Assembly: GCA_965223795.1 (NCBI GenBank)
Contig: CBDCXL010000002.1
Span: forward strand, 70,105-134,104
DNA from: Nitrospinales bacterium
Lineage (GTDB): Bacteria > Nitrospinota > Nitrospinia > Nitrospinales > VA-1
Reading direction: 5' to 3'
DNA length: 64,000 bases
Part shown: piece after piece, positions 1-64,000 of the stretch
Layout of the letters: each line of letters opens with the position of its first letter
Numbering within the stretch: position 1 is the first letter of the stretch
The notes under the pieces: model-generated
The model's database searches: none
The model's input: only the letters and a program-made list of their open reading frames with translations
What the model was told of the DNA's origin: nothing
Program-made: the position numbers and the translations under genes

Positions 1-941
1 CGCCTCCCCTGCCGCTCGCGCTGCGGGCCGATGCCGGTGAAGAGGACCCCCCCGAGGCCGCCCCCGAACCGCAGGAGTTTCCCGATTCCATCGCCGTGCA
101 GTTTCCCGTGCAGCTCAAGCCCGGCGGGGTGAAACCGTATTTTCTCAACGGCGATGCGAACAACCCGGTGAACCTGTGGAAATGGACCTCGTATCCGCTG
201 AAAACGCTCGAGATGAACGCGCGCGGCCTCACGCAATGGAGCCCGCAGCCGGAAAGCGGCCAGGCGCTGACCTCCAACGCGGTGTTCGAATTCGGCCGCT
301 ACCATCTGGTGATCCACCGAACCCTGAATACACCGAACTTCTCGGACGACATTCAGTTCCCGATCGGCCAACCGGTGCCGGTGGCGTTCAATGTGTGGGA
401 CGGATCGCAGGCGGAAACGGGATCCAAGAAGGCGGTTTCGAGCTGGTTTGAAATGCTGCTGGAAGAAGTGGCGCTGCCGGTGTCGGTCACCAAAAGGACG
501 GTCCCGAAACCGGAGCCGCTGCCGGAACTCGCGCCGGAGATGCTGATCGAAGAGACGATGAAAGCCGGCCCTAAACCTGTCGAGCCGCTGCCCGACGCGC
601 TTTCCATTCCGGAACCCGAACCTGAGCTTGTGCCGCCCGCGCCAATACCGGCGCCGTCCGCCCCGCCGCTTCCTCCCATTGAGGAAACGCTGAAAACCGA
701 CCCTGAGCCGCTGGAACCGTTCTCCGAGATGCACTCGATTCCGCAGCCCTTCTTTACGGAGCCCGAGCCGGACGCCCTGCCGCCGATGGGGGAAATTCCG
801 ATAGAAGAAGAACCGATCCTGGAGGAACCGCTGCCGCCTTCTCTGGCGGAACCCAGGATGCCCGCCGCGGCCCCGCCGCTTTCGGACCCGGATGCGGAAC
901 TGCCTGTCGAGCTGCCGATCCCGCCGCCGAAACACCGCTGA
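1..941 (+). CDS. C-terminal part of an EB_dh-type (ethylbenzene dehydrogenase gamma / NxrC-DdhC-like) haem-b subunit with a ~150-aa Pro/Glu-rich tail; 5' end lies outside the window
   Basis: Frame 3 is open from nt 3. Motifs DSIAVQFPV, NLWKW, VAFNVWDGS and KAVSSW resemble the EB_dh domain. The tail is PEPEP/PxP-rich. Confidence 0.55.
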   Translation, partial: PPLPLALRADAGEEDPPEAAPEPQEFPDSIAVQFPVQLKPGGVKPYFLNGDANNPVNLWKWTSYPLKTLEMNARGLTQWSPQPESGQALTSNAVFEFGRYHLVIHRTLNTPNFSDDIQFPIGQPVPVAFNVWDGSQAETGSKKAVSSWFEMLLEEVALPVSVTKRTVPKPEPLPELAPEMLIEETMKAGPKPVEPLPDALSIPEPEPELVPPAPIPAPSAPPLPPIEETLKTDPEPLEPFSEMHSIPQPFFTEPEPDALPPMGEIPIEEEPILEEPLPPSLAEPRMPAAAPPLSDPDAELPVELPIPPPKHR

Positions 942-970
942 GCCCTCAGCCCTGAAACGAAGGCACGCTG

Positions 971-2236
971 TCAGGAATCGCTTGCGAATTCTTTCAATGT
1001 GAGGGATTTGAGATAGGCGAGCAGGTCCGCCACGTCCTGCACTTCGAGCAGGTCCACAAAATTGCCCGGCATCATCGAGATCTTCTGGGTCTTGAATTTT
1101 TTGATGTCGGCTTTGCGGATGTAGAGTTCGTTGCCTTCCTTGTCGATGATGTCCAGTCCCTGATCGTCTTCCAGCAGCTTGATCCCGGTGATGAATTTGC
1201 GTTCCTTGGTCAGGATGAGAACCGTGGCGTATCCCGCGGTGATGACGGCTTTCGGATCGAGCAGCGATTCAAGCAGAAAGCCGGGCGTGCGGCTGCTGCC
1301 GATGTGGCTGAGGTCGGGACCGATCTCGCCGCCCTTGCCGTCCACCCGGTGGCACTTGGAACAGTAGACCGTGCCATCCGGATCGAAAAACATCTCACGG
1401 CCTCGCTCGGCGTCCCCCGGCGTGTTGAGATACGGCTGCCAGTCCTCGGGAACCGGTTCCTCTTCCGGCAGCAGGCTGTTGAGATACGCGGCGATGGCGC
1501 GGGCATCCTCCGTCTCCAGAGACAGATCCGGCATGCGCGTTTCGGTTTTATACGCCTGCGGATGGGTGACCCAGGCGTACACCCATTCGGGGCTGTAATA
1601 AAAGCCGGCGCGGGTCAGCTCCGGTCCGACCTTGCCGCCCTCTTCCCCGACCCGGTGACAGGCGAAGCAGCTTTTTTTCTTTTTGAACAATTTTTCGCCG
1701 CGCTTCAGGATTTCCGCATCGCTTTCCGCTTTTGCCAGCCACTCCGAGAACGCCTTGAGCTGCTCTTCGGAAACTGCCTCGTGCCGCGGCCGTTCCGTGT
1801 CCACGCCCTGCGGCAGGTTGACCGGATGATTGTTTTCTGTGGCCAAACTGCGTATGTAGGCCACCAGGGCCCAGATCTCGGCCTGCGACAGCGTGCTGCC
1901 AAACGGCGGCATCAGGTGGGACTTGCGCACGCCCGCGCCGCCTTTATGAATCACGCGAAATATCTGGTGATTGGTTTTTTTGCGCTGGAACTTCGGGTGG
2001 GACAGTTCTGCGGGCTCTTTATCGAGGTATTCGGCGTTGTAGCCGTCGCCGTCGCCGTGAATCCCGTGGCAGTGGGCGCAGAATTTCTGGAAGAGCCGCT
2101 TGCCCTGTTTCACCAGGTAGCGCGGGGTCTGCTTCTGCGACTGGATGGCGGCGTCGTCTCCATTGGCCCAAATGGGCGCTGCACTCAAAAACACCGTGCA
2201 CCCCAACACGAAGCAAAGCAGGCTCGTTCTCATCAA
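971..2236 (-). CDS. secreted tri-haem c-type cytochrome
   Basis: N-terminal signal peptide. Three CxxCH motifs (CAHCH, CFACH, CSKCH), the last two each followed by GPxL. C-terminal domain ends ...MMPGNF...LLAYLKSL. Confidence 0.85.
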   Translation of the reverse strand: MMRTSLLCFVLGCTVFLSAAPIWANGDDAAIQSQKQTPRYLVKQGKRLFQKFCAHCHGIHGDGDGYNAEYLDKEPAELSHPKFQRKKTNHQIFRVIHKGGAGVRKSHLMPPFGSTLSQAEIWALVAYIRSLATENNHPVNLPQGVDTERPRHEAVSEEQLKAFSEWLAKAESDAEILKRGEKLFKKKKSCFACHRVGEEGGKVGPELTRAGFYYSPEWVYAWVTHPQAYKTETRMPDLSLETEDARAIAAYLNSLLPEEEPVPEDWQPYLNTPGDAERGREMFFDPDGTVYCSKCHRVDGKGGEIGPDLSHIGSSRTPGFLLESLLDPKAVITAGYATVLILTKERKFITGIKLLEDDQGLDIIDKEGNELYIRKADIKKFKTQKISMMPGNFVDLLEVQDVADLLAYLKSLTLKEFASDS

Positions 2237-2356
2237 TTCTGAATCGGTTTTGGGTTATTGCGTTGAATTTCTGGAATGATATCTCAATTCACCGGCAGAT
2301 TCATTAAAAGAATCGGCGCTGGAAACGGTTTTTACGCTCCGGGTGCGCCTGAAAGC

Positions 2357-2393
2357 AAAAAAAAAGCAAGGGGACCGCATAGGGTCCCCTTGC
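2357..2393 (-). terminator. rho-independent terminator downstream of MCO copy A
   Basis: Minus strand reads GCAAGGGGACC-ctatgc-GGTCCCCTTGC followed by a T9 run, 25 nt after the stop. Confidence 0.75.
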
Positions 2394-2417
2394 CTCGTTG
2401 CTTCGGTTGTTTCAGAA

Positions 2418-5400
2418 CTAGCGGTTCATGGACAACCTTTCCTCCCCGATCGCAGGAGCGGTTTCGGCTTTTTTGCCGGAGCCGTCGCCCTTGTTCAGAG
2501 GCAGGATGGACTGCTCGCCCTGAGGCAGCACTTTGAAGTAACCCCACTGACCTGCCTGCTGATAAGGCGTTCTCGCATTCAGCCACAGGTAGGTGCCGGG
2601 ATTCCTGTAAGTGCCGCCGGCGGTGAAGAAGGCCTGGATGTACTCGCCGCCGCCGAACTCTTCGACGTCGATCATGTCAGAGCCTTCCTGCATGATGTGG
2701 CGGCGCCACTGATGGCCGTCCAGGTTGAACATCTGGTTCTGCTCGTTGTGCGCACCGAACACGTTGATCATCACGCGGTCGCCGGCATGTGCCTTGAGCA
2801 CCGGCGTCGCGGGATCGCTGTCCGCTGCCACGCAGGGCGTGAAGATATTGCCCAGCTCACAACCTTCATCCTCGCGATACGTCCACGGCTCCAACCGGTA
2901 GTTGACGCCGGTCAGCCCCGCCACGTTCTGCAGGTACGGCATGAACGAGGTGCCGAGGATGTTGTCCTCATCCTGGAAGTACAGAGCGAAATCGCGGTAG
3001 TTCTCGAGATGCTCGTTGCCAGGATAGGTTTTGTCGACGATCACGTCCGCTTTCCAGGAGTTGCCGAGCGAGATGTCCTTGCCGGTCTCCGGATCGCGGT
3101 ACACCGAGCCGCGCGGCCCGATGATGATCGCGCCGTACATGCCGTCGCGAACGTTGGTCGTCAGGTTGCCGAAATCCCACAGCAACGCGCCGTTCAGACC
3201 GTAGTCCGGATGGGCGTAGTAGGTGTAGGTCTTCGACTTGCCGGGAGCAACAGTCTGATCGCCGGGATTGTTCCCCACGTTGATCCCCTGGGAATCCAGC
3301 GGATCGAACGCCACGTTGTTCGCGTGCAGGGACGCGTTCCCTTCTTTCAGACGGTTGGTCAGCTTGATCTTGATGCAGTCGCCGATGTTGGCGCGAATGG
3401 TCAGAGGATGCGGCATCGCACCGTCGTCGGCGGCTTTACTCACTTCACCCTCGAGCGCGAAGATCTTGGCGTTGGCGTTCGCGAGCAACAGCTTGCGCTC
3501 GAAATCCACCTCGATCTCGTCTTCGGCGTTGGGGTTGAACTTCAGCGCCTTGTTGATGGCGACCACGCTGAAATTCTTAACCGGTGCGCCTTTCGGGCAC
3601 AGGGTCTTTTTGGCTTTCTTCGCAAAGTCCCGGTTGCTCGGGAGCACTTTCAGGTCCTTCTGCAGCTTGTCGTGGACCCGGATGATGCCCCAGCTTCCTT
3701 CGGACAGATGCGATGTTCTGCCGTCGTAGTACAGGTAGTCGCCGGCCATCTGCTGGTATCCACCAGCGGTGGTTGCCAGGTCGTACCGTTCCGCGATGCC
3801 CACATGCAGTGCGTTGGTGACGCGGGAGTCGCGGTCATACCGTTCCGGCCGGTAGCCGTGGCCGGAAACCACCCAGGTGTGGGTCTCGTTCATCATGCCG
3901 TGCAGCACACGGAACATGATGTTGTCACCCACATAGGCGCGCAGCATCGGCGTCACAGGATCGCCATGCACCTTGCTGCTGAACAGCTTGGAGGCGTCCT
4001 TGTTGGCTCTCAACCGCGAGGACAAAGAAGCCGCCCGGAAGTTGAAGCCGCCGCCCGTGGTGTGCGTGCCGCCGTTCAGATGCGGGAAGGCCACTTCCAG
4101 CATGGTATCCGGCATCTGGAACGAAATGGACTGACCGGCGGCAATGGCGTTCTTTCGGGACAGGCCCGGAGGATTGCCCTTGCTCACCAGCTGCGCGGTG
4201 TGCGGCACGGTGTCGTGCAATTGTGCCACCAGTTCACGGAAACTGCCGTTGCGCCCGTAAGCGAAAGGCTCGGACCCGTGAATGTCGGCGACCGGACCGC
4301 TGCGGATCTCTTTACCCGTTTCAGGATCGTGATACGTGGATCCCCAGGGCTCGACGATCGTCGATCCGATGCCGCCGTGCGGCCAGGTGGTCGCGCCGAA
4401 CGCGTGGTCGTGCCAGAACACGAGACCCAGGTCCGCATCGACCCACCAGCGGTACCGCACGTACTCGGTGGTCACGATTTCACCTTTCTTGTGGGCGTGC
4501 TTCATGCCCTCGGTGAAGGTGATCTTGTACTTGCCATCCTTCGCGAACGCCTTGTTGGGATCGGGACTGATGGATTTGATCCAGCGCGCGTCCTTGCCGT
4601 TGGGCACCTCGATGCCGACGATGATGTCCGCACCGACGTGGAACGGGGTCGCGCCTTTCGCCATCTCGATCTCAACCACGGTGTCGCCCGGCTTGGTGGC
4701 CTTGAGCACCTTGGCGTTCATCGGGACCGGCATGCCGACATGGTGGCCGTCCTTCATCTTCTTGCTGAACTGCGTGTAGGGTCTCATGGACTGATCGTAC
4801 GAGAACCCGGAAATCACGCCGTCGGAGGCCTGGTTGTCGAACTGGAAGAAATGCGGATGGATGTTCAACTTCGACATCTGGAAGTTGGTGAAGTCGTCGT
4901 CGTTCCATTCGCTGGAAAGCAGCAGGTCCACGCAGTCATACACGTTGGCGCGGATGACCAGCGGGATCGCTTTCTTGGGATCGGCCTTGACTTCCGCCAT
5001 GTCCTCGTCGATCACGTAGATGAGACCGTACTTGTCGATGACGGGAGCGGTGTCTCCCACAGCGGGAGTCAGCTCGATCGGAGTGTTGATGAAATGCAGG
5101 TTGTACTGCTTTCTGCCCGCGCCTTTGGGGCACAGGCTCCAGCGGCCCTGCTCACCCGGTTTCGCGGGAGCGGTGCTCTCCACGTTGGGACCGGTTTTGC
5201 CGCTGCCCGATTCGGTATCGAGGATCTCGTCGTCCGGCATCAGGTGGAACGGCTCCAGCCAGGGAGCGCCGCCGTGATGGCGTGCGAACGGTACCCGCTT
5301 GCCGAAATGCGGCGTCATGTGCGGCCACGCCAGCTTCCCGGTTTGGGGCGCGAACTGAATCGGGTGCCGCTTGCCGGGATGCGGGGATTTGTACTTGGCA

Positions 5401-7373
5401 ACCTTGTAGGTCGTCTCGGGTTCAGACAGAGCCGTATTGCCTTTCCAGCCGTAATCCCAGACGGAACCGTCGTAGGCCAGGATCTGGCCTTTTTCATCGT
5501 CGGTGTGGCCGGGCTTGCCCTGAGGCGGCAGCATGTACTTCACCCAGTCCTTGACGTTGACGACCGGCGCTTTCTTCGTCCAGTCGCTCTTGCCTTTGTC
5601 GACGATCTTGAACTTCTTGCCGAACCAGTCCATCGTCTTGCCGACCAGCTTGTCGGAACTCACGCCTTTGGGAATGCGTCCCTTACGATCGGGAAGCTCC
5701 TGCAGCGGACGCATGACGTCGGTGCTGCCGAACGGGTAGTTGCCATCCTGCAGCGTGTTGTACACGCGCCAGTAACCCCACATGCCGGCAACGTAATGAT
5801 GCGCGACGTGGCAGTGGAACAGAAAGTCGCCCGCCAGACGCTGGCACAGGCCGGAACCGCACTCGGTCTCAAGGTCCAGCGCTTCGGAAGGACCGATGAC
5901 TTCCACGTCGACGCGGTCGGTGGTCGTGCGCACGACCGGGTACTTGACCGGGCCGTTGTAGGCCGCGGTGATCAAACTGTCGATACCCGGTTCCCGCTTG
6001 GGTGAACGGGTCCAGCGGATGGATCCGCCATGCGGATGATGCGAGTGGAACACTTCGCCGCCGCCGTGGATCAGGCGGAACTTCGCCGGATCGCCCAGGT
6101 AGGACCGGGGGATCGTGGTCGGTGCGTCGGCAAAGGTGTAGGAGCTGTACGACAACGACTCATCCTCGTAGTGGAACATCTTTTCCTGTACTGCGAGGTT
6201 GTTGATGCCGAACGGCTCACTGCGATAGTTCATCGCGCGGGCAGAAGGACGGTACGCGTCGGTCTGCGGATCGCGCTGCGGAATCATCTCGCCGTGACGG
6301 TTCAGCGGACGGAAAGACTCGTCACCGACTTCGTGGTAGAACAGCACGAATTCGCGGAAGTCCTTGTCCTCGTCGTTGGCGATCATCGCCATCCAGCCGG
6401 ATTCCAGCGGACCGCCGGTCCACGGATCCAGATACCTGGAACCTTTGGGCTCGACGATGAACGCGCCGATCAGACCCAGCGAGGAAGGATCGCGGCCGGC
6501 ATGACTCTGGATCATGTGGCTGCCTTCCTGCTCGTCGATGGGAATGAACCACTCGAAATCCTGCGATTCGCCGGTTTTGATGATGGCGCCGGGAGACGCA
6601 GCCGTCGCCGGTGCGCCGCTGGAGCTGATGATCATGGCGGAACCGTTGACCTGAAAGCCGATGTCTTCGTCCTCGACTTCATTGCGGACCTTGAAGCGCA
6701 CGCAGTCGCCCTGGTTGCCGCGGATGGTCAGGGGCTGAATGGCGTCGCCCTGAAGCCCCGTGGACACCATGCCCGGATCCAGCTCGTCTTCACGAGCCGC
6801 GGCGTTCTTTTCTTCTTCCTTGCGCACCTTGTCGACGTCCTTGGTGAGCACGTACATGTAGCCGGGATAGTAGTCGCCCCACTGGTTCAACGTGACCTCC
6901 ACGTTGATGGCGGTCACGTCATACGTCTTGACCGGTGCGGAGCTGGGGCAGTGCGCCCCTTTGTACACTTTATCCGCGGCTTCGGAAGGTCCCAGCAGAT
7001 AGCTCTGGCCGAGCTGATGCGCCGACCAGGAATCGTGAAAACCGCCTCCCGAGGATGCCGGCGCGGCGTGCTCTTTGAGCTTGCCCTGCAGGCGGTCCAT
7101 GAGCTTCATGAAGGTCTGGTTCATGCGCTCCTGCCGGTTCTCCATGCCGCTCATCATTTCCTCGGTGTTGACCTGCTGTTCCAGCTTCTTGAGCCAGGCC
7201 GGCTGGTCTACCGCGGGTCCGATGCTCGAGGGCTTGGGATGCATGGAATGATCCATCTTCATCTGTGCGCCTGCGGGAAGCCCCCATCCCAGGACCAGAA
7301 AGGCCAAGAGCGGAACCATCCAGATTCCCACGCTCAGGCCGCGCACCCGATTCGGAATTTGCCTTTGCTTCAT
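2418..7373 (-). CDS. giant (1651 aa) secreted multicopper oxidase, copy A; MofA/MnxG-size class
   Basis: AGGAGG RBS upstream of ATG 7373 and a Sec-type signal (..GLPAGA/Q). Met/His motif MKMDHSMH. Canonical HCHVAHHYVAGM at nt 5781-5816. HxH motifs HSHHPHGG, IHPH and WHDH. Three homologous modules. Confidence 0.9.
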   Translation of the reverse strand: MKQRQIPNRVRGLSVGIWMVPLLAFLVLGWGLPAGAQMKMDHSMHPKPSSIGPAVDQPAWLKKLEQQVNTEEMMSGMENRQERMNQTFMKLMDRLQGKLKEHAAPASSGGGFHDSWSAHQLGQSYLLGPSEAADKVYKGAHCPSSAPVKTYDVTAINVEVTLNQWGDYYPGYMYVLTKDVDKVRKEEEKNAAAREDELDPGMVSTGLQGDAIQPLTIRGNQGDCVRFKVRNEVEDEDIGFQVNGSAMIISSSGAPATAASPGAIIKTGESQDFEWFIPIDEQEGSHMIQSHAGRDPSSLGLIGAFIVEPKGSRYLDPWTGGPLESGWMAMIANDEDKDFREFVLFYHEVGDESFRPLNRHGEMIPQRDPQTDAYRPSARAMNYRSEPFGINNLAVQEKMFHYEDESLSYSSYTFADAPTTIPRSYLGDPAKFRLIHGGGEVFHSHHPHGGSIRWTRSPKREPGIDSLITAAYNGPVKYPVVRTTTDRVDVEVIGPSEALDLETECGSGLCQRLAGDFLFHCHVAHHYVAGMWGYWRVYNTLQDGNYPFGSTDVMRPLQELPDRKGRIPKGVSSDKLVGKTMDWFGKKFKIVDKGKSDWTKKAPVVNVKDWVKYMLPPQGKPGHTDDEKGQILAYDGSVWDYGWKGNTALSEPETTYKVAKYKSPHPGKRHPIQFAPQTGKLAWPHMTPHFGKRVPFARHHGGAPWLEPFHLMPDDEILDTESGSGKTGPNVESTAPAKPGEQGRWSLCPKGAGRKQYNLHFINTPIELTPAVGDTAPVIDKYGLIYVIDEDMAEVKADPKKAIPLVIRANVYDCVDLLLSSEWNDDDFTNFQMSKLNIHPHFFQFDNQASDGVISGFSYDQSMRPYTQFSKKMKDGHHVGMPVPMNAKVLKATKPGDTVVEIEMAKGATPFHVGADIIVGIEVPNGKDARWIKSISPDPNKAFAKDGKYKITFTEGMKHAHKKGEIVTTEYVRYRWWVDADLGLVFWHDHAFGATTWPHGGIGSTIVEPWGSTYHDPETGKEIRSGPVADIHGSEPFAYGRNGSFRELVAQLHDTVPHTAQLVSKGNPPGLSRKNAIAAGQSISFQMPDTMLEVAFPHLNGGTHTTGGGFNFRAASLSSRLRANKDASKLFSSKVHGDPVTPMLRAYVGDNIMFRVLHGMMNETHTWVVSGHGYRPERYDRDSRVTNALHVGIAERYDLATTAGGYQQMAGDYLYYDGRTSHLSEGSWGIIRVHDKLQKDLKVLPSNRDFAKKAKKTLCPKGAPVKNFSVVAINKALKFNPNAEDEIEVDFERKLLLANANAKIFALEGEVSKAADDGAMPHPLTIRANIGDCIKIKLTNRLKEGNASLHANNVAFDPLDSQGINVGNNPGDQTVAPGKSKTYTYYAHPDYGLNGALLWDFGNLTTNVRDGMYGAIIIGPRGSVYRDPETGKDISLGNSWKADVIVDKTYPGNEHLENYRDFALYFQDEDNILGTSFMPYLQNVAGLTGVNYRLEPWTYREDEGCELGNIFTPCVAADSDPATPVLKAHAGDRVMINVFGAHNEQNQMFNLDGHQWRRHIMQEGSDMIDVEEFGGGEYIQAFFTAGGTYRNPGTYLWLNARTPYQQAGQWGYFKVLPQGEQSILPLNKGDGSGKKAETAPAIGEERLSMNR
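2496..3602. repeat. near-identical block shared with 10416-11522 (third module of the MCO paralogues)
   Basis: Constant 7920-nt offset. By-eye alignment shows only scattered SNPs, and only 5 differences over ~369 aa. Identity ends abruptly at ~3600/11520. Confidence 0.85.
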
Positions 7374-7781
7374 AAATTACCTCCTGAATTGATAAATAAA
7401 ACTCAACAACCACTGCAACCGGCCTCAACGACCGGCCTTGAACTTAAATGCGTTTGGGGTTTCGAAATGATTCTGGCTGAATGGTCCTTTTTAAGAGGAG
7501 GCGACGGCCGCCTGATTCTGGAGAAGAGGACTGGGCTGGAGGCAGGTTGTTGAATTTCAACCTGTAACGTGAAGAGCGCAAACCCCGGCAAAAACACACC
7601 TCCCGATTTCCTCCCATTGAAGAACAATCAGTAAGGAAGATACGCCGGGATATGAATTATTCCCTCGACCGCCTTCTTTTTTGGGTTTTTTCAGGACAAA
7701 AACGGGGCGATGAATTCGTGCGTCCGGCGGGGCGGAAAAACCTTTCGCGGACGCCGATCGGTCCGCCGAAACGGCCTCAAA

Positions 7782-8372
7782 TCATTCCTGATTTATGGGA
7801 TGGGTGCGGTTTTCCGCATTGAACAGATCGGATTGCAATAGGTGCTGCTTGAGGTGGACCTTGGCGCGGGCCAGGCGAGACATGACGGTGCCGATGGGGA
7901 TGTCGAGTATATCGGCGATCTCTTTATAGGAGCGGTTTTCAAAGTAGAACAGGATGATGGGAAACTTGAGCCGTTCGTTGAGGGTGTCCATGGCCGTCTG
8001 CACCTTCTGCTTCAGCTCATTTTGAATGTATTCACTTTCAGGGTCCAGCGGCTGTTTGGTGTGCAGATTGTCGCAAACCGTGTCGAATTCCAGCTCCAGC
8101 CAGTTCTTTCTTTTTTTAACATCCTTGAGGAAAAGGTTCCTCATGATGGAAAACAGCCAGTACTTGCATTTATCCCGATCCTTGAGCTGGTGGAAATTTT
8201 TCAGAGCGTAGTAGAAGGTCTCCTGAACCAGGTCCTCCGCCTGATCTTTTTCCCGGCACAGACGGTAGGCCGCCCCCAGAATAATGGGGCCGTTGGGGTG
8301 CAGATGATTGCTGTAATCATCCAGCTCCGCGCTGCTTTTGAGGTTCTCTTTAAAACGGATTAAAAATTCCAA
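7782..8372 (-). CDS. ECF-type RNA polymerase sigma-70 family factor
   Basis: Region 2 (DLVQETFYYALKNF...YWLFSIMRNLF) and region 4 HTH (YKEIADILDIPIGTVMSRLARAK). Probable TTG start. Confidence 0.85.
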   Translation of the reverse strand: MEFLIRFKENLKSSAELDDYSNHLHPNGPIILGAAYRLCREKDQAEDLVQETFYYALKNFHQLKDRDKCKYWLFSIMRNLFLKDVKKRKNWLELEFDTVCDNLHTKQPLDPESEYIQNELKQKVQTAMDTLNERLKFPIILFYFENRSYKEIADILDIPIGTVMSRLARAKVHLKQHLLQSDLFNAENRTHPINQE

Positions 8373-8727
8373 AGCCTGCGTCCCTGGTTCGGGCTCCCCT
8401 GACGAAAGCGCCCTCAGTTTTCAACCGATAGGGAATAATATATAAAATTCATTGTCTTTTAAAGGGAAGCTGTGCCCCGGCCCGGTCCCGATCTTCCCGC
8501 ATCCGATAAATCCCCGCGTCTCGGCCGTAAAACCGGTATTCACCGAGCTTCGAAACTGAAGACTCCCGGAATTCCCCAATTTCGGGAATCCACAAAAATG
8601 GTGTACACCTTCGGCCAGCCTTTGATAAAATTTTGGCTTGTGTCAAAAAGGGCCGTTCAGATGAATCGTTCCGGCCCGCCGGGAATCCAATACCGTATTG
8701 TGATGACAAACCGAGCCTGAAAGAACG

Positions 8728-9215
8728 ATGGATATCAGCAACGAAGAGCTTCTGCGGCTTTCCACCAAGATCGAACGCGATGGCGAGACCTTCTACATCG
8801 AGTTGGCCAAACACGTTCCCGATCCGGAAGTGAAAGAATTTCTTCTGGCCATGGCGAAGGAAGAAGCCAACCATGAAATGCAGTTCATGAGGATGCTCAA
8901 GGAAAAAGGGGATCAACAGTATGGCTGGGAAACCGACTCCTCCCTGCGCGCACTGATCGACGCTCAATACCAGACGGACATCTTCCCCCAGCTGGATGAA
9001 ATTTTCGAACAGATGCCCCGGTTTGAAGGAATCCAGAAAGCCATCGAATTCGCGATCGAAGCGGAAAAGATTTCGGCTGAGTTCTACGGCTGATGCAGAA
9101 AGCCTGCAAGGACATCAACACCAAAACCCTGCTCGTCCTTCTTGAAAGAGCGGAACAGGATCACCTGGACCGCATCGAGCAACTGAAAGAACGCTACCTC
9201 ACGCAATCGAGCTGA
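8728..9215 (+). pseudogene. ferritin-like (rubrerythrin-type diiron four-helix bundle) protein, reading frame broken at ~9091
   Basis: The 121-aa ORF carries the first ExxH (EEANH) and ends AEFYG-TGA. The second ExxH helix (LLERAEQDHLDRIEQLKERY) continues in another frame from 9093 to 9215. Confidence 0.55.
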
Positions 9216-9287
9216 GCGTTTTCCGCCTGACGACCTCCTCCCCTTAAGTCACGCTCAAAATCCGAACTCCCCTTCGCGCCTTGGCGC

Positions 9288-9321
9288 AAAAAAAAGCAGT
9301 ACCGGCCGAAACCGGTACTGC
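9288..9321 (-). terminator. rho-independent terminator downstream of the cupredoxin-like gene
   Basis: Minus strand reads GCAGTACCGG-loop-CCGGTACTGC followed by a T8 run. Confidence 0.7.
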
Positions 9322-9342
9322 TCGAATTGAACCGATACTTAT

Positions 9343-10146
9343 TTACTTCGCGGCCAGCTCAAAATCCTGCTTAGCTTCGCCGTCGGCCACGGTCACTTCC
9401 TTGGTCACTTCTCCCACATAGGGATGCCAGGCGGTGACTTTGTACTTGCCGGCGGGGATGCCGTCGATCTTGAACGTGCCGTCTTTGCCGCTCACAGCAT
9501 AGTACGGATTCCAAACCACGCGGGCGTCGGCTTCCATGAAGTTGTGCTGATCGCACTGCAGGAAGAAATGCTTGTCTTTCTTTTTCTTCATGCGCTTGAA
9601 GGATTTGGTGACGTCCGCCACGTCGCCTTTGGAGGGCAGCGGTTTGTTGAACAGGGTCTTCCGGCTCGCACCGACCACCGAGTAGCCGTGCGGGTTGTGC
9701 AGAATGTCCGGATCCTGATTGGTGATTTTCATCAATCCTTCTTTCATCCCTTTCGGCGTTTTCCGGGCAACGGAAACTTTCGGAAAAATATCGCAGTTTT
9801 TGAAATCAAAATTGATGGTCTCACCCGACCAGTCTTTGCCCTTTGCGATTTCCTCGATGAAGACAACCGTGTCGGTCAGCTTGCCACCGGGGGCCACGAC
9901 TTTATGCCGCGGGCGCATGTTGCCTTCCTTGGTGTCCGGATGCTGTGCGCAGAACTCAACATTTTTCCCTTTGCTCAGATCTTCCATGATCGGGGGAGGC
10001 GGATCGCCTTTCAACGTCACCACGCCCGTGATGGACCCCTTGCCCGGGGCGCCACCTTCATACTTTGCTTTTTTTGCGAAACTGGTTGACGCACCGAGGA
10101 CCAGTGCCAACGCGAACACGAGTACTCCCAACAATACTTTTTTCAT
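9343..10146 (-). CDS. secreted cupredoxin-like protein with C-terminal CarboxypepD_reg-like beta-sandwich (family often annotated 'methylamine utilization protein')
   Basis: Signal peptide. HNPH, then ~50 aa, then C-DQ-H-NF-M (amicyanin-like C-x2-H-x2-M spacing). Then NPYYAVSGKDGTFKIDGIPAGKYKVTAWHP. Confidence 0.6.
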   Translation of the reverse strand: MKKVLLGVLVFALALVLGASTSFAKKAKYEGGAPGKGSITGVVTLKGDPPPPIMEDLSKGKNVEFCAQHPDTKEGNMRPRHKVVAPGGKLTDTVVFIEEIAKGKDWSGETINFDFKNCDIFPKVSVARKTPKGMKEGLMKITNQDPDILHNPHGYSVVGASRKTLFNKPLPSKGDVADVTKSFKRMKKKKDKHFFLQCDQHNFMEADARVVWNPYYAVSGKDGTFKIDGIPAGKYKVTAWHPYVGEVTKEVTVADGEAKQDFELAAK

Positions 10147-10281
10147 GCCTTCGATCCCTCCTTAGGTTGAACGAAACATTAATAACACCCACCAGCGAGT
10201 GATTGGGGTCTATCCAATGACGCTTGATCGTACCGGGAGCCGATTATTATAGCACTGAATGGACAATCCTCAAGTGTCATC

Positions 10282-10321
10282 AAAAAAAGAAAAAGGGGGC
10301 CCTGTGAAGAGGCCCCCTTTT
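10282..10321 (-). terminator. hairpin terminator downstream of MCO copy B (T/A runs on both sides)
   Basis: AAAAGGGGGCC-ctgtgaaga-GGCCCCCTTTT, flanked by an A-run on the left and a T-run on the right. Confidence 0.7.
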
Positions 10322-10337
10322 GTTTTTACGCCATTTA

Positions 10338-13300
10338 CTACTTGTTCATGGACAGCCTGTCATCCCCCACCGGTTCGGTGGAAGCGGCCTTATTGGGCTT
10401 GGCCGCCCCCTGTCCGAGAGGCAGGATGGACTGCTCGCCCTGAGGCAGCACTTTGAAGTAACCCCACTGACCTGCCTGCTGATAGGGGGTCCTCGCATTC
10501 AGCCACAGGTAGGTGCCGGGATTCCTGTAAGTGCCGCCGGCGGTGAAAAAGGCCTGGATGTACTCGCCGCCGCCGAACTCTTCGACGTCGATCATGTCAG
10601 AACCTTCCTGCATGATGTGGCGGCGCCACTGATGGCCGTCCAGGTTGAACATCTGGTTCTGCTCGTTGTGCGCACCGAACACGTTGATCATCACACGGTC
10701 GCCGGCATGTGCCTTGAGCACCGGCGTCGCGGGATCGCTGTCCGCTGCCACGCAGGGCGTGAAGATATTGCCCAGCTCACAACCTTCATCCTCGCGATAC
10801 GTCCACGGCTCCAACCGGTAGTTGACGCCGGTCAGCCCCGCCACGTTCTGCAGGTACGGCATGAACGAGGTGCCGAGGATGTTGTCCTCATCCTGGAAGT
10901 ACAGAGCGAAATCGCGGTAGTTCTCGAGATGCTCGTTGCCAGGATAGGATTTGTCGACGATCACGTCCGCTTTCCAGGAGTTGCCGAGCGAGATGTCCTT
11001 GCCGGTCTCCGGATCGCGGTACACCGAGCCGCGCGGCCCGATGATGATCGCGCCGTACATGCCGTCGCGAACGTTGGTCGTCAGGTTGCCGAAATCCCAC
11101 AGCAACGCGCCGTTCAGACCGTAGTCCGGATGGGCGTAGTAGGTGTAGGTCTTCGACTTGCCGGGAGCAACGGTCTGATCGCCGGGATTGTTCCCCACGT
11201 TGATCCCCTGGGAATCCATGGGATCGAACGCCACGTTGTTCGCGTGCAGGGACGCGTTCCCTTCCTTCAGACGGTTGGTCAGCTTGATCTTGACGCAGTC
11301 GCCGATGTTGGCGCGAATGGTCAGAGGATGCGGCATGACGTCGTCGTCCGCGGCTTTGCTCACTTCACCCTCGAGCGCGAAGATCTTGGCGTTGGCGTTC
11401 GCGAGCAGCAGCTTGCGCTCGAAATCCACCTCGATCTCGTCTTCGGCGTTGGGGTTGAACTTCAGCGCCTTGTTGATGGCAACCACACTGAAATTCTTAA
11501 CCGGTGCGCCTTTCGGGCAAACTTCTTTGCGGACTTTCTTTTTGAACTCCGCTTCCTCGTTGCCGGGAAGCTCTTTCAGGTCCTTCTGCAGCTTGTCGTG
11601 GACCCGGATGATGCCCCAGCTGCCCTCGGAAAACTTCGAGGTGCGGCCGTTGTAATAGAGGTAATCACCCGCCATGCCCTGGTAGCCGCCGGCGGTGGTC
11701 GCCAGGTCGTACCGTTCCGCAATACCGATGTGGATGGTATTGGTGACACGGGAATCACGGTCGTAGCGCTCGGGGCGGTAACCGTGACCGGAAACGACAA
11801 AGGTATGGGTCTCGTTCTGCATTCCATGAAGCAGACGGAACACAACGCTGTCACCCACGTACGCTCTCAGCATCGGCGTGGAGGGTTCCCCATGCACCTT
11901 GCTGCTGAACAGCTTGGAAGCGTCCTTGTTGTTGTTCAGCCGCGCCTTCAGAGAAGAGGCCCGGAAGTTGAAGCCGCCGCCTGTGGTGTGCGTGCCGCCG
12001 TTCAGAAACGGGAAGGCCACTTCCAGCATGTCGTCCGGCATCTGAAAGGAGATGGACTGACCGGCTGCGATGGCGTTCTTTCGGGACAGGCCCGGAGGAT
12101 TGCCCTCGGACACCAGCTGCGCGGTGTGCGGCACGGTGTCGTGCAATTGTGCCACCAGTTCGCGGAAACTGCCGTTTCTGCCGTACGCAAACGGTTCGGT
12201 GCCGTGAATGTCGGCGACCGGACCGCTGCGGATCTCTTTACCCGTCTTGGGATCGTGATACGTGGATCCCCAGGGTTCGACGATCGTCGATCCGATGCCG
12301 CCGTGCGGCCAGGTGGTCGCGCCGAACGCGTGGTCGTGCCAGAACACCAGCCCGACGTCCGCGTCGACCCACCATCGGTACCGCACGTACTCGGTGGTCA
12401 CGATTTCACCTTTCTTGTGGGCGTGCTTCATGGCTTCGGAAAAGGTGATCTTGTACTTGCCATCCTTCGCGAACGCCTTGTTGGGATCGGGACTGATGGA
12501 TTTGATCCAGCGCGCGTCCTTGCCGTTGGGCACCTCGATGCCGACGATGATGTCCGCACCGACGTGGAACGGGGTCGCGCCTTTCGCCATCTCGATCTCA
12601 ACCACGGTGTCGCCCGGCTTGGTGTCTTTCAAAAGCTTGGCGTTCATCGGGACCGGCATGCCGACATGGTGGCCGTCCTTCATCTTCTTGGTGAACTGCC
12701 TGTAGGACCTCATGGACTGATCGTAGGAGAATCCGGAGATCACGCCGTCGGAGGCCTGGTTGTCGAACTGGAAGAAATGCGGATGGATATTGACTTTCGA
12801 CATCTGGAAGTTGGTGAAGTCGTCGTCGTTCCATTCGCTGGTCAGCAGCACGTCCACACAATCGTAGACGTTCGCCCGGATCACCAGCGGATACGCGATT
12901 TTCGGATCCGCTTTGACCGCCGCCATGTCCTCGTCGATCACGTAGATGAGACCGTACTTGTCGATGACGGGCGGGGTTTTACCGATGGCGTCGGAAAGCT
13001 GAATCGGCGTGTTGATGAAGTGCAGGTTGTACTGCTTGCGTCCCGCACCCCGCGGGCACAGGCTCCAGCGTCCGTGCTCACCCGGTTTGGCGGGTGCGCT
13101 GCTCTCCACGTTGGGCCCCGTAAGACCGCTGCCCGATTCGGACGCCAGGATCTCGTCGTCCGGCTTCAGGTGGAACGGCTCCAGCCAGGGAGCGCCGCCG
13201 TGATGGCGTGCGAACGGTACCCGCTTGCCGAAATGCGGCGTCATGTGCGGCCACGCCAGCTTCCCGGTGAGCGGAGAAAACTGAATCGGATGCCGCTTGC

Positions 13301-15281
13301 CGGGATGCGGAGATTTGTATTTCGGCCATTTGACGATGGTTTCCCTTTCCGAGAGAGCGGTGGTGCCTTTCCAGCCGTAATCCCAGACGGAACCGTCGTA
13401 GGCGAGGATCTGGCCTTTCAGGTCGTCGGTGTGGCCGGGCTTGCCCTGAGGCGGCAGCATGTACTTCACCCAGTCCTTGACGTTGACGACCGGCGCTTTC
13501 TGGGTCCAGTCGCTGTTGCCTTTGCCGACGATCTTGAACTTCTTGCCGAACCAGTCCATCGTCTTGCCGACCAGCTTGTCGGAACTCACGCCTTTGGGAA
13601 TGCGTCCCTTACGATCGGGAAGCTCCTGCAGCGGACGCATGACGTCGGTGCTGCCGAACGGGTAGTTGCCGTCCTGAATCGTGTTGTACACACGCCAGTA
13701 GCCCCACATGCCGGCGACGTAGTGATGCGCGACGTGGCAGTGGAACAGAAAGTCGCCCGCCAGACGCTGGCACAGGCCGGAACCGCACTCGGTCTCAAGG
13801 TCCAGCGCTTCGGAAGGACCGATGACTTCCACGTCGACGCGGTCGGTGGTCGTGCGCACGACCGGGTACTTGACCGGACCGTTCCATGCGGCCGTGGTCA
13901 GGTTTTCCAGACCGGGCTCGCGCTTGGGTGAACGGGTCCAGCGGATCGTGCCGCCATGCGGATGGTGCGAGTGGAACACTTCGCCGCCGCCGTGGATCAG
14001 GCGGAACTTCGCCGGATCGCCCAGGTAGGACCGGGGGATCGTGGTCGGCGCATCGCCGAAGGTGTAGGAACTGTAAGACAGGGATTCGTCTTCAAAATGG
14101 AATTTCTTTTCCTGTACTGCAAGGTTGTTGATGCCGAACGGCTCACTGCGGTAGTTCATCGCGCGGGCAGAAGGACGGTACGCGTCGGTCTGCGGATCGC
14201 GCTGCGGAATCATCTCGCCGTGACGGTTCAGCGGACGGAAAGACTCGTCACCCACTTCATGATAGAACAGGGCGAACTCGCGGAAGTCTTTCGCTTCGTC
14301 GTTGACGATCATCGCCATCCAGCCGGATTCCAGCGGACCGCCGGTCCACGGATCCAGATACCTGGAACCTTTGGGCTCGACGATGAACGCGCCGATCAGA
14401 CCCAGCGAGGAAGGATCGCGGCCGGCATGACTCTGGATCATGTGGCTGCCTTCCTGCTCGTCGATGGGAATGAACCACTCGAAATCCTGCGTTTCGCCGG
14501 ACGGGATGATCGCACCGGGAGACGCGGCCGTCGCCGGAGCGCCGGTGGAGCTGATGATCATGGCGGAACCGTTGACCTGAAAACCGATGTCTTCGTCCTC
14601 GACCTCGTTGCGGACCTTGAAGCGCACGCAGTCGCCCTGGTTGCCGCGGATGGTCAGAGGCTGAATCACATCGCCCTGAAGACCATTGGTGAGAGAACCG
14701 GGATCGAGTTCGTCTTCACGCGCTTCGGCGTTTCTTTCTTCATCTTTACGAACCTGATCGACGTTCTTGGTGAGCACGTACATGTAGCCGGGATAATAGT
14801 CGCCCCACTGATTCAACGTGATCTCGACGTTGATCGCCGTGATGTCGTAAGTCTTGACCGGCGCGGAGCTGGGGCAGTGCGCCCCTTTGTACACTTTATC
14901 CGCGGCTTCGGAAGGTCCCAGCAGATAGCTCTGGCCGAGCTGATGCGCCGCCCAGGAATCGTGGAAACCGCCGCCCGCGGATGCCGGAGCGGCGTGCTCC
15001 TTCAGTTTGCCCTGGAGCTTGTCCATCAACCGCATGAACGTGTTGTTCATCTGCTCCTGGCGGTTGTCCATGCCGCTCATCATTTCCTCGGTGTTGACCT
15101 GCTCTTCCAGCTTCTTGAGCCAGGCCGGCTGGTCTACCGCGGAGTTGATGCTTGCGGGTTTAGCGTGCATGGAATGATCCATCTTCATTTGCGCGCCTGC
15201 GGGAAGCCCCCATCCCAGCACCAGAAAGGCCGCCGCGAGCGCATACCCAATTATCCACCTCTTTTTGACATGAAACTGCAT
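10338..15281 (-). CDS. giant (1647 aa) secreted multicopper oxidase, copy B
   Basis: Start moved to ATG 15281 (MQFHVKKRW...), which has GGAGGA 6 nt upstream. Same motifs and module order as copy A, with a high-identity paralogue alignment along the whole length. Confidence 0.9.
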   Translation of the reverse strand: MQFHVKKRWIIGYALAAAFLVLGWGLPAGAQMKMDHSMHAKPASINSAVDQPAWLKKLEEQVNTEEMMSGMDNRQEQMNNTFMRLMDKLQGKLKEHAAPASAGGGFHDSWAAHQLGQSYLLGPSEAADKVYKGAHCPSSAPVKTYDITAINVEITLNQWGDYYPGYMYVLTKNVDQVRKDEERNAEAREDELDPGSLTNGLQGDVIQPLTIRGNQGDCVRFKVRNEVEDEDIGFQVNGSAMIISSTGAPATAASPGAIIPSGETQDFEWFIPIDEQEGSHMIQSHAGRDPSSLGLIGAFIVEPKGSRYLDPWTGGPLESGWMAMIVNDEAKDFREFALFYHEVGDESFRPLNRHGEMIPQRDPQTDAYRPSARAMNYRSEPFGINNLAVQEKKFHFEDESLSYSSYTFGDAPTTIPRSYLGDPAKFRLIHGGGEVFHSHHPHGGTIRWTRSPKREPGLENLTTAAWNGPVKYPVVRTTTDRVDVEVIGPSEALDLETECGSGLCQRLAGDFLFHCHVAHHYVAGMWGYWRVYNTIQDGNYPFGSTDVMRPLQELPDRKGRIPKGVSSDKLVGKTMDWFGKKFKIVGKGNSDWTQKAPVVNVKDWVKYMLPPQGKPGHTDDLKGQILAYDGSVWDYGWKGTTALSERETIVKWPKYKSPHPGKRHPIQFSPLTGKLAWPHMTPHFGKRVPFARHHGGAPWLEPFHLKPDDEILASESGSGLTGPNVESSAPAKPGEHGRWSLCPRGAGRKQYNLHFINTPIQLSDAIGKTPPVIDKYGLIYVIDEDMAAVKADPKIAYPLVIRANVYDCVDVLLTSEWNDDDFTNFQMSKVNIHPHFFQFDNQASDGVISGFSYDQSMRSYRQFTKKMKDGHHVGMPVPMNAKLLKDTKPGDTVVEIEMAKGATPFHVGADIIVGIEVPNGKDARWIKSISPDPNKAFAKDGKYKITFSEAMKHAHKKGEIVTTEYVRYRWWVDADVGLVFWHDHAFGATTWPHGGIGSTIVEPWGSTYHDPKTGKEIRSGPVADIHGTEPFAYGRNGSFRELVAQLHDTVPHTAQLVSEGNPPGLSRKNAIAAGQSISFQMPDDMLEVAFPFLNGGTHTTGGGFNFRASSLKARLNNNKDASKLFSSKVHGEPSTPMLRAYVGDSVVFRLLHGMQNETHTFVVSGHGYRPERYDRDSRVTNTIHIGIAERYDLATTAGGYQGMAGDYLYYNGRTSKFSEGSWGIIRVHDKLQKDLKELPGNEEAEFKKKVRKEVCPKGAPVKNFSVVAINKALKFNPNAEDEIEVDFERKLLLANANAKIFALEGEVSKAADDDVMPHPLTIRANIGDCVKIKLTNRLKEGNASLHANNVAFDPMDSQGINVGNNPGDQTVAPGKSKTYTYYAHPDYGLNGALLWDFGNLTTNVRDGMYGAIIIGPRGSVYRDPETGKDISLGNSWKADVIVDKSYPGNEHLENYRDFALYFQDEDNILGTSFMPYLQNVAGLTGVNYRLEPWTYREDEGCELGNIFTPCVAADSDPATPVLKAHAGDRVMINVFGAHNEQNQMFNLDGHQWRRHIMQEGSDMIDVEEFGGGEYIQAFFTAGGTYRNPGTYLWLNARTPYQQAGQWGYFKVLPQGEQSILPLGQGAAKPNKAASTEPVGDDRLSMNK
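10416..11522. repeat. near-identical block shared with 2496-3602
   Basis: See the partner repeat at 2496-3602. Confidence 0.85.
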
Positions 15282-15510
15282 TTCATATCCTCCCATTGAT
15301 AACACACATAAAATGCATGCGGTTCGCACGCCGTTCCCTTGGAAAATAGGGGCGGTTTGCGAACCTCTCTTTTTTTCCGCGCAGCCTCCCAACTGGCGGT
15401 ACGACTTTTTATTTAAAGGATTTGGCTTCGAAAGATCCTTGAATTTCGAGTTTTGGATTGAAAAAGCGGGATTTTAACCTCAAATAAAAGACCGAGAACT
15501 CTACCACACA

Positions 15511-16881
15511 TTAATTTTCCTGTACAAGTGCCAAATGGAACTTTTTTTCATCCCGCTTCAACAGCAAGAAAACCGGTCCTCCCCTGGGAATTTTGTGGAC
15601 GATATTCTCATAATGCTTGCGGCTGGTGACGACTTCCCCGTTCACGGACAGGATTCGGTCCCCCGATTGCAGCCCCTTGGCTTCGGCGGAACTGCCGGGG
15701 AGCACCCGGCTGATGCCGAGCCCCTCCAGGTTTTCATCGAGCTCGTCCGCCGCATCCATCACTTCGATGCCCAGAACATGGGTCGCTTCTCCGGCTTCCT
15801 TATTAAAGGAAGCGCGTGCGTGGATTTCCTTTTTCTGCTGTTCCAGCTTGACCGGGATCATCTGCGACTGTCCGTCGCGCAGGATGTCCAGGTGGACCGT
15901 CTGGCCGGGAGAAATCACGCCGATGATGCGGATCATGCGAGCCGGCGAGTTGACCGGCACGCCGCCGATGCGCAGGATGACGTCGCCCACCTTGAGCCCC
16001 GCCTTATGGGCGGGATCGCCTTCGAACACGGCGTTGACCATCACCCCCTCGCCTTCCTTGAGCAGTTCCCAGTCGTGGATCATTTCCGGAGTCACAGGCT
16101 CGATGCCCACGCCCAGCCAGCCGCGCCGCACTTCCCCGAACTCGCGCAATTGTGAGACGACGCGCTGCACCATGTTGGAGGGAATCGCGAAACCGATGCT
16201 CTGGGCGTAATTGATGATGGCGGTGTTGATGCCGATGACTTCTCCGTCCAGGGTTATCAGCGGGCCGCCGGAGTTTCCGGGATTGATCGAGGCATCGGTC
16301 TGGATGAAATCCTCGTAGCGGGACAGGTTGATGTTTTCCCGGTTGAGGCCGCTGATGATGCCGAAGGTCATGGTGTCGTTCAAACCGTAGGGATTGCCGA
16401 CGGCTACCACCATCTGGCCCACTCTGGCCTGGGTCGAATCGGCGAATTTCACCTCAGGCATGGGAATTTCAATTTCAACGCGAACCAGCGCCAGATCGGT
16501 GTCTTCGTCGGTGCCCAGCACGTCGCCGATTTTTTCCTTTCCTCCGAAGAAGGTGACCTGCACTTTATCGGAATTCCGGACGACATGGCTGTTGGTGACG
16601 ATCAGCCCTTTAACGCCGTCGATGATGACTCCCGCTCCGGCGTTGGAGGGCCGTCCGCGCAGTCCTCTGGAGGGCTGCACGACCTGGGAAGGCGGCACGT
16701 ACGGAGAGATGCTGACCACGGCGGGTCTCACCCTGTCCGCCAGGGTAATGAGAGCGGACTGCATTTCCCGGAGCAGGGTCAGGCCTTTGGATTCGGCGTG
16801 GGCCGTGCCTGCCAGCAACACAAAATAAAGAATGAAACCGAGGATCGGGGTGCGAAGTCTGAATCGGGCTGGAGCGTTCAT
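15511..16881 (-). CDS. degP: periplasmic serine endoprotease, DegP/HtrA family (two PDZ domains)
   Basis: Signal peptide. Trypsin-like core with TDASINPGNSGGPL. Two PDZ-like C-terminal segments. Confidence 0.9.
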   Translation of the reverse strand: MNAPARFRLRTPILGFILYFVLLAGTAHAESKGLTLLREMQSALITLADRVRPAVVSISPYVPPSQVVQPSRGLRGRPSNAGAGVIIDGVKGLIVTNSHVVRNSDKVQVTFFGGKEKIGDVLGTDEDTDLALVRVEIEIPMPEVKFADSTQARVGQMVVAVGNPYGLNDTMTFGIISGLNRENINLSRYEDFIQTDASINPGNSGGPLITLDGEVIGINTAIINYAQSIGFAIPSNMVQRVVSQLREFGEVRRGWLGVGIEPVTPEMIHDWELLKEGEGVMVNAVFEGDPAHKAGLKVGDVILRIGGVPVNSPARMIRIIGVISPGQTVHLDILRDGQSQMIPVKLEQQKKEIHARASFNKEAGEATHVLGIEVMDAADELDENLEGLGISRVLPGSSAEAKGLQSGDRILSVNGEVVTSRKHYENIVHKIPRGGPVFLLLKRDEKKFHLALVQEN

Positions 16882-17323
16882 GTTATCATGGACCGGCGTA
16901 TGGAGTTGACCTATCCGGGAAACAAGAGGGGATTGGGGCTGTTTTCCCGAATGTGGAACTTTCGGACAACGGTGAAACGGCTGCTTTATTTTTTTTCCTG
17001 CGACGGATGTCTGGGAAAACCCTGCTGAATTTTAATTTCAAGGAGTTTTGAGAGTCTATTTTTTACTCATTCTGAGCGTGTTGTCAAGATAAGAAAAGGC
17101 GGAAACGTCCTCCCCGGCGCGCAACCTTTCGACGGGCTGCTTCAGCCACCGCGAAATGGCTTTCAAACCCTTGAAACCTAATGGCCCCCCGCTGACCGGG
17201 AAAGGGCTGGACCGCAGCGTATCGGGTCCCGTCTTTGGAGAGCGGGCCGCGGTTTGCGAGCCGGTATCGCCGCGGGGATGAGGTTCCGCATTTTTAACCC
17301 ATTTAAAGGAAGAACTTGCAGCG

Positions 17324-18016
17324 ATGGAGCGGATGGAGCGGTTTGAAACGAAGACGGCGGAAGAAATTCTTTCCTGGACGGTGGAGCGTTTTGGTTTGAA
17401 GGCGGGGCTGGCTTCCAGCTTCGGCATGGAGGACATGGTCCTCATCGACATGCTGCACAAACTGGGCGGCGGATTGACCGTGTTCACACTGGACACCGGC
17501 CGGCTGCACGAAGAGACCTACCGGACGATGGAGACCGTGCGCAGCCGCTACGGCATCGCGGTCCGCACCTACTTTCCGCAGCAGGAGGCGGTGGAAAAGC
17601 TGGTGCGCGAGAAGGGGTTTTTCTCATTCAAGGAAAGCGTGGACAACCGCAAGGAATGCTGCTTCATCCGCAAGGTGGAACCGCTCAACCGGGCGCTCGG
17701 TGAGCTCGAAGCCTGGGTGACCGGCCTGAGGCGGGACCAGAACGTGACCCGCACGGACACGCCCAAAGTGGCGGACGATGCGGACCACCCTCCCCTGCTC
17801 AAGATCAACCCGATCGCGGACTGGACGCAGCAGCAGGTGGAGCGCTATATCGCCGAGCACAAGGTGCCCGTCAACCCGCTGCACGCGCAGAATTATCCCA
17901 GCATCGGCTGCGCCCCCTGCACCCGTCCCATCGAGCCGGGTGAGGATCTGCGCGCGGGGCGCTGGTGGTGGGAAAACCCCGAACACAAGGAATGCGGCCT
18001 GCACCGGCCACGGTGA
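17324..18016 (+). CDS. cysH: phosphoadenosine/adenosine phosphosulfate reductase (Fe-S type, CC...CxxC)
   Basis: CCFIRKVEPL, SIGCAPCTRP and the C-terminal ECGLH motif. Confidence 0.9.
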   Translation: MERMERFETKTAEEILSWTVERFGLKAGLASSFGMEDMVLIDMLHKLGGGLTVFTLDTGRLHEETYRTMETVRSRYGIAVRTYFPQQEAVEKLVREKGFFSFKESVDNRKECCFIRKVEPLNRALGELEAWVTGLRRDQNVTRTDTPKVADDADHPPLLKINPIADWTQQQVERYIAEHKVPVNPLHAQNYPSIGCAPCTRPIEPGEDLRAGRWWWENPEHKECGLHRPR

Positions 18017-18039
18017 GCCGGTCTCGCGGTTTTACAAAC

Positions 18040-18753
18040 TCAGGCGCGGTTTTCTTCAGGGACCGGTTCGGTGCGTGCGCCGGACGCGATGCGTTCCCCG
18101 TCTGCGAGGACCGACGCCAGGAAGGGCGCGAGCCAGGAAGCCACCTGTCCCGCCTTTTGCAGCAGGTTACCCTGCAAACTGTCTTTTCCCGCACTCAGCT
18201 TTTCAGTCAGCCAGCGGTCGGCTTCGATGCAGCAAAGCGGCAGCAGTTGAAACGCCAGGCCCGCGACCGCGGCCATCTCACCGAATGCGGTGCGCCATCC
18301 ACCGCCTGCGGGCGGGGTCTCGACGGGCATCCAGGTTTGCGGATGCGTCGTGTGGATGAACAGCCAGGAGAGCAGGAACATGAAGAGCAGCCGGCTGGTG
18401 TTCATCGCTCCGGCTTCCAGGCCTTCCAAGGTCAGGGTCAACGGCAGCCACTCCAGCGCCGGCACCGGTGTTCCGGACGCGAACAGGACGGGAAACATCC
18501 CGGCGATCAGCACGAACCAGACTACCGGCCGCATCGCCTTGAGCAGACTGAAAAACGGGATGCGCGCCAGAATCACACCGGCCCCTGCCGCCAGGGCGAG
18601 CACGGCGATGCCGGTCCAGCCTCCCCAAACCGCACCCGCAGCCAGAAGCAAGGCCAGACCGATTTTCAAGCGTACGGGCATCCGGTGCAGCCCGCTGCTT
18701 CCCGCTGTGTAGCCGTGGCTGAAAATCAGGCGCGATACATTTTTATCCTGCAC
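18040..18753 (-). CDS. CbiQ/EcfT-family transmembrane protein (no ECF ATPase or S component adjacent)
   Basis: SGLHRMPVRLKI at the N-terminus, multiple TM helices, and LTLEGLEAGAMNTSRLLFMFLLSWLFIHTTHP resembling the CbiQ signature. Confidence 0.55.
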   Translation of the reverse strand: MQDKNVSRLIFSHGYTAGSSGLHRMPVRLKIGLALLLAAGAVWGGWTGIAVLALAAGAGVILARIPFFSLLKAMRPVVWFVLIAGMFPVLFASGTPVPALEWLPLTLTLEGLEAGAMNTSRLLFMFLLSWLFIHTTHPQTWMPVETPPAGGGWRTAFGEMAAVAGLAFQLLPLCCIEADRWLTEKLSAGKDSLQGNLLQKAGQVASWLAPFLASVLADGERIASGARTEPVPEENRA

Positions 18754-18815
18754 GGCGGTTCTCCCATATCTCTAAGGGGACGGATTCGCGTCCGGCTTGA
18801 TCGCCCGGTCAATTT

Positions 18816-19511
18816 GTGGAATCATACCGGTCAATTCAATTTCCCCGCGACGCCATGCCATCCCATCCCAACATCATAGACGAAACGCGCCGCCACGTCG
18901 AATCGCGGCTGGAGGGCGACGGTTCCGGCCACGACTGGTGGCACTGTTACCGTGTCTGGCAACTGGCCCGCACGATCGCCGACGCGGAAGGGGCGGACCG
19001 GACGGTGGTCGAACTGGGCGCGCTGCTGCACGACATCGCCGACTGGAAATTTCACGGCGGCGACGAGTCGGCGGGCCCGCGCGAAGCGAGGGCGTTTCTG
19101 GAACAGCACGCTGCGGAACCGGACACGGTCGATTCGGTGTGCGAGATCATCGCGACGGTGTCGTACAAGGGCGCGGGCGTGCCGACGCCGATGCGAACGC
19201 TGGAGGGCCAGGTGGTGCAGGACGCGGACCGGCTGGACGCCATCGGCGCGATGGGCATCGCGCGGGCGTTCGCCTACGGCGGCAACAGGGACCGGCTGAT
19301 GTACCATCCGGACGAGCCGCCTGTGATGCACCAGAGTTTCGAGGAATACAAGAAGAACAAGGGGCACACGATCAATCATTTTTACGAGAAGCTGCTGCTG
19401 CTCAAAGACCGGATGAACACCGCCACCGGCCGCTCGCTGGCGGAATCGCGGCACCGCTTCATGGAAGCCTATCTGCAACAGTTTTTCGAGGAATGGGATG
19501 GAAAACGCTGA
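18816..19511 (+). CDS. HD-domain phosphohydrolase
   Basis: GHDWWH...LLHDIADWKF...QDADRLDAIG. Confidence 0.8.
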   Translation: MESYRSIQFPRDAMPSHPNIIDETRRHVESRLEGDGSGHDWWHCYRVWQLARTIADAEGADRTVVELGALLHDIADWKFHGGDESAGPREARAFLEQHAAEPDTVDSVCEIIATVSYKGAGVPTPMRTLEGQVVQDADRLDAIGAMGIARAFAYGGNRDRLMYHPDEPPVMHQSFEEYKKNKGHTINHFYEKLLLLKDRMNTATGRSLAESRHRFMEAYLQQFFEEWDGKR

Positions 19512-20325
19512 ACGCATCGACGCCTGCGCCGCGCTTTTGCGCGAAGGCGGGAGGCTTCTGATATTGACCAGCGCCGGAATGAGCGCCGACTCGAACATTC
19601 CCACGTTCCGCGACAAGGACGGCTACTGGCGCAATTTCCCGCCGTTTCGGGAAAAGAACCTGGAAGCGCAGGACCTCGCCAGCCCGTGGGCTTTCCGCAA
19701 CGAGCTTCCGCATGCCTGGGCCTTTTACGAATGGCGGCGGCGCAACGCGGACGAAAACACGCCGCACGCGGGTTACGCGATCCTCAACACCTGGATGGAT
19801 GAAAACTTTGACGAGGGGTTCATCCACACCACCAACACGGACGGCTACCACCTGCGCTCGGGCAGCCCGGCGGACCGTGTGATGGAGGTGCACGGCTCTA
19901 TGTGGCGGCTGCAGTGCCTGGATGCGTGCTCGCACCGGTTCTGGGACGAGCCCGCGGTGCCGCTGTGCGACCTGGATCACGACACGATGCGCGCCTCGGG
20001 CTTTCCCAAATGCCGGCACTGCGGTTCGATCGCGCGGCCGCACATCCTCATGTTCGGCGACGGCGAATACGTGGGGCATCCTGAGCAGGAACGCAATTTC
20101 CAGGACTTCGCCGGACGCAGGATCGACCTGGTGCTTTTAATCGGCAGCTCCGGCTCGGTGCCGACGAACGATTACATCGCCTACCAGCTGCAGCAGCACG
20201 GCGCCAAGGTGATCAACATCAATCCGGACGCGGCGGCGAACTCCATCGTCGGCACGGAGTACTTCCTTCCCATGACCAGCAAGGCGGCGCTGGAGGCACT
20301 CCACCGCGCCGCGTTCGAAACCTGA
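19498..20325 (+). CDS. cobB: Sir2-family NAD-dependent protein deacylase
   Basis: TSAGMSADSNIPTFRD, HGSMW, a Zn ribbon C..C...C..C, and RPHILMFGD. Overlaps the HD gene by 14 nt. Confidence 0.85.
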   Translation: MENAERIDACAALLREGGRLLILTSAGMSADSNIPTFRDKDGYWRNFPPFREKNLEAQDLASPWAFRNELPHAWAFYEWRRRNADENTPHAGYAILNTWMDENFDEGFIHTTNTDGYHLRSGSPADRVMEVHGSMWRLQCLDACSHRFWDEPAVPLCDLDHDTMRASGFPKCRHCGSIARPHILMFGDGEYVGHPEQERNFQDFAGRRIDLVLLIGSSGSVPTNDYIAYQLQQHGAKVININPDAAANSIVGTEYFLPMTSKAALEALHRAAFET

Positions 20326-20330
20326 TCACA

Positions 20331-21320
20331 TCACTGCACCAAAACCAGTTTGCCCCAGTGCTCGTGCGCTTCCATCTCGCGGTGCGCGTCGGCGGCCTGC
20401 TGCAGGGGAAACTCCCGGTGCACGGGGATGACGACCTCGCCGGTTTCCACCAGCGGCAGCGCATCCCGCCAGGCGGACTGCAATGCTTCGGGGTCCGCCA
20501 GGTTGCGCAGAATGACGTAGCCGTGGATGCGGACCTGGTTGAACAACAAACCGGACGGGACGGTGAACTCGTTGCCGGCGAGCACGCCGTACAGGACGTA
20601 GGTGCCGTTGTAGTTCAACAGTTCGATCAGGGCGGTCGCGGTTTCGCCGCAGACGGGATCGAACACGTAGTCGATGCCCTTCTCGCCTGTCATGCGCACT
20701 ATTTTTTCCTTGAGCCGCGCGGGATCGGATTCGACGATCACTTCGGCGCCCAGCGCCTGAATGGACTTTTTCTTTTTTTCGGAGCGCGTCACGCCGATCG
20801 CGCGCAGGTTTTTCCGGCGCGCCAGTTGAATCGCGGCGATGCCGACCGCTCCCGTGCAGGCTGTGACGACGACGGTGCCGGATTCGGGCAGCGGCGAATG
20901 CGTGTGCATCGCATCGCAGGCGGTGAGCAGCGCGATGGGAAGCGCGGCGGCTTCGGGGAAATCGAGGTTTCTGGGAAACCGCAGCAGTTTCCCGCCCGGC
21001 ACCTTGATCTTTTCGGCATAGCAGCCCTGCCCCGCTTCCAGGTAAGCGGAGAAATCGCAGACCACCACACGGTCTCCGGGCGCGAGACCGTCGACGGCGG
21101 CGCCGGTTTTTTCAACCACTCCCGCGCCCTCGGCTCCCAGCACGAATCCCCCGCCAAGTTCCACCGGCCATTCTCCACGCCGGATCATCACTTCCGACCA
21201 GTTGAGCCCGGTGGCTTTGAGATCCACCAGCACGTCGTTGTCTCCCAATGACGGATCGGGCGTTTCCGCTGTCTCGAACACGCCCGGCCCGCCGGTTCGG
21301 CGAACCAAAACTGTTTTCAT
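20331..21320 (-). CDS. zinc-type alcohol dehydrogenase / NADPH:quinone oxidoreductase family
   Basis: MDR-family layout with a GroES-like N-terminus and a Rossmann segment ACTGAVGIAAIQLA. Confidence 0.85.
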   Translation of the reverse strand: MKTVLVRRTGGPGVFETAETPDPSLGDNDVLVDLKATGLNWSEVMIRRGEWPVELGGGFVLGAEGAGVVEKTGAAVDGLAPGDRVVVCDFSAYLEAGQGCYAEKIKVPGGKLLRFPRNLDFPEAAALPIALLTACDAMHTHSPLPESGTVVVTACTGAVGIAAIQLARRKNLRAIGVTRSEKKKKSIQALGAEVIVESDPARLKEKIVRMTGEKGIDYVFDPVCGETATALIELLNYNGTYVLYGVLAGNEFTVPSGLLFNQVRIHGYVILRNLADPEALQSAWRDALPLVETGEVVIPVHREFPLQQAADAHREMEAHEHWGKLVLVQ

Positions 21321-21512
21321 TTTTCCAGCACGATTTCGGCAGGGCTTTGGAACAGGAGGCCCCTGCCTCTATCCGCGGCCCAATTAATTTTGTATCCCCC
21401 GGAAAATATAGTATTCTGGCTGGAATTCCTAGTTTATTGTCCTTGCACCCTATTCATGAATTCAATCGAGTCTGCTATTTCCGACCGTACGATTACCTTT
21501 GGAGGAAGTCCA

Positions 21513-22151
21513 ATGCGGGTTGTGATGTTTTGTGTCGCGTTTCTTTTGACCGGATCGTTTTCCGCCTACGCCGCGTGCAGCAAAGAAGAAATCTGCGCGA
21601 TGATCGGAAAGCTGAACCACTTTGCCATTCTGGACAAATGCCCCAACGCCGGGCCCCATCTGGCGGACTGTAGAAAAGTATCCAATAAAACCGTAGAGGA
21701 ACTTCCTGAACCCAATTTTGTCGACAACGGCGACGGCACCGTGACGGACACGGTGAACAAGCTCTTGTGGCTGAAAAAAGGGATCACGGACAAGAAACTC
21801 AAGTTCAGGGACGCCAAAGCGGCGGCCAACCTGGCGGAAGAAGCGGGACGCACCGGCTGGCGGCTGCCGACGCTGCCGGAGCTGAAAACCCTGGTCTATA
21901 AAGAACGCGTGGTCAACGCCAGCGGCAAAAAAGCATGGATCAATCCGATGTTCGACGACGGCCTCGGTCATTATTACTGGACCACGACGACCTGCGCGGA
22001 GGTTTCCTACATCGTCGACCGTTACCAGAAAAAGATCTGCCAGGAAGGGGACAACGCGGCCTGGCTGGTGCACTTCAACATCAACGCCGTCTTCTGGTTC
22101 CACACGCACCAGGAAAAACCCTACATCTGGCTGGTGCAGAGCCTGGAATGA
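21513..22151 (+). CDS. secreted DUF1566 (Lcl C-terminal domain)-like protein
   Basis: Start moved to ATG 21513, which has a GGAGGA RBS. Signal peptide. DNGDGTVTD..LLWLKK and WRLPTLPELKTL motifs. Confidence 0.6.
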   Translation: MRVVMFCVAFLLTGSFSAYAACSKEEICAMIGKLNHFAILDKCPNAGPHLADCRKVSNKTVEELPEPNFVDNGDGTVTDTVNKLLWLKKGITDKKLKFRDAKAAANLAEEAGRTGWRLPTLPELKTLVYKERVVNASGKKAWINPMFDDGLGHYYWTTTTCAEVSYIVDRYQKKICQEGDNAAWLVHFNINAVFWFHTHQEKPYIWLVQSLE

Positions 22152-22422
22152 CTCCGGCCCGACGGTTTCCCGCCCGGCTCCGCCGCGCTCACGGGAGTCC
22201 GGATATTCTCAACTTATCACGCAAACCTGGACATTCTGTCGATAGGCTGACCGGGCGTTTCCGGTCCGCGCATGGGCGGTGAACTCCGCTCGGACGTACG
22301 CGTTTCTCCGTCCGTGAAGCCCCTCCGCAAAGAATTTTCGAATCCAAAGGGGATGGAAACCATCATCAATCAGACGCTCTCGCAAGGACGCACGCTGCCC
22401 CCTCAGAAAAGGAACCGCCGCA

Positions 22423-22650
22423 ATGATCAAGCTGGAAGGTGAAATCACGGAAATCAACTCTCCCCCCAACAAAGCCGACCAGTTCCGCGAGGTCATCATC
22501 TGGCTGTCGCAGGCGGAAGAGCACGTGGAGTTCACGGTGACGCTGGAGGAGTTCAAGACCGCGGACTTCAAGACCGGGGACAAGGTTTCTCTTTCCATCG
22601 AGAAAAAGCTGGACATCGATTCTCTCACCCGCGACCTGCTCAACATGTGA
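22423..22650 (+). CDS. hypothetical small protein (75 aa)
   Basis: ORF with host-like composition in an otherwise empty gap. Weak RBS and no recognisable motif. Confidence 0.35.
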   Translation: MIKLEGEITEINSPPNKADQFREVIIWLSQAEEHVEFTVTLEEFKTADFKTGDKVSLSIEKKLDIDSLTRDLLNM

Positions 22651-22740
22651 CCGCGCGGCCCCCGTCTGCCTGACGCCAACCCAACATAAAAATACATTGA
22701 CGGATCGAGGCATTGCCGTTGCGTGACACCGTATCGGCCG

Positions 22741-23988
22741 CTAGCGTTTTTTTCGAATCGCGGGCGCGCGGCCGGCGGTGTCGAGTGCATTTTCGCGCTG
22801 GATTTTTTCAAGACGCTCGAGCGCCTGTTCGGCTTTTTCCGGTCTTCGGGTTTTGCGGTACAGGTTCGCGAGGTTGTTGAGCGATATCCGGATATTGGGG
22901 TGAGCGGGGTCGAGGGATTTTTCCCAGATTCCCAGGGCCTGCCGGTAGAGGTCCTCGGCTTTATCGTAGTCGCCCTTCACGTCGAACAGCCCCGCCAGGT
23001 TGTTGAGCGCGGTGGCCACGGCCGGGTGCCGGGCTCCCAGCGAGGACTGCTTGATCTTGAGCGAATGCTTGAGGATGGGTTCCGCCTGGGCGTAGTAGCC
23101 GCGCTTGCGGTACAGCTCTCCCAGGTTGTTGAGCGTGGCGGCCATGCGGGGATGTTCGTTTCCCAGAGACTGCCGCTGGATGCGGATCGCCCGCAGATAC
23201 ATGAGTTCCGCCTTGGTGTCGTCCTGCATCTTCACGTACAGCCGGGCCAGCTGGTTGAGGGACGCCGCCACGTCGGCATGGTTCTCTCCGTGATGGTCTT
23301 CGCGAATCCGCAGCGCTTTGAGGTAAAGCCGCTCGGCCTTAACCTGATCGCCCATTTGGGCATGATACGCCGCGAGCTGGTCGAGCGCGCCGGCCAGTTC
23401 CAGCGAACCCGCCCCCTGCTGCTCTTCGAAGATCGCCTGGGACCGCGCGAGCAGCGGCTCGACCTGCTTGTATTGCTCAAGCCGCATGTGGAGCCGCGCC
23501 AGATCATTGAGACCGCGGGCGACATTGAGGTGATCCGGCCCGAGTGTCTGCTCCCAGATTTTCAGCGATTGCTTGTAGAAGGTTTCGGCGCGCCTCAGCT
23601 GGCCGGTGGTGCGGTAAAAATCCCCCAGACGGTTCAGCGAGCCGGCGGTCAGGGCGTGTTTCTTTCCCAGGTGCTTTTCACGGATTCTCAGGCCCTTGAC
23701 CAGAAGCCCCTCGGCCTTGGGATAGTGGCCGGCGCTAATGAAAAGATCGGCCAGCGTGTTCATGGCCTCCACGGTTTCGGGGCTGCCGTCGCCGAAGGCT
23801 TTTTTGCGGTCGCGCACCCTAAGCTCGGCCAGCGGGATGGCCTTCAGGTATTTGCCCTGGCCGGACAGGACGGCGATCTGTTTTGCGAGCAGGTCCCGCT
23901 CCTGTCCCCAGGCCGGGGCGCACACACACCCCAGCAGCACAGGCACGATGAGCGAACGTACCCAGAAGCCCGGTCGTGTCTTCAGCAT
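22741..23988 (-). CDS. secreted tetratricopeptide-repeat protein (TPR_12-type repeats)
   Basis: Signal peptide. About 8 repeats of the form A.SLN.LA.LY...G.Y..AE.L.. Confidence 0.85.
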   Translation of the reverse strand: MLKTRPGFWVRSLIVPVLLGCVCAPAWGQERDLLAKQIAVLSGQGKYLKAIPLAELRVRDRKKAFGDGSPETVEAMNTLADLFISAGHYPKAEGLLVKGLRIREKHLGKKHALTAGSLNRLGDFYRTTGQLRRAETFYKQSLKIWEQTLGPDHLNVARGLNDLARLHMRLEQYKQVEPLLARSQAIFEEQQGAGSLELAGALDQLAAYHAQMGDQVKAERLYLKALRIREDHHGENHADVAASLNQLARLYVKMQDDTKAELMYLRAIRIQRQSLGNEHPRMAATLNNLGELYRKRGYYAQAEPILKHSLKIKQSSLGARHPAVATALNNLAGLFDVKGDYDKAEDLYRQALGIWEKSLDPAHPNIRISLNNLANLYRKTRRPEKAEQALERLEKIQRENALDTAGRAPAIRKKR

Positions 23989-24349
23989 GACTCCTCCCCC
24001 GTTGTTTCGTTGTTTTTATAAAACCGGCCCGCTCCGCGTTCGGCACCCGCCCGCGGCGCAATCGGGCCTTTCGTCTCCTCTTATCTGATCGGCCAAAAAG
24101 CCGTAAAGTTCACCTTCATTTTCCGGGCAACGTCCAGGAAACCCGTTTCCCCGCCACGGGCTCCCCTCCCCGGCTCTCGCGCCCGGCTCCGGCTGACAAT
24201 CTTTTGTCGCGGAGTGACGCGAATCGTCAAAATTCAACCACTTGAAATCGCCATGCCGGATTTCAGGCGCCGCCGCGCTAAACCGGAAACCCCTTATTTC
24301 ACAGGCACTTCCCTCACTCTCGCGGTAAAACCTGCTTTTTCAACGATTT

Positions 24350-24365
24350 GGGCACACTCTTTGCA
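24350..24365 (+). promoter_or_regulatory. candidate sigma-54 (-24/-12) promoter
   Basis: gGGCAC-ACTCT-TTGCA against consensus TGGCAC-N5-TTGCW (one mismatch). It lies ~150 nt upstream of the 24515 ORF. Confidence 0.45.
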
Positions 24366-24514
24366 GTTACAATGAGCATCAACCGAACATTCGAACAGAC
24401 AATTGGACCGATGCAGGATGGGTCTTAGGGGGATGGGAAGGGGCGCTGCGCCCTAAACGCCTCCCGCGGAGGCACCGCTCCGCCCGGCCCTCTCCAGCAA
24501 CCCAGGAGGCCGCG

Positions 24515-24715
24515 ATGGATTTCATGAATTCTCTGGTTCTCACCTACGCTTTCATCCTGTTCGCCTTCGGCCTCGCTTTCATCTACCAGGCGCTGGCGAA
24601 CTGGCTGCGCGAAAAACTGAAAGCGGAGACCCGGCCGCCGCTCGCTCCGGCTTCTGCAACGAAAACCTACCGGCTGATCCGTATCGCGGACGAAACAAAG
24701 CGGCGGGCTTCCTGA
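24515..24715 (+). CDS. hypothetical small single-pass membrane protein (66 aa)
   Basis: AGGAGG 5 nt upstream of the ATG. One hydrophobic helix (SLVLTYAFILFAFGLAFIYQALA) and a basic tail. Confidence 0.45.
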   Translation: MDFMNSLVLTYAFILFAFGLAFIYQALANWLREKLKAETRPPLAPASATKTYRLIRIADETKRRAS

Positions 24716-25108
24716 CGGTCCCCCGGCTTTTTCCTGCTGCATTCGTTCAGCGTTCTTGAGAATTCAAGATTTATCCTTTTTCCCTCCTTTTTCTCCTGCC
24801 CGCGTACCGTTCAACTTACTACAAAAAATTGTACGCGCTCACTCAATTTCACCGGCTCTCGAAAGCCCTTTAATCGTCGGCGCTTCACGCTTCGCTGCGC
24901 AGCGGTGCGGAATGCGCTCCGCGTTTTCGGGTTCGCAAAGCACGCCGCGGGACTGCCTTTCACCATGCAGGCGCGGGGCGGCTGCGCCCGGCAACCCCCG
25001 GCGGCTGGCCTTGAGCGGCCGCGCGCCCGATGCGCGGATCGAATAAGAGGATGATTTTGCCAGCGGACTTCAGTATGATGCGGACTACGCAACCTGGGAC
25101 GATGAATC

Positions 25109-25633
25109 ATGGACAACTGGTACATGCTCACGCTGGTGGGACGGGATCAACCGGGCATCGTGGCCCGTCTGAGCACCGCATTGTGCAAGGGCGGCTGCAA
25201 CCTGGGCGAATCGTCGATGGCCCGGCTGGGCGATAATTTTTCCATCATGCTGATGGCCCAGTTCGGCGGCAACGCCGACGCACTCAGAGAGATCGTCACG
25301 CCGGTGGCCGGGGAGCTGAAGCTGCACCACCACGTGGATGAAGTCGAAGGCGGGCACCACCACGCGATCCAGCCCAACGTGCGCATCAGCGTTTACGGCT
25401 CCGACCGGCCGGGCATCATGGAAGCGGTGACCGGCGCGCTGGCGGAAGCGGGGCTCAACATCCTGAACCTGGATTCCAACATCGGCGTCGAAAACCAGAC
25501 CTCCACCTATTACATCCACATCGAAGGGGTGGTGTCCGGCGGTGTGGAGCCGTTGTACGGCGTGCTGGACAAGCTGTCCGAGGAAAAAAACCTGCAGACG
25601 CAGCTGGTTCCCGTGGACACGCTGCTGGGCTGA
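25109..25633 (+). CDS. tandem ACT-domain protein (GcvR-like)
   Basis: Two ACT repeats: LVGRDQPGIVARLSTAL and VYGSDRPGIMEAVTGALAEAGLNI. Confidence 0.8.
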   Translation: MDNWYMLTLVGRDQPGIVARLSTALCKGGCNLGESSMARLGDNFSIMLMAQFGGNADALREIVTPVAGELKLHHHVDEVEGGHHHAIQPNVRISVYGSDRPGIMEAVTGALAEAGLNILNLDSNIGVENQTSTYYIHIEGVVSGGVEPLYGVLDKLSEEKNLQTQLVPVDTLLG

Positions 25634-25848
25634 GCCCGAACAGCCCCTTCCCTCATTCCCAATCCTCCGGGTAAGAAAAATCCCTATCTTTTCAATAAAT
25701 TATCAACATTTTACTGAATTTATGATAAATTATTGAAATTGAGAGTGTTTTTAACTCCTTCTGATGTTTTTTGCCCGCACCCTCTGAAATTTCTGAAGGC
25801 AATCCTGCCATGAACCGATCGCGACCGATCACGCCGAATTGAACCTCC

Positions 25849-27405
25849 ATGATGAAACGAAATCCGTACAAACCGTTTTGGGCTGTCTCTTTCGTTCTGT
25901 TGCTGGGGTCGGGGTGCTCCCACCTGCCGCCGCACCTGCAATGGCCCTTCAACAGCGATAAGGACTCCCAGGAACCGGTCACCCAGAAAGAAGAAACCAG
26001 CAACAACTTCGCCTACCTGGAACCGCATTCGGGTCCGGGGTTCGACGATGTGGAACCCTGGGACAGCTCAGTGCAGGTGGAGGAAGCGCCTGTCGCGGAA
26101 ACGCCCGACATCGACGACAGCGAGATCGCGGCGGGCCCCGTTGAAGAAGAACCGGAAACGCTGGCGGAACCCGTCCCTGAAGAGGGACCGGAAATTCAGG
26201 AAGCGCGGCTGAATCACAATGTCGCGATGGAGCACATTTTCGCCGATAAGTACGACAAAGCCCTCGAACCGCTGGAGCGGGCGCTCAAACTGGATCCGGA
26301 CGACCCGCGTTTCCACTACAGCTACGGGCTGGTCTACCAGAAGCTGGGCAGGCATCAGGAGGCGGCGCGGGAATTTGAGGCCTCGACCGCGCGCGACCCC
26401 GAGTTCTGGCAGGCGCACAACCGGCTGGGAGCGGTGTACGCCAAACTGGGCAAGCCCGATGAGGCGATCCGGCACCTGGAGCGCGGAATTTCGATCCATC
26501 CGGATTTTGCGGACGCGCATTATCAGCTCGGGGCGCTGTACGAAAAGAAACAGAAATATGCAACCAGCGTGTCGCACTACGAAAAAGCGGCGGCGCTCGA
26601 TCCGCAAAATCAGTTGTACTTTTATGAAATCGGGCAAAACTACCTCAAGCTGAACAAAAAGAAAAAAGCCATCGCCGCCTTCGCGCAGACCGCCCGCATC
26701 CATCCGGATTACCGGGACGTGAACTATCAACTGGGCAAACTGCACGCGGAAGAAAAGGATCACGACAAGGCGGTGCAATACCTCTCCAAGGCGGTGAAGC
26801 AGAACCCGAAGGAAGAGGAGGCGTATTTTCTGCTGCACAACGCCTACTGGGAGAAAAAGCAGTTCGATGAATCCATCGACACGCTCAAGCAGCTGATCAA
26901 GAAGAACCCCAAGCTGGAACAGCCTTATTACGCGCTGGGTCAGGCTTACCTCATTCTGAAGCGCAACAACGATGCCATCGAGCCGTTCCGCAAGCTCATC
27001 AAACTCAACCCGGACAGCTTCGAAGCGCACAACAGCCTGGGCTCGATCTTCGAGAAATCCAAATCCCCGAAGCTGGCGATGGTGCACTTCAAGGAAGCGG
27101 TGCGGATCAACCCGAAGAACCCGCTGGCCCATTTCAACCTCGGCCTGTCTTACGTGGACCTGAACAAGAGCAGGGAAGCGATGGAGCATTTCAAGGCGGT
27201 CACGAAACTGGACCCGGAATTCGCGCAGGCGCACTGGAGCCTGGCGCTGCTTTACGACAACATCGGCGACGGCGGCAACGCGATCTTCCACTCGAAGCGG
27301 GCGGAGAACCTGTTCAAGGAAAAATACGAGATTAAAAAGTCGAAAACCGCGGCGAAGTTTTCCGATTCCCTGATCAAAAAATACAAAAAAAGAGCGAAAA
27401 AATGA
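25849..27405 (+). CDS. TPR-repeat lipoprotein
   Basis: Lipobox LLGSGC. More than 10 TPR units of the form A...Y..A..L.P....A...LG. Confidence 0.85.
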   Translation: MMKRNPYKPFWAVSFVLLLGSGCSHLPPHLQWPFNSDKDSQEPVTQKEETSNNFAYLEPHSGPGFDDVEPWDSSVQVEEAPVAETPDIDDSEIAAGPVEEEPETLAEPVPEEGPEIQEARLNHNVAMEHIFADKYDKALEPLERALKLDPDDPRFHYSYGLVYQKLGRHQEAAREFEASTARDPEFWQAHNRLGAVYAKLGKPDEAIRHLERGISIHPDFADAHYQLGALYEKKQKYATSVSHYEKAAALDPQNQLYFYEIGQNYLKLNKKKKAIAAFAQTARIHPDYRDVNYQLGKLHAEEKDHDKAVQYLSKAVKQNPKEEEAYFLLHNAYWEKKQFDESIDTLKQLIKKNPKLEQPYYALGQAYLILKRNNDAIEPFRKLIKLNPDSFEAHNSLGSIFEKSKSPKLAMVHFKEAVRINPKNPLAHFNLGLSYVDLNKSREAMEHFKAVTKLDPEFAQAHWSLALLYDNIGDGGNAIFHSKRAENLFKEKYEIKKSKTAAKFSDSLIKKYKKRAKK

Positions 27406-27463
27406 CGGTTCGCGGCCTTCACGCTTTTGCACCGGACGCGGCGCCCGCCGCACCCCAGGTTTC

Positions 27464-28495
27464 GTGACCGGCCTCAAACAACTGGGCGAGACGGGCCTGA
27501 TCGAGCGGCTGCGTTCACGCCTGTCTTCCGGCACCGGACGCCTGACGCTGGGGATCGGCGACGACTGCGCCGCCTACGCCGCCAAACCTGGAAACCTGCA
27601 GCTCATCTCCACAGACGCTCTGATCGAGAACGTTCATTTTGATCTTAAGCACGCGCCGCCGCACGCGCTGGGACGCAAATCCATCGCCGTCAATGTGAGC
27701 GACATCGCGGCGATGGGCGGGACGCCGGTGCTGGCGGTGATTTCCCTGGGCATCCCGAAGACGCTTTCGGTCTCTTTTCTCGACGCTCTGTATCAAGGAA
27801 TCGATTCCTCTCTTAAAGAACACGGCCTGGATCTGGCGGGCGGGGACACGGTGGCCTCGCCGAAACACCTGTTCATCAATGTGACGATCGTGGGCGAGGT
27901 CCGCAAAAACCGCATGGTCCCGCGGGACGGAGCGAAGCCCGGAGACGCGGTGTGGGTGACGGGGTATCCGGGGGAGTCCGCCCTGGGGCTCAAAATCCTG
28001 CAGTCGAAGCGGAAAAAGTGGCTGGGCCTGAAAAAGCACCGCGAGCGGATGATCCAGGCGCATCTCGATCCCACGCCCCGGCTCGCGGAAACGCAGAAGC
28101 TGCTGAAGTCCGGCGTGCGCCCCACGGCCATGATGGATGTCAGCGACGGGCTGGCGCAGGACCTCCACCGGATCTGCGACGCCTCCGGTGCGGGGGCGCT
28201 CATCCGTGAGCCGGATCTGCCGCAATCCGCCGCCATGCAGGCGGTGTGCGCGAAAAACCGCTTGAATATCCGGGAGTTGATTTTGTCCGGCGGGGAGGAC
28301 TATGAAATCCTGTTTACAACCAGGACGCAAGATGTTAGAAGAGTAAAGAGGCAGTTTCACAACGCCTTAACGCCTGTAACACTCATTGGGGAAGTGACTT
28401 CCCGGTCTGGAAACGTCCTTCTCGAAAGCGGCCGCGCAGAGCAGACACTCCTTCGCAGGTCGATGGGATTTCAGCATTTTCAACCCGGCAAATGA
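27464..28495 (+). CDS. thiL: thiamine-monophosphate kinase
   Basis: GDDCAAY, LISTDALIENVHF, and the AIR-synthase-like fold order. GTG start. Confidence 0.9.
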   Translation: MTGLKQLGETGLIERLRSRLSSGTGRLTLGIGDDCAAYAAKPGNLQLISTDALIENVHFDLKHAPPHALGRKSIAVNVSDIAAMGGTPVLAVISLGIPKTLSVSFLDALYQGIDSSLKEHGLDLAGGDTVASPKHLFINVTIVGEVRKNRMVPRDGAKPGDAVWVTGYPGESALGLKILQSKRKKWLGLKKHRERMIQAHLDPTPRLAETQKLLKSGVRPTAMMDVSDGLAQDLHRICDASGAGALIREPDLPQSAAMQAVCAKNRLNIRELILSGGEDYEILFTTRTQDVRRVKRQFHNALTPVTLIGEVTSRSGNVLLESGRAEQTLLRRSMGFQHFQPGK

Positions 28496-28566
28496 ACCGG
28501 GGAATCCCGATGACCGGACTGCCGGATTGATTCGCCGGAGGAGGCGGCCATACAGGCACAGGCAAT

Positions 28567-29907
28567 TTGGGGGGTTTGTTAAAAACCTTGGACGAATCGA
28601 TATTACCCCGTGCTTTGACACTGGCGGTGTTGCTCCTCTTTTCGGGTTTTTTTTCCGCGTGTGAAGCCGCTTTCTTCTCCCTGAATCCGTTGCAGCTGAC
28701 GGAAATGAAGGACAACAGGGGCCGTCTGGGCCGCCTGGTCTACTCCCTCCTGGAAAAACCGCGGGAACTCCTCATCACCATCTACATCGGCAACGAGCTG
28801 GTCAACATCGCGATTTCTGTCATCACCACCTCGATCGCCATCAAGATTTTCGGCAATGCCGGCGTGGGGATCGCCATCGGCGTCGGCACGTTCCTGCTGC
28901 TCATTTTCGGGGAGATCGTCCCCAAATCCATGTCGCTCAAAGTGGCGCAGGCGTTCGCCCTCGCCGCCGCCTTCCCGCTCAAGCTGTTTTCCCAGCTGGT
29001 GCAGCCGCCGCAGAAATTCCTGACCAAGCTCGCTGAGGGATTCATCCGCTATCTCGGTTTCGGCGGCGCGCCGCAGCAGGAGCCGGCTATCACCGACGCG
29101 GAGTTCCGCGCCATGGTGCAGATCGGCGTCGGCGAAGGCGTGATCGACGACGACGAGAAGGAGATGATCCACAACGTCATCAATTTCGGGGAAACCACGG
29201 TCGGCGAGATCATGACCCCCAAAAACGACATGGTGACGGTCAGCATCGACGACAGCCTGGACGACATCCTTCCCTTGATCGCGGAAAATTTCTACTCGCG
29301 CGTCCCGGTGTACGATGAAACGCAGGAAAACATCATCGGCATCCTGCTCACCAAGCGGCTCAACCGGCTCAAGCACCTGCCCAGGGAAAACGTCAACCTG
29401 AAAAGCATCATCCTCCCTCCCCTTTCGGTGCCGGAATCCAAGAAGATCAAGGAGCTTCTTGAGGAATTCAAAAAGCAGAAGCGTCACATCGCCATCGTGC
29501 TCGATGAATACGGCAGCGTGGCGGGGCTGGTGACGCTGGAGGACATCCTCGAAGAGCTGGTGGGCGAGATCGACAGCGAAATGCGGGTGGACCAGGAGGA
29601 TGTGGCAAAAATCACCGAAGACAATTACCGGGTGCACGGGTCGTTCAGCATTTATGACTTCAACGAATACTTCAACGCCGACCTGCCGGTGGACCAGTAC
29701 AACACTGTGGGCGGGATGGTGTTCCACCTGTTCGGCCGGGTTCCCCGGTCCGGGGAAACGGTGACGCACGGCAACTTCAAGTTCCGGGTCGAAAAAATGA
29801 AAGGTCCGCGCATCCTGAGAGTGCACCTGACGGTTCTGCGTGCGGGAGCAAAAGAAAAAGAAGAAGAAAACGGCGCCGAACTGGCGAAAAAACCGGCAAA
29901 CGGCTGA
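28567..29907 (+). CDS. CNNM(DUF21)-CBS-CorC_HlyC family membrane protein
   Basis: N-terminal TM domain with GEIVPK, a CBS pair, and a C-terminal CorC/HlyC domain. Confidence 0.85.
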   Translation: MGGLLKTLDESILPRALTLAVLLLFSGFFSACEAAFFSLNPLQLTEMKDNRGRLGRLVYSLLEKPRELLITIYIGNELVNIAISVITTSIAIKIFGNAGVGIAIGVGTFLLLIFGEIVPKSMSLKVAQAFALAAAFPLKLFSQLVQPPQKFLTKLAEGFIRYLGFGGAPQQEPAITDAEFRAMVQIGVGEGVIDDDEKEMIHNVINFGETTVGEIMTPKNDMVTVSIDDSLDDILPLIAENFYSRVPVYDETQENIIGILLTKRLNRLKHLPRENVNLKSIILPPLSVPESKKIKELLEEFKKQKRHIAIVLDEYGSVAGLVTLEDILEELVGEIDSEMRVDQEDVAKITEDNYRVHGSFSIYDFNEYFNADLPVDQYNTVGGMVFHLFGRVPRSGETVTHGNFKFRVEKMKGPRILRVHLTVLRAGAKEKEEENGAELAKKPANG

Positions 29908-31160
29908 TGGATCTGACAACCACATTGATTCTGGTGACGCTGTTTCTGTTCATGGAGGCGTTTTTCTCCGGATCGGAAATCGGCATGATCGCCGTCAACC
30001 GCATCAAGATGCAGCAGAAAGCCGACGAGGGCGATCTTTCCGCCTCGGTGGTGCTCAATCTTCTGAGCACCCCGGAAAGGCTGTTCGCCACCACGTCGCT
30101 GGGCACCAACGTCGCGATGGTATCCAGCTCGGCGGTGTTCACGGCCTACATGGTGTCGCGCTTCGGCGAGTCGGGCGAATGGCTGGCGATGCTGGCGCTC
30201 ACGCCGCTGGTGCTGTTTCTGGGTGAGATCGTGCCGAAGATGATCATCCAGAACCGCGCCGACCCGATCATGCTGGTTCTGGTCACGCCGCTGAACTGGT
30301 TCTGCAACGTGTTCTCGCCCATCATCGGCCTGTTCACCCGGGCGTCGCGGCTGGTCACCGAAAACATCCTGAGCCCGGAGGAATCGAACGGACAGACCAC
30401 CAGCCGCGATCAGATCCGTCAGGTCATGAGCATCGATTCGCAGACGGTGCAGCTGGGCTCGGTGGAGCGCCGGATGATCCACAAGATCTTCAATTTCGGC
30501 GAGATCAATGTGGAGCAGTGCATGGTGCCGCTGGTGCAGATGACGGCCATCCTCGACACGGCGACGCTGGAGGAAGCGCACCAGGTGGCGAACGATTCCG
30601 GGTTTTCCCGGCTTCCCGTGTTTCACGAGCGGATGCACAACATCATCGGCGTCCTCAATGCGTTCGACCTGATCGATCAGCCGGTGGACGACACGCCCGT
30701 CACCGGCCTCATCCGTCCGGCGTACTACGTGCCGCCCAACAAGAAGATCGACGACCTGCTCAAGGAGCTGCAGCAGCGCGGACTGCACATGGCGGTGGTA
30801 GTGGATGAATACGGCGGCTGCACGGGCATCGTGACCATCGAGGATCTGCTGGAGAAGATCGTCGGTGAGATCGAGGACGAATACGACAAGATAGAAAAGC
30901 AATACGAAAACTACGCCGACGGCGGCTACCTGATCGAGGCGGACATGGAAGTGGGCGTCATCAACGAAACGCTCAACCTCAATCTGCCCTCCGGCGATTA
31001 CGAAACGCTGGCGGGGCTCGTCATCCATCACCTGGAAAAGGTCCCCAACCCCGGTGAGCAGCTGGAGGTGAACGGTTACCGGCTGACCATCAAGGAAGCC
31101 AGCAAGCGCAAAGTGCAGTCGATCATCGTGCGCAAGCTCGAACCGGAATCCTCCGGCTGA
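29907..31160 (+). CDS. second CNNM(DUF21)-CBS-CorC_HlyC family membrane protein
   Basis: Same architecture as the previous gene (GEIVPK, CBS pair, CorC). Its start overlaps the previous stop (TGATG). Confidence 0.85.
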
Positions 31161-31187
31161 ACGGTCCCACCGCATGCCGCCGCGGCG

Positions 31188-31910
31188 TCAGAACCCGAGT
31201 TTTCTTTCCAGCTCTTCGTAGGCGGCCTGAATCTCAAGAAATTTCAAATGCGCGCCCTCGCCTTCTTCCCGTCCCAGATGCGCGAACCGGTCGGGATGCA
31301 GTTCGGAGGCTTTCTGCCTGTAGGCCTTTTTGATCTCCTCGGAGCCTGCGGAATAGTCCACACCGAGGATGCGGTAAGGGTTTTTAAGCGTGCTGAGGGA
31401 ATACTTGAGGCGGATGCGGTCGTGCTCCGGGTACGAAACGTCCAGGTGGTCGGCCAGCTGGTTGATGAGTTCCTGAGTGGTTTCGGTCAGGGCGTTTTCG
31501 ATGAGCGCCATCTTGTACGACAATGCCAGCACGAGCAGGTTGTAATTATTTTGAGTGGCTTTGCGGTACTGGACGGCGAAGGGTTTGAGGTCGGGATCGA
31601 GCTTCTCGGTTTCGGCGATGACCTGATCGACAAAGCCCAGGTCTTTCGTCTCGTATTCGAGGTTTTTGATAAAAAAACGGTGGATGGCGCGGCGTTCGTT
31701 CTGCGTCAGCGGCCCGTCGCGCATTCCCACTTTGGCGAGGATCACCACAAGACACGTCACGAACAGACCTTTGTCGCTGACGCCGGGCAGTCCCCGGCCG
31801 ATTTTTTTCAGGGCCTTTTTGGTGATGATGTGCTGCAGGGTTCCCCCGACGACGGCTCCGAGCGGGCCGCCGCGAAGAAAACCCATGCCGGCGCCCAGCA
31901 GCCAGGACAT
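31188..31910 (-). CDS. djlA: DjlA-like co-chaperone (TerB-like domain plus C-terminal J domain)
   Basis: Start moved to ATG 31910, which has GGAGG 7 nt upstream. J domain YRILGV...AYRQKASELHPDR at the C-terminus. Confidence 0.8.
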   Translation of the reverse strand: MSWLLGAGMGFLRGGPLGAVVGGTLQHIITKKALKKIGRGLPGVSDKGLFVTCLVVILAKVGMRDGPLTQNERRAIHRFFIKNLEYETKDLGFVDQVIAETEKLDPDLKPFAVQYRKATQNNYNLLVLALSYKMALIENALTETTQELINQLADHLDVSYPEHDRIRLKYSLSTLKNPYRILGVDYSAGSEEIKKAYRQKASELHPDRFAHLGREEGEGAHLKFLEIQAAYEELERKLGF

Positions 31911-32123
31911 GGCATTTCCTCCCGATGTCAATCGCTCTCGGTAAACGCTTCATGATAGCACCGGGGGCCCCGGGGGACAAGGACAGCGGGGCCGGAAGAG
32001 CTTGTTCTGAAAAGCCGATTGTAGTATGGTTTGTCCGATTTCGGCCGGCGGACGCACCGTCTTGGAGTTTTGCGGGCTGGAAAAACCAGGGGCCGGATCC
32101 GGTCCCATTCGAGGGAGAGGGAA

Positions 32124-32414
32124 ATGGTCAAGCACATTGTGATGTTCAAACTGGCGGATAAAAATCAGGACAATCTGGATACGGTGGTGAACGCGCTGCG
32201 CGGCATGGAAGGGAACATCGAGACCCTGCGCTTCATCGAGGTGGGCGTGGATTATTCGGGTTCCGAGCGCAGCTACGATGTGGTGCTGACCACGCATTTC
32301 GATGACCGGCGGGGACTGGAAACCTATGTGACGCACGAAAACCACGTGCCGGTCGCCAAGACCATGCGCTCCCTCTGCTCGCATTCGGTGGTCGTGGATT
32401 ATGAACAGGATTGA
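32124..32414 (+). CDS. Dabb (stress-responsive alpha/beta barrel) domain protein
   Basis: Start moved to ATG 32124. MVKHIVMFKL...HENHVPV pattern. Confidence 0.8.
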   Translation: MVKHIVMFKLADKNQDNLDTVVNALRGMEGNIETLRFIEVGVDYSGSERSYDVVLTTHFDDRRGLETYVTHENHVPVAKTMRSLCSHSVVVDYEQD

Positions 32415-32870
32415 ACGCCGGACCGGACGAACCATCCCGCCGGCCGCGTGATACAGTGGCGGATTTATCGTTCAAGCGAATCCGGACGAAATAAATTCTT
32501 GTGCTTTCAAAATTTGGGTGATAGTATTCCTTCTTAAAATTTGTAAAATTTACACTTAATGTTACTTAATAAGCGGAGGAGCCACAGAATCAGCATTTAA
32601 AAACGGATGCCTGTTCGCAGCATCGCTCATTTTCCGCCGCTTTCGCCGAAGACGAAACGATTTTTCAGCTTCTGATTGCGGGGATGGAACCCCGGTTTTC
32701 CACTGTACGCACCGCATTCGGAAATCGCCACTCTGCCGATAGTCGAAAAAGGGGTAATTTCACGGTATCAACCCGTTCTCCCCGATTTTCTTCCTGAACG
32801 GCGCACGCAGCTTCCGCCCGTTTTTTTCTAACACCGGTTTATCCCAAAACTAAAAAAGGAGGTTTTGGGG

Positions 32871-33626
32871 ATGGTCAAGAAAAAAAAGACGAAAAAAAAG
32901 GCTGTGAAAAAGACCACAGCCAAGAAGAAAACTGCCTCCAAAAAGACTGCCAAGACCGGCAAAAAAAAGAAGTCTGCTAAAAAGACCGCTGCCAAAAAAA
33001 CCAAATCCAAGGTGAAGAGCAAAGCCAAGGCCGCGAAGAAGAAAACGCCGAAAGCGAAGGCCAAAAAGAAAGCCAGGACGAAAGCGAAAGCCAAGGCCGC
33101 GAAAAAGAAAACGCCGGCGAAACGAAAAGCCCCGAAAAAAGCGGCCAAGGCCAAAAAGAAGTCCGCATCCAAAACACCCGCGAAATCCGCCAAAAAAGCC
33201 AGAGCCGCCAAACCCGAGCCCGAGCCGGAGCCGCCTGAGCCGGACGAACCGCCACCGCCCCCCGAACCGGTCGATTTGACATCGGACCCCGCCGTGATGA
33301 AGATCTACGAACGGCTGATCCAGAACCGTTCGGAAGTGGTCAAGATGCTGCAGTCCTCGCAGCAGATGGAACGGGATGTGGGGGAGTTGACTTTCAGCGA
33401 TGAGATCGATCTGGCGGCGAGCCTGGAGGGAAGGGAGATGATTTTTCAGCTTTCCAGCCGCGACCGCAACGAGCTGAAGTTGATCGAAGAAGCCCTGTTC
33501 AAAATCCAGAAGGGCACTTACGGCATTTGCGAAAACTGCGGCAAGAAAATCGCGATGAAGCGGCTGCAGATTCTGCCGCTCAGCACGCTCTGCATCGATT
33601 GCAAGGAATCCGCCGAAATGGCGTGA
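32871..33626 (+). CDS. DksA/TraR-family zinc-finger protein with ~125-aa histone-H1-like Lys/Ala-rich N-terminal tail
   Basis: AGGAGG RBS. KKxAKK repeats, then a PEPEPEPPEPDEPPPPPEP linker. DxxDxA tip motif (DEIDLA). C4 finger CENC...CIDC. Confidence 0.8.
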   Translation: MVKKKKTKKKAVKKTTAKKKTASKKTAKTGKKKKSAKKTAAKKTKSKVKSKAKAAKKKTPKAKAKKKARTKAKAKAAKKKTPAKRKAPKKAAKAKKKSASKTPAKSAKKARAAKPEPEPEPPEPDEPPPPPEPVDLTSDPAVMKIYERLIQNRSEVVKMLQSSQQMERDVGELTFSDEIDLAASLEGREMIFQLSSRDRNELKLIEEALFKIQKGTYGICENCGKKIAMKRLQILPLSTLCIDCKESAEMA

Positions 33627-33637
33627 AGCTCCGCTGC

Positions 33638-36229
<2,592 letters not shown>

Positions 36230-36594
36230 ATGCGGACCGCTTCGTTCTTTACCTATAATTTATGAGCAAGGGCCGTTTTGCGAAAAGGCACACGGGTGCC
36301 CGCTGCAAAACAACCCATCGTTGACATTTTGAGGAATTCAACTCGAATGGAAACCATCCCCTCCCCCGAACCTGACGGTTGGGATCGAACTCATTGTAAC
36401 CAAACCGCAAGCGTAATGAAACCACTCTTTTGCGCTGGCGCGGACGATCCAGCTGGGATGGAAAACGGAGATGGAGTTTGCGAATCAAAGAGAAACGCCG
36501 GGGTTCGCCGCGGCGGGAGACGTTTCAGAAACGCTTCGGGCACGATGCACGGGCACACGCCCGCGCCTGTGCGCACTAAAATCGGGAAAGCGGA

Positions 36595-37539
36595 TCAGTC
36601 TTCGAGGATGTAATTTTTGGGATTGACCGGAACGCCGTTCAGCAGAACTTCGTAATGCAGGTGCGGTCCGGTGCTGCGGCCGGTGTTGCCGACCTTGGCG
36701 ATGGGCTGGCCGCGCTTCACGCGGTCTCCCACTTTGACCAGGTGCTTGGAGTTGTGGCCGTAACGGGTGGCGATGCCGTAGCCGTGGCGGATCTCCACCA
36801 TTTTGCCGTAGCCGCTTTCTCGGCCGGCGATGGTGACGGTGCCGTCGGCGGTGGCGCGCACGATGGAACCGCTGCGGGCGCCGATATCCCAGCCTTCATG
36901 TTTTTCTTTCAGGCCGGTGAACGGGGATTTACGGATGCCGAATCCGGAGGTGACCCAGCCGCGGGTCGGCCAGATCGAAGGCGTGGCCGCGAGCAGGGAT
37001 TTCTGATTCTTGAAGTATTCGTCCAGCTGCTGGAAGCTGATGGCCTGCACCTTGGCCTGCTGGTTGAGCTGATCGAGATCGATGGAAAGCCGTTCGACCA
37101 TGGACACGGCTTCCCGCTCCAGGGAAGTCGTGAAACTCTGGGACGACAATCCGTACGGGCCGCCCACGCCCCAGTCCTCGGTGGACTTGGACGGCGACTC
37201 GCCGAGATCCGTGATCACGCGCAGTTTGTTGGCGAAACGGTCCAAACGGGCCATTTCCGTGGAAAAGTCCTTGACCTGCTGGGTGAATTTTTCAACCTGG
37301 ACTTTCTGAATCTTGGATTCGCGCCGCAGTTCCGTGATTTCAACCTGGTCGTTGCGCAGTTGGTTGTAGCTCTTGATGAAATAGACCGAGGAACCGGCCA
37401 GAACCACCAGCAGAACCAGAGAAAAAATGAGCCCAAAGTGGAAATATTTTTTAGGAATGCGAATTTTCTTGGGAGCTTCTGCGGACCCCGGAAACAACAT
37501 CAGGGTATAGTCTTCTTTATTCACCCCGCCCTCCTGCAA
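36595..37539 (-). CDS. M23-family murein endopeptidase with coiled-coil N-terminus (EnvC-like)
   Basis: HEGWDI...HLHYEV LytM motifs. One TM/signal anchor. Confidence 0.9.
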   Translation of the reverse strand: MQEGGVNKEDYTLMLFPGSAEAPKKIRIPKKYFHFGLIFSLVLLVVLAGSSVYFIKSYNQLRNDQVEITELRRESKIQKVQVEKFTQQVKDFSTEMARLDRFANKLRVITDLGESPSKSTEDWGVGGPYGLSSQSFTTSLEREAVSMVERLSIDLDQLNQQAKVQAISFQQLDEYFKNQKSLLAATPSIWPTRGWVTSGFGIRKSPFTGLKEKHEGWDIGARSGSIVRATADGTVTIAGRESGYGKMVEIRHGYGIATRYGHNSKHLVKVGDRVKRGQPIAKVGNTGRSTGPHLHYEVLLNGVPVNPKNYILED

Positions 37540-37750
37540 CTGTGATCAGACTTTATGACTAAAAATCCTTGCACAACCCTCCAATCCCGTAAACTAGCTT
37601 TGAAGCCTTTTGATGTCAACCTTAAATTGGGTTGTGCGCGTGTGACGAAAACATCAATGCGAAGTGATCCGCTCGATCCTTTGTTTTTTGCGAATCGTCC
37701 GCACAAAAATCCGATTTCTTTTTTCAGGCAGCAAGAAGCGGTTTTTCAAA

Positions 37751-38650
37751 TCAATTTACCTTCTCGCGCGCCTGAATGTGATTGGGATTGATTTTCAAAA
37801 CGTCGCGAAAATACGACTGCGCTTTTTCGGTCTCGCCCTTTTCCTCGTGCAGCAGACCGAGACTGAAATAGGCCGGAACCAATCCCTGCCTGTATTCGAT
37901 TTCCTGAAACACATCCGCCATCTGAGCAAACCGGTCGATGGCCTCGTCCAGTTTTCCGGCGGCGTACAGCCTGAATCCTTCCTGGCGCAGGGTTCTCCCT
38001 ATGGACCGGCCATAACCCCGCGCCAGGAGGGATCGACCTTCCTTGACATGTTCCCTAAACTCTGCAAAAAACAAGCCATAACTCCCCTTTTCCCGGTATA
38101 TTTCACCTAAGTTGTTGTAAAACATAGGTTTTTTTGGCTCCAGGCGGATGGCCTCCTTCACCGATTTTATGGCATAAGTGTATGATTTTGTGCGCGCTAG
38201 GGATGCCCCCAGGTTGTTCCAGGCGAGCGCGTCCCCCGGGTCGCCGCGGGTGGCCCGCTCCAGGTGATTTTGCGCCAGCGCGTCGTCGCCCTCCAGGTAA
38301 TGGTGGTAGCCCAAGGCGTACTGCGCCGCGGATGAGGCTGGATTTTCGGCAAGGTATGTCTCGATGAAGGGCACCACCTCCCCTTCCCGGCCCGCGCCCC
38401 GGTAGGACCTTATCAGGCCCCGGAACACCGCGCTGTTCGCGTTCCCAGCCTGAATCAGCGCCTGGTAGGCCGCCAGCGCTTCGGGATATTGTTTTCGGGC
38501 CAGCAGCAACTCCGCCTCCTGGGCGGGGGAAAGCTGCATCCCCGGATGGCCGCCCGGCGGCTGGGCCCCGGTCTCGACGGACCAAAGGCAGCCAAGCATG
38601 CCCAGAAGGGCCAAAAGGCCTCTTATTCTGTTTCGGAGTTTTTGCCTCAT
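37751..38650 (-). CDS. secreted TPR-repeat protein
   Basis: Signal peptide and 6-7 TPR units. Confidence 0.8.
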   Translation of the reverse strand: MRQKLRNRIRGLLALLGMLGCLWSVETGAQPPGGHPGMQLSPAQEAELLLARKQYPEALAAYQALIQAGNANSAVFRGLIRSYRGAGREGEVVPFIETYLAENPASSAAQYALGYHHYLEGDDALAQNHLERATRGDPGDALAWNNLGASLARTKSYTYAIKSVKEAIRLEPKKPMFYNNLGEIYREKGSYGLFFAEFREHVKEGRSLLARGYGRSIGRTLRQEGFRLYAAGKLDEAIDRFAQMADVFQEIEYRQGLVPAYFSLGLLHEEKGETEKAQSYFRDVLKINPNHIQAREKVN

Positions 38651-38675
38651 TCTTTAGGCTGCGGGGGGTTCGGGA

Positions 38676-40052
38676 TCAGCCCATCTCTTCGGGAGACGGC
38701 TCCTCATTTCCCCCCTGCTGGCCGGACAGGTTGTAGAAGCGGGTGTGGTCGTTCTCGAAATGCAGCTTGACGTCGCCGATGGGCCCGTTTCGCTGCTTGC
38801 GGATCAGGATCTCGGCGATGCCGACCTGATCGCCTTCGGGGTTGTACACCTCGTCGCGGTAAATGAACGCGACCACATCGGCGTCCTGCTCGATCGATCC
38901 GGATTCGCGCAGATCGGACAGCAGCGGCCGTTTGTCGGTGCGGCTTTCGACGCCGCGGCTGAGCTGGGAAAGCGCCACGATGGGCACATTGACTTCCTTG
39001 GCGAGCGCCTTGAGCCCGCGGGAAATCTCCGACACTTCGAGCTGGCGGCTTTCGGTGTTGGCACGGCCGTGCATGAGCTGCAGGTAATCGACGATAATGA
39101 GGCCGAGTTTCTGCTCCGCCGCCAGCCGCCGGGCGCGGGCGCGGATGTCCAGCGAACTCAAGGCCGGGGTGTCGTCGATGTACATGGCTGCTTCCGAAAG
39201 GCGGCTCGCCGCCTGGGTGAGCTTGGGCCAGTCGCTCTTGGCGAGGTAGCCGGTGCGCAGCTTGGCGGAGTTGATGCGCGCCTCGGCGCACAGCATGCGC
39301 AGGCCGAGCTGCTCCTTCGACATCTCCAGGCTGAAGATCGCGGTGGGCACCCTTTCGTGCAGGGCCGCGTGCCGGGCGATGTCGAGCGCGAAACTGGTTT
39401 TCCCCATGCTGGGCCGTGCGGCGATGATGACGAGGTCGGAAGGCTGCAGGCCGGCGGTCAGGTTGTCGAGATCGAGAAACCCGGTGCTCACACCGGTGAC
39501 CATGCCGGGATTTTCCACCAGCTTCTCGATGGAAACAAAGTTGGATTTGACGACTTCCTGCAGGCTGAAAAAACTGCGGTTGGACCGTTTCTCGGAAATC
39601 TGGAAGATGGACTGCTCGGCGCGGTCGAGGATCTGGTCGACGTCTTCGGCGTTGCTGTAGCTGTCGGTGACGATCTGGGTGGCGGTCTCGATCAGCTCGC
39701 GCAGCACCTTTTTTTCCCGCACGATCTTGGCGTGGTGCAGGACGGCGGTGGCGGTGGGGACGAAGTCTTCGAGAAAATCCAGGTAGTCCATGCCGCCCAC
39801 CGCATCGAGCTCGCTCTTCTTGCGCAGCTTCTCGGCCAGTGAGAGCACGTCGATGGGGTCGTTGGCCTCGAAAAGATCCAGCATGGCGATGTAGATCTTT
39901 TTGTGGCTGGACTTGTAAAAATCCTCCTCGCCGAGGACTTCCAGAGTCTTGGCGACGGCTTCCTGAGATTTGAGGCAGGACGCCAGCACGCTCTGCTCGG
40001 CTTCCATGCTGTAAGGGGGAAGTTTGCTTAACGCAAGGTCCGATACGGCCAT
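38676..40052 (-). CDS. dnaB: replicative DNA helicase
   Basis: LPPYSMEAEQSVL at the N-terminus, Walker A ARPSMGKTSFAL, and QLSR..E.R. Confidence 0.95.
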   Translation of the reverse strand: MAVSDLALSKLPPYSMEAEQSVLASCLKSQEAVAKTLEVLGEEDFYKSSHKKIYIAMLDLFEANDPIDVLSLAEKLRKKSELDAVGGMDYLDFLEDFVPTATAVLHHAKIVREKKVLRELIETATQIVTDSYSNAEDVDQILDRAEQSIFQISEKRSNRSFFSLQEVVKSNFVSIEKLVENPGMVTGVSTGFLDLDNLTAGLQPSDLVIIAARPSMGKTSFALDIARHAALHERVPTAIFSLEMSKEQLGLRMLCAEARINSAKLRTGYLAKSDWPKLTQAASRLSEAAMYIDDTPALSSLDIRARARRLAAEQKLGLIIVDYLQLMHGRANTESRQLEVSEISRGLKALAKEVNVPIVALSQLSRGVESRTDKRPLLSDLRESGSIEQDADVVAFIYRDEVYNPEGDQVGIAEILIRKQRNGPIGDVKLHFENDHTRFYNLSGQQGGNEEPSPEEMG

Positions 40053-40078
40053 GGGTCTCCTCCCGGGACAAGGTGGAT

Positions 40079-40654
40079 TCAGGAGGTTTCTTCTTTGCTG
40101 TCCTCGCTGGCTTCCTCAGTGTTTTCTTCGGGGGCGGCCGCCGCTTCGGCCGCGTCCGCGGTTTCGGCGGTTTCGTCCGTTTCCGCCGGGGCGGGTTCGG
40201 GCTCGGCCTGTTTGTCCGCGACCACGGAGACCTGGATCCTGGCGGTCACTTCCGGGTGCAGCTTCACCGGGACCTGGTACTCGCCGAGCGCCTTGATCGG
40301 TTCGGCGGGGGTGATCTTGCGCCGGTCCACCTCGATGCCCTTTCCGCGCAGCGAGTCGGCGATTTCCTGGGTGGTGACGGAACCGTACAGTTTCCCCTGC
40401 TCGCCGACTTTCTTTTTGATGACGCAGGTTTCCTTGCCGATCCGCTCGGCCAGCTCGTTGGCGGCGCCGACGATCTTTTTCAGCTTGCCCTGGACGATTT
40501 TTTTCTGGTGGTTGAACTGCTTGAGGTTTTTCGGTGTGGCGAGCAGCGCTTTGCCCTGCGGGATCAGGTAATTCCTGCCGTAGCCGTCCTTCACGGTCAC
40601 CTCGTCGCCGCAGAAGCCGAGCCCGTCCACGTTTTCTTTCAGTAACAGCTTCAT
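40079..40654 (-). CDS. rplI: 50S ribosomal protein L9 with ~45-aa acidic C-terminal extension
   Basis: MKLLLKENV..LG..GD.V.VKDGYGRNYLIPQGKA. Confidence 0.9.
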   Translation of the reverse strand: MKLLLKENVDGLGFCGDEVTVKDGYGRNYLIPQGKALLATPKNLKQFNHQKKIVQGKLKKIVGAANELAERIGKETCVIKKKVGEQGKLYGSVTTQEIADSLRGKGIEVDRRKITPAEPIKALGEYQVPVKLHPEVTARIQVSVVADKQAEPEPAPAETDETAETADAAEAAAAPEENTEEASEDSKEETS

Positions 40655-40690
40655 GTCCCTTTCACTCCGTTGCGTTTGCAGATTGTTTTC

Positions 40691-41650
40691 TCATTCCGGT
40701 TCGTCTTCCGCCGCCGGTTTTTTTCTCAGCTTTCTGAAATCCACCCAGATGTCGAACACGCCCAGTCCTGCAATGAGCCCGATCAGCATGGGCTGGATCA
40801 GGGTCAGCAGAAAAAACAGCGCCCACAAAAACCGGGGCAGGTTCTTGGCCTCCATGATGTGGATGGCGATGGCCATCCCGTGCAGGAAATAAACCCACAG
40901 CATCACGAGGAACAGATTCAGGCCCAGTGTTTTCGCTTCTCCCGAAAGCAGGAACACGAACGCGCCGGACAGGATCAACGGCCAGATCCACTGCTCGTCG
41001 AGCACCCATTGGGAAAACTTTCCCTGCGGGAACACCGTCTCGCCGTACAGCCTGCGCCATGCGAGGCGCACCAGGAAAAAATTGATCACGGCGGTCATCA
41101 TCGAACCGACGACGATGAACGCGGGGTACGCCGAGGCAAAGGTGCGGGAGGTGCCTTCGACGAACTCGGTCATCGCGTTCATATCGGCCGGCGCCTGCCC
41201 GGTCTCTTTCAGGGTTTCCATCGACTGATGGAAATGGCTTTCAATCTGCTCCTGAAAAAAATCGGTGACCGATTTCTCCTGGCTGCCGTACAGCATCACC
41301 AGCAGCAGGATCGACAGCATCGACGAGGCCAGCGTGCTGAACAGCACGCAGCGGTCCATGCTGAACCCGGCTTTGATCGTCTCGGCCATGACGGCGGCCA
41401 TGACCGCGTATTCCGCGAAAAACAGGATGGCCTGTCCCGGCCCCATCAGCGTGTACAGGGCGGCGAACACCAGCACCATCAGGATCACGCCCACCTGCAT
41501 TCCCCGCTGCAGGTACACGAAAAGCAAGGGGGCCGGAGCGAGAATGCCCGCCAGTATTCCCAGCGGGGGAATCAGCACGACCACGAAAAAAACGGCCGTG
41601 ACCAGGATCAGCGGCAGCAGCAGATCCCTTAACTCGGGTTTCTCGGACAA
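40691..41650 (-). CDS. DUF2232 (YybS-like) polytopic membrane protein
   Basis: Multi-TM protein in the conserved rpsR-(yybS)-rplI position. Confidence 0.7.
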   Translation of the reverse strand: MSEKPELRDLLLPLILVTAVFFVVVLIPPLGILAGILAPAPLLFVYLQRGMQVGVILMVLVFAALYTLMGPGQAILFFAEYAVMAAVMAETIKAGFSMDRCVLFSTLASSMLSILLLVMLYGSQEKSVTDFFQEQIESHFHQSMETLKETGQAPADMNAMTEFVEGTSRTFASAYPAFIVVGSMMTAVINFFLVRLAWRRLYGETVFPQGKFSQWVLDEQWIWPLILSGAFVFLLSGEAKTLGLNLFLVMLWVYFLHGMAIAIHIMEAKNLPRFLWALFFLLTLIQPMLIGLIAGLGVFDIWVDFRKLRKKPAAEDEPE

Positions 41651-41653
41651 GGT

Positions 41654-41890
<237 letters not shown>

Positions 41891-41943
41891 GTTTTCCTCT
41901 TTGTAAAATCAGAAATTCACGCTTTCTGAAATGAACGTTTGTA

Positions 41944-42354
41944 TTAAAACGGGATGTCGTCTTTGTCGCCGCCGGCTCCCTGCGAGGGCGCGTACTCTCC
42001 GGAGCCTTTGCCTTCGCCGCCACCGCCGGGCTTTCCGAGAAACTGCACGGTGTTCGCCACCACGTCGAGCTTGTTGCGCTTCTGTCCGGCGTCGGTTTCC
42101 CAGGACTGAAAATTGAGACGGCCTTCGACGAACACCGGGCTGCCCTTGTGCAGATACTCGGCGCAGTTTTCCGCCTGCTTGGCCCAGACCGTGATGTCGA
42201 CGTAGCAGACTTCGTCTTTCCAGTCGTCTCCCTGCTTGTAACGCCGGTTGACCGCCAACCCGAAGCTGGCGACGGCGGCCCCGCTCGCGGTGTAGCGCAG
42301 TTCCGGATCGCGGGTCAGATTTCCCATCAGCAACACTTTATTGAAAGATGCCAT
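41944..42354 (-). CDS. ssb: single-stranded DNA-binding protein
   Basis: MASFNKVLLMGNLTRDPELRYT OB fold, Gly-rich tail, and C-terminal DDIPF. Confidence 0.95.
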   Translation of the reverse strand: MASFNKVLLMGNLTRDPELRYTASGAAVASFGLAVNRRYKQGDDWKDEVCYVDITVWAKQAENCAEYLHKGSPVFVEGRLNFQSWETDAGQKRNKLDVVANTVQFLGKPGGGGEGKGSGEYAPSQGAGGDKDDIPF

Positions 42355-42398
42355 CGGTCACCATCCTGTAGCGGGTTTTGGATTGACGCGCGGTAAGT

Positions 42399-42794
42399 TC
42401 AGCCGTCCGACTTTTCGGCGGCGGCCGGTTTCTTTTCCTCGCCCGGTTTTTCGCCTTCGGGCTCGGATTCCTTTTCTTCATTGACACTGAGGACCCGCTC
42501 CCGTTCCTTTTCCTCCAGCCGGACCACCATATACTTTATGATGGGGTCGAACAGGCGGAATTTTTCCTCGAGGGCGGAAACCTTTTCGTTGTCGCAGGTG
42601 TGGTAAATGTTGAGATAAAACCCGAAGCGGTTTTTCTTCACTCGGTACGCCAGGCGCTTTTTTCCCCATTTATCGACTTTGAGGAACTCGCCGCCCTGGG
42701 CCTTGACCATGTCTTCGATGCTTTTCAGGGCGTCGTCGACCTGGGCTTCGTCATAATCGGGTTTCAGAATCAGAATACTCTGGTAGGTACGCAA
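42399..42794 (-). CDS. rpsF: 30S ribosomal protein S6 with acidic tail
   Basis: Start moved to TTG 42794, which has GAGGAGG 5 nt upstream. (M)RTYQSILILKPD... is a typical S6 N-terminus. Confidence 0.88.
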   Translation of the reverse strand: MRTYQSILILKPDYDEAQVDDALKSIEDMVKAQGGEFLKVDKWGKKRLAYRVKKNRFGFYLNIYHTCDNEKVSALEEKFRLFDPIIKYMVVRLEEKERERVLSVNEEKESEPEGEKPGEEKKPAAAEKSDG

Positions 42795-42928
42795 ATGGAC
42801 CTCCTCGTGAGTTGTGCCGTGAGCCCTGACCTCTTTGAGCCAGAGCGAGGGGGTTGATCGATTGAAATTTTTCCAGATTCTGGCACAGGAACCGGTTAAA
42901 ATCAAGCGAATTCAATGCGGAGTGCGTC

Positions 42929-44113
42929 TTGCAAAACCTTCTCTACTTACAAGGGGTTAGCGTATTTTCCCCAGGCCGGAAACAGGGACCGGCGGCCGCG
43001 GCTTTGTGGCTTTCCGTCTGCCTGCTTTTCGCCGCCTGCGATATGAAACTGCCCAAGCCGCCGCCGGACCTGTTTTACAAGTTCAACGTGCTGCCGGTGG
43101 GACAGGGGCCGTCGGATCTATTGACCCTGGATCTCAACCGCGACGGCCAGGCGGACATCGTTTCGGCGAACGCGAAAAACAGCTCGCTGTCGATCCTGTA
43201 CGGCAAGGGGGACGGCACTTTCCTCCCCACGGAGAACCTGGCGGTGCCGCTGGAACCCACCCGGCTGGCGGCGGGGGATATCAACGGCGACGGGCTGCTG
43301 GACCTTGCGGTCAACTCGCGCGGCACGCATTCGCTGACAATTTTATTACAACGGGTGAACGGGTCGTTCCGCCGGGTGAAGCCGGTGCCCACGGGCCGGG
43401 TGCCGCTGGCGGTGATCCTCGACGATTTCAACGGCGACGGCCGCCTCGACGCGGCGGTCACGCTGACGTTCGACAAGCTGGAGATCCACCTGGGCAACGG
43501 CGACGGCACGTTCAAGATGGGCGCAACCTACTACACCGGGTCGCGGTCGTTCTCGGGCGTGTCCGGCGATTTCAACGGCGACGGCAACCGCGACATCGCG
43601 GCGGCGGCGACCAGCTCCGGCGCCAGCTCGCTGCGCGTGTTCTGGGGCAACGGCGACGGCACCTTTCAGAAACCGCTCAGGCTGGTCGAGGGGTTGATGC
43701 CGCTTGCGGTCACGGCGCACGACATGAACGCGGACGGCAAGGAGGACCTCATCGTCGGCGCGGGCCAGGGCGACAATATGTACCTGATCCTGTCCAACGG
43801 CGACGGCACGTTTCAAAAGGAGACCGCCTTTTCCGGCGGCGGCGGGCCGATCTCGCTGGTCGCCGAGCATTTCAACGACGATACGCTGATGGACGTGGCG
43901 GTGGCCAACTCGCGCAGCAGCAGCTTTTCCCTCATCATCCGCAGGCCGGACGGCCGGTTCCGCTACCCCACGCGGGATTACATAGTGGAAGGCGGCACGC
44001 CGCTCGCCATCACCAGCGGCGACTACAACGACGACGGCATGGCGGACATCGCGGTCTCCAGCAACGCCTACCACACGGTGGAAGTGTACCTCCGGCGCCG
44101 GATCTTGCAGTGA
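42929..44113 (+). CDS. FG-GAP/VCBS-repeat (beta-propeller) lipoprotein
   Basis: Repeated D.N.DG..D motifs (DLNRDGQADIV, DINGDGLLDLAV, DFNGDGRLD, and more). LFAAC lipobox. Start codon uncertain. Confidence 0.8.
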   Translation: MQNLLYLQGVSVFSPGRKQGPAAAALWLSVCLLFAACDMKLPKPPPDLFYKFNVLPVGQGPSDLLTLDLNRDGQADIVSANAKNSSLSILYGKGDGTFLPTENLAVPLEPTRLAAGDINGDGLLDLAVNSRGTHSLTILLQRVNGSFRRVKPVPTGRVPLAVILDDFNGDGRLDAAVTLTFDKLEIHLGNGDGTFKMGATYYTGSRSFSGVSGDFNGDGNRDIAAAATSSGASSLRVFWGNGDGTFQKPLRLVEGLMPLAVTAHDMNADGKEDLIVGAGQGDNMYLILSNGDGTFQKETAFSGGGGPISLVAEHFNDDTLMDVAVANSRSSSFSLIIRRPDGRFRYPTRDYIVEGGTPLAITSGDYNDDGMADIAVSSNAYHTVEVYLRRRILQ

Positions 44114-44264
44114 ACGGAAAGGCGTCTGACAGGATGAACGGGATGAAAGCGGAAAAATTCGTATAATGACCCGATTCAAAGAAAAACGAAGGATCGAAGC
44201 GGCGATCGCACAGCAAAACCAATAAAAGTAGCTTAAGATTGGGGTTGCCCGGGGTTCTGCATGA

Positions 44265-44297
44265 CCGCTTCTGACGACTCGAAGCGGACATTTTTTT
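44265..44297 (+). terminator. hairpin plus T7 terminator
   Basis: CCGCTTC-loop-GAAGCGG-aca-TTTTTTT. Confidence 0.6.
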
Positions 44298-44318
44298 GAA
44301 GAAAGGAAATTTTAAATT

Positions 44319-45212
44319 ATGCCAGGAAACAGTCGAATCGGCATTGTAGGCGTTGGCCGCATGGGGTCCAATATGGCCCGGCGTCTCAAAGATCAGGGTT
44401 TTGTCATCACTGCGGTCCAGGATCTCCACGCTCCGGCAGCGGAAGCATTGGCAAAGGAACTTTCCTGCGAGCAGGCTGCGACGCCGGCGTGCGTCGCGGA
44501 ATTAAGCGATGTCGTGCTGACTGTGGTTTCCAATGACGCGGCAATGGGTGAGATTTTCGCGGAAGAAAAACCCACCAGCCTGCTTTGCCATGCCAGGGGC
44601 AGATTATTTATCAATTTCGCAACGGTCAGCCCCGAAACACACATCAAAACGGAAGCCCGCGTCGAGAGTAAAGGCGGAACCAACCTGGAAGCGTTGATGG
44701 CCAGCAGTATCACCCAGGCACGCGAAGGCACTCTCTATCTTATGTGCGGCGGGAAAAAGCCGGTCTTTGAACAGGCTCGAACAATACTTGAGGCAATGAG
44801 CTCCAGGCTTCTCTATGTCGGCCCCGCGGGTGACGCGGCAAAGGTCAAAGCCCTCGTCAATATGGTCATGAACAGCAACACCGCCGCGTTGGCGGAAGGC
44901 CTGGGGCTCGGAGACGCCCTTTCGCTGGATCTGACAATGCTTCGTGAGGTCTTTGGTCAGACCGGTGCGGCCTCGCGCGTTCTTGAAACGGACGGCGAAG
45001 ACATGCAAATTCGGGATCATGAATGCTATTTCTCCGCCGCGCATGCGGCCAAGGATTCCGGAATCGCCCTCGACCTGGCGCGATCCGCAGGATTGAAGCT
45101 GCCGATAGCACAAGCCACTTTCGATCAATACCAGCGTCTCGTCGAAGCGGGTAAGGGAGAACTGGACAAGTCGGCTGTGGCGGAACTGGTGTTTAAAGGA
45201 AGAATGCAATAA
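44319..45212 (+). CDS. NAD(P)-dependent oxidoreductase, 3-hydroxyisobutyrate / 6-phosphogluconate dehydrogenase-like family
   Basis: IGIVGVGRMGSNMARRL Rossmann motif and the family layout. Confidence 0.85.
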   Translation: MPGNSRIGIVGVGRMGSNMARRLKDQGFVITAVQDLHAPAAEALAKELSCEQAATPACVAELSDVVLTVVSNDAAMGEIFAEEKPTSLLCHARGRLFINFATVSPETHIKTEARVESKGGTNLEALMASSITQAREGTLYLMCGGKKPVFEQARTILEAMSSRLLYVGPAGDAAKVKALVNMVMNSNTAALAEGLGLGDALSLDLTMLREVFGQTGAASRVLETDGEDMQIRDHECYFSAAHAAKDSGIALDLARSAGLKLPIAQATFDQYQRLVEAGKGELDKSAVAELVFKGRMQ

Positions 45213-45223
45213 AGGGAGCGACA

Positions 45224-46093
45224 ATGGCACTCGAAGATGAATTGGGAGATATTTTACAAAAGGCCCGGGATGGAAAAGCCTGGTCTCTGGACGACCTTGT
45301 TCGCGCAACGGACCTTTCGGTGGACGACCTCCGGCAGATAGAACGTTATCAACTGACGCCGGAGGATGCGGATGTCTTGAAGCTGGCGCAGGCTTTGGGT
45401 CTGGATGGACCGGCCTTGATCGACATTGCCCGGGAACGCTGGGAACCCGACAAACCCGCCGATGATCCGGATTTCGATCTGGTCTGCCTGAATGTATTCA
45501 TGGGCGAGTACCCGGTAAATTGCTACCTGCTGCGCTGCAAGGCAACGGGAGAAACTGCGGTGGTGGACACGGGAGCAAACCCGAAAACCATCATCCGCAA
45601 AGCCCGGGAAATGGGGGTTCGGCCCGGCAAGATTTTATTGACCCATGCCCACCCGGATCACGCAGGCGGCCTGGGAGAACTCAGCGATGCTTTCAACTGC
45701 CCTACCTATATCGACCATAAAGAGCCCAGGCCCAAAGGAAGCGACGACTTTAAAATTGTCAAGGAAGGGGATGAAATAACGCTGGGCAATTTGCGAATCC
45801 AGTGCATTGAAACGCCCGGTCATACAGCAGGCGGGGTTTCTTACCTGATAAACCAGACCCTGCTATCGGGGGATGTGATTTTCGCAGGGTCCATGGGACG
45901 TGCCAATTCCTCGTGGGAAGACCTGTTTAATTCCATCACCCGAAAGGTATTGCGCTTGCCCGATGCGACGGGCATTCACCCCGGCCACGGTCCCGCGACC
46001 ACCGTGGGGCAGGAGAAACATCACAATCCGTTTTTTAAAGGACGCGTGGGGAATGATGCAGACGGGATGGGCGGGATAAAAGCGAAAACCTGA
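45224..46093 (+). CDS. XRE-like HTH fused to an MBL-fold metallo-hydrolase
   Basis: N-terminal HTH-like segment (WSLDDLVRATDLSVDDLRQIE). THAHPDHAGG metallo-beta-lactamase motif. Confidence 0.8.
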   Translation: MALEDELGDILQKARDGKAWSLDDLVRATDLSVDDLRQIERYQLTPEDADVLKLAQALGLDGPALIDIARERWEPDKPADDPDFDLVCLNVFMGEYPVNCYLLRCKATGETAVVDTGANPKTIIRKAREMGVRPGKILLTHAHPDHAGGLGELSDAFNCPTYIDHKEPRPKGSDDFKIVKEGDEITLGNLRIQCIETPGHTAGGVSYLINQTLLSGDVIFAGSMGRANSSWEDLFNSITRKVLRLPDATGIHPGHGPATTVGQEKHHNPFFKGRVGNDADGMGGIKAKT

Positions 46094-46096
46094 TTG

Positions 46097-46127
46097 AACC
46101 GCAAAGACGCAAAGGACGCAAAGAAAA
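46097..46127. repeat. left terminal inverted repeat
   Basis: AACCGCAAAGACGCAAAGGACGCAAAGAAAA, containing three CGCAAAG sub-repeats. Confidence 0.85.
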
Positions 46128-46218
46128 GCAAAAACAGGGGACAGGGTTAACAGGATAAAAACCAGATTGAAAGGAAAACCTGCCTCGCGCAAAGACGCCA
46201 AGCCCCCCTCACCTCAGT

Positions 46219-46243
46219 CCTCTCCCCCCTCAGGGGGGAGAGG
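46219..46243 (-). terminator. perfect 11-bp hairpin downstream of the cargo operon (no U-tract)
   Basis: CCTCTCCCCCC-tca-GGGGGGAGAGG. Confidence 0.35.
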
Positions 46244-46289
46244 AAGTTGGCAGCCAATCACTAAATTACAGTAGGTTGCTTGAGGAACC

Positions 46290-46769
46290 TTATATTTCTT
46301 CCTCTTCCTTTGAAATCATCAAGCCAGGTACTTTACGAACTGCGTCCTCATACTCCTCTTTGGCAAGAAGTAAATAGGCATCTTTTTCGTGGGCAATGTT
46401 TACCAACCAGGGAGACCCGTCTTCTCTAAGCAGACATAAATCTTCCGGAAGTCTGGGTTGCACCCAGTCAAACAAGTTCTTTGAAACGCCGGTTAAGATT
46501 GGCAGGATCTCTGCACATAGCCTATATGAATAAACGCTTGCCGTATGGTCCAAAAGCCTGGTGCCAGGCCATTCTGACTTTTCCTCACGACTGATTAAAA
46601 AATCATTTAACGATTCCAAGAGCCTTTTTCCCTCATCACTCAGTTCGATTGAACCTCGGACCACCAATAGAAACGCATTGCAATAATCCAGAGAAAGCTC
46701 AAGCAGGTTGTAATAATCTTCCTCAGCTGGAGTTTTATCAAAGCAGTATTGACTGCGCTTCATAGTCAC
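46290..46769 (-). CDS. hypothetical soluble protein (159 aa), cassette cargo
   Basis: ORF in the AT-rich segment. Start is GTG 46769 (GTGA overlap) or ATG 46763, 2 nt after the upstream stop. No motif recognised. Confidence 0.65.
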   Translation of the reverse strand: MTMKRSQYCFDKTPAEEDYYNLLELSLDYCNAFLLVVRGSIELSDEGKRLLESLNDFLISREEKSEWPGTRLLDHTASVYSYRLCAEILPILTGVSKNLFDWVQPRLPEDLCLLREDGSPWLVNIAHEKDAYLLLAKEEYEDAVRKVPGLMISKEEEEI

Positions 46770-47233
46770 CCACTATTTAAATCCAGCGGTTTTCTAAATC
46801 GAGATAAAGTCTGTAAATATTTAACTTCTAAAAATATCAGTCCAACTGGAATTATTAGAACTGCTACTAGATTGTATGACCCCAATGAAGACAACATTGT
46901 AATAAAATGCAACCAAAAAACATGAAAGATGGGACTATATACACTGGTTAAAGCCATCCCAGCAATAGTTGCAACGAGGATATTCATTAATATTCGACAG
47001 ATAGAAATAAATATTTCTAAACGAAATACCCATCTCCCTATATTTCTGCGCCATATATTTACTAAATTAAAAACATTCATGAAAATATATGTGACTCTAC
47101 TAGACAGTATTGTTATCAAGGTCAGAAGTGAAAATTCTCTCAAAAAAGAATCATATTTGAAGATTGTAAGAATTATAAAATCTGATACTAACAGGATTAC
47201 GTATATAGCTTTATAGATCAAAACGAAATTCAT
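46766..47233 (-). CDS. hypothetical polytopic membrane protein (155 aa, 4-5 TM), cassette cargo
   Basis: Very AT-rich ORF with several hydrophobic helices, translationally coupled to the downstream ORF. Confidence 0.65.
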   Translation of the reverse strand: MNFVLIYKAIYVILLVSDFIILTIFKYDSFLREFSLLTLITILSSRVTYIFMNVFNLVNIWRRNIGRWVFRLEIFISICRILMNILVATIAGMALTSVYSPIFHVFWLHFITMLSSLGSYNLVAVLIIPVGLIFLEVKYLQTLSRFRKPLDLNSG

Positions 47234-47337
47234 AAATTGTGAATTCCAATCTTTTGCACAATGAAGCTATTACTAAGGGAGATAAAGGAATCTAAAGGGG
47301 TCGAGTCTTGACTTGGTAAGTATTTTCCTTTGGCTGT

Positions 47338-47368
47338 TTTTCTTTGCGTCCTTTGCGCCTTTGCGGTT
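47338..47368. repeat. right terminal inverted repeat
   Basis: Reverse complement reads AACCGCAAAGGCGCAAAGGACGCAAAGAAAA. Confidence 0.85.
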
Positions 47369-47523
47369 TGATTGCCTTTGCTTTTCCACACGCCAATAAG
47401 GCTTTGGCCGAACACAGCTCGACACCCGCTTGTCAAAATACTGGAGGTGGCTCGGCGCGAGGATGGGTTTTTCCCTTCTATCCGCCTTTCATCCTGTCCA
47501 TCCTGTCCGGTCTTTTCTCGGGA

Positions 47524-49683
47524 TCAACCGGACAGCGCGAATTCGGGGACGGTGGGGAGCTTGCGCCATTTGTTGAAATGGAACATGAGGTCGCCGCTTT
47601 TGACGGGCTGGATCTGTTTGAATTGTTCGCTGCCGTCGGGCTGTTGCTCGACGATGACGATTTTCTTGTCCATGAGGCTGGTGGCCTTGCGCACGAACAG
47701 GAAGGTGTAGGGCTGGTCGCGCGCGATGATGCGGTGCAGCTTGCGGGCCATTTTTATCTGCTCGTCGCGGTCGTACTCGCGGCGGATGCGGACGATGAGG
47801 CGGTCCACTTCGGGTTTCTCGTAGCCGACGAAGTTCAGCCGGTTGGGGCCGGTCTGGCTGGAGTGCCAGAGCTGGTACATGTCCGGGTTGGGTCCGGTGC
47901 TCCAGCCTAATATGAGGGCGTCGAACTTGAGGGCGTTGACGAAGTCCTTGAGGAACACCGCCCACTCGAACAACTGGGTGTTGCACTTGACGCCGATTTT
48001 TTTCCAGCTGTTCTGCACGATGCTGAGAATGTTTTTCCTTACTGGGTTGCCGCTGTTGGTGATGAGGTTGAACTCGAACAGCTTGCCGTCTTTTTCCAGC
48101 CAGCCGTCGGCGTTTTTCTCCCAGCCTTCTTCCTTGAGCAGCCGCACGGCGCCTTCGGGATCGTAGGGGATGGGCTGCACGCTGTGGTCGTACCAGTCGG
48201 TGATCTTGGCGTAGGGCCCGGTGACCCGCTCGCCTTCGCCGTACAGGATGTATTCGATGATCTCCTCGACGTTGACGGCCATGCCCAGGGCGGTGCGCAC
48301 CTTGACGGACTGAAACAACGGCTTGCGCAGGTTGTAGCCGATGTAGGAGTAGGTCATGCCGACGGTGGAAAAGCTCTGGTACTTGGGATCGTCGCGCAGC
48401 CGTTCGACCTGGTGCGGCTCGACGCCGTAGCCGTCCACCGCGCCGGAGTAAAACTCCATCTCGCGCACCAGCACGTCCGGGATGATGCGCATGATGTATT
48501 CGTGGTATTCGGGCGGGCCGTCCCAGTAATCCTCATTGCGGGTGAGCACGATCTGCTCGTCGGATTTCCATTCCTTGAAGATATAGGCTCCGGTGCCGAC
48601 GGGATTGCGGTTGAAGCGGCTGTCGCGCAGGGTGAAGGTTTCGGGGTCCTCGCCACGTTCTTTGGCTTCCTCTTGCAGCCTGCCCTCGTTGAGAAGGTGC
48701 TCGGGCAGCATCCCCATCGTTGCCCAGGAAAACAGCGCCGGAGAGAACAGGCGCTTGTAGACGATCCGCACCTTGTGGCCGTTCACGATCTCCATGCTTT
48801 TGATCGGTTCGTAGTTCGAGGTCCGCGGCGAGGCATTCTTCGGGTTCATGATGGACTGGTAGGTGAACAGCACATCGCCGGCGTCGAATTCGTGGCCGTC
48901 GTGAAAGCGCACGCCCTTGCGCAGCTCGAACACGATCACGGGGTTGTGCTCTTTGACGGGCAGCAGCGTTTGGTATTTGCCGGCGAGACGCTCCTGAACC
49001 TTGTTATCCTGGGCGCGGATGTACTTGGCGTATGGGAAACTCTTAAAATAGGTTTCGCCCAGCAGTGTTTCGAGCGGCTTGAAAAAATCCTGATCGATCT
49101 TGTTCAAGGTGAACTTCAGCCGCACGGGCCGTTTGAGCTTGTAGGCAACGTCTTCCATGCGCGGCCGCCCCTTTTCCATTTGCGGCTTGCCGTTGTCATC
49201 GAGAACCGGGAGGGCGATTTTCTCATCGAGCGTTTCACCCTCGACCACCTCCACGGACTTCAGGTTTTGTGTCCAGGCGGCCTCGGAAGCCAGCGCATCG
49301 CGCAGGAATCGCTTCAGATCGCGGGCATCGGCCAGCGGCGGCACCTCCGGCGGCGCGGATTTCTTTAGATGTTCGAGATCGACGGCCAGGTAGGCTTCCT
49401 CGAACTGGTCCCTTGATATGGCGAGCCGCAGCCTGAAATCGAGGTTTTCGTCCAGATCCATCAGGGTGTCGAACACGCGGCTCTCGATCTCGCTGCTGGC
49501 GGTGTCGGCGCTGAGCACGGGGTTGAGGATCTGGGCGTCGCCGGAGGAGGCGCTCAAGTACTTGAAGAGGCGGTCCGGATTGCCCACGGCCTGCTTTTCG
49601 TAGGTCGGCACCCAAAAGAAGGACTGGGCCAGGATCAGGATCAAAAGCAGGGGCAGATAGATGAGGATCCGTTTGATGGTCAT
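47524..49683 (-). CDS. ABC transporter substrate-binding protein, family 5 (peptide/nickel type), with no adjacent permease or ATPase
   Basis: N-terminal anchor and length/sequence pattern of SBP_bac_5 (..NP.R.LF.., ..W..D..). Confidence 0.85.
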   Translation of the reverse strand: MTIKRILIYLPLLLILILAQSFFWVPTYEKQAVGNPDRLFKYLSASSGDAQILNPVLSADTASSEIESRVFDTLMDLDENLDFRLRLAISRDQFEEAYLAVDLEHLKKSAPPEVPPLADARDLKRFLRDALASEAAWTQNLKSVEVVEGETLDEKIALPVLDDNGKPQMEKGRPRMEDVAYKLKRPVRLKFTLNKIDQDFFKPLETLLGETYFKSFPYAKYIRAQDNKVQERLAGKYQTLLPVKEHNPVIVFELRKGVRFHDGHEFDAGDVLFTYQSIMNPKNASPRTSNYEPIKSMEIVNGHKVRIVYKRLFSPALFSWATMGMLPEHLLNEGRLQEEAKERGEDPETFTLRDSRFNRNPVGTGAYIFKEWKSDEQIVLTRNEDYWDGPPEYHEYIMRIIPDVLVREMEFYSGAVDGYGVEPHQVERLRDDPKYQSFSTVGMTYSYIGYNLRKPLFQSVKVRTALGMAVNVEEIIEYILYGEGERVTGPYAKITDWYDHSVQPIPYDPEGAVRLLKEEGWEKNADGWLEKDGKLFEFNLITNSGNPVRKNILSIVQNSWKKIGVKCNTQLFEWAVFLKDFVNALKFDALILGWSTGPNPDMYQLWHSSQTGPNRLNFVGYEKPEVDRLIVRIRREYDRDEQIKMARKLHRIIARDQPYTFLFVRKATSLMDKKIVIVEQQPDGSEQFKQIQPVKSGDLMFHFNKWRKLPTVPEFALSG

Positions 49684-50004
49684 GGCAGAATCATATCAGA
49701 AATCCGATGCGGGCCCTTGAATTTATCAACGCCGGTGGGAAACCGGCAACCTTTCTGTAAAATCATAGTTTACCGCATTCAGATTGAAAAAAATATTCCG
49801 CTCTAAACCGGGGAAAACCGGTAAAAAAAATTTCTTGACTTGACTTAAAATTGTATATATTAGTTTATTACCCTCGCGGCCTAAGATAGGATCGCGAGGT
49901 ATTTTTTACGGGGAAACCCCTTATATATTCAACTTTTATTGGAAAGCCCTTATACTGATAAGAAGGTTTTTTATTTCTTTCTTTTTTGCAATCTCAATCT
50001 TTGA

Positions 50005-50346
<342 letters not shown>

Positions 50347-50522
50347 TAACTCTGCACGGAGGCGGCTTCTCAAGGCCCACGCCGAGGAAGCCGCTGGTTT
50401 CACAAAACCGCGTGTGTGTTTTCAAGTCAGCCTCGTTCCGCACGAGGCCGTTTCTGTCTGCGACAGGCGATTGCTCTTGCGCCCTACCGCCGCCTGAGAG
50501 TCTGATTCTCTTGTAACAGTCC

Positions 50523-50550
50523 TTGACAACCGGCAGGCAACCGTTATACC
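50523..50550 (+). promoter_or_regulatory. sigma-70-like promoter for the tRNA
   Basis: TTGACA, 16-nt spacer, TATACC, about 47 nt upstream of tRNA position 1. Confidence 0.5.
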
Positions 50551-50596
50551 TTTACGGAAACTTTTCCTGCGTTTTTCATTCAGCATCCAAAATCAC

Positions 50597-50673
<77 letters not shown>

Positions 50674-50681
50674 AATAAAAT

Positions 50682-50722
50682 AAGGGGTTGAGCGGAAACG
50701 CTCAGCCCCTTATTTATTTTTT
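50682..50722 (+). terminator. rho-independent terminator after the tRNA
   Basis: AAGGGGTTGAGCG-gaaa-CGCTCAGCCCCTT followed by ATTTATTTTTT. Confidence 0.75.
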
Positions 50723-50842
50723 GGCCGGGAAATTACAACCTCTTTACAACTAAAACGCATTCCCGTTACTTCCTGGAACGATATCCTTCTTTCTTCTTAC
50801 TTCACCCTGCACCGCTCCCGCATTTTCCCAAGGACGCCCGAA

Positions 50843-51103
50843 TCAGGGTGTGCCTACATCCTGATCAATCTTCCCTTCCCGCGGATCTTCTATTTCCTTG
50901 ATTTCAGCCTCAATGGCATTGCGGACCTCTACATACACCGGGTGGGAAAATTTTAAGGCCCTTTTTCTAGCCTTGGGGCCAATAATATTGGGCTCCATTT
51001 GGTCCCGGATCTCAAACTTCCGGGGATTATGTTTATTTATTTCTTCTTTCATCTCTTGATCCTTTCCGTGTTGGTTTGTTTGAGCCATCCTATCAGAGAG
51101 CAA
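50843..51103 (-). CDS. hypothetical protein
   Basis: ORF only. Lys/Glu-rich with no motif. Confidence 0.35.
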   Translation of the reverse strand: MLSDRMAQTNQHGKDQEMKEEINKHNPRKFEIRDQMEPNIIGPKARKRALKFSHPVYVEVRNAIEAEIKEIEDPREGKIDQDVGTP

Positions 51104-51230
51104 CCTCCGAAACCCGATTAATCCTTCGTATGCGAGGTGTGCGGTGCGGATGTCCAGACCATGGCCCCGAATCGGCGGTGGTGTGATCGGTGTCGGGTGC
51201 GGAGGTTGTTTAGAGCGGGTGAGGAATAAT

Positions 51231-51912
51231 TCAGTTTCTGGTTTTTGGCTCCATCAACTCAGGGCCGTGGTTCCTCGCATTGTTCACCCGCTTGTCCACT
51301 TCCCAGAACTCGATCCCCGCATCCGGGAGCGGCTGCAACATCGTTTGCAGGTCATTGCCGTCGGTCATTGCCGTCGGTCTTGGGGTCCAGCCATTGTGCG
51401 AATAGATCTTCACGCAAATGAACAGGCACGCGGTCGTGGATGGATTGCAGCGTCTGGTTGGCAGCTGTGGTGAGAATGGCGACGGTCTGGATGCCCGCCG
51501 CGTGAGTTTTGGGAGCCCAGCTTGACCAGATCGCCGCGAAGGAAAACAGCCCTTCCTTGGGCTTGATGAAAAACGGAGTCTTTGCCCCGTCCTCCCGCTT
51601 CCATTCGTAAAACCCGGTCGCCGGCACGATACAGCGCCGTTTTTTAAAGCTGTCTCGGAACGTGGGTTTCTCCGCAACGGTCTCCGATCTGGCGTTGATC
51701 ATCGGCCGCTTGTCGTCCTTCGCCCAGGACGGCAGCAGCCCCCAACGTAGCAAATGGATTTCCCGCTGGCCGGTTTTCCGCGACAACAGTACGACCGGGA
51801 TATCGGCTTGTGGGGCGATGTTGTAATTCGGCTCGAATGGGATGACGTGCTGCGCGTTGTAGAGGTGCTCCAATTCCTTGGCGGAGGCGTCCTGGGCGAA
51901 TCGTCCGCACAT
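51231..51912 (-). pseudogene. SOS-response-associated peptidase (SRAP/YedK family), C-terminus frameshifted by a 13-bp tandem duplication
   Basis: MCGRF catalytic N-terminus at 51912. The frame ends at 51352. The conserved C-terminus (..LQTMLQPLPDAGIEFWEVDKRVNNARNHGPEL..) continues in another frame to 51231. Removing 13 nt restores 222 aa. Confidence 0.8.
51351..51376. repeat. perfect 13-bp tandem duplication (GTCATTGCCGTCG x2)
   Basis: Read directly at 51351-51363 and 51364-51376. Confidence 0.95.
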
Positions 51913-51914
51913 GA

Positions 51915-53168
51915 TCAGGACACCGTCAGCAGTTCGTCCCACTGCGTCGTGTACCGCGGCGACCGCAACCCGCAGCTCATCTTCCATTCCCGCGACACGC
52001 CCTGCGCGCCGAAGAACAGCGTGTCCGGCCCATGGTCGCCGTTGATCCCGTCCACCAGGCGCATCAGCCGGTCGCGCCGCGTATGCTGCGGCTCCACAAA
52101 CAGGTGCTTCTGCTCCACCGACTCGGGGATCAGGTCCAGCAGCATGAGGCCGGTCTTCTTGTATCGGTAGCCCGGCTTGTAAATCTTGTTCAGCCCGTGC
52201 TTCGCCGCTGCAATGACGATGGGGGTGTCGCTGGTCGGCACCGGCATGACGCAGGTGACGCCGTTGTGGTATTGCTGGTCGGCCGGCCTGAACTCGTTGG
52301 TGCGCACAAACACATAAACGGCCTGCGCCCGGCTTTTTTGGCTTCGGAGCTTCTCGCAGGCTCTGGCGGCGTAGTTGGAAAGCGCCTCTTCCAGCGCCCG
52401 CTTTTCCGTCACCAGCTTACCGAACGACTTTGAGGACATGATGTTTTTTCTTGGCTGGATGTCTTCCAGATCGAGGCAGGACTGGCCGCGCAACTCGCGC
52501 AGGATACGCTCCCCCACCACCGAGAGCTGTTTGCGGACGATGGGCGGGTGCGCGTCCCTAAGTTCAGCCGCCGTGTGGACACCCATGCGCGCCAGCCTAT
52601 CGGCCCAGCCGGAGGCGATCCCCCATACTTTTTCCACTGCCAGGTGTTTCAGAACTTCTTCGCGGACCCAAGCATCGCGGATGTCGAACACGCCGGAGCG
52701 CCGCTTCGCAAGCCGGTTGGCCACCTTCGCCAGTACCTTGGTCGGCCCGATGCCGATGGACACCGGGATCCCCGTCCACTGCCGGACCTTGCTGCGGATC
52801 ATCCCGCAATAGGCTTCCAGGTCTGGCTGGGGCATGTGGTCAAGCCGGAGAAACGCCTCGTCGATGGAATATACTTCCATGTCCGGCACGAAAAGACGCA
52901 GGCTGTCCATCACGCGCCGCGACATATCGCCATAGAGCTGGTAGTTCGAGGAAAACACCGCGGTGTTGTGTTTCTTGATGAACTTCTCGTGCTCGAAGTA
53001 GGGCACCGCCATGGGGATGTGGAGCGCCTTGGCCTCGCTGGAACGGGCGACGATGCAGCCGTCGTTGTTGGAGAGCACGACGATGGGGCGACCTCTGAGA
53101 GCCGGGTTGAACACGCGCTCGCACGAGGCGTAGAAATTGTTGCAGTCCACCAGGGCGAAGGTTTTCAT
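51915..53168 (-). CDS. umuC: Y-family translesion DNA polymerase (UmuC type)
   Basis: ALVDCNNFYASCERVF, VVLSNNDGC, and the UmuC-type layout. Its stop lies 2 nt before the SRAP ATG. Confidence 0.9.
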   Translation of the reverse strand: MKTFALVDCNNFYASCERVFNPALRGRPIVVLSNNDGCIVARSSEAKALHIPMAVPYFEHEKFIKKHNTAVFSSNYQLYGDMSRRVMDSLRLFVPDMEVYSIDEAFLRLDHMPQPDLEAYCGMIRSKVRQWTGIPVSIGIGPTKVLAKVANRLAKRRSGVFDIRDAWVREEVLKHLAVEKVWGIASGWADRLARMGVHTAAELRDAHPPIVRKQLSVVGERILRELRGQSCLDLEDIQPRKNIMSSKSFGKLVTEKRALEEALSNYAARACEKLRSQKSRAQAVYVFVRTNEFRPADQQYHNGVTCVMPVPTSDTPIVIAAAKHGLNKIYKPGYRYKKTGLMLLDLIPESVEQKHLFVEPQHTRRDRLMRLVDGINGDHGPDTLFFGAQGVSREWKMSCGLRSPRYTTQWDELLTVS

Positions 53169-53587
53169 AACAGGTTGTGCAAGCAGTGGGTCACCACGCC
53201 CCAGATTCGCACCTCCGAGCCTTCCGCAAGCTCGATCGTCGGATGGTTCGGATTCTCTGATTGAAGGGCTGCTTTGCCGTGCATCCGGAACAGCCGCTTC
53301 ACCGCCAGTTGCCCGTCCACCTCCGCGATCACGACCCTCCCGTGCACCGGCTCCAGGCTACGGTCCACGATCAGCAGATCGCCGGGGAAGATCCCGGCCC
53401 CGGTCATCGAATCCCCGGAAGCGCGGACGAAATACGTTGCTGTGGGATGCTTGATGAGGTGCTCATTGAGGTTGAGATCCCCTTCCATGTAGTCGTCCGC
53501 CGGGGATGGAAAGCCGGCGGACACATGCGACAACGCCACGGGAACCGCAGCGGCTCTTTGTGCATTGGAGGGCTTCGACATGGGCAC
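53165..53587 (-). CDS. umuD: LexA-like S24 peptidase (UmuD type)
   Basis: GFPSPA, VRASGDSM (Ser nucleophile) and a downstream Lys segment. 4-nt overlap with umuC. ATG 53581 is the likelier start. Confidence 0.85.
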   Translation of the reverse strand: MPMSKPSNAQRAAAVPVALSHVSAGFPSPADDYMEGDLNLNEHLIKHPTATYFVRASGDSMTGAGIFPGDLLIVDRSLEPVHGRVVIAEVDGQLAVKRLFRMHGKAALQSENPNHPTIELAEGSEVRIWGVVTHCLHNLL

Positions 53588-53616
53588 AGAATACGCGCCG
53601 GGCCAGGGGGAGTCAA
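53588..53616 (-). promoter_or_regulatory. sigma-70-like promoter abutting the umuD start (possible leaderless mRNA)
   Basis: Minus strand reads TTGACT, 17-nt spacer, TATTCT, then gtgccc-ATG. Confidence 0.4.
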
Positions 53617-53675
53617 TGGATTTTCGCTAAATTTTTGCCAAAACATAGGAAGGCTGCATAGCCGCTTTCAGGCAT

Positions 53676-53702
53676 AAAAAAACCGGAGCCTACTGGCTCC
53701 GG
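53676..53702 (-). terminator. rho-independent terminator after the 53728 gene
   Basis: Minus strand reads CCGGAGCC-agta-GGCTCCGG followed by a T7 run. Confidence 0.75.
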
Positions 53703-53727
53703 CTTCAATCATAATTCTTTAAATACA

Positions 53728-54483
53728 CTACCTCTTCTTTTTTACCCATCCCCGAGTTTTCATACATCCCAAAAAGGCTTTTTTGTAAGGCAGGGTTTCA
53801 TGGTTCGAAGCAATAATCCGGCATTCCTCTTTATCCCTACCCAATCTTGTATTTCCTTTCGAGACAGCAGCCCTCGTTGATATTTTCCGAATTTCTGGTT
53901 TTTTCTGAGGATATATTGTTGCAGCTCTAACGGGAGGCTGTACTATTTCAGGCGCTGGGACACTGGACGGTTCTGCCAGTTGCGAGTGTATTGGCTGTTT
54001 TTCCTCAAACGGTTCTGAGCTTTCTCCTAGAGCATCGGCCAATAGCTCTTCGGAAGATCCTTTTTGCGCTTGCGCAGTTGCCGTGGGTTCTACGATTTTT
54101 TCCGGTTGATTGATTGATGCAACTCGATCTCTTTCATCATACAAAACGGTAAGCTGGTACTTATCGCCAATAAAACCTTCTATTGGCGTCCCAAGTATTT
54201 CCCATAAGCCAAATGTGAGGATGTCCATTATGGCGTGACCAATGGCCCTGCCCGCGCTTGGCTCATTTCCCGTTTCGTATTCATAGACATCCATCCTTTT
54301 TCCATTTCCCAAGCTGGATGTCTTGATGGGAGGACCAAGTTGCAATTCGATTTGACCACGGCTCGCGCCTTCCTGGACCAGGCCCAGATTCGGCGCTTTC
54401 TTGCCGCTCATGGCCATCCCGACCGAGCATCCACTGCAAACTGTGAGGAAATAAGCGAATACTAAAACGTGGATGGTTCTCAT
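53728..54483 (-). CDS. hypothetical secreted protein / probable lipoprotein (251 aa)
   Basis: Start moved to ATG 54483, which has GGAGG 5 nt upstream. Signal MRTIHVLVFAYFLTVCSGC. AT-rich. Confidence 0.65.
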   Translation of the reverse strand: MRTIHVLVFAYFLTVCSGCSVGMAMSGKKAPNLGLVQEGASRGQIELQLGPPIKTSSLGNGKRMDVYEYETGNEPSAGRAIGHAIMDILTFGLWEILGTPIEGFIGDKYQLTVLYDERDRVASINQPEKIVEPTATAQAQKGSSEELLADALGESSEPFEEKQPIHSQLAEPSSVPAPEIVQPPVRAATIYPQKKPEIRKISTRAAVSKGNTRLGRDKEECRIIASNHETLPYKKAFLGCMKTRGWVKKKR

Positions 54484-54575
54484 GTGGACCTCCGGCGTTA
54501 TTTTTAAGGAGGGAGGGGGGAGGAGCAATATCGGCTATCCTATACCATAGTTCGGATAAGCGAATCAATGAAAAT

Positions 54576-55352
54576 TTAGGCGAGATTGTTGAATTGGAAA
54601 TCGACAGTGTAATAAGGGGGAGGTCTATCTTTATTTCCACTTATCCGTTGAATAATTTCTTCCGCCCTTTCGCCATCAATTTTCTTTTTCATTTCCAACT
54701 CTTTTGCCAATGCTTCAACAGCCGGCCAAATTCCAGGCTTCTTAAAAATTGCCCTAACTCTTTTCGTCGCCACCAGAATAAAATCCGATATATCTTCCTC
54801 ACAATATGAAAATTCAGAAGCCATCAAAAGGGCATTATCGTAATCCGTTGCGCCAGGGCAACTCAGATTTCTATTTTGTTCTTTATTTATTCTTTCAATA
54901 ATCTTCCTCTCGTCAGCTGATGAATAATAAACCTTATCTAATCCACAATGCCTGTATTTTGCCTCTGCAATTGGACCTGCTAATTGGGTAATCAATTCGA
55001 CTTCCATATTAAATTTTTTTCTGTTTTTCTGTAGTGCAATATCCTCCATACTCATATTTATAAATCGCACATCGTCTATATGCACACCAGTAAAAATATA
55101 GATTCCTGACGCCTCAACAGTTCCTATCACCCACCGCTCTCTTCCAAGCTGATCTACATAGGGCCCCTTTTCATATTCCTCATCCGTTCTTACGATAATT
55201 TCATAAAATATATGGCCTACATACCACATGGCAACAGCGTGTCCTGCTTCATGGTAAGCAAGGGCTTTCGATATTTTATTTTTTCGGCGCATTTTTCTTG
55301 AGAAGAAAGGAGCCCCGAAGGGCTCCCGAAATGGGTTGCCTTTATTAATCAT
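54576..55352 (-). CDS. stand-alone FtsH-type (M41) zinc metallopeptidase domain protein, without AAA+ or TM modules
   Basis: AYHEAGHAVAMW (HEXXH), LAGPIAEAKY and GATDYDNALLMASEF parallel the FtsH protease-domain motifs. ATG overlaps the upstream gene by 8 nt. Confidence 0.7.
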   Translation of the reverse strand: MINKGNPFREPFGAPFFSRKMRRKNKISKALAYHEAGHAVAMWYVGHIFYEIIVRTDEEYEKGPYVDQLGRERWVIGTVEASGIYIFTGVHIDDVRFINMSMEDIALQKNRKKFNMEVELITQLAGPIAEAKYRHCGLDKVYYSSADERKIIERINKEQNRNLSCPGATDYDNALLMASEFSYCEEDISDFILVATKRVRAIFKKPGIWPAVEALAKELEMKKKIDGERAEEIIQRISGNKDRPPPYYTVDFQFNNLA

Positions 55353-55692
55353 TCAACAACTTTTTCCAAATTTCTTCCGGATTATTTAGCAGCTTTTTAA
55401 AGTCCCTCATTTCATTATTGTTTCTGCCTCTTTTCCTAGCCTTTTTATTTGTAGAGTTGATTTGTTTTATTTCACCTTCCTTTTTAATTCCTGCCATTTC
55501 CGATTCTAATGTTTTAACTCGCTTAAATATTTCAACAATATCATTTAATCGACAAACATCCGTCTCTAAACTCCTATTGAATAACTTGTGAACATAAATA
55601 ATGTCCTTACTCAACTTGTCAAATAAATCTAAATTTACTTTTTCCATTTTTGCGATCTTTTCTGATAATTCTTTATTCGTCAACCTAGCCAT
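55345..55692 (-). CDS. hypothetical coiled-coil protein (115 aa)
   Basis: Start moved to ATG 55692, which has GGAGG 5 nt upstream. Heptad-like Lys/Glu/Leu-rich sequence. AT-rich. Confidence 0.6.
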   Translation of the reverse strand: MARLTNKELSEKIAKMEKVNLDLFDKLSKDIIYVHKLFNRSLETDVCRLNDIVEIFKRVKTLESEMAGIKKEGEIKQINSTNKKARKRGRNNNEMRDFKKLLNNPEEIWKKLLND

Positions 55693-55899
55693 GGCACCCT
55701 CCAAATAAAAAGGCCCGAGCGTTGTCTACGGGCACAAAGCACCGCCCCGGGCCTCACGGCTTCGGGACACTCGGACCAATTTACAGTTTGGATTTCAGGC
55801 ATAAAAAATCCCCAATTGAGGGCTGGGGGGAAGACCCCTTTGTGACTTTAGACGATTACACTTTATGCCCGATTGGGGAGATTGTCAAGATTCTACATT

Positions 55900-56089
55900 G
55901 GACGGCGCAAAATTGCGCCGTCCTCTGCTTCGGTATTGAATGGGTCCAAAATTGGACCGATTGAAAGGACTGTCCCGTGGATTTCAATGAGCGCAATTTT
56001 GCGCCCATTAAATACACCGACGCGCGGGGCGGTATCCAGTAGTCGCCAAATTGGCGACTACTGGGTTTAATGGGCTTAATTTTAAGCCC
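55900..56089. repeat. cluster of five GC-arm/AT-centre palindromes (P1-P5)
   Basis: P1 55900-55923, P2 55943-55958, P3 55991-56004, P4 56037-56063, P5 56072-56089. Arms are 6-13 bp around a centre of 1-2 A/T. Confidence 0.85.
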
Positions 56090-56128
56090 GTTGAATACGC
56101 TGACGTAAGCAGGTATTGCTTGGGGCGC

Positions 56129-57007
56129 TCATTTGGGCGGCCTTTTTTTTGTGTTTTCCTCCCCCGCGGCTTCCAGCTTCTTTTTGAAGAGTACGAAACG
56201 GTCCTCGGTGATTTCCTCGATCACCTTAAATCCAAACGGCTCCAGGACCTCCAGGACCTGGGCTTCGGTCATTTCAAAATCCGCGATCATGTTCTTGAGC
56301 TTCTCGACCAGGTTGTCGCTGATCTTTCCATCCTTCTGGGATTTGTTGCTGGTTGTGGTCCCGTTTTGCTTCGACGTTCGTTCTCCAGATCCGCCCGCTT
56401 CACCCCCAGCGCCATTTTCCCCTGTGTCGCCCTCGGTCGTGAAGATGTCCGAAGCACAGGTCACACGCCGCATGAGCGCCACGAATGCGCGCTTTTGGGC
56501 CATGAAAATGATCGTATTTCGCAGATCCTCAGGGTCCCGCAGGACCTGCTTGACCTTGTAGGGTGCGGACCGATTCCCTTTGCTTTTTCCCCATTTCACC
56601 CGCCGGCGGGATTCGATCGTTTCCTCCCATTCCTCGTCACATACGGCGCGACGCCAGCGGTATTTTTCCTCGAAGCTGCATGCCTCTGCATAGGCTGACC
56701 CGAGAAAACAGCCGTTGTTGTCGGCCGCTGTCATCTTCGCCCGGAAACGCACCTCATCGCCCCCGGATAAATCTTCCATCCCGGCTGGGTCCACGTGGAT
56801 CCCGAACAGGACGCCCAGCTTTTCCGCGCCTGGCTGCCACAATGAACGCTTGGAGGTTCCGGGAATGACCCCGAAATCGACGTTTGCAACCATTTTTTCC
56901 TTCATCAGGCGCCGGATCATATCCAGCCGCTCCCCCAGGGCAGCAATCGGGTCACGGCCCGCCTGAGTCGGCACAAGTGCGTTGCTTTCAGGACGTAAAT
57001 TTTCCAT
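56129..57007 (-). CDS. phage protein, possibly a single-strand annealing protein (Red-beta/RecT-superfamily-like)
   Basis: VDFGVIPGTSKRSLWQPGAEKL and NTIIFMAQKRAFVALMRR loosely parallel Red-beta. The function is tentative. Confidence 0.45.
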   Translation of the reverse strand: MENLRPESNALVPTQAGRDPIAALGERLDMIRRLMKEKMVANVDFGVIPGTSKRSLWQPGAEKLGVLFGIHVDPAGMEDLSGGDEVRFRAKMTAADNNGCFLGSAYAEACSFEEKYRWRRAVCDEEWEETIESRRRVKWGKSKGNRSAPYKVKQVLRDPEDLRNTIIFMAQKRAFVALMRRVTCASDIFTTEGDTGENGAGGEAGGSGERTSKQNGTTTSNKSQKDGKISDNLVEKLKNMIADFEMTEAQVLEVLEPFGFKVIEEITEDRFVLFKKKLEAAGEENTKKRPPK

Positions 57008-57018
57008 TTTTTCAGTTC

Positions 57019-57435
57019 CTATATTTCAAGATTTTCAAGTTCTCTATGCTTTTCAGCCCGAGCTAGGGGCGTGGCGCCCAATGCTCTCAAACATTCACAC
57101 AGGCGATCTGAGGCGGCGCTCAATTCCCAAAATTCCGGACGGCCGGCCAGGACCCCATCCTCCAGTGTGTAGGTCATCCCGTTCTCGTTGATAAACATTT
57201 TCAATTCGTACCAGGTTCCGTAGTGGATGCACGCTTGCTCCAGGACGCCTAGATCGACGTTATCGGCTCCAAATTCGCGTATGAGCCCTTCCCCTAGCTT
57301 TGTCCAATGCCGACGTGCTTCAGGGTTTGTTATCGAAGCAGGGGCCGGGGGGAGCGCCCCTCGTCGTTCCAGCCGTACCTTTTCAAAATCGACGATTTCA
57401 GCCATTTTTTTTCCCTTGCCGTTTGAATTTTTCAA
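57019..57435 (-). CDS. phage terminase small subunit-like protein (divergent P27 family)
   Basis: ..ARRHW..LG..L......D...L...C..Y.......G.........P.......A......L..LG.TP.AR pattern. The alternative ATG 57405 overlaps the upstream stop (ATGGCTGA). Confidence 0.6.
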   Translation of the reverse strand: MKNSNGKGKKMAEIVDFEKVRLERRGALPPAPASITNPEARRHWTKLGEGLIREFGADNVDLGVLEQACIHYGTWYELKMFINENGMTYTLEDGVLAGRPEFWELSAASDRLCECLRALGATPLARAEKHRELENLEI

Positions 57436-57874
57436 ATGGATTTTCCTTCTTTGGCTCCGGTGGAATCGCAGAAATTTTCCCGCGGCTGCTCGGATCCAGC
57501 CCCAACAGCATGCCCATTTTCCGCATATTTTCTTGAGCCTTATTACTGATGCTTATAAAGGGATTCGGGACATCAAAGCCTTTTGGGGTGGTCACCACCA
57601 GCCCCTGCCTTTTGAGTTCTTTTTCAGACTGGCACCAGCGGGAATAGTTCTGACAGTAGGACGCCAGGGTAGCGCGGTCCAGATTGCTCAGAAGCCCCAA
57701 GCTGTGGAGTTCCTTGGCAAGCCGGCGCCATTCTGCCCGCGCGCCAGCATCTAAGTGAGTAGGCGCCGACGGCAAGGAGGGTTCCGGCTTCGGCTCGTTC
57801 TTATTTATTCGGCATTTTTGCAATGTGCCGGTCAAAGCCTTTAATTGTGTTGGTTTACGTGGCCTTCCAGCCAT
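57398..57874 (-). CDS. phage terminase small subunit, P27 family
   Basis: MAGRPRKPTQLKALTG...P..L...A..EW......L...G.L...D...L..YC...S.W...E..L...G......G....NP......KA......M...LGL.PSSR. Confidence 0.75.
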   Translation of the reverse strand: MAGRPRKPTQLKALTGTLQKCRINKNEPKPEPSLPSAPTHLDAGARAEWRRLAKELHSLGLLSNLDRATLASYCQNYSRWCQSEKELKRQGLVVTTPKGFDVPNPFISISNKAQENMRKMGMLLGLDPSSRGKISAIPPEPKKENPFEKFKRQGKKNG

Positions 57875-57898
57875 GATGTTTTCCTGTTCCCGTCAACC

Positions 57899-57975
57899 GG
57901 CGCAAAATTGCGCCCGTTAAATCTAAGTGTCGCCAATTTGGCGATAGTTGAAATCAGTCATCCTTAAGTTAAGGA
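57899..57975. repeat. cluster of three palindromes (P6, P7, P10) at ~31-bp centre spacing
   Basis: P6 57899-57914 GGCGCAAAATTGCGCC; P7 57930-57944 TCGCCAATTTGGCGA; P10 57961-57975 TCCTTAAGTTAAGGA. Confidence 0.85.
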
Positions 57976-58084
57976 CCACTGAAATGGGGGTTCCCAATAC
58001 CCCTTTTGCCCATTTTGCACGCATAAAAATTTGACTGCCATCCGCCGGTCCCATTTTGTCAGGCTGTAGAGATTCCTACTCCCC

Positions 58085-58717
58085 CTACCCATCCATGTGT
58101 GTGGTGGGGCTTGCGATCCCTTCGACCTTCGGGATGGTCTGCCTTATTGTATTCAGCGCAGCGTCCAGATCCTCGATGTCCTGCGACTTCAGGTTCTCGG
58201 CGCTTCGGATTCCCTCCCTGATGGCAGCAAGGGCCTTCCTCACAACCTCAACATTGCCATGGAAATCCTTTTCACGGGCCAGGCTTACGGGATTCCGTTT
58301 CCCCGGAAGCTCAATGTTTGTGACGTCCCGGGCCATGATCTGCTCTTGAAGGTCCCTCAGTTCCCGAATGAAAAGGTCAATGGCTGGATCCGCTGAATTC
58401 CTGAGAAAGGTTTCCGCCTGATGGATTGTGGTTTCGAATCCATGGGCTATTGCCCGTTTCTCACGCTGCGATTCAGCCCAATTCGCTTCTGCCTTTTCCA
58501 AACTCTTCCGGGCCTTCAAAACCTTCGACCACGCATCAGATGCGGCCTGGTTAAATTTGGGCATCTGCTTCTCCTGGTCGGCCCTGGTCGTCTCGATCTT
58601 CGATATGGCCTGCAGGCGGCTCTCTCGGATTTCACCCTGCCGTTTCTTCACCAGCTCCTGCCCCTGATCACTTTTCAGGAAATAATCAAAAAGCCCTTTG
58701 TCTGCTATTGTTTTCAT
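58085..58717 (-). CDS. hypothetical helical phage protein (210 aa)
   Basis: Start moved to ATG 58717 so that palindrome P8 stays intergenic. No motif recognised. Confidence 0.55.
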   Translation of the reverse strand: MKTIADKGLFDYFLKSDQGQELVKKRQGEIRESRLQAISKIETTRADQEKQMPKFNQAASDAWSKVLKARKSLEKAEANWAESQREKRAIAHGFETTIHQAETFLRNSADPAIDLFIRELRDLQEQIMARDVTNIELPGKRNPVSLAREKDFHGNVEVVRKALAAIREGIRSAENLKSQDIEDLDAALNTIRQTIPKVEGIASPTTHMDG

Positions 58718-58759
58718 CTGAAAGTTCCGTTGCTCATTGTTTTTAAAAAAGAGGAATTC

Positions 58760-58783
58760 GGACGGTCCAAAATTGGACCGTCC
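58760..58783. repeat. palindrome P8
   Basis: GGACGGTCCAAAATTGGACCGTCC. The outer arms match P1 and the inner arms match P2. Confidence 0.85.
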
Positions 58784-58841
58784 TCTTACGTCAATGCTAT
58801 GAAGCACCGCCGCCCCGTATTCTGAGGCGGCGGACTCTATA

Positions 58842-60128
58842 TCACGATCGAGTCTGAAGATTGATAAAGGGTGAAAGGGTATTCGTACCCTTAAACGGCG
58901 TGATCGGCGCATTCTGGATCGGCTGGCCGTCCTGGCGCAGCACGAACCGGAAGGTCATCTCGTCCGTGAGGAATTGCACGTGGATGGACAGATCCGCCCG
59001 GATGCCACCCTTCTCGATCAGAACGTACTGGTTCAGATCAGCGAAGATGATATCTCCGGCCGTTCCCAGCGCTTCGCACTGCTCGATGGGGGTGATAGGG
59101 CGCCCGAAAAGCGTCCCGAATGGGGCTGCAGAAAGCCCGCCGGCAGGCACAAAAACCGGAACGCCGCCGGTCCCAACGGCATGGCTCAACTGGAAAAGCT
59201 GAGGCCAGACTTCCTGGTTGATGTACCATTCGGCGCGCATCAGGCTAGATGCGGGCATGCGGGCGTACATCTTTTCGATGTTTTCCGCAATGACCGTTGA
59301 AGCAGCCTGGCCGCTTTCCTTGGATACCGTCACGAGTGCGGGGGAATTGAGGATACCCATGGGTTTACCCGCACCGTCACCGCGGACGATGGCGTCGTCG
59401 ATTTTAAAGCCGAATTCCTCAGTGAACGCCTGCCGGACAACCATTTCCAGCGCGGCCGCATCGGCAAGCAGCTCCTCGGTGACATAGGCCAGGCCGATCA
59501 GCTTTTTGAGGTTCAGCTCCATCTGGCGGAACTTCGGTTTCGAGGCCGTGGCCGCGGCGGCTTCGGCTTTCCAGTACGCCTGAACGCCACCCCAGCGGGA
59601 CCCGTCGACCCGGGATGTCTCGTCCACAGCCGGGATCTTGATCCCGTTGGCGCCCGAACTGATGGGGATCCGCCGGCACCTTCTGGAAAGCATCCCGGTC
59701 TCATGCACCTGGTTCAGCAGTTCATTGGAAAAATCCTGCTGGACCAGCCACCCGCCTTCGGATGAGACGCTTTCGCCAAGGCCGGTAGCCGCATTGTATT
59801 GCAACCGTGGATCCGACATTGCGTTCCGATCCGCGGCCCTGGCCACGGCCACAAGCTGTTCACCGAAACTCTCGAAGGAGTTTTCGGGAGAAGGATTGTA
59901 AGATCCCTGGTGAAGAGAAGGCATGTTGCGTTCAAACTCAGCCTCCCTTTCCGCTACTTCCAGGTCATGCCTCATTTCCTCAACTTCTGATATTACTGCG
60001 TCGTACTCTTTGAGCTTTTGAGCCTTTTCAGCTTTACTGCCCGCGCTGCCCGCTTCATCCAGAAGCGTTTGCGCCTTTTGCATTAAATCAGCTTTTTTCT
60101 GAATTAAAAACTTCCTGTTTTTGCTCAT
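58842..60128 (-). CDS. phage major capsid protein, HK97 family
   Basis: Start moved to ATG 60128, which has a GGAGGG RBS. Coiled N-terminal delta-like segment, then ..EGGWLV.., ..DGSRWGGV.AYW..E, ..VTEELL.D.., ..RGDGAGKP.GIL. Confidence 0.9.
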   Translation of the reverse strand: MSKNRKFLIQKKADLMQKAQTLLDEAGSAGSKAEKAQKLKEYDAVISEVEEMRHDLEVAEREAEFERNMPSLHQGSYNPSPENSFESFGEQLVAVARAADRNAMSDPRLQYNAATGLGESVSSEGGWLVQQDFSNELLNQVHETGMLSRRCRRIPISSGANGIKIPAVDETSRVDGSRWGGVQAYWKAEAAAATASKPKFRQMELNLKKLIGLAYVTEELLADAAALEMVVRQAFTEEFGFKIDDAIVRGDGAGKPMGILNSPALVTVSKESGQAASTVIAENIEKMYARMPASSLMRAEWYINQEVWPQLFQLSHAVGTGGVPVFVPAGGLSAAPFGTLFGRPITPIEQCEALGTAGDIIFADLNQYVLIEKGGIRADLSIHVQFLTDEMTFRFVLRQDGQPIQNAPITPFKGTNTLSPFINLQTRS

Positions 60129-60180
60129 TCGTCCCTCCGTGGACAAATATTTTTTTTAACCTACAAATTAAAATTTTCCG

Positions 60181-60195
60181 CCGGCTTTAAGCCGG
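60181..60195. repeat. palindrome P9
   Basis: CCGGCTTtAAGCCGG. The core is related to P5. Confidence 0.6.
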
Positions 60196-60284
60196 GATAA
60201 GGGTTTCACTATGAGGTGGAGGGCCAGGAGAAGTAGACAGCCAAGCCCTTTGAAACCATCCACAAAAACCCTCCACCTCGTTTT

Positions 60285-60542
60285 TCAGTTCATTCGTTTT
60301 TCAAAATCGAGAAGTTTAGGCAGTCTCAGCTCACCATGATCCGTGAGCGATTTATAGAGAAGCTGAACCACCCTGTAGAAAATTTGATAGTCTCCTGTTC
60401 CAACTCTGTTTTCTTCCAGGAAATCCAGAACTTTATTGATCTTCATTTCGAAAAGCGGATCGCTCTCTTCCATTTCGATAGACCAGTTGGCATGATCCAG
60501 CAATACCCGTTGATCCGCGAACCACTGTTTGTCTCTAACCAT
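60285..60542 (-). CDS. hypothetical phage protein (85 aa)
   Basis: ORF in the operon context only. Confidence 0.5.
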   Translation of the reverse strand: MVRDKQWFADQRVLLDHANWSIEMEESDPLFEMKINKVLDFLEENRVGTGDYQIFYRVVQLLYKSLTDHGELRLPKLLDFEKRMN

Positions 60543-60569
60543 CGGTTTCTCCTGTTTTTTATTATTTAA

Positions 60570-61692
60570 TTAGAACGTCCGCGCGCCGCCGCGCGAACGC
60601 GCGTCGATGAGCCCGGCCATCACCGCCTCCTGGATCGTCGGCATCAAGTTCAGGATCTCCGCCCGCACCGTCGCCGCCACTCCGGTAGATATGTGCATGT
60701 GATTGACGACCGAACCGCTGCCCTGATGCCCCGGCGTTTCCACCGTGACGCGCTCGCCGCGGCTTGCCTTGAACGCCACCAGGTTCTGGTCGATGCCGCC
60801 GCGGCCGCCGACCGTGAACTGACCGCCGTGCGCAAATCCAATAAGTTTTCTAAGCGCTCCCACGTTCTCCTTCGTTCCATCCCCAAAAAGTGGCAATGTG
60901 ATGGTACTTCGAACTAAAGCCCGCGTGATATCCTGCATGATGGCTGTTGCGAAGTTCTTCAGCGCTTCCATTTTGTCCTGCGTGGTGGTGATGGCATCGA
61001 CGATGGAATTCTCGGTGGTCTGCCCGATGGCGGAGAAGAACTGGTTCACCTGGTCGCTGGTTTCCTTGCTTTTGCTGGTCAGGTCCGACAGCCGGCCTTC
61101 CAGCAGCGACTGCGCCTTCAGGAACTGGTCCGGCGTTTTGTCGAATTCGCCCAGGTCGGCGCGCGCCTTCAATTCGTCCATCTGCTTTTTCAGCCGCTCG
61201 ATCGGCGTTTCCGATTCGCGGAACACCTGGTTGAGCAGCTGCTGCGCCTCGCTGATTTTCGCGATCTGGCCGGGCACCGTGGACGCCGCGGCGAAAAATC
61301 CCTCGACATCTTCCTCCGCCCCCTCGAACGCCTCGCCAACCTTTTCCACCGCCTTCGAGGCGTTGAACGCTTCCAGCGCCAGGTCCTGAGTGCTTGTCTT
61401 TGCCTGTTTGTCCGCCTGCGCGGTCGAACGCGAAGCGCAGCTCCTGCAGCCGTTCAGTGGTGATGCCGATTCGGACTGCCGACTTGCCGATCTCGTCGGC
61501 GAAGTTCAGCGATTCCTTCGTCAGCTTGAGAAGCAACCCGCCAGTCAGGATGCCTGCCAATGTTCGCTGTAAACCGGCGAATGATTTGGTCAATCCGCCC
61601 AGTTGCCCGCGCGCGCGGTCCATGCCCTTGTTGAATTGATCACTTTCAAGCGATAGGATCGCTCGCAATTTTCCAATGTCGGCTGTAGCCAT
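60570..61692 (-). pseudogene. short phage tail tape-measure-like protein, frame broken near 61408-61420
   Basis: N-terminus (..FADEIGKSAVRIGITTERLQELRFAFDRAG) is in one frame. The rest (ADKQAKTSTQDLALEAFNAS... to ..GGRGGIDQNLVAFKASRGERVTVETP..) is in the +1 frame. ATG 61692 has an AGGAG RBS. Confidence 0.6.
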
Positions 61693-61694
61693 TT

Positions 61695-63386
61695 TCAAAA
61701 ACTCCTTTGAAGATATCTGCCGGTTGGCAAATCATAAATCAGCGTAACCATCCCGGGTTGACCTACTTCTCGGAACCGGACTTTCTGCACGTGAATTTGA
61801 ACCTCCCTCGATGCCGGTTGCGAAATATCCCGCCACACCGTGATGCAGTTGTCCGCCTTGTTTCTCCAATGAGCGGAACCGCTCACGTCATAAGGCGTGG
61901 GAACCGGATAATTTCCATTCGAATTTTTCTGCAACTTTGTGGGATGGGCCACCAGCCACACGTGAACCTGATAAGTCCGAGCGAAACGCCGAATCTTTGT
62001 GAGCGCGGCGCTGATGTATTCGGTCTCGGACATGCCAGATGGGCGGCTGTGATCCAGTTCATTCCATGGATCGAGCACAAGACCGCGAATGCCTTTCCGA
62101 AAAACCAGCGCCCGCGCAAGGCGAAGGACGCCTTCGACAGTTAAATCATCCTCATCCGGCAAAATGAAAGTGAAGTGCTCCCCAAGCCATTTAAGTCCCC
62201 GCTCTACATCGTCGCTCCCCATGCGTGGCGTTGGGCCGTCCGGAAATGGTTTTCGAATTCTTTTTTCCAGCAACTTCGCGGCGTGCCGCTCCAGTGGGAG
62301 GTTCTCGGGGGAACAGATCCCAAAGTTCCAGCCTTCCGATTCCGCCAAGTTGACCAGCATGGCATCAAGAAGTTCAGATTTCCCATGAGAGGGAATACCC
62401 GTCACCAACGTCCACTCACCAGGCCGCACGCTGTAATATTTTTTAAGCGACAACCAGCCCGGATCTGCGCCGCCTGTGAGTCCTTCAGCGTGTAGGGCCC
62501 GGACTTTTTCAGCGATGTCTCGAACCTCATGAAGCCCCCGGATCGGGTAAGGTTTAGCAGTTTCTATGCACGTGCGCACCGCCTCCGGGCCATGATTCCG
62601 CAATACATCATTCGCATCCTTGCATCCTTCCGGCCAGTTCACCAGATGGCATTTTTCTGGCCCCAGGCGCCGCGCAAGCTCAGATTCCAGTTTTTTCCCT
62701 TGCACGTCATTGTCCCCAGCCAAAACGTGTTTTTTGACCGGTTCAATTACCTCTGTGCATCCTTCCAGGAAACCCAGCTTATCGGCCGCGCCATTCGGCA
62801 CCGATACGCATGAAGGGAATCCCGCCGCCTCGATGGACAGCTTGTCCAGCTCCCCCTCAACCCAGATCAATTCATCCGTCTGGATGTCGTCATACCCGTA
62901 CAAGGTGCGCTGCGCGTCCTTGACCAGCTTGAAGTTTTTCTCACGGTCTCGGAATTTAACATTAACCACTTGGCCGTTTTTTAGGTACGGAAACCGAATC
63001 ACGTCCACTTTCGTTTGAGCCTGGGGCATCCACTCCAGCCCAGTGGACACTTGATTCCGGTCCAGGATGTGCTCGGGGATGCAACGCTCATCAACCAAGT
63101 ACTGGTATGCCCATTCAGGCAGTTCTGCTTTTGAGTACTCAATACGCCTGGAGTTGTGTTTCGTCGAACTGGTCACCGATCCGTTCCCATTCAGCTCCCG
63201 GTTCGCCTTCAACCCATCCTTCCAGCCACAGTGGTGGCAGAACCACGTCTCCTTGTTGATGTTGACCGCCAGGCAGGGATCTTTTTTATTCCGCCTGGAA
63301 TCGCTGCATTGCGGGCACGTGGTTTTTACCTCCCCCGCGGTCCGCCCCCGGGTGTCGATGCCGTGGTCGATAAACGATCCTGTCAC
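61695..63386 (-). CDS. bifunctional primase-helicase (T7 gp4-like: Zn finger, TOPRIM and DnaB/RecA-type helicase)
   Basis: Start moved to GTG 63386 (GGAGG 7 nt upstream, GTGA overlap). CPQC...CHHC, VEGELDKLS, GDNDVQG, and Walker A GIPSHGKS. Confidence 0.88.
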   Translation of the reverse strand: MTGSFIDHGIDTRGRTAGEVKTTCPQCSDSRRNKKDPCLAVNINKETWFCHHCGWKDGLKANRELNGNGSVTSSTKHNSRRIEYSKAELPEWAYQYLVDERCIPEHILDRNQVSTGLEWMPQAQTKVDVIRFPYLKNGQVVNVKFRDREKNFKLVKDAQRTLYGYDDIQTDELIWVEGELDKLSIEAAGFPSCVSVPNGAADKLGFLEGCTEVIEPVKKHVLAGDNDVQGKKLESELARRLGPEKCHLVNWPEGCKDANDVLRNHGPEAVRTCIETAKPYPIRGLHEVRDIAEKVRALHAEGLTGGADPGWLSLKKYYSVRPGEWTLVTGIPSHGKSELLDAMLVNLAESEGWNFGICSPENLPLERHAAKLLEKRIRKPFPDGPTPRMGSDDVERGLKWLGEHFTFILPDEDDLTVEGVLRLARALVFRKGIRGLVLDPWNELDHSRPSGMSETEYISAALTKIRRFARTYQVHVWLVAHPTKLQKNSNGNYPVPTPYDVSGSAHWRNKADNCITVWRDISQPASREVQIHVQKVRFREVGQPGMVTLIYDLPTGRYLQRSF

Positions 63387-63910
63387 AGCACCACCTCCCC
63401 CCGGCCGGCGCTGTTCATCTCTGCTTGTGACACGCGGCCATTCCCCTTTGCCTGGCGTTGTATGCACAGCTGGTCCCATTGCTTCCGCAATTTTCCGGGG
63501 CTCAGTATATTTGAGCGCCAGAATAAATTTGCATTCGCCCAAGTGAACAGATCGCGGATCTCCTGATGCGCTCGACCGTCTCGTTCCCGCATCAATCTGA
63601 TATCGTCCGCCCAGGAATTCAGATTGGGTTGCTTAAAATCTTCCTTGAGAGTCCGGATCTTCTCCAGGATAAACTCCGCGGTTTCGAGATCCACCGTGGT
63701 GAATTTTTGGGTTCTTCTGGCGGTAAAATTTTCAGAAGGAGAAGCGTCCGGAATCTTTGATTCCGGCACATTATTCTTTTGATTTTGTAAAAGGCTTTCG
63801 TTAGAAGTGCCATTTTTGGCCCCTCTAGCTTGTTTTGGCGTTATTTTTGAAGTACTTACAGAAGTGCCATTCTTGGCACTTCTTACAAAAGTTGGCACTT
63901 CACTATACAA
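63383..63910 (-). CDS. hypothetical protein upstream of the primase-helicase (possible replication/origin-associated); start uncertain
   Basis: The C-terminal half looks protein-like (..FWRSNILSPGKLRKQWDQL..). The N-terminal ~35 codons overlap the iteron DNA, so the true start may lie further downstream. Confidence 0.5.
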   Translation of the reverse strand: MYSEVPTFVRSAKNGTSVSTSKITPKQARGAKNGTSNESLLQNQKNNVPESKIPDASPSENFTARRTQKFTTVDLETAEFILEKIRTLKEDFKQPNLNSWADDIRLMRERDGRAHQEIRDLFTWANANLFWRSNILSPGKLRKQWDQLCIQRQAKGNGRVSQAEMNSAGRGEVVL

Positions 63911-63958
63911 AAGTTGGCACTTCTCTCCTTCTCCAGAAGTGCCATTTTTGGCCCCTCT
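63803..63958. repeat. iteron cluster built on GAAGTGCCA / TGGCACTTC
   Basis: 24-bp direct repeat AGAAGTGCCATTTTTGGCCCCTCT at 63803-63826 and 63935-63958. Palindrome AGAAGTGCCAttctTGGCACTTCT at 63860-63883. AAAAGTTGGCACTTC at ~63887-63901 and ~63909-63923. Confidence 0.85.
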
Positions 63959-64000
63959 GGATTTTGAAATAGGACGCCACTTGGTTATCTGAATGCCAAG

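Follow-up and report, generated by a model that had tools for sequence, protein, structure and literature searches.

Two giant multicopper oxidases (MCOs) lie close together in the 64,000-nucleotide stretch of DNA analysed here (the window), which belongs to the chromosome of a Nitrospinota nitrite oxidiser. The initial annotation had described them as secreted paralogues on the same strand, and both open reading frames are intact. MCO_B, the first of the two in that annotation, occupies 2418-7373(-), encodes 1651 aa and adjoins the gene for an ECF sigma factor, and MCO_A, the second, occupies 10338-15281(-), encodes 1647 aa and adjoins the gene for DegP. The proteins are 92% identical and each carries a predicted Sec-type signal peptide. 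The MCO_A frame can be extended upstream to a TTG at 15392; since the ATG at 15281 is preceded by a ribosome-binding site (GGGAGGA) and matches the orthologue starts in alignment, the start annotated initially is the right one. A homologue search returned 797 proteins at E ≤ 0.001 among the candidates examined, with all 120 listed at E = 0, and the MCO genes are therefore far beyond chance. Identity to these homologues is 73-86% in Nitrospinota, about 60% in Nitrospirota and about 61% in Ca. Manganitrophus. MCO_A and MCO_B are paralogues of the MnxG-like six-domain MCO found in Nitrospinota and Nitrospirota.

This kind of protein is already known. Lücker et al. 2013 (PMC3578206) described the MCO, cupredoxin-like proteins, cytochromes and an alternative NxrC as part of a conserved NXR-associated cluster, and proposed that the MCO oxidises Mn(II) to Mn(III) in defence against ROS, so that the candidate module is not a new one. 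N. gracilis P0050, from the 'putative multicopper oxidase' family that these authors reported for N. gracilis and Nitrospira defluvii, is 80% identical, and N. gracilis has in common with the window the order DegP, MCO, cupredoxin protein, tri-haem cytochrome c and a convergent alternative NxrC. It has one MCO copy and neither insert, whereas the window has two copies with ferritin-like and ECF sigma genes between them. What is apparently new is that one copy is seemingly driven by the neighbouring stress sigma factor. In the literature searched we found no description of the recurrence of the two-copy cassette with its gene conversion or concerted evolution, of the ECF-type promoter motif shared by MCO_B and the ferritin-like gene, of the domain 2/3 copper-site layout of the Nitrospina MCO, or of the limitation of cross-phylum conservation to the MCO and cupredoxin.

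Copper sites of the oxidases

In MCO_B the T1 ligands are H443, C521, H526 and M531, and the trinuclear-cluster ligands are H446, H448, H520, H522, H839, H841, H988 and H990. Each of these 12 canonical ligands is at least 95% conserved in an alignment of 112 homologues, in keeping with the earlier description of secreted MCOs, and in the same 112 proteins no conserved HxH pair or T1 Cys-His-Met set occurs in domains 1, 4, 5 or 6. From this pattern each MCO is predicted to hold just one T1 copper, in domain 2, and just one trinuclear cluster, where domains 2 and 3 meet. Since AF2 gave a poor model of the MCO (pLDDT 55), this geometry rests on sequence alignment. The Met/His motif MKMDHSMH, reported to lie just after the signal peptide, is present in both proteins, where residues 38-92 contain it along with about nine Met, but its histidines are only 75-85% conserved across the family. 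Most of the N-terminal Met residues are lineage-specific when homologues are compared.

Relation to MnxG and ceruloplasmin

The oxidases had been likened to Mn(II) oxidases of their size class, and by both PDB sequence search and Foldseek the nearest characterised relative is MnxG of Bacillus sp. PL-12/SG-1, the catalytic subunit of the Mnx Mn(II) oxidase complex. This protein (PDB 9bxa) is the top PDB sequence match (E 9e-98), and 9bxa_A is the top Foldseek match (E 3.7e-39). Both have six cupredoxin domains, the HxxHxH, HCH and two HxH motifs of MnxG align with those of the query MCO, and query H526 aligns with the T1 ligand H340, the residue mutated in the H340A structure. The relationship is a distant one, with about 20% identity in the fold alignment. 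The Nitrospina MCOs exceed MnxG by about 430 aa, which are accounted for by a Met-rich stretch at the N-terminus, a linker of 200 aa (546-747) and about 100 aa inserted into domain 3, and they are predicted to be Sec-exported periplasmic proteins, whereas MnxG is a spore-coat enzyme. Bacillus MnxG acts as an MnxG-E3F3 complex (PMC5622069); no MnxE/F-sized partner gene is conserved in the Nitrospinota cassette. Another large MCO associated with Mn(II) oxidation, MnxG of the Pseudomonas putida type (NCBIfam NF041487), is matched only in part, over three stretches (E 7e-35), and given a score of 119 bits against a curated cut-off of 3100 the MCO is not an equivalog of that protein.

Ceruloplasmin and coagulation factors V and VIII, which have in common with the MCO a triplicated two-domain cupredoxin architecture, form the second tier of fold matches (Foldseek E 1e-11 to 1e-8). 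In ceruloplasmin the trinuclear cluster lies between domains 1 and 6, and T1 sites are present in domains 2, 4 and 6. This is in contrast to the query MCO, where copper ligand sets occur only in domains 2 and 3. The ceruloplasmin analogy drawn by the initial annotation fails on this layout, the MCO being predicted to have a lone T1 site and a lone trinuclear cluster at domains 2/3 instead of a cluster at 1/6 with three T1 sites.

Neighbouring genes

All of the neighbours that had been named exist, although one of them, the ferritin-like gene, is frameshifted. At the start of the window lies the 3' part of an alternative-NxrC-type gene (1..941, +), previously annotated as an EB_dh/NxrC-type haem-b gene, which encodes the C-terminal part of a cytochrome c/EB_dh (haem b) fusion whose tail is rich in Pro and Glu. 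The window edge truncates the gene, with the frame open up to that point, and the encoded part matches TIGR03477 (DMSO_red_II_gamma, E 5e-17) and EB_dh (E 1e-7). N. gracilis has a 642-aa cytochrome c and EB_dh gene at the equivalent position, and the gene type was named alt_NxrC by Lücker 2013 (PMC3578206). The secreted tri-haem cytochrome c encoded at 971..2236(-) contains three CxxCH motifs and three cytochrome c domains (Cytochrom_C E 6.6e-36; TIGR02603 E 2.5e-44), and its gene comes after MCO_B in Nitrospinota loci. The C-terminal half is related to Kustd1711, a dihaem cytochrome of +350 mV from the anammox nxr cluster, with residues 247-412 matching PDB 7zs0 (E 3.5e-31).

The ferritin/rubrerythrin-like gene (8728..9215, +), for a diiron four-helix bundle, is present as annotated and matches Rubrerythrin (E 7.7e-10 for the fragment at 8728-9093(+)), but it is split in this genome by a 1-nt deletion at about 9091, with the second ExxH motif in the next frame (9093-9215). 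Its homologues are 159-167 aa long and uninterrupted, save one cut by a contig end, and read through FYG-L-MQE...EQDH without a break; the 137-position Rubrerythrin profile is covered from 1 to 136 by a full-length homologue, at 45.6 bits. Among solved structures the encoded protein is nearest to 2fzf and TM1526, a ferritin-like diiron-carboxylate protein.

CupCPD (9343..10146, -) is a secreted 267-aa protein in which a CarboxypepD_reg domain comes after the cupredoxin domain, and is a predicted type-1 copper electron carrier. Its residues H150, C198, H201 and M204 are invariant (Cys198-x2-His201-x2-Met204), bearing out the amicyanin-like spacing noticed earlier, and C-x2-H-x2-M is also retained in Nitrospirota homologues and in paralogues. 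In Foldseek the AF2 model (pLDDT 89.6) is nearest to amicyanin (TM 0.61-0.64) and the NirK cupredoxin domain, and also matches carboxypeptidase D domain II. Several paralogues of this cupredoxin type are also found near NXR where no MCO is present. Beyond MCO_A, an HtrA/DegP-family periplasmic serine protease (15511..16881, -) has Trypsin_2 and two PDZ domains and scores 380 bits against TIGR02037, slightly below the cut-off of 416; a DegP gene is upstream of MCO_A in 41 Nitrospinota loci.

Conservation and evolution of the cassette

The gene set is kept across Nitrospinota, and the two-copy MCO cassette recurs in at least 12 Nitrospinota loci. The ECF sigma and ferritin-like genes were found only in loci with two MCO copies. 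From Nitrospinota to Nitrospirota only the MCO and cupredoxin pair is conserved; in Ca. Manganitrophus the pair is followed by a hemerythrin, a different diiron protein, and the MCO is preceded by a CopD-like/DUF4149 gene.

In the tree the MCO copies group by lineage. Nucleotide identity between MCO_A and MCO_B is a mosaic ranging from 79% to 99.7%, dS varies by domain from 0.05 to 0.54, and dN/dS is 0.20. These patterns in the sequences indicate that patchy gene conversion keeps the copies similar and that purifying selection acts on both.

Transcription units and the ECF sigma factor

A strong predicted terminator behind each MCO argues that the genes of the locus do not form one operon. The terminator after MCO_B (2363..2396, -) combines a T-run with a 14-bp stem (8 GC pairs), 22 nt past the stop codon, and that after MCO_A (10291..10321, -) has a 12-bp stem and a T-run, 17 nt past the stop codon. 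A third (9294..9323, -; 13-bp stem and T-run) follows the cupredoxin gene, upstream of which is a candidate sigma-70-like promoter, a consensus match only (10246..10273, -; TTGAGG-16-TATAAT, extended TG, 10/12 matches).

The ECF sigma factor named initially is encoded at 7782..8372(-) as a 196-aa protein with regions 2 and 4 only (Sigma70_r2 and r4_2). It scores 85.8 bits against TIGR02937 (cut-off 42.9), and among proteins of solved structure it is closest to SigH and SigE of M. tuberculosis and SigW of B. subtilis. A 172-aa ORF nearby, at 8449-8967(-), was rejected as antisense noise. A putative ECF-type promoter motif, GGGAATAA-N13-GTATCT, is located at 7638..7664(-), about 265 nt upstream of the MCO_B start codon, and a second, GGGAATAATATATAAAATTCATTGTCT, at 8431..8457(+), faces the ferritin-like gene. 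These are the only two matches in 64 kb, against 0.00 expected, and they stand one on either side of the sigma gene. In related loci 20 of the 22 intergenic regions between the ECF sigma gene and MCO_B contain the motif, and in 13/22 it precedes the ferritin-like gene (missing, under the pattern used, in 9/22), compared with a background rate of 0.05 per kb and with none in 41 DegP-to-MCO_A regions.

A GGAAT-type -35 element is typical of SigH/SigR/SigE-type sigma factors. The system described here resembles their regulons in the GGAAT-type -35 of its putative promoters and in a sigma factor with regions 2 and 4 only. It differs in that no anti-sigma gene was found adjoining the sigma gene, which is itself not preceded by the motif, and in that the apparent regulon consists of an MCO and a diiron protein. 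We infer promoter function, sigma-promoter pairing and induction solely from motif conservation, by which the MCO_B copy appears to be switched on by the neighbouring stress sigma factor. The proposed 'envelope-stress' role suits the ECF sigma factor only in part, its predicted targets being MCO_B and the cytoplasmic diiron protein, not DegP.

Proposed function and alternatives

Our preferred reading, held tentatively and at somewhat less than even confidence, is that the MCO is a periplasmic O2-reducing oxidase in oxidative-stress defence, with Mn(II) as the likeliest substrate and an ECF-induced MCO_B. The T1 copper would accept single electrons and the trinuclear cluster would reduce O2 to water. 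The likeliest donor would be Mn(II), oxidised to Mn(III), as in the ROS-defence proposal by Lücker et al. 2013. MCO_A, behind DegP and without the ECF-type motif, would probably be the basal copy, and MCO_B and the divergent ferritin-like diiron gene would probably form an oxidative-stress regulon, induced by the ECF sigma factor whose gene separates them. The type-1-copper cupredoxin, the sole partner conserved in both phyla, and the Kustd1711-related high-potential cytochrome c of the cassette are plausible electron-transfer partners.

In Pacific metaproteomes this MCO, there called 'MnxG', ranks second in abundance among Nitrospinae oxidoreductases (Saunders et al. 2022, PMC9477243). Field levels of the Nitrospinae MCO covary with NxrA where O2 is low and with catalase where the water is oxygenated (PMC9477243), a pattern compatible with one basal and one stress-induced copy. 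The substrate had been called unreadable from the sequence, and the literature agrees (PMC9477243, PMC11995701); Mn(II) oxidation has been shown for no Nitrospinota or Nitrospira (PMC11995701). Both points were counted against our reading, as were the distant similarity to MnxG (about 20%), the lack of a conserved MnxE/F-sized partner and the NF041487 score of 119 against 3100 bits. On the regulatory side the same was done for the missing adjacent anti-sigma gene, the frameshifted ferritin-like gene and the 9/22 loci with no motif upstream of the latter.

It is possible, though we think it unlikely, that the physiological donors of the MCO are proteins rather than metal ions. Electrons released by NXR as it oxidises nitrite in the periplasm would then reach the T1 copper by way of the alternative NxrC, the Kustd1711-like cytochrome c and/or the cupredoxin, and go on from there to O2, which would be scavenged without ROS release, protecting an O2-sensitive autotroph and conserving no energy. 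Such a route would account for the MCO and cupredoxin being the only association kept from Nitrospinota to Nitrospirota, and for a cassette that adjoins both an alternative NxrC and a relative of the +350 mV nxr-cluster cytochrome. The covariation of the MCO protein with NxrA in low-O2 water also favours it, and co-regulation with a diiron protein would fit an O2 or ROS response. Yu et al. 2022, moreover, gave the MCOs of Ca. Manganitrophaceae a part in Mn(II) lithotrophy only if electrons pass to a periplasmic carrier, e.g. cytochrome c. The separate transcription of each gene argues against a protein-fed enzyme, and the cupredoxin may serve NXR instead, given its paralogues near NXR without an MCO. 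To our knowledge, no characterised large MCO uses a cytochrome or cupredoxin as its main donor.

Periplasmic oxidation of Fe(II) to Fe(III), as by ceruloplasmin and Fet3p, for iron acquisition or the curbing of Fenton chemistry, would suit the very high iron demand of NXR but appears improbable. The six-domain MCO has ceruloplasmin as its next fold match after MnxG (E about 1e-11), a ferritin-like gene is apparently co-regulated with MCO_B, and high levels of the protein mark the top of oxygen-deficient zones (PMC9477243), where Fe(II) would be expected. The similarity to ceruloplasmin is nevertheless far weaker than that to MnxG and does not extend to the copper-site layout, the cassette contains no iron transporter, and the ferritin-like protein is of the rubrerythrin-type diiron-carboxylate family (160-167 aa), not a classical storage ferritin.

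A CueO/PcoA-like cuprous oxidase, converting Cu(I) to Cu(II) for copper homeostasis with Cu(I) captured by the Met/His-rich N-terminus of both copies, seems decidedly improbable. Weak matches to the CopA-type MCO model TIGR01480 (E about 3e-6) and the CopD-like/DUF4149 gene of Ca. Manganitrophus point in this direction, but the N-terminal motif is variable and its Met residues mostly lineage-specific, copper efflux and chaperone genes are absent from the Nitrospinota cassette, and high basal abundance in the ocean would be unusual for a copper-stress enzyme.

Energy-conserving Mn(II) lithotrophy, in which the MCO would pass electrons from Mn(II) through the adjoining haem or copper carriers into the respiratory chain, is hardly credible despite the homologues in Ca. 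Manganitrophus (about 61% identity): electrons entering an MCO at the T1 copper go inward, to the trinuclear cluster of the same enzyme and from there to O2; for Mn lithotrophy in Ca. Manganitrophaceae, Yu et al. 2022 favoured Cyc2 and porin-cytochrome complexes and saw no clear energy-conservation route via MCO-type oxidation; and the family is equally present in nitrite oxidisers with no known growth on Mn.

Copper sites of the paired oxidases

The two giant multicopper oxidase (MCO) genes proposed in the initial annotation are both real. MCO_B, the copy adjacent to the sigma factor gene, lies at 2418-7373 on the minus strand and encodes 1651 aa. MCO_A, the copy adjacent to the DegP gene, would span 10338-15392(-) if read from a TTG at 15392. 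As the ATG at 15281 is preceded by a GGGAGGA ribosome-binding site and lines up with the start of 40 orthologues, the annotated start at 15281 is correct and MCO_A is a protein of 1647 aa (10338-15281, minus strand). Both proteins begin with a hydrophobic Sec-type signal peptide ending ...LPAGAQ, and the twin-arginine motif is absent from the signal peptides of both. The MKMDHSMH segment that had drawn attention just after the signal peptide is present in both MCOs, but its His residues are just 75-85% conserved across the family. ORFs antisense to the MCO genes, at 2343-6005(+) (1220 aa) and 10320-13931(+) (1203 aa), were rejected as genes, being by-products of the high GC3 of the oxidase genes. 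At the other end of the proteins, the extreme C-terminal tail (...SILPL...LSMxx; 2418-2500 and 10338-10420) is conserved in the family and a PDZ protease is encoded adjacent; the tail might serve as a ligand for PDZ domains or direct sorting.

The copper ligands were mapped using an alignment of 112 full-length homologues from both Nitrospinota and Nitrospirota. The type-1 (T1) ligands are H443, C521, H526 and M531, within a motif that reads FHCHVAHHYVAGM and conforms to the type-1 HCHxxxHxxxxM motif of the multicopper oxidase superfamily. The eight trinuclear-cluster histidines are H446/H448 (HSHHPH), H520/H522 (HCH), H839/H841 (HPH) and H988/H990 (HDH). Each of these 12 ligands is at least 95% conserved, in agreement with the original description of the proteins as oxidases. 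Domain 2 holds H443-x2-H446-x-H448 and H520-C521-H522-x3-H526-x4-M531, and domain 3 holds H839-x-H841 and H988-x-H990. Given this conserved set, the six-domain enzyme is predicted to contain one type-1 copper and one eight-His trinuclear cluster shared by domains 2 and 3. Across the same 112 homologues, neither an HxH pair nor a T1-type Cys-His-Met set is conserved in domains 1, 4, 5 and 6, where the conserved cysteines belong to disulphide-like pairs. Three such pairs (C142/C224, C748/C814 and C1259/C1333) identify the odd-numbered domains of a two-domain unit that is repeated three times.

Cu-oxidase_3 was the sole Pfam model recognised (60.9 and 60.2 bits, cut-off 21); Cu-oxidase (PF00394) scored 19.6 bits, under its cut-off. 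Among solved structures the only strong match was MnxG from Bacillus PL-12 (9bxa), with a phmmer E of 9e-98 over seven collinear stretches. An AF2 model of residues 140-1250, built from a 29-sequence alignment, was poor (pLDDT 55 overall, 22-40 in domain 2) and for that reason was used for fold ranking alone, with geometry excluded. Foldseek searches with this low-confidence model placed 9bxa_A first (E 3.7e-39, TM 0.44), followed by a second tier of ceruloplasmin and factors V and VIII (E 1e-11 to 1e-8). The suggested relation to the Mn(II) oxidase MnxG is borne out. The motifs occupy the same positions in MnxG, with H526 falling on the Ala of the deposited H340A mutant, and the predicted layout, a single T1 site in domain 2 and a trinuclear cluster between domains 2 and 3, is that of MnxG. 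In ceruloplasmin-type proteins the trinuclear cluster lies between the first and last domains, and T1 sites occupy domains 2, 4 and 6. The ligand map, in which domains 1, 4, 5 and 6 lack any conserved set of Cys or HxH ligands, rules out such an arrangement, and the ceruloplasmin analogy drawn in the initial annotation fails on site layout. Together with the motif alignment, it argues for a layout that is MnxG-like and not ceruloplasmin-like.

The proteins are longer than the 1217-aa MnxG, with an N-terminal Met-rich region of ~100 aa, a 200-aa linker (546-747) and a ~100-aa insert in domain 3. Bacillus-type MnxG has the accessory subunits MnxE and MnxF, which form an E3F3 hexamer. Judged by conserved gene content across about 72-74 loci, the cassette has no conserved gene for a MnxE/MnxF-sized partner of ~12 kDa; its small conserved gene is solely that of a ferritin-like diiron protein. 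The Pseudomonas-type MnxG model NF041487 gave fragment matches only (119.4 and 110.3 bits); as its whole-protein cut-off is 3100, assignment to that equivalog was rejected. Clustering at 50% reduces the whole MCO clade to one representative. The sequences nearest to it (38-46% identity) come from Planctomycetota, Anaerolineae and Nitriliruptorales and are giant proteins that have not been characterised.

Evolution of the two copies

MCO_A and MCO_B are 92% identical across 1630 residues. In a neighbour-joining tree of 57 full-length proteins, A and B copies cluster by lineage and not by position. Nucleotide identity between the two genes forms a mosaic, with individual 100-codon windows spanning 79% to 99.7%, and dS ranges from 0.05 in domain 6 up to 0.54 in domain 4. 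The overall dN/dS of 0.20 falls to 0.10 within domain 2. Together these data indicate that the pair derives from an old tandem duplication homogenised by patchy gene conversion, and that each copy is under purifying selection.

Conservation of the neighbourhood

We evaluated synteny at about 72-74 MCO loci from genome assemblies, searched with the proteins of the window. In Nitrospinota the cassette starts with DegP, MCO_A and the cupredoxin protein, followed by one or two copies of the ferritin-like gene in the opposite orientation, the ECF sigma gene and MCO_B. After MCO_B come the tri-haem cytochrome c gene and, in reverse orientation, a cytochrome c-EB_dh fusion (alternative NxrC) and two further cupredoxin-type genes. 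The ferritin-like/ECF sigma block and MCO_B co-occur in at least 12 loci (our handles L003, L006, L025, L028, L029, L034, L047, L053, L055, L060, L071 and L005). In many metagenome-assembled genomes (MAGs) the two MCO copies fall on different contigs, broken inside the gene. N. gracilis and several others have a single MCO, without the sigma gene and without the ferritin-like gene. At two otherwise single-copy loci a 3' MCO fragment lies between the cupredoxin and tri-haem cytochrome genes (L036:16281-17900 and L059:15958-16365). This fragment is probably what remains of a lost MCO_B, and it points to two copies as the ancestral state.

Locus L005 (549-22254), from MAG OFTM191, has three tandem MCO units, with the cupredoxin/ferritin-like/ECF sigma/MCO block repeated whole and a promoter motif in each repeat. 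MCOs at 80-88% identity were also recovered from MAGs labelled Poseidoniales archaeon, Acidobacteriota and Verrucomicrobiales (L010, L050 and L062); these contigs are probably mis-binned Nitrospinota.

In Nitrospirota, the shared part is limited to the MCO and, after it, between one and three cupredoxin-type genes. Conservation of the gene set, which the initial annotation had proposed as a check, thus holds within Nitrospinota, but across phyla it extends just to the MCO and the cupredoxin protein. At a locus of Ca. Manganitrophus sp. SA1 (L075:7248-14594), the MCO-cupredoxin pair stands between a CopD-like/DUF4149 membrane protein and a hemerythrin, the latter a second, unrelated diiron protein beside this MCO family. 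A Nitrospiraceae locus (L076:13136-16058) has two FGE-sulfatase-family genes after the pair; members of that family, named nirV, also occur beside nirK, which encodes the copper nitrite reductase.

Putative ECF-type promoters of MCO_B and the diiron gene

The ECF (group 4) sigma factor (7782-8372, minus strand) consists of Sigma70_r2 and r4_2 domains only and exceeds the TIGR02937 cut-off of 42.9 with 85.8 bits. Its nearest solved relatives are of the SigH/SigR/SigE type, ECF sigma factors whose promoters typically have a GGAAT-type -35 element. In 22 aligned sigma-to-MCO_B intergenic regions, a conserved block, GGGAATAA-N13-(C)GTATCT, lies 164-303 nt 5' of the MCO_B start. The pattern GGGAATAA-N14-TNTCT has exactly two matches in the 64-kb window, compared with 0.00 in shuffled sequence: one faces MCO_B (7664-7638, minus strand) and the other the ferritin-like gene (8431-8457, plus strand). 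With a relaxed pattern, for which the background is 0.05 per kb, the motif was found 5' of MCO_B in 20 of 22 loci and 5' of the ferritin-like gene in 13 of 22. Upstream of MCO_A it was present in none of 41 regions, which contain no conserved shared promoter motif, and the sigma gene itself lacks an upstream copy. From the shared conserved motif, its GGAAT-type -35 element and the relatives of the sigma factor, we infer that MCO_B and the ferritin-like gene are targets of this sigma factor. A search for an anti-sigma gene found none: the interval up to MCO_B and the surroundings of the sigma gene contain only short, unconserved ORFs, and no conserved ORF follows the sigma gene on the same strand.

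Strong intrinsic terminators, all on the minus strand, lie 3' of MCO_B (2396-2363), MCO_A (10321-10291) and the cupredoxin gene (9323-9294), so that the 'module' is a row of separate transcription units. The ~260-nt 5' UTR of MCO_B has no Rfam match and a fold z-score of +0.41, which is not significant, and a riboswitch or structured leader was rejected; across the window the sole Rfam match is one tRNA.

The diiron ferritin-like gene (8728-9093, plus strand) is present as annotated, with a Rubrerythrin match, but is broken by a 1-nt deletion. The reading frame ends ...FYG-stop and resumes in the next frame as MQKAC...LLERAEQDH... at 9093-9215. Homologues in relatives read ...FYGLMQE.C...ExxH... 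unbroken over 159-167 aa, bar one that is cut by a contig end. The base was lost near 9091 (9085-9100), where the window has GGC TGA TG and relatives have GGC CTG ATG, and because of this loss the fourth helix and the second ExxH are in the other frame (9093-9215). The complete diiron ligand set, E...ExxH...E...ExxH, occurs in 29 uninterrupted homologues; the second ExxH of the window copy is out of frame. The frameshift reflects either a pseudogene or an assembly indel. A 172-aa ORF opposite this gene (8449-8967, minus strand) had no family match and was rejected as antisense noise.

Candidate redox partners

The tri-haem cytochrome, DegP and EB_dh genes of the initial annotation, like its ECF sigma gene, are present where it had placed them. 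The secreted cytochrome c (971-2236, minus strand) has three CxxCH motifs, and its C-terminal half matches Kustd1711 (E 3.5e-31). Kustd1711 is a dihaem cytochrome c from the anammox nxr cluster, with measured haem potentials of ~+350 mV and a proposed role in NXR electron transfer. The HtrA/DegP protease (15511-16881, minus strand) has a trypsin-like domain and two PDZ domains, all above Pfam cut-offs, and scores 380 bits against TIGR02037, slightly under the cut-off of 416. The window starts inside a gene for a protein with a DMSO-reductase-type haem-b (EB_dh) domain; only its 3' end is present, in a frame that stays open to base 1.

The cupredoxin protein, CupCPD, is a 267-aa secreted protein encoded at 9343-10146 on the minus strand. 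Sequence searches of the PDB gave no significant match, and fold prediction was therefore required. The AF2 model, from a 28-sequence alignment, was confident (pLDDT 89.6). Its central domain matches amicyanin (TM 0.61-0.64 on the target, probability 1.0, with a modest E of 3e-3 to 1e-2) and also resembles the cupredoxin domain of NirK and auracyanin; its C-terminal domain matches carboxypeptidase D domain II. H150, C198, H201 and M204 are invariant among the 28 sequences. The C-x2-H-x2-M loop and the upstream His are retained in Nitrospirota proteins of ~30% identity and in the paralogues from N. gracilis. With a modelled cupredoxin fold and a His...Cys-xn-His-xm-Met set, CupCPD is a predicted type-1 copper protein, and the earlier description of it as amicyanin-spaced and cupredoxin-like stands. 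A second cupredoxin and CarboxypepD_reg paralogue, 79% identical (protein P0129), is encoded elsewhere in the same genome, outside the window on the 3.25-Mb contig that also carries the MCO, and N. gracilis has two more distant cupredoxin paralogues past the alternative NxrC gene.

Relation to described systems

The best MCO matches are in Nitrospinota (73-86% identity), including Nitrospina gracilis 3/211, Ca. Nitrohelix and Ca. Nitronauta, followed by Nitrospirota (~60%), including Ca. Manganitrophus and Nitrospira. A periplasmic multicopper protein of N. gracilis was reported by Lücker et al. (2013) to be highly conserved in Ca. Nitrospira defluvii and to resemble the Mn-oxidising enzyme of Bacillus SG-1 (PMC3578206). 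They reported a conserved NXR-associated cluster of MCO, alternative NxrC, cytochromes c, cupredoxin-like proteins and a bd-like oxidase, and proposed that the MCO makes Mn(III) against ROS in an organism without SOD and catalase (PMC3578206). Members of Ca. Manganitrophaceae are reported each to encode 'two novel MCOs' (Yu et al. 2022). In Pacific metaproteomes the MCO, named MnxG, was the second most abundant Nitrospinae oxidoreductase, its Mn-oxidising activity being unconfirmed (Saunders et al. 2022; PMC9477243). According to a 2025 study, Mn oxidation has never been demonstrated in these families (PMC11995701).

Given the work of Lücker et al. and the later papers, the candidate new module of the initial annotation was a rediscovery: both the cluster and the Mn-oxidation hypothesis have been in the literature since 2013, and the window locus adds a member. 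In the literature searched we found no description of the recurrent two-copy cassette and its concerted evolution, of the putative ECF-type promoter common to MCO_B and the diiron gene, of an explicit domain 2/3 ligand map, or of a conserved core shrunk to the MCO and a type-1-copper protein.

Possible function and electron donors

These data allow us to propose how the oxidases may work. Electrons would enter one at a time at the T1 copper, and O2 would be reduced to water. By homology to MnxG the electron donor is most likely Mn(II), and the physiological purpose would be defence against oxygen stress, with one basal and one sigma-induced copy. A conserved motif ties MCO_B to a diiron protein, the cupredoxin partner is conserved and both MCO copies are selected. 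In the environment the MCO tracks NxrA in low-O2 water and catalase in oxygenated water (PMC9477243). This tracking, a correlation only, fits two differently regulated copies, and the apparent regulatory split could explain the change from the one association to the other.

In a serious alternative, the electrons would really come from the cupredoxin and high-potential cytochrome encoded nearby, and the MCO would act as a protein-fed O2 scavenger; this alternative owes its standing to the conservation of the MCO-cupredoxin pair across phyla. In an extended form, which we consider unlikely, the enzyme would be not a Mn oxidase but a periplasmic O2 reductase fed with nitrite-derived electrons via CupCPD and the high-potential cytochrome, with the second copy of Nitrospinaceae and the diiron protein forming an inducible O2/ROS-protection regulon under an orphan ECF sigma factor. 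The diiron protein itself might then be the sensor or the anti-sigma factor. If this were true, a copper enzyme that ranks among the most abundant in the mesopelagic ocean would belong to the oxygen defence of nitrite oxidisers and not to the Mn cycle. Activity as a ferroxidase, as a cuprous oxidase or in lithotrophic Mn oxidation is less likely.

Nitrospinota have been described as the main marine nitrite oxidisers (PMC3578206). As the MCO is reported as their second most abundant oxidoreductase in Pacific metaproteomes (PMC9477243), its substrate matters for ocean copper demand and for any coupling of the N and Mn cycles. The locus is ordinary as a discovery and useful for the testable handles that it offers on an enzyme abundant in the environment: a pair of copies with different wiring, of which one is probably basal and the other lies behind an apparent ECF-type promoter; a predicted two-gene regulon that includes a diiron protein; and a universally conserved cupredoxin partner as candidate electron donor.

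Remainder of the window

The ORFs scanned at 17-40 kb are housekeeping genes, largely syntenic with N. gracilis, and the protein-family scan of them revealed no Cu, Mn or Fe transport genes. Further along, the GC content falls to 0.42-0.46 at 46000-48000 and 54000-56000, against a background of ~0.58, with a tRNA between the two stretches at 50597-50670; these low-GC stretches flanking the tRNA may be a horizontally acquired island.

Follow-up and report, generated by a model that had tools for sequence, protein, structure and literature searches.

The 64-kb window analysed here, by which we mean the whole stretch of DNA, contains a short AT-rich segment next to the gene for an SBP_bac_5 solute-binding protein (SBP). 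The segment carries two minus-strand genes, encoding a multi-pass membrane protein (TM155) and a soluble protein (IMM159), and is bracketed by two inverted repeat arms. On its other side lie a dehydrogenase (DH) gene, an HTH-MBL hydrolase (MBL) gene and a gene for an FG-GAP repeat protein (Table 1). In about 35 Nitrospinaceae relatives, the convergent SBP and FG-GAP genes are separated by only 14-100 nt; this convergent arrangement defines the empty site and yields a comparison of the kind that the preliminary description of this locus had envisaged. The interior is AT-rich as described, with a GC content of 0.29-0.37 against 0.55-0.62 outside, and GC3 rises in layers from TM155 and IMM159 over DH and MBL to the native flanks. 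The segment is foreign accessory DNA of atypical codon composition at a site that is empty in these relatives.

A metagenome scan for the SBP/FG-GAP junction gave no relative above 74% amino-acid identity. At the same junction, a solo arm is present in locus L181 together with a palindrome and a hairpin but no gene, and locus L157 has a 2.4-kb insertion without arms. A solo arm at a junction without a gene, as in L181, fits independent insertion as well as cassette boundaries. The Rfam search of the region returned chance-level matches only, and no rRNA was found there. The genes flanking the DH-MBL block differ in every relative; in the genome of the closest relative the block lies 1.96 Mb from the SBP locus, where it is bracketed by a plus-strand arm (4924-4946) and a minus-strand arm (6898-6921).

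Table 1. Features of the islet and its surroundings in the 64-kb window.
Feature	Position	Strand	Remarks
FG-GAP repeat protein gene	42929-44113	+	native flank; GC3 0.87; convergent neighbour of SBP in relatives
DH-MBL block	44275-46059	+	second, separate insertion at the SBP/FG-GAP hot spot; GC3 0.61
DH gene	44319-45212	+	gene of the DH-MBL block
HTH-MBL hydrolase gene	45224-46093	+	gene of the DH-MBL block
TGATTG, left copy	46091-46096		its TGA is the stop codon of the MBL gene
Left arm	46097-46130	+	AAC + three CGCAAAG octamer units + AAAAGCA; member of the cross-phylum 'TCACC-(octamer)x3' inverted-repeat class
GGACAGG / AACAGGATAAAA short repeats ('ATCCTGT'-type)	46141-46165	+	accompany arms
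Armlet	46185-46202	+	CTCG + CGCAAAGACGCCAAG; degenerate third arm, paralogue of the arm + GGTTTT + ATCC module; aligns to L150 5685-5727
C6/G6 hairpin	46218-46244		arms 46218-46230 and 46232-46244, 13 nt, 100% complementary; directly 3' of the immunity gene IMM159
IMM159	46290-46763	-	157-159-aa soluble alpha/beta protein; GC3 0.44; ORF 46290-46769 = 159 aa
TM155	46766-47233	-	155-aa multi-pass membrane protein; rare family; GC3 0.27
Right arm	47335-47368	-	30/31 identical to the left arm, inverted; lineage-specific
TGATTG, right copy	47369-47374		adjoins the outer end of the right arm
ATCCTGTCC x2 repeat	47490-47509	-	between the SBP stop codon and the right arm; motif family also beside arms in L121 and L150
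SBP_bac_5 solute-binding protein gene	47524-49683	-	native flank; GC3 0.84

The preliminary description had reported 31-bp terminal inverted repeats (TIRs) matching at 30 of 31 positions, each with three CGCAAAG sub-repeats. We recovered arms of 34 nt each with 94% complementarity, which contain a 31-nt core with one mismatch and share one build, AAC + CGCAAAG-N-CGCAAAG-GA-CGCAAAG + AAAA. This core occurs at two sites only within the window, and 0 of 100 shuffles gave any match. The two full arms of the window both flank the islet, face each other convergently and are the best-preserved copies. The TGATTG hexamer likewise abuts both ends as described. Such a 6-nt duplication has a chance of about 1 in 4096 at a fixed position, and the TTG of its left copy matches the common arm prefix TTGAAC known from other phyla.

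The hairpin reported near 46219-46243 was found with slightly longer, perfect arms. It has no T-run. A scan called no terminator in the region, and its reading as an intrinsic terminator was rejected; it probably marks or stabilises the 3' end of the transcript. Besides the copies listed in Table 1, the 'ATCCTGT'-type repeat recurs at 44125-44150 and 46060-46090, and it also stands beside arms in L121 and L150.

Gene contexts of IMM159 and TM155

Both minus-strand ORFs were found at the lengths given earlier, 155 and 159 aa, and the remark that neither has a recognisable motif is borne out by the lack of any match in Pfam, NCBIfam or PADLOC. For IMM159, the ATG at 46763, 2 nt past the TM155 stop codon, is the most likely start and the overlapping GTG is less so, judged by homology with P0001 (MKRSQY...). 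The AF2 model of IMM159 has a pLDDT of 96.5. Foldseek gave no significant match to this fold in the PDB (best E 0.08, TM about 0.25), a sequence-profile search of the PDB gave 0 matches, and none of the 50 homologues has a Pfam domain.

In five architectures, IMM159 homologues stand directly after one shared toxin C-terminal domain, with gaps of 0-13 nt. The upstream partners are a 981-aa RHS protein (L151), orphan fragments of 276 and 310 aa downstream of a 2166-aa SpvB/TcdB/RHS toxin (L152-154), a 497-aa protein (L236/237) and a 139-aa fragment (with L239 also in the set). All of them end in the shared domain of about 70 aa (blastp E 1e-11 to 1e-29 between C-termini), which is His-rich and carries the motif HPxRP...PHIHxGPxxHI. 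RHS toxins carry the domain, and so does a protein encoded within a bacterial ubiquitin-like operon; searches of Pfam, NCBIfam and the PDB with it gave compositional matches to designed helical repeats only. Because its homologues directly follow one shared toxin C-terminal domain, IMM159 is, on the evidence of sequence and gene order, the immunity protein of a polymorphic-toxin (Rhs-type) system, present here as an orphan, and is predicted to neutralise the toxin. No match to the toxin domain or the RHS core was detected by tblastn in the window or in L150, L155 and L121. DUF4262 was not documented as an immunity family in the literature searched and was therefore left out of the argument.

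TM155 has hydrophobic segments at residues 1-31, 69-103 and 110-143, and an exhaustive phmmer search returned six full-length remote homologues (E 4.5e-9 to 3e-4). Among five contexts, one is clearly RHS-linked: in an orphan array, P0052 (32% identity to TM155, E 1.7e-7) begins 13 nt past an RHS C-terminal fragment that carries a DPLGL motif and a C-terminal domain. A second is suggestive, since in another Nitrospinaceae MAG P0055 stands in a series of small genes along with a CPBP/Rce1-like protein, and two homologues stand alone adjoining housekeeping genes. On the strength of P0052, TM155 is a candidate orphan immunity protein of membrane type, probably directed against a membrane-acting Rhs C-terminal domain.

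A repeat class across phyla and its GxxExxY nucleases

The arms had been taken for the ends of one specific element. They turned out to belong to a generic, widespread repeat, whose 24-nt core recurs identically across many phyla, in 120 or more species-level genomes; hosts include Burkholderiales, Chloroflexia, Nostocales, Planctomycetota, Bacteroidota, Spirochaetota and Nitrospinaceae. Since the arm sequence is identical across phyla, the 30/31 identity of the two arms does not date a duplication. Members of the class have a (T)TCACC/AAC prefix on the outside, followed by three tandem octamers (for example CGCAAAG-N), and are A-rich at the inner end. Most arms are solo copies or short palindromes adjoining housekeeping genes. 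Arm pairs are convergent in 65 cases and divergent in 22, and 53 of the 65 convergent pairs lie 4-150 nt apart.

The expectation that the TGATTG repeat would recur at other copies failed. When flanking direct repeats were scored at 66 convergent pairs, including that of the window, they measured 0 nt in 45, 1 nt in 14, 2 nt in four, 3 nt in one and 4 nt (aaaa) in one; the 6-nt repeat is confined to the window pair, the single case above 4 nt. Taken as a whole, the repeat family leaves no target-site duplication (TSD). To find recurrent families, 1029 ORFs within 400 nt of arms were clustered from a limited sample of 120 loci. No transposase recurred among them, and the autonomous copy that the preliminary description had proposed to look for was likewise not found near the arms.

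The only protein family that did recur was GxxExxY (TIGR04256 GxxExxY / PF13366 PDDEXK_3). Arrays of at least three units of arm-type architecture bracket 43 of the 83 GxxExxY genes sampled, with the same octamer on both sides in 34 of these 43. The window arms represent one variant of this 'TCACC + three octamers' class, within which about half of the sampled genes are enclosed. The class mostly forms short intergenic palindromes, and the gene that it recurrently encloses encodes a GxxExxY PD-(D/E)XK nuclease. Within the window itself no GxxExxY gene was found. Arm variant and GxxExxY protein similarity correlate weakly (60.0% versus 58.2% identity; 18 of 2000 permutations reach this value), a signal too weak for the co-evolution of enzyme and site to be retained. 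An integron cassette with attC sites was considered in view of the wide phylogenetic range and of small genes that lack promoters; it was set aside because the gene-flanking repeats are inverted, not direct, and are mostly isolated palindromes. A literature search for the arm sequence gave one coincidental oligo only. Nowhere in the literature searched did we find the repeat-nuclease association described, and GxxExxY, PF13366 and TIGR04256 appear there solely as 'unknown function'.

GxxExxY genes appear horizontally mobile, with 'multiple transfers, mixed clades' (PMC3424549). It is tempting to speculate, though we hold the idea to be rather doubtful, that the 'TCACC + three octamers' repeats and the enclosed GxxExxY gene form a pan-prokaryotic class of minimal mobile element, of which we found no description and which would be driven by the nuclease, make no TSD, move horizontally across phyla and occasionally capture other small genes between its repeat pairs. 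If so, interbacterial immunity genes would have been captured in the window, and the DH-MBL metabolic pair in the genome of the relative.

Assembly of the islet and its proposed function

L150, the closest relative, shares the IMM159 gene at the same locus, the hairpin at the same position (5478-5503) and the left arm with its inner flank (about 90% identical to L150 5640-5700). It lacks the right arm, the surroundings of that arm and TM155, and of the right arm only a 12-nt remnant, GCAAAGACGCAA, was detectable there. More distant relatives have no part of the segment. MAFFT alignment of the repeat-rich flanks was ambiguous owing to paralogous modules, and explicit local alignments were used instead. 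Judged by these alignments, the two ends of the segment have different evolutionary histories. The preliminary description had asked whether relatives hold both genes without repeats at a conserved locus, and here the answer is divided: L150 has one of the genes, and its repeats have decayed. Both arms of the window are intact, whereas the copies in L150 have diverged or decayed, which suggests selection for pairing. No arms were found at other loci of the IMM159 or TM155 families, so these genes are not generally carried by arms.

In the predicted MFE and centroid folds, the 1.3-kb transcript closes with a 31-bp arm-arm helix. The arm-arm duplex has a calculated energy of -56.6 kcal/mol, compared with -21.3 +/- 3.9 for shuffled partners, and the stem is thermodynamically feasible. 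The arms probably pair in the transcript.

We then propose a model for the islet, which we regard as somewhat more probable than not. A small accessory islet would have been assembled in steps at a hot spot between the convergent core genes SBP and FG-GAP, and its cargo would be two orphan polymorphic-toxin immunity genes without their toxin. IMM159, which is likely cytosolic, belongs to a family whose partner is the specific His-rich C-terminal domain carried on RHS and other toxins, and we infer that both cargo genes most likely shield their host from toxins that neighbouring bacteria deliver. In the SBP-proximal minus-strand transcript, the arms would pair into a stem of about 31 bp that delimits the two-gene mRNA and either stabilises it or allows processing by RNase III, as in the intervening sequences of 23S rRNA. 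At the DNA level, the arms may be substrates of a trans-acting recombination or mobilisation that makes no duplication, for which the GxxExxY nuclease would be the prime candidate enzyme.

One alternative, possible though not in our view probable, is that the bracketing is incidental. The arms would then be REP/MITE-like intergenic repeats that pile up independently between convergent genes, like the ATCCTGT repeats, the 'LRMT' palindromes and the C/G hairpins. The immunity genes would have come separately, for example through recombination following horizontal transfer, and the two would have no functional relation. The prevalence of solo arms and short palindromes beside housekeeping genes, the gene-less L181 and arm-less L157, the differing histories of the two window arms and the other IMM159 and TM155 loci without arms all agree with such an accident. 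However, both full arms of the 64-kb window, its best-preserved copies, flank this very islet convergently and have stayed intact where those of L150 decayed, and the relocated DH-MBL block of the relative is arm-bracketed as well. Moreover, about half of the GxxExxY genes lie within matched arms, which makes the bracketing of small accessory genes a property of the class and not a matter of chance.

It is very improbable that TM155 and IMM159 form one intracellular two-gene module, either a membrane toxin with its cytosolic antitoxin or an abortive-infection or defence pair. The two genes are tightly linked, with stop and start codons 2 nt apart or overlapping, they share the bracketed position, and both are small, accessory and low in GC. 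Yet neither protein has a PADLOC match, and the pairing was seen nowhere else among the homologue loci of both families: L150 keeps IMM159 alone, and TM155 homologues never have an IMM159 neighbour. The difference in GC3 between the two genes (0.27 versus 0.44) speaks against a module and suggests that they were acquired separately. IMM159 also has a clear partner elsewhere, the RHS-type C-terminal domain, which is unrelated to TM155. Of the toxin/immunity or abortive-infection pair suggested earlier, the relation of one gene to toxin immunity stands and the pair does not; by these sequence comparisons, the gene pair is not a toxin/immunity pair.

Very improbable, finally, is the single non-autonomous DDE-type transposon put forward in the preliminary description, with 31-bp TIRs, a 6-bp TGATTG TSD, mobilisation in trans and a toxin-immunity or abortive-infection pair as cargo: the near-identical TIRs, the exact 6-nt direct repeat at both ends, the AT-rich foreign interior and the site empty in relatives speak for it, but the 65 other convergent pairs show no TSD (0 nt in 45, 1 nt in 14), the 120 arm loci have no recurrent transposase nearby, the cross-phylum identity of the arms leaves their match undated, the left arm is common to L150 and the right arm and TM155 are not, and the cargo genes are of unrelated families, unpaired elsewhere, with a toxin for IMM159 that is unrelated to TM155. 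From the claim of a cargo-carrying mobile element there remains the foreign accessory DNA at an empty site; the single two-ended unit is not supported, given the state of L150.

Together, these results bear on three questions. Nitrospinaceae, which are key nitrite oxidisers of the sea and are represented almost solely by MAGs, appear to carry defences against contact-dependent Rhs-type toxins, which points to antagonistic interactions in their habitat. Three unannotated families can now be named and tested, namely a cytosolic immunity family, its His-rich toxin domain and a rare membrane family. The repeat, moreover, is not a private transposon end but a class conserved to the nucleotide across phyla. 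If its association with GxxExxY reflects mobility, it would assign a function to a very large 'unknown' PD-(D/E)XK family and explain intergenic repeats that yield many spurious small ORFs in environmental genomes.

Comparison with known systems

With MITEs and cargo-carrying TIR transposons the islet shares terminal inverted repeats, an AT-rich interior, the lack of a transposase inside and, in this one copy, a short direct repeat. It differs in that its repeat family has no TSD, no autonomous partner was found and its ends have different histories. Since the repeat occurs in many phyla, usually around a small nuclease gene, the islet is not a classical cut-and-paste transposon.

REP/REPIN-RAYT systems (PMC3337134, PMC3116915) too comprise dispersed intergenic inverted doublets that form hairpins, with non-autonomous copies, a small nuclease-type gene that is typically flanked by repeats, and no TSD. 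In contrast, the flanked gene here encodes a PD-(D/E)XK GxxExxY protein and not an HUH/Y1 (IS200-like) transposase, and the arm consists of three tandem octamers and not of a short palindrome. REPINs are lineage-specific and vertically inherited, whereas the 24-mer is common to many phyla and the GxxExxY genes appear horizontally mobile.

The ORF-containing intervening sequences (IVS) of 23S rRNA in Coxiella, Leptospira and Salmonella resemble the islet in holding a small ORF between inverted repeats, in a stem of about 28-31 bp and in tandem repeats of 7-8 nt just inside the 5' arm. The terminal inverted repeats of the Coxiella IVS pair into a 28-bp stem that RNase III cleaves, and tandem heptamers lie on its 5' side; such IVS are regarded as selfish elements of obscure mobility mechanism (PMC4990558). 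The islet differs in lying between protein-coding genes and not in helix 25 or 45 of 23S rRNA, and in carrying immunity genes (elsewhere GxxExxY) in place of the S23p four-helix-bundle protein. RNase III cleavage belongs to the IVS stem; the stem here is a predicted one.

The cargo finds its framework in the orphan immunity genes and islets of polymorphic-toxin (Rhs/T6SS/CDI) systems (Zhang et al. 2012, PMC3482391; examples in PMC10539506, PMC12247911 and PMC7400221). Unlike the known cases, neither the two families nor the toxin domain here have an entry in Pfam or NCBIfam or a solved relative, the host belongs to the marine nitrite-oxidiser lineage Nitrospinaceae, and the islet is bracketed by inverted repeats and does not lie in an rhs/T6SS locus or a recombinase-associated island. 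As in the known islets, homologues stand immediately 3' of variable RHS C-terminal toxin domains or orphan fragments, and the window holds two unrelated immunity-type genes in tandem, horizontally acquired and toxin-less.

Organization and origin of the islet

The islet lies in a Nitrospinaceae genome and carries the features that the preliminary description had pointed out, namely inverted-repeat arms, a TGATTG repeat at both ends, an AT-rich interior (GC 0.29-0.37, against 0.55-0.62 outside), two adjacent minus-strand ORFs and a perfect hairpin, all of which were recovered. Each arm reads AAC, CGCAAAG-N-CGCAAAG-GA-CGCAAAG and AAAA. Its 31-nt core is present at two places only in the window, the 64 kb contain no further arms, and 0 of 100 shuffles contain a match. 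The left TGATTG supplies the TGA stop codon of the HTH-MBL hydrolase gene. The two closely linked ORFs, TM155 and IMM159, had been reported to lack known motifs, and neither has a match in Pfam, NCBIfam or PADLOC.

Coordinates of the islet and its surroundings, and ORFs preceding IMM159 homologues at other loci
Feature	Location	Description
FG-GAP gene	42929-44113 (+)	native flanking gene
DH-MBL pair	about 44275-46059	dehydrogenase and HTH-MBL hydrolase
HTH-MBL hydrolase gene	45224-46093	
TGATTG direct repeat	46091-46096 / 47369-47374	abuts outer arm ends
Inverted repeat (arms)	46097-46130 / 47335-47368	34 nt, 94% complementary
Hairpin	46218-46244	13 bp, perfect
IMM159	46290-46763 (-)	159 aa, soluble
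TM155	46766-47233 (-)	155 aa, hydrophobic membrane protein
SBP gene	47524-49683 (-)	native flanking gene
ORF upstream of IMM159 homologue	L151	981-aa RHS/YD-shell protein
ORFs upstream of IMM159 homologues	L152-154	orphan 276/310-aa fragments downstream of a 2166-aa SpvB/TcdB/RHS toxin
ORF upstream of IMM159 homologue	L236/237	497-aa protein in E1/JAB/E2 ubiquitin-like operon
ORF upstream of IMM159 homologue	L239	139-aa fragment

The anticipated empty site was found in Nitrospinaceae, where about 35 genomes and metagenome contigs have only 14-100 nt between the SBP gene and a convergent FG-GAP gene orthologous to that of the window. An IMM159 homologue (75% identity, in a 957-nt insert) sits at this junction only in the closest relative (L150/L155), whose SBP and FG-GAP proteins are 84% and 83% identical to those of the window. 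The DH-MBL pair is likewise wedged into the junction in the window and lies 1.96 Mb away in the closest relative's genome; the window's MBL protein shares 92% identity with its counterpart in the Nitrospinales MAG CBDCWG010000012.1. At the same junction, other lineages have independent insertions: unrelated genes spanning 2.4 kb in L157, and repeats only (246 nt) in L181. The SBP/FG-GAP junction is an insertion hot spot. Third-position GC (GC3) is 0.27 for TM155, 0.44 for IMM159, 0.61 for DH and MBL, 0.84 for SBP and 0.87 for FG-GAP; by this measure, foreign DNA in three layers separates the native genes. The islet DNA is of foreign origin, at a site that is empty in relatives.

The L157 insertion (8140-10536), from another Nitrospinaceae lineage, has no arms; judging from their translations, its ORFs presumably resemble a DedA-type membrane protein, a YCII-type protein and an NhaA-type antiporter.

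IMM159, TM155 and their genomic partners

All 50 IMM159 homologues are unannotated, and wherever context is available the homologue begins 0-13 nt downstream of an ORF. These upstream ORFs all share a C-terminal domain of ~70 aa (blastp E 1e-11 to 1e-29; consensus ...LAKEA..KGG.T..EA...RGPE.HPNRP..PHIHIGPI.HIPVK). A gene directly after a shared toxin domain is the genomic signature that defines polymorphic-toxin immunity proteins (PMC3482391). Since the toxin domain and RHS genes are absent from the window and from the closest relative's loci, IMM159 is very probably an orphan immunity protein; such orphans are well documented (PMC10539506, PMC12247911, PMC7400221). The AlphaFold model of the IMM159 family (pLDDT 96.5, pTM 0.90) has no significant relatives in the PDB by structure (Foldseek), nor has the family any by sequence, and the predicted fold may be undescribed.

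The very confident model (mc14f16afc0a3; window 46290-46763) is alpha/beta, and W65, P66, G67, T68, W100, P103, D108, H125, E126 and E137 are invariant in the family. The His-rich C-terminal domain of the RHS toxins also ends the 497-aa protein of L236 (3504-4997) and L237. The gene for this protein lies within a ubiquitin-like operon of bacterial type (ThiF/E1, JAB, Prok-RING, UQ_con/E2, FHA), and an IMM159-family gene comes next after it.

A word-indexed search returned no TM155 homologues, and exhaustive phmmer yielded six full-length remote ones (130-164 aa, E 4.5e-9 to 3e-4). One of them (P0052) belongs to an array of RHS-fragment/small-membrane-ORF modules and lies 13 nt downstream of a C-terminal piece of an RHS protein, which has the DPLGL motif and a C-terminal domain. 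Another (P0055), from a different Nitrospinaceae MAG, belongs to a small-gene run adjoining a CPBP/Rce1-like protein, and two further ones are solitary, downstream of housekeeping genes. From these contexts, TM155 is probably an immunity protein of the membrane type, though not with certainty. Orphan immunity genes as such are already known, and the IMM159 and TM155 families extend the list, with neither an annotation nor a structure. A toxin/immunity pair is highly improbable: the toxin partner of the IMM159 family is the RHS-type C-terminal domain of ~70 aa, which TM155 does not have, and the pairing is unique to the window among the loci compared. The pair does not constitute a conserved module: the two families are never adjacent in other loci, and the closest relative has IMM159 alone.

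Arms, junctions and moved blocks

The islet was compared with L150 by local alignments. Left arm and inner flank together (window 46160-46097) match L150 5640-5700 at ~90% identity, and the C6/G6 hairpin downstream of IMM159 is conserved there. Between the SBP stop and the TM155 start, a stretch that includes the right arm, local alignment gives no L150 counterpart, and at the right-arm place L150 holds only an unrelated palindrome and a 12-nt arm remnant. The two arms thus have different histories, and the preliminary view of one element with two ends is not supported, as L150 possesses the left arm and IMM159 and neither the right arm nor TM155. The right arm and TM155 may be later additions, in keeping with the lower GC3 of TM155; alternatively, L150 has lost them.

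Beyond the left arm, similarity to L150 returns in an ATCC-type repeat; the window's MBL hydrolase has a C-terminal extension of 10 aa, and this repeat encodes its final residues. Because this extension is coded by an ATCCCG/ATCC-type intergenic repeat, a rearrangement breakpoint lies within the annotated MBL ORF. The extension (46060-46093, …DGMGGIKAKT) is missing in relatives; the protein of L121, in the closest relative's genome, ends …GNDA.

The DH-MBL pair of the closest relative is bracketed by convergent arms (L121 4924-4946 and 6898-6921), and no arms surround it in L122-L130; in this lineage arms therefore sit at the edges of moved blocks. That the arms bracket the islet only incidentally is a less likely reading, to be weighed with the separate histories of the two arms on one side and the arm-bracketed DH-MBL pair on the other.

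The L121 arms are of the CGCAAAG type. The DH-MBL block (window 44275-46059; L121 4924-6921) is displaced, with different flanking genes in every relative (L121-L130). Unrelated short repeats share junctions in different lineages: arms, ATCCTGT repeats, 'LRMT'-type palindromes and C/G-rich hairpins. A second conserved intergenic palindrome class (…CCTTCGACAAGCTCAGGG…/…CCTGAGC…GTCGAAGG…), which translates as 'FDKLR'/'LRMT'-like peptides, lies near arms at L150 4829-4909, L121 7385-7470 and L181 8190-8270, in different Nitrospinaceae lineages.

A widespread repeat class and a model for the islet

A scan with a 24-nt arm core (CGCAAAGRCGCAAAGGACGCAAAG; one genome per species) matched at least 120 loci. 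Carriers among the matches listed include Burkholderiales, Chloroflexia, Nostocales, Planctomycetota, Bacteroidota, Spirochaetota, Thermodesulfobacteriota, Nitrospinaceae and others, isolates among them; the arms usually start with (T)TCAC or TTGAAC and end A-rich. They are conserved at the nucleotide level across phyla. Unannotated cores also occur on eight IMG/VR contigs (L363-L370) and on five large plasmids (AP025020.1, AP018315.1, NC_020157.1, NZ_CP020371.1, NZ_AP027060.1) of cyanobacteria, Thiodictyon and Haliovirga. Viral contigs and large plasmids are possible vehicles of cross-phylum spread.

Among the matches listed, 65 arm pairs are convergent and 22 divergent, and 53 of the 65 are spaced 4-150 nt, forming short palindromes. 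Direct repeats flanking the convergent pairs measure 0 nt in 45 cases, 1 nt in 14, 2 nt in 4, and 3 and 4 nt in one each; in these matches a 6-nt repeat is confined to the window, the sole exception in 66 pairs. For the exact TGATTG duplication, a chance match of six bases at both junctions is unlikely; the TTG of the left copy overlaps the common arm prefix TTGAAC.

The 1029 ORFs near arms, again among the matches listed, contain a single recurrent family, a ~125-aa protein (TIGR04256 GxxExxY / PF13366 PDDEXK_3) of the small PD-(D/E)XK nucleases, and no recurrent transposase. A DDE-type transposon mobilised by an autonomous partner, as proposed from the inverted repeats and the TGATTG duplication, is highly improbable: a target-site duplication (TSD) is lacking in the other 65 convergent pairs listed, and no transposase-bearing partner was found as a recurrent neighbour of the arms.

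In the converse test, 83 GxxExxY genes from many phyla were sampled, with at least three octamers per array required on both sides. Arrays of the same architecture bracket 43/83 genes, 34 of the 43 with the same octamer on both sides (CACAGAG, CACGGAG, CGCAAAG, CACGAAG, CGCAGAG and others are used). The window arms therefore represent one variant within a widely distributed class of repeats, which typically encloses a PD-(D/E)XK nuclease gene; the 64-kb window has no GxxExxY gene. Arm variant and GxxExxY protein similarity correlate only weakly (60.0% vs 58.2%, 18/2000 permutations). In the searchable literature, neither the repeat nor its GxxExxY association was found described, and as far as it can be searched, the bracketing of an islet by a pan-bacterial octamer-repeat class tied to GxxExxY nucleases is undescribed.

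At L083 (4237-4983), a CGCAAAG-bracketed GxxExxY gene is interrupted in frame by a G/C-rich repeat of ~300 nt that translates as …PSPRPSPP…GEGQGEG…, which suggests that another small element inserts into such cassettes.

We lean, by a small degree, towards a model in which an arm-bracketed islet of immunity genes is subject to processes on both RNA and DNA. IMM159 and TM155 would shield their host cell against Rhs-type toxins that its neighbours deliver. The arms may pair in SBP read-through transcripts; for the 1.3-kb minus-strand transcript, the predicted MFE and centroid folds are both closed by a 31-bp arm-arm stem, with a predicted duplex energy of -56.6 kcal/mol vs -21.3 +/- 3.9 for shuffled partners. 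Such a stem could delimit or stabilise the two-gene mRNA or permit its processing by RNase III. On DNA, the arms may be used in recombination or mobilisation that acts in trans and produces no TSD; the candidate enzyme is GxxExxY.

A precedent for RNA processing at an arm stem, which in the window is predicted, is provided by those 23S rRNA intervening sequences that contain an ORF; their ends form a stem of 28 bp, with tandem heptamers on the 5' side, and RNase III cleaves them (PMC4990558). The proposed arm/GxxExxY process would be analogous to, yet distinct from, the REPIN-RAYT system (PMC3337134).

Follow-up and report, generated by a model that had tools for sequence, protein, structure and literature searches.

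The palindromes that occupy the spacers of a capsid/terS module on a satellite-like island are, on good support, extra-genic copies of a 'rha box', a stem-loop of ~24 nt that normally lies in the part of phage rha genes encoding F-(G/R)-(R/L)-L-N-F-E-P-S-S-Y. This origin, the inclusion of the adjacent TTNAAT motif in an extended palindrome and the satellite-like character of the element go beyond an earlier note on this DNA.

Ten perfect palindromes in one module

All ten GC-arm/AT-centre palindromes of that note are present in the window (the whole 64-kb stretch of DNA analysed), with A/T centres and perfect arms of 6-14 bp containing zero mismatches. All lie in four non-coding spacers of a 4.3-kb capsid/terS module. 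P4 is a palindrome as written there, only longer by one pair on each side. The units and related features are as follows, without an assigned strand unless one is given.

P1, 55900-55923: GGACGGCGCAAAATTGCGCCGTCC, a perfect 24-nt palindrome (11+2+11) of type A (GGACGG..CCGTCC), minus-strand reading G-R-R-N-F-A-P-S.
P2 unit, 55934-55966 (core 55943-55958): core GGTCCAAAATTGGACC, TTGAA flanks on both sides, family D1; minus-strand reading F-N-R-S-N-F-G-P-I-Q-Y.
Putative collapsed copy, 55967-55975: GGACTGTCC, the P1/P8 outer arms without the inner part, probably a collapsed palindrome.
P3 unit, 55977-56027 (core 55991-56004), plus strand: core GCGCAATTTTGCGC, arms of only 6, rha-like flanks; reading D-F-N-E-R-N-F-A-P-I-K-Y-T-D.
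P4, 56036-56064: perfect palindrome (14+1+14), core TCGCCAAATTGGCGA.
P4-P5 module of 52 nt, 56043-56094: inverted copy of 57893-57944 (P6-P7), 79% complementary, 1798 nt apart.
P5 unit, 56066-56095 (core 56072-56089), plus strand: reading F-N-G-L-N-F-K-P-V-E-Y-A-D.
P6 unit, 57893-57922 (core 57899-57914), minus strand: 25 nt upstream of the terS start; minus-strand reading F-N-G-R-N-F-A-P-V-D.
P7, 57930-57944: TCGCCAATTTGGCGA, centre of 1 nt.
P10 unit, 57954-57982 (core 57961-57975): core TCCTTAAGTTAAGGA, with five more pairs across a 2x2 internal loop.
P8, 58760-58783, plus strand, within a 51-nt rha gene relic (58751-58801): reading E-E-F-G-R-S-K-I-G-P-S-S-Y-V-N-A; its 2-nt centre is flipped relative to its flanks.
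P9, 60181-60195: CCGGCTTTAAGCCGG, the weakest member, centre ~60 nt upstream of the capsid start.

No further copies were detected in the window, neither in ~50 kb of host DNA nor in the replication and umuDC parts of the element, so that on this scale the palindromes are intergenic and confined to the element, as had been proposed. The core CAA-W(1-2)-TTG occurs 13 times in the window: the seven copies in module spacers all continue as perfect arms for 3-11 further pairs, and the six outside extend by 0-2 pairs. A scan for near-palindromes (at least 9 pairs, at most one mismatch) returned 19 in the 64 kb, seven of them family members within 4.3 kb, compared with 8-12 per whole 64 kb in block-shuffled windows. 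P6, P7 and P10 follow one another at centre-to-centre distances of 30.5 and 31 bp, in line with the ~31 bp given previously. The TT(G/A/T)AAT motif said to follow most palindromes is real for eight of ten and belongs to a longer, imperfect palindrome, TTNAA-N2-arm-centre-arm-N2-TTNAA, whose outer part it forms. Beyond it, unit flanks are poorly conserved (TAC in 3/4, GAC in 2/4). As reported before, none of the units has a canonical U-tract, and none of the ten is among the terminator-like sites of a consensus scan; on the minus strand of P8, TCTTTTTT lies 8 nt past the stem. A P1/P8-type hairpin flanked by A- and T-runs is an ordinary terminator-like structure in many genomes.

Homology to a hairpin inside phage rha genes

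Genes of the Phage_pRha family embed a 24-nt hairpin in the codons for G-R-L-N-F-E-P-S, with the palindrome centred on the AAT|TTT (N-F) codons. Among 27 unbiased rha genes, 26 have it, 8-11 of the 11 pairs being formed, and the observed mean of 9.38 pairs compares with 5.61±0.24 expected under synonymous randomisation. Pairing reaches 87% in register and 33-47% in slid controls, and the covariation score is 0.285 versus 0.09 (0 of 500 shuffles reach 0.285). In 107 of 113 Rha proteins the residues on either side of N-F change together as antisense codon pairs, and close Rha homologues show no fewer than eight symmetric arm variants. The hairpin is thus clearly under selection, with strong synonymous and covarying constraint. 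We found no description of it in the literature, and we regard it as a newly defined, previously unremarked element spread over many bacterial phyla.

A covariance model built solely from phage rha genes (R1) was used to search the window, and the palindromes were its seven best matches. P8 was matched over the full length, rha-like flanks included (33.2 bits, E 2.9e-5), as was P3 (21.7 bits, E 0.015); P1 scored 29.2 bits on the minus strand (E 2.6e-4), P6 15.9 bits (E 0.35) and P5 14.6 bits (E 0.71). P2 was unreported at E<=10 and P9 gave no match. Over 1.4 Mb of other phage loci, matches with E<0.01 were confined to locus L171, with one marginal match in L008 (E 0.78).

Individual alleles agree with this result. 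The 24 nt of P1 are identical to the palindrome in the rha genes of L165, L170 and L179, where it encodes GRRNFAPS. P8 is a single nucleotide away from the GRSNFGPS allele of L177, and the P8 flanks GA(G/A)GAATTC and TCTTAC recur in L162 and L171. The P3 core is that of phi80 rha (peptide QRNFAPIDFID), and TAC ACC GAC in the P3 unit is identical to phi191 rha, which also matches the P5 unit at 8 of 13 residues (FNALNFEDVTYTD). The arms of P4 are similar to the rha hairpin found in Paenibacillus phage Pagassa, TCGCCAATTTTGGAGA. The TTNAAT motif corresponds to the rha codons F-N and I/V-x-Y.

Variation among the units

P1 and P8 differ by the double compensatory change noted earlier (CG..CG versus TC..GA), and a further compensated change separates P5 from P6 (TT..AA versus GC..GC) within the 52-nt inverted duplication, whose two copies bracket terS1, terS2 and the phrog_10048 gene. 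The cores shared by P3/P6, P4/P7, P2/P8 and P5/P9 were also correctly identified. Pairing is still perfect across at least five different arm sequences within this one element. Centres measure 1 or 2 nt, some copies carry the asymmetric centre in the opposite direction from others (AAAATT versus AATTTT), and units occur in both orientations, half of them sense. At least two rha-box types are represented, GGACGG..CCGTCC (P1, P8) and AAYG..CRTT (P2, P3, P5, P6); P4, P7, P9 and P10 seem to be derived forms whose centre was shortened. The copies multiplied within the module through tandem and inverted duplication, and their perfect self-complementarity was kept by selection or by correction for intrastrand pairing, the compensated changes supporting the earlier view that symmetry is maintained.

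Perfect pairing despite variable arms, centre length and centre orientation favours a stem-loop over a fixed dimer operator or centromere. Two of the three roles first suggested, an operator for one dimeric DNA-binding protein and N15-type centromere sites, are not supported, given the variable arms, a half-site spacing that shifts with the 1-2 nt centre, the flips, and the absence of palindromes from two related satellites (L001 and L059). RNA or DNA hairpins, the third, fit best.

A satellite-like island

The host element is a ~16-kb island at tRNA-Met that encodes a replication initiator, a primase-helicase, an HK97-type capsid, two small terminases and umuDC. In the part of the island within the window, neither a large terminase nor tail genes were seen, a content that corresponds to a phage-satellite layout. 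The mobile element is satellite-like rather than a phage. The module runs capsid-orfX-terS-terS2-phrog_10048, with all genes on the minus strand and units between co-directional genes; each of its spacers holds units, and other island spacers hold none. P1 is followed by a promoter-like site, predicted as TTGACA-17-TAAAGT, the P1 centre lying ~58 nt upstream of the implied transcription start. The four sequencing runs containing the locus are all DNA-like metagenome assemblies.

L001 and L059, the two related satellites found, have the same capsid-orfX-terS order. Relative to both, the P8 segment (58751-58801) is an insertion. They carry a different hairpin at the equivalent post-capsid position, which suggests that a hairpin at that site is a family habit. 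The terS genes occur in them too, as does a conserved non-coding block (57985-58084 in the window) that lies upstream of terS and is a better cos/pac candidate than the palindromes.

Possible functions

Our best guess, offered tentatively, is that the units are stem-loops punctuating late polycistronic RNA. If the stem, rather than loop or half-site sequence, is the selected feature, the units would act as stem-loops, and with all module genes on the minus strand and units between cistrons, polycistronic late RNA would be the most likely substrate. Hairpins without U-tracts could serve on it as processing sites, exonuclease barriers or attenuators, and may adjust the levels of capsid, orfX, terS and cargo messages relative to one another, like REP elements and T7 intercistronic hairpins. 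Here we infer transcription through the units, a folded RNA as the acting molecule and the effect on expression. Predicted RNA hairpins range from −7.8 to −24.5 kcal/mol (P1, −21.3 kcal/mol, z −7.6; P4, −24.5 kcal/mol, z −9.2; P10, −15.3 kcal/mol), P9 reaching a z-score of only −1.7; the 436-nt spacer folds with z −10.5.

Several observations weigh against RNA punctuation. Classical RNase III sites usually have stems longer than the 11-14 bp seen here, and there is no strand-specific G-U signal, wobble-type mismatches occurring in the extensions on both strands. Units lie in both orientations, and the tandem arrays of 31-bp pitch with two-sided symmetric TTNAA blocks look more DNA-level. The rha origin, with acquisition of two rha-box types and rha-like flanks, is left unexplained, and L001 and L059 manage without units.

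Three alternatives are serious rivals, though each is unlikely. In the first, a Rha-family protein, or another factor that recognises the rha box in phages, would recognise the units at the DNA level. Were Rha to bind inside its own gene at the palindrome, the rha coding sequence would be the sole source of sites; the satellite would have captured several variants and placed them before the capsid, orfX, terS and cargo genes, where Rha from a helper or from the 2.7 kb of island outside the window would switch or tune the late module, as P2 Ogr acts on P4 late promoters. This accounts for rha-derived copies with flanks and for more than one subtype, for units upstream of gene starts (including P1 before its predicted promoter), for a 31-bp phasing equal to three helical turns and for function in both orientations. 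In phages of Gram-positive and Gram-negative hosts, moreover, the only constant companion of the hairpin is the rha gene itself. HK022 Roi reportedly has a binding site inside its own gene, but HK022 roi has no such palindrome. Rha can be satellite-encoded (PMC4936722), but no rha gene lies in the window, and 25 phage loci have no second hairpin copy in the 3 kb on either side of rha. The many symmetric arm variants, among close Rha homologues and in this element (five), make a sequence-reading dimer implausible, and centre spacing differs by 1 nt.

We consider it improbable to a similar degree that the units are functionless mutational by-products. The rha hairpin would then be especially prone to template switching or to illegitimate recombination between a phage and a satellite that replicate together, its fragments landing and duplicating in tolerant spacers, while intra-hairpin template switching (quasi-palindrome correction) would keep the arms perfect and mimic compensatory evolution. 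The units are indeed missing from the related satellites and resemble insertions between conserved blocks; tandem and inverted duplications, centre deletions, centre flips and the collapsed copy GGACTGTCC are also in keeping with this. L171 carries an inverted, intergenic 48-nt copy ~730 nt upstream of the rha gene of this locus, with which it shares the transcript direction; the flanks of the copy are identical to those of the gene and its arms are swapped as a block, which resembles conversion rather than point mutation. However, ten of ten units are perfect although their flanks diverged, every spacer of one module is occupied and no other, and the rha hairpin itself is clearly selected.

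Nucleic-acid mimicry has little probability. Satellite rha-box transcripts would pair or compete with rha mRNA of a helper or rival phage, silencing or titrating the regulator through antisense copies (P3, P5 and P8 flanks on minus-strand RNA) or self-complementary cores, and several arm variants would match several rha alleles. The identity or near-identity of P1 and P8 to rha alleles and the reach of P8 and P3 similarity into coding flanks fit, as does the L171 copy, which could pair with the rha message at 36 of 48 nt. Against this stand the poorly conserved outer flanks, the sense orientation of half the units, the lack of a known target rha from phages of this host and the absence of the commonest rha allele, L-E, from the units.

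Least probable of all are packaging, replication or partition sites (small-terminase arrays like lambda cosB or SPP1 pacL, an origin, or N15-like dispersed centromeres): GC-arm/AT-centre palindromes resemble some origins, three phased units lie immediately upstream of terS and an inverted array copy lies beyond the terS genes, but L001 and L059 share those genes and block 57985-58084 without palindromes, the arms lack sequence conservation, parAB was not seen, the replication genes are far from the units, and an integrative island needs no centromere.

Comparison with known systems

As late-RNA punctuation, the units recall the REP/BIME elements of enterobacteria and pseudomonads, GC-rich palindromes of 20-40 nt in transcribed extragenic spacers, single or clustered with alternating orientation, whose subfamilies are set apart by compensated stem changes and which act as mRNA stabilisers or attenuators. 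REPs, however, are chromosome-wide, high-copy and linked both to a RAYT transposase and to a conserved 5' tetranucleotide, whereas here ten copies of coding-sequence origin lie in 4.3 kb of a mobile island with none in ~50 kb of host DNA, and no RAYT transposase was seen in the window. The PeSLs (promoter-early stem-loops) of T4-like phages combine a terminator-like stem-loop with a full sigma-70-type promoter (-35, N17, -10) (PMC2839356, PMC4122927). These small stem-loops likewise form a family carried by phages; a conserved motif adjoins them, they lie at module boundaries, their sequences differ between lineages and they are linked to gene shuffling (PMC2839356, PMC4122927). Unlike in PeSLs, a promoter-like site follows P1 only, and the adjacent TTNAA is symmetric on both unit sides.

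T7 RNase III sites and lambda sib are likewise hairpins between cistrons of a polycistronic phage message that confer differential message stability and need no U-tract. With ~20 bp and internal loops, classical RNase III sites exceed the present units in length, and arrays of three to five hairpins are unusual. The P2 Ogr/P4 delta sites (TGT-N12-ACA) are dyad-symmetric and upstream of satellite morphogenesis genes, and a helper protein could act through them; their ends are conserved, their spacing is fixed and they lie at -55 of defined promoters, whereas the units vary in arms and spacing and several lie downstream of genes. A further likeness is to the Phage_pRha hairpin, a 24-nt palindrome with variable compensated arms, identical in some genic copies to P1 and matching the flanks of P8 and P3. 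Phages have it as a single in-frame copy constrained at both the protein and the nucleic-acid level, whereas the units of the window are non-coding, multi-copy, present in both orientations and marked by centre indels.

Palindromes in the late module of a satellite-like island

The ten perfect palindromes listed in the earlier note (P1–P10, here called units) are all present at or adjoining the positions it assigned to them, as established by reading the sequence of 55500–60400 and by an exhaustive palindrome scan of the window. They occupy the spacers of the capsid/terS module of an island in which every gene from 51.3 to 64 kb lies on the minus strand.

Features of the island and positions of the units
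63383–63910 (−), replication initiator (O/DnaD-like)
61695–63542 (−), primase-helicase
60570–61349 and 60850–61698 (−), two overlapping ORFs (span 60570–61698) with weak tape-measure-like matches (Tape_meas_lam_C, E 1e-6)
60285–60542 (−), 85-aa ORF
P9, in the spacer between the 85-aa ORF and the capsid gene
58842–60128 (−), HK97-type capsid
P8, in the spacer between capsid and orfX
58085–58717 (−), orfX, coiled-coil-like protein
P10, P7 and P6, in the spacer between orfX and terS1
57398–57874 (−), terS1 (Terminase_4)
57019–57435 (−), terS2 (Terminase_4)
56129–57007 (−), phrog_10048 protein
P5 to P1, in the spacer between the phrog_10048 gene and the AT-rich ORFs
53728–55692 (−), three AT-rich ORFs without matches
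51915–53587 (−), umuD and umuC (translesion polymerase V), inside the island and adjoining its tRNA end
50597–50673, tRNA-Met, left attachment site (attL)

Metagenome contigs with this locus, which is present in four runs in assemblies of even depth, extend ~2.7 kb beyond the window end and stop in a 30–43-nt copy of the 3′ part of the tRNA (from 50627). We read this copy as attR, which gives an island length of ~16.1 kb; the outlying ~2.7 kb presumably holds the integrase. Phage satellites (PICI, P4-like or capsid-encoding) are small integrative islands with replication genes of their own and part of the head/packaging set, lacking large terminase, portal and tail genes. The 13.4 kb of the island seen contains an O-like initiator, a primase-helicase, an HK97-type capsid and two Terminase_4 proteins, together with one weakly tape-measure-like ORF; it yielded no match to a large terminase (terL) or portal and no clear tail genes. 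Judged by gene content, the layout is satellite-like, and the island would depend on a helper.

The closest relatives of the island proteins are found in Nitrospinaceae and Nitrospinota MAGs, so the host probably belongs to Nitrospinota. The overlapping ORFs at 60570–61349 and 60850–61698 may represent one frameshifted gene or a gene pair, and orfX gave nothing from PADLOC or Pfam. The AT-rich ORFs at 53728–55692 (GC about 42%, versus about 55% across the rest of the island) drew no match from Pfam, PHROG or PADLOC and may be accessory or defence cargo; there is weak evidence that some metagenome contigs skip 54569–55689. A 56% paralogue of the phrog_10048 protein (P0014), encoded elsewhere on the same 3.25-Mb contig, suggests that the genome has a second related element. 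In other genomes, homologues of the phrog_10048 protein belong to phage early modules adjoining integrases (L071), and those in the retrieved loci L071–L074 sit in ordinary early modules without such palindromes, which speaks against the units being companions of this gene.

Several other features were recorded. Upstream of the capsid gene, in the stretch that separates P9 from the 85-aa ORF, is an 11-bp perfect long-range inverted repeat, GAGGTGGAGGG...CCCTCCACCTC (60213–60223 / 60269–60279), whose arms enclose a loop of 45 nt. A promoter-like TTGACA-17-TAAAGT at 55888–55860 (−) starts 12 nt after P1, and ~30 nt beyond it a terminator-like hairpin with a T-run occupies 55810–55828 (−); together they may make up a short leader, or a small RNA, that precedes the AT-rich cargo genes. 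Within a 266-aa ORF, the palindrome CGCCAATA-N8-TATTGGCG (54165–54188) has arms like those of P4 and P7, a resemblance that may be due to chance. In the host part of the window, 2481–7305 and 10402–15231 are duplicates (91% identity over 4.8 kb), each spanning a giant ORF (1651 and 1684 aa) that weakly matches MnxG-like multicopper oxidases.

Geometry and rarity of the units

The arms of the units are perfect and measure 6 to 14 bp, enclosing a centre of 1 nt in P4, P7, P9 and P10 and of 2 nt in P1, P2, P3, P5, P6 and P8. The core CAA-W(1-2)-TTG occurs 13 times in the 64 kb; the seven copies in the module spacers are extended by 3–11 further perfect pairs each, against 0–2 for the six copies elsewhere. 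With 9 or more pairs and no more than one mismatch required, the window contains 19 near-palindromes, seven of them family members within 4.3 kb; shuffled windows contain 8–12 in all. The clustering of near-palindromes in these 4.3 kb is far above chance. The TTNAAT motif that had been noticed beside the palindromes is genuine and forms the outer portion of a longer imperfect palindrome, TTNAA-N2-arm-centre-arm-N2-TTNAA. The 52-nt module containing P4–P5 is an inverted copy of the P6–P7 module (79% complementary), and the two differ by an additional compensated double change, TT..AA versus GC..GC. Searches for the two-palindrome pattern (P3–P4 / P6–P7 type) returned no match in genome or viral contigs.

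A stem-loop embedded in phage rha genes

Searching public collections with the P1/P8 pattern yielded 30 loci, most of which are ordinary A-run/hairpin/T-run terminators, as expected from the number of hairpins in 596 Gb. Eight lie in frame within Phage_pRha genes, where they encode G-R-x-N-F-x-P-S, and one, on a Desulfobacteraceae phage-like contig (L171), is an intergenic rha fragment of 18 codons whose flanks are those of P8. We refer to this ~24-nt stem-loop, centred on the N-F codons of rha, as the rha box.

Follow-up samples of rha were picked regardless of DNA sequence. In 107 of 113 Rha proteins, the residues on either side of N-F covary as antisense codon pairs (L-E 72, R-A 11, L-Q 10, L-K 4, G-A 3, H-V 3, S-G 2, A-G 2). 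Among 27 distinct rha genes from viral contigs, located by degenerate peptide patterns, 26 have 8–11 of the 11 pairs of the 24-nt core complementary, and the core holds 9.38 pairs compared with 5.61±0.24 after synonymous codon randomisation. The alignment of these 27 sequences has 87% paired cells, versus 33–47% in slid-register controls, and a covariation score of 0.285 versus 0.09, a value reached in 0 of 500 shuffles. The synonymous-site constraint on the hairpin is strong, and together with the antisense-codon covariation it implies that pairing within the nucleic acid determines some of the amino-acid sequence of Rha. Locus L182 translates the palindrome in a different frame, which indicates that the conserved entity is the nucleic-acid hairpin and not the peptide.

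The hairpin is present in rha of phi80, in an ICP1 regulator and in Paenibacillus phage Pagassa; it has 11 pairs in rha of the Stx-type phage phi191, is shifted in that of P22, and in staphylococcal phage Henu2 has a flipped centre and lies just upstream of the N-F motif. The rha genes with the 24-nt palindrome span many phyla (L185–L264, L162, L165, L168, L170, L177, L179, L181, L183, L266 and L269–L271), and close homologues display at least eight symmetric arm variants. Searching phages by blastn with a consensus 57-mer gave no match. HK022 Roi reportedly binds a site within its own gene; HK022 roi contains no comparable palindrome.

In L171, the intergenic element is an inverted 48-nt copy (1921–1974, +) of a segment of the contig's own rha (1148–1198, −), located ~730 nt upstream of the rha gene and flanked by a Mor-like gene and a 74-aa ORF. 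Its 36 flanking and core bases are identical to those of rha, and its arms have been swapped compensatorily as a block (TCGCTC..GAGTCC to GGACGG..CCGTCC).

Literature searches found no description of a hairpin embedded in rha; as far as they go it is undescribed, and we regard it as the more important by-product of this analysis. Rha is among the commonest 'regulatory/antirepressor' genes of temperate phages, and its function is still obscure; one search returned 641 matching phage records, among them those of phi80, P22, Stx phages, ICP1, and staphylococcal and Paenibacillus phages. The stem-loop points to an unstudied layer of control on rha.

The units are extra-genic copies of the rha box

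We built a covariance model, R1, from the 27 phage rha segments only (sequence and 10 base pairs, no window sequence) and ran it on both strands of the whole window with filters off. Its seven best matches are all palindromes, and no other match in the window falls below E 5.

R1 matches in the window and peptides read from the units (E-values are rough, from a shortened calibration)
P8(+), 33.2 bits, E 2.9e-5, full length; peptide EEFGRSKIGPSSYVNA, rha flanks with the 2-nt centre flipped
P1(−), 29.2 bits, E 2.6e-4; peptide GRRNFAPS
P3(+), 21.7 bits, E 0.015, full length; peptide DFNERNFAPIKYTD, cf. phi80 QRNFAPIDFID, with TAC ACC GAC as in phi191
P1(+), 21.6 bits, E 0.016
P8(−), 18.4 bits, E 0.092
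P6(−), 15.9 bits, E 0.35, marginal; peptide FNGRNFAPVD
P5(+), 14.6 bits, E 0.71, marginal; peptide FNGLNFKPVEYAD, cf. phi191 FNALNFEDVTYTD
P2(−), not reported by R1; peptide FNRSNFGPIQY

Run on 1.4 Mb of other phage loci, R1 gave E <0.01 only for the rha gene of L171 and its intergenic copy; the sole further match up to E 1 was marginal (L008, E 0.78). P8, P1 and P3 match the rha-box model significantly. P2, P4, P7, P9 and P10 were not reported and are tied to the matched units only via shared cores. P4 and P7 resemble a Pagassa-type core minus one centre base, and P9 and P10 resemble P5 with a shortened centre, likenesses of sequence that R1 does not detect. Read in frame, the TTNAAT motif corresponds to the F-N codons at one flank and to the I/V-x-Y codons at the opposite one. 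The window has at least two types of rha box, GGACGG..CCGTCC and AAYG..CRTT. No Rha domain is found in the window on any frame, stop codons surround the units, and Pfam found no match for the unit-encoded peptides, which are too short for it; the units are extra-genic copies of the rha box, not genes. Core, near-palindrome and R1 scans all returned zero copies of the units in the ~50 kb of host DNA in the window. A satellite-like island has copied an rha element into every spacer of its capsid/packaging module.

Related satellites lack the units

Relatives were sought with the capsid in genome and metagenome contigs, with an orfX profile in three collections and with terS in a protein database. 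The order capsid-orfX-terS is common only to two retrieved loci, L001 (L070 is the same contig) and L059, and neither contains the P1–P10 palindromes. A non-coding block that lies between orfX and terS (57985–58084 in the window) is conserved in both, GGGGG..ATCTCTACAGC..GGACCGGC..GTCAAAT..GCAAAATGGG; as a candidate for cos/pac or a promoter it is preferable to the palindromes. Directly after the capsid stop the window has a hairpin, CACCGCCGCC-N11-GGCGGCGG (58805–58833), and both relatives have one there too, CCCGTCGC..GCGGCGGG. Compared with L001 and L059, the window has P8 and the P10-P7-P6 array inserted, so the basic packaging/assembly machinery of this satellite family does not include the units. 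That they serve as packaging, replication or partition sites is highly improbable, given that the relatives with these terS genes and the conserved block upstream have none.

Selection on pairing and possible functions

The arms of the units differ yet never mismatch, while centre length, centre orientation and flanks drift. This pattern argues for intrastrand pairing; a dimer reading sequence would need constant half-sites and spacing. The symmetric arm variants of rha genes support the same logic there. Two proposals of the earlier note, operators for one dimeric DNA-binding protein and centromere-like sites as in N15 (sopC type), find no support: the ten units of this one element have at least five arm sequences, with a 1-nt centre in four and a 2-nt centre in six. 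Wobble-type mismatches occur on both strands in the unit extensions and are rare on either strand in rha genes, so neither set identifies the folded strand or molecule.

We tentatively favor, at somewhat less than even confidence, the reading that the units are stem-loops acting in cis. Their likeliest substrate would be the late polycistronic RNA, since every unit lies between co-directional cistrons, and without U-tracts they would be expected to direct processing, hold up exonucleases or attenuate transcription, and not to terminate it fully. The stability of the hairpins (predicted at −7.8 to −24.5 kcal/mol; fold of the 436-nt spacer, z −10.5), the relatives' own post-capsid hairpin and the U-tract-bearing terminator-like versions elsewhere fit such an RNA element. 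Punctuation of a transcript leaves the rha origin of the hairpins unexplained.

A broader proposal is possible but doubtful: the rha box would be a general cis-element of temperate-phage regulation, concealed within coding sequence, and the satellite's small library of variants in its late spacers would sense, titrate or silence the Rha or rha messages of different helpers. If true, the satellite would be mimicking, at the level of nucleic acid, a control element internal to a helper gene, so as to detect helpers or interfere with them. Recognition of the units by Rha itself, or by whatever reads the rha box, would account for the capture of rha coding fragments of several types and is hard to reconcile with the diversity of the arms; we consider it unlikely. 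Equally unlikely, in our view, is that the units are scars left by recombination at hairpins and that template switching keeps them perfect; the block-wise arm swap in L171, next to 36 bases identical to its own rha, is consistent with this. Antisense or decoy mimicry of rha messages seems more remote still.

If one factor reads both the satellite copies and the genic hairpin, the copies would constitute a new route for satellite-helper coupling or interference. If the stem-loops prove to be only transcript punctuation or scars, they still show a coding-sequence hairpin seeding a REP-like repeat family.

Comparison with known classes of elements

Single operators, N15 centromeres, origins, cos/pac, attC and hix-type sites were considered and set aside. 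Rfam searches (gathering and relaxed thresholds) and ARAGORN identified only the tRNA-Met, the best matches in the region having E 0.17–3.8, far below gathering scores. Integron attC sites, with an R''-L''...L'-R' structure (57–141 nt, GTTRRRY core) adjoining cassettes and an intI gene, are longer than the units (14–29 nt), which lack an inverse core; there is no intI in the window, and the GTTRRRY-like strings at the units (GTTGAAT, GTTAAAT) are explained by the extended palindrome. Serine-invertase crossover sites (hix/gix type, 12-2-12) combine conserved half-sites and a 2-bp core with a neighbouring invertase gene and an invertible segment. An 11-2-11 architecture occurs among the units, and inverted modules flank a 1.8-kb segment; the half-sites of the units are not conserved, and four have a 1-nt centre. 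No recombinase match was found in the window and no inversion joints in metagenome contigs.

The units share a GC-rich hairpin with intrinsic (Rho-independent) terminators, but on neither strand does a T-run follow the stem by 2 nt or less, and none of the ten is among the terminator-like sites of a consensus scan; consensus terminator and promoter scans of the window gave counts equal to those of shuffles. Of the PeSL arrangement, a stem-loop followed by a −35/N17/−10 promoter, only P1 has the downstream site. REP/BIME elements are characterized by high chromosome-wide copy number, an associated RAYT (TnpA-REP) gene and a conserved 5′ tetranucleotide. The ~50 kb of host DNA in the window holds no unit copy, the island ORFs scanned gave no Y1-transposase match, and AATG precedes only three units. 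What REP/BIME elements, T4-type PeSLs and the units have in common is that all are small, structure-conserved, sequence-variable hairpins at module boundaries. Lacking the defining traits of PeSLs, intrinsic terminators, attC sites, single operators and Rfam families, the units are best grouped with intergenic stem-loop repeats, among which their unusual trait is an origin from a hairpin embedded in coding sequence.
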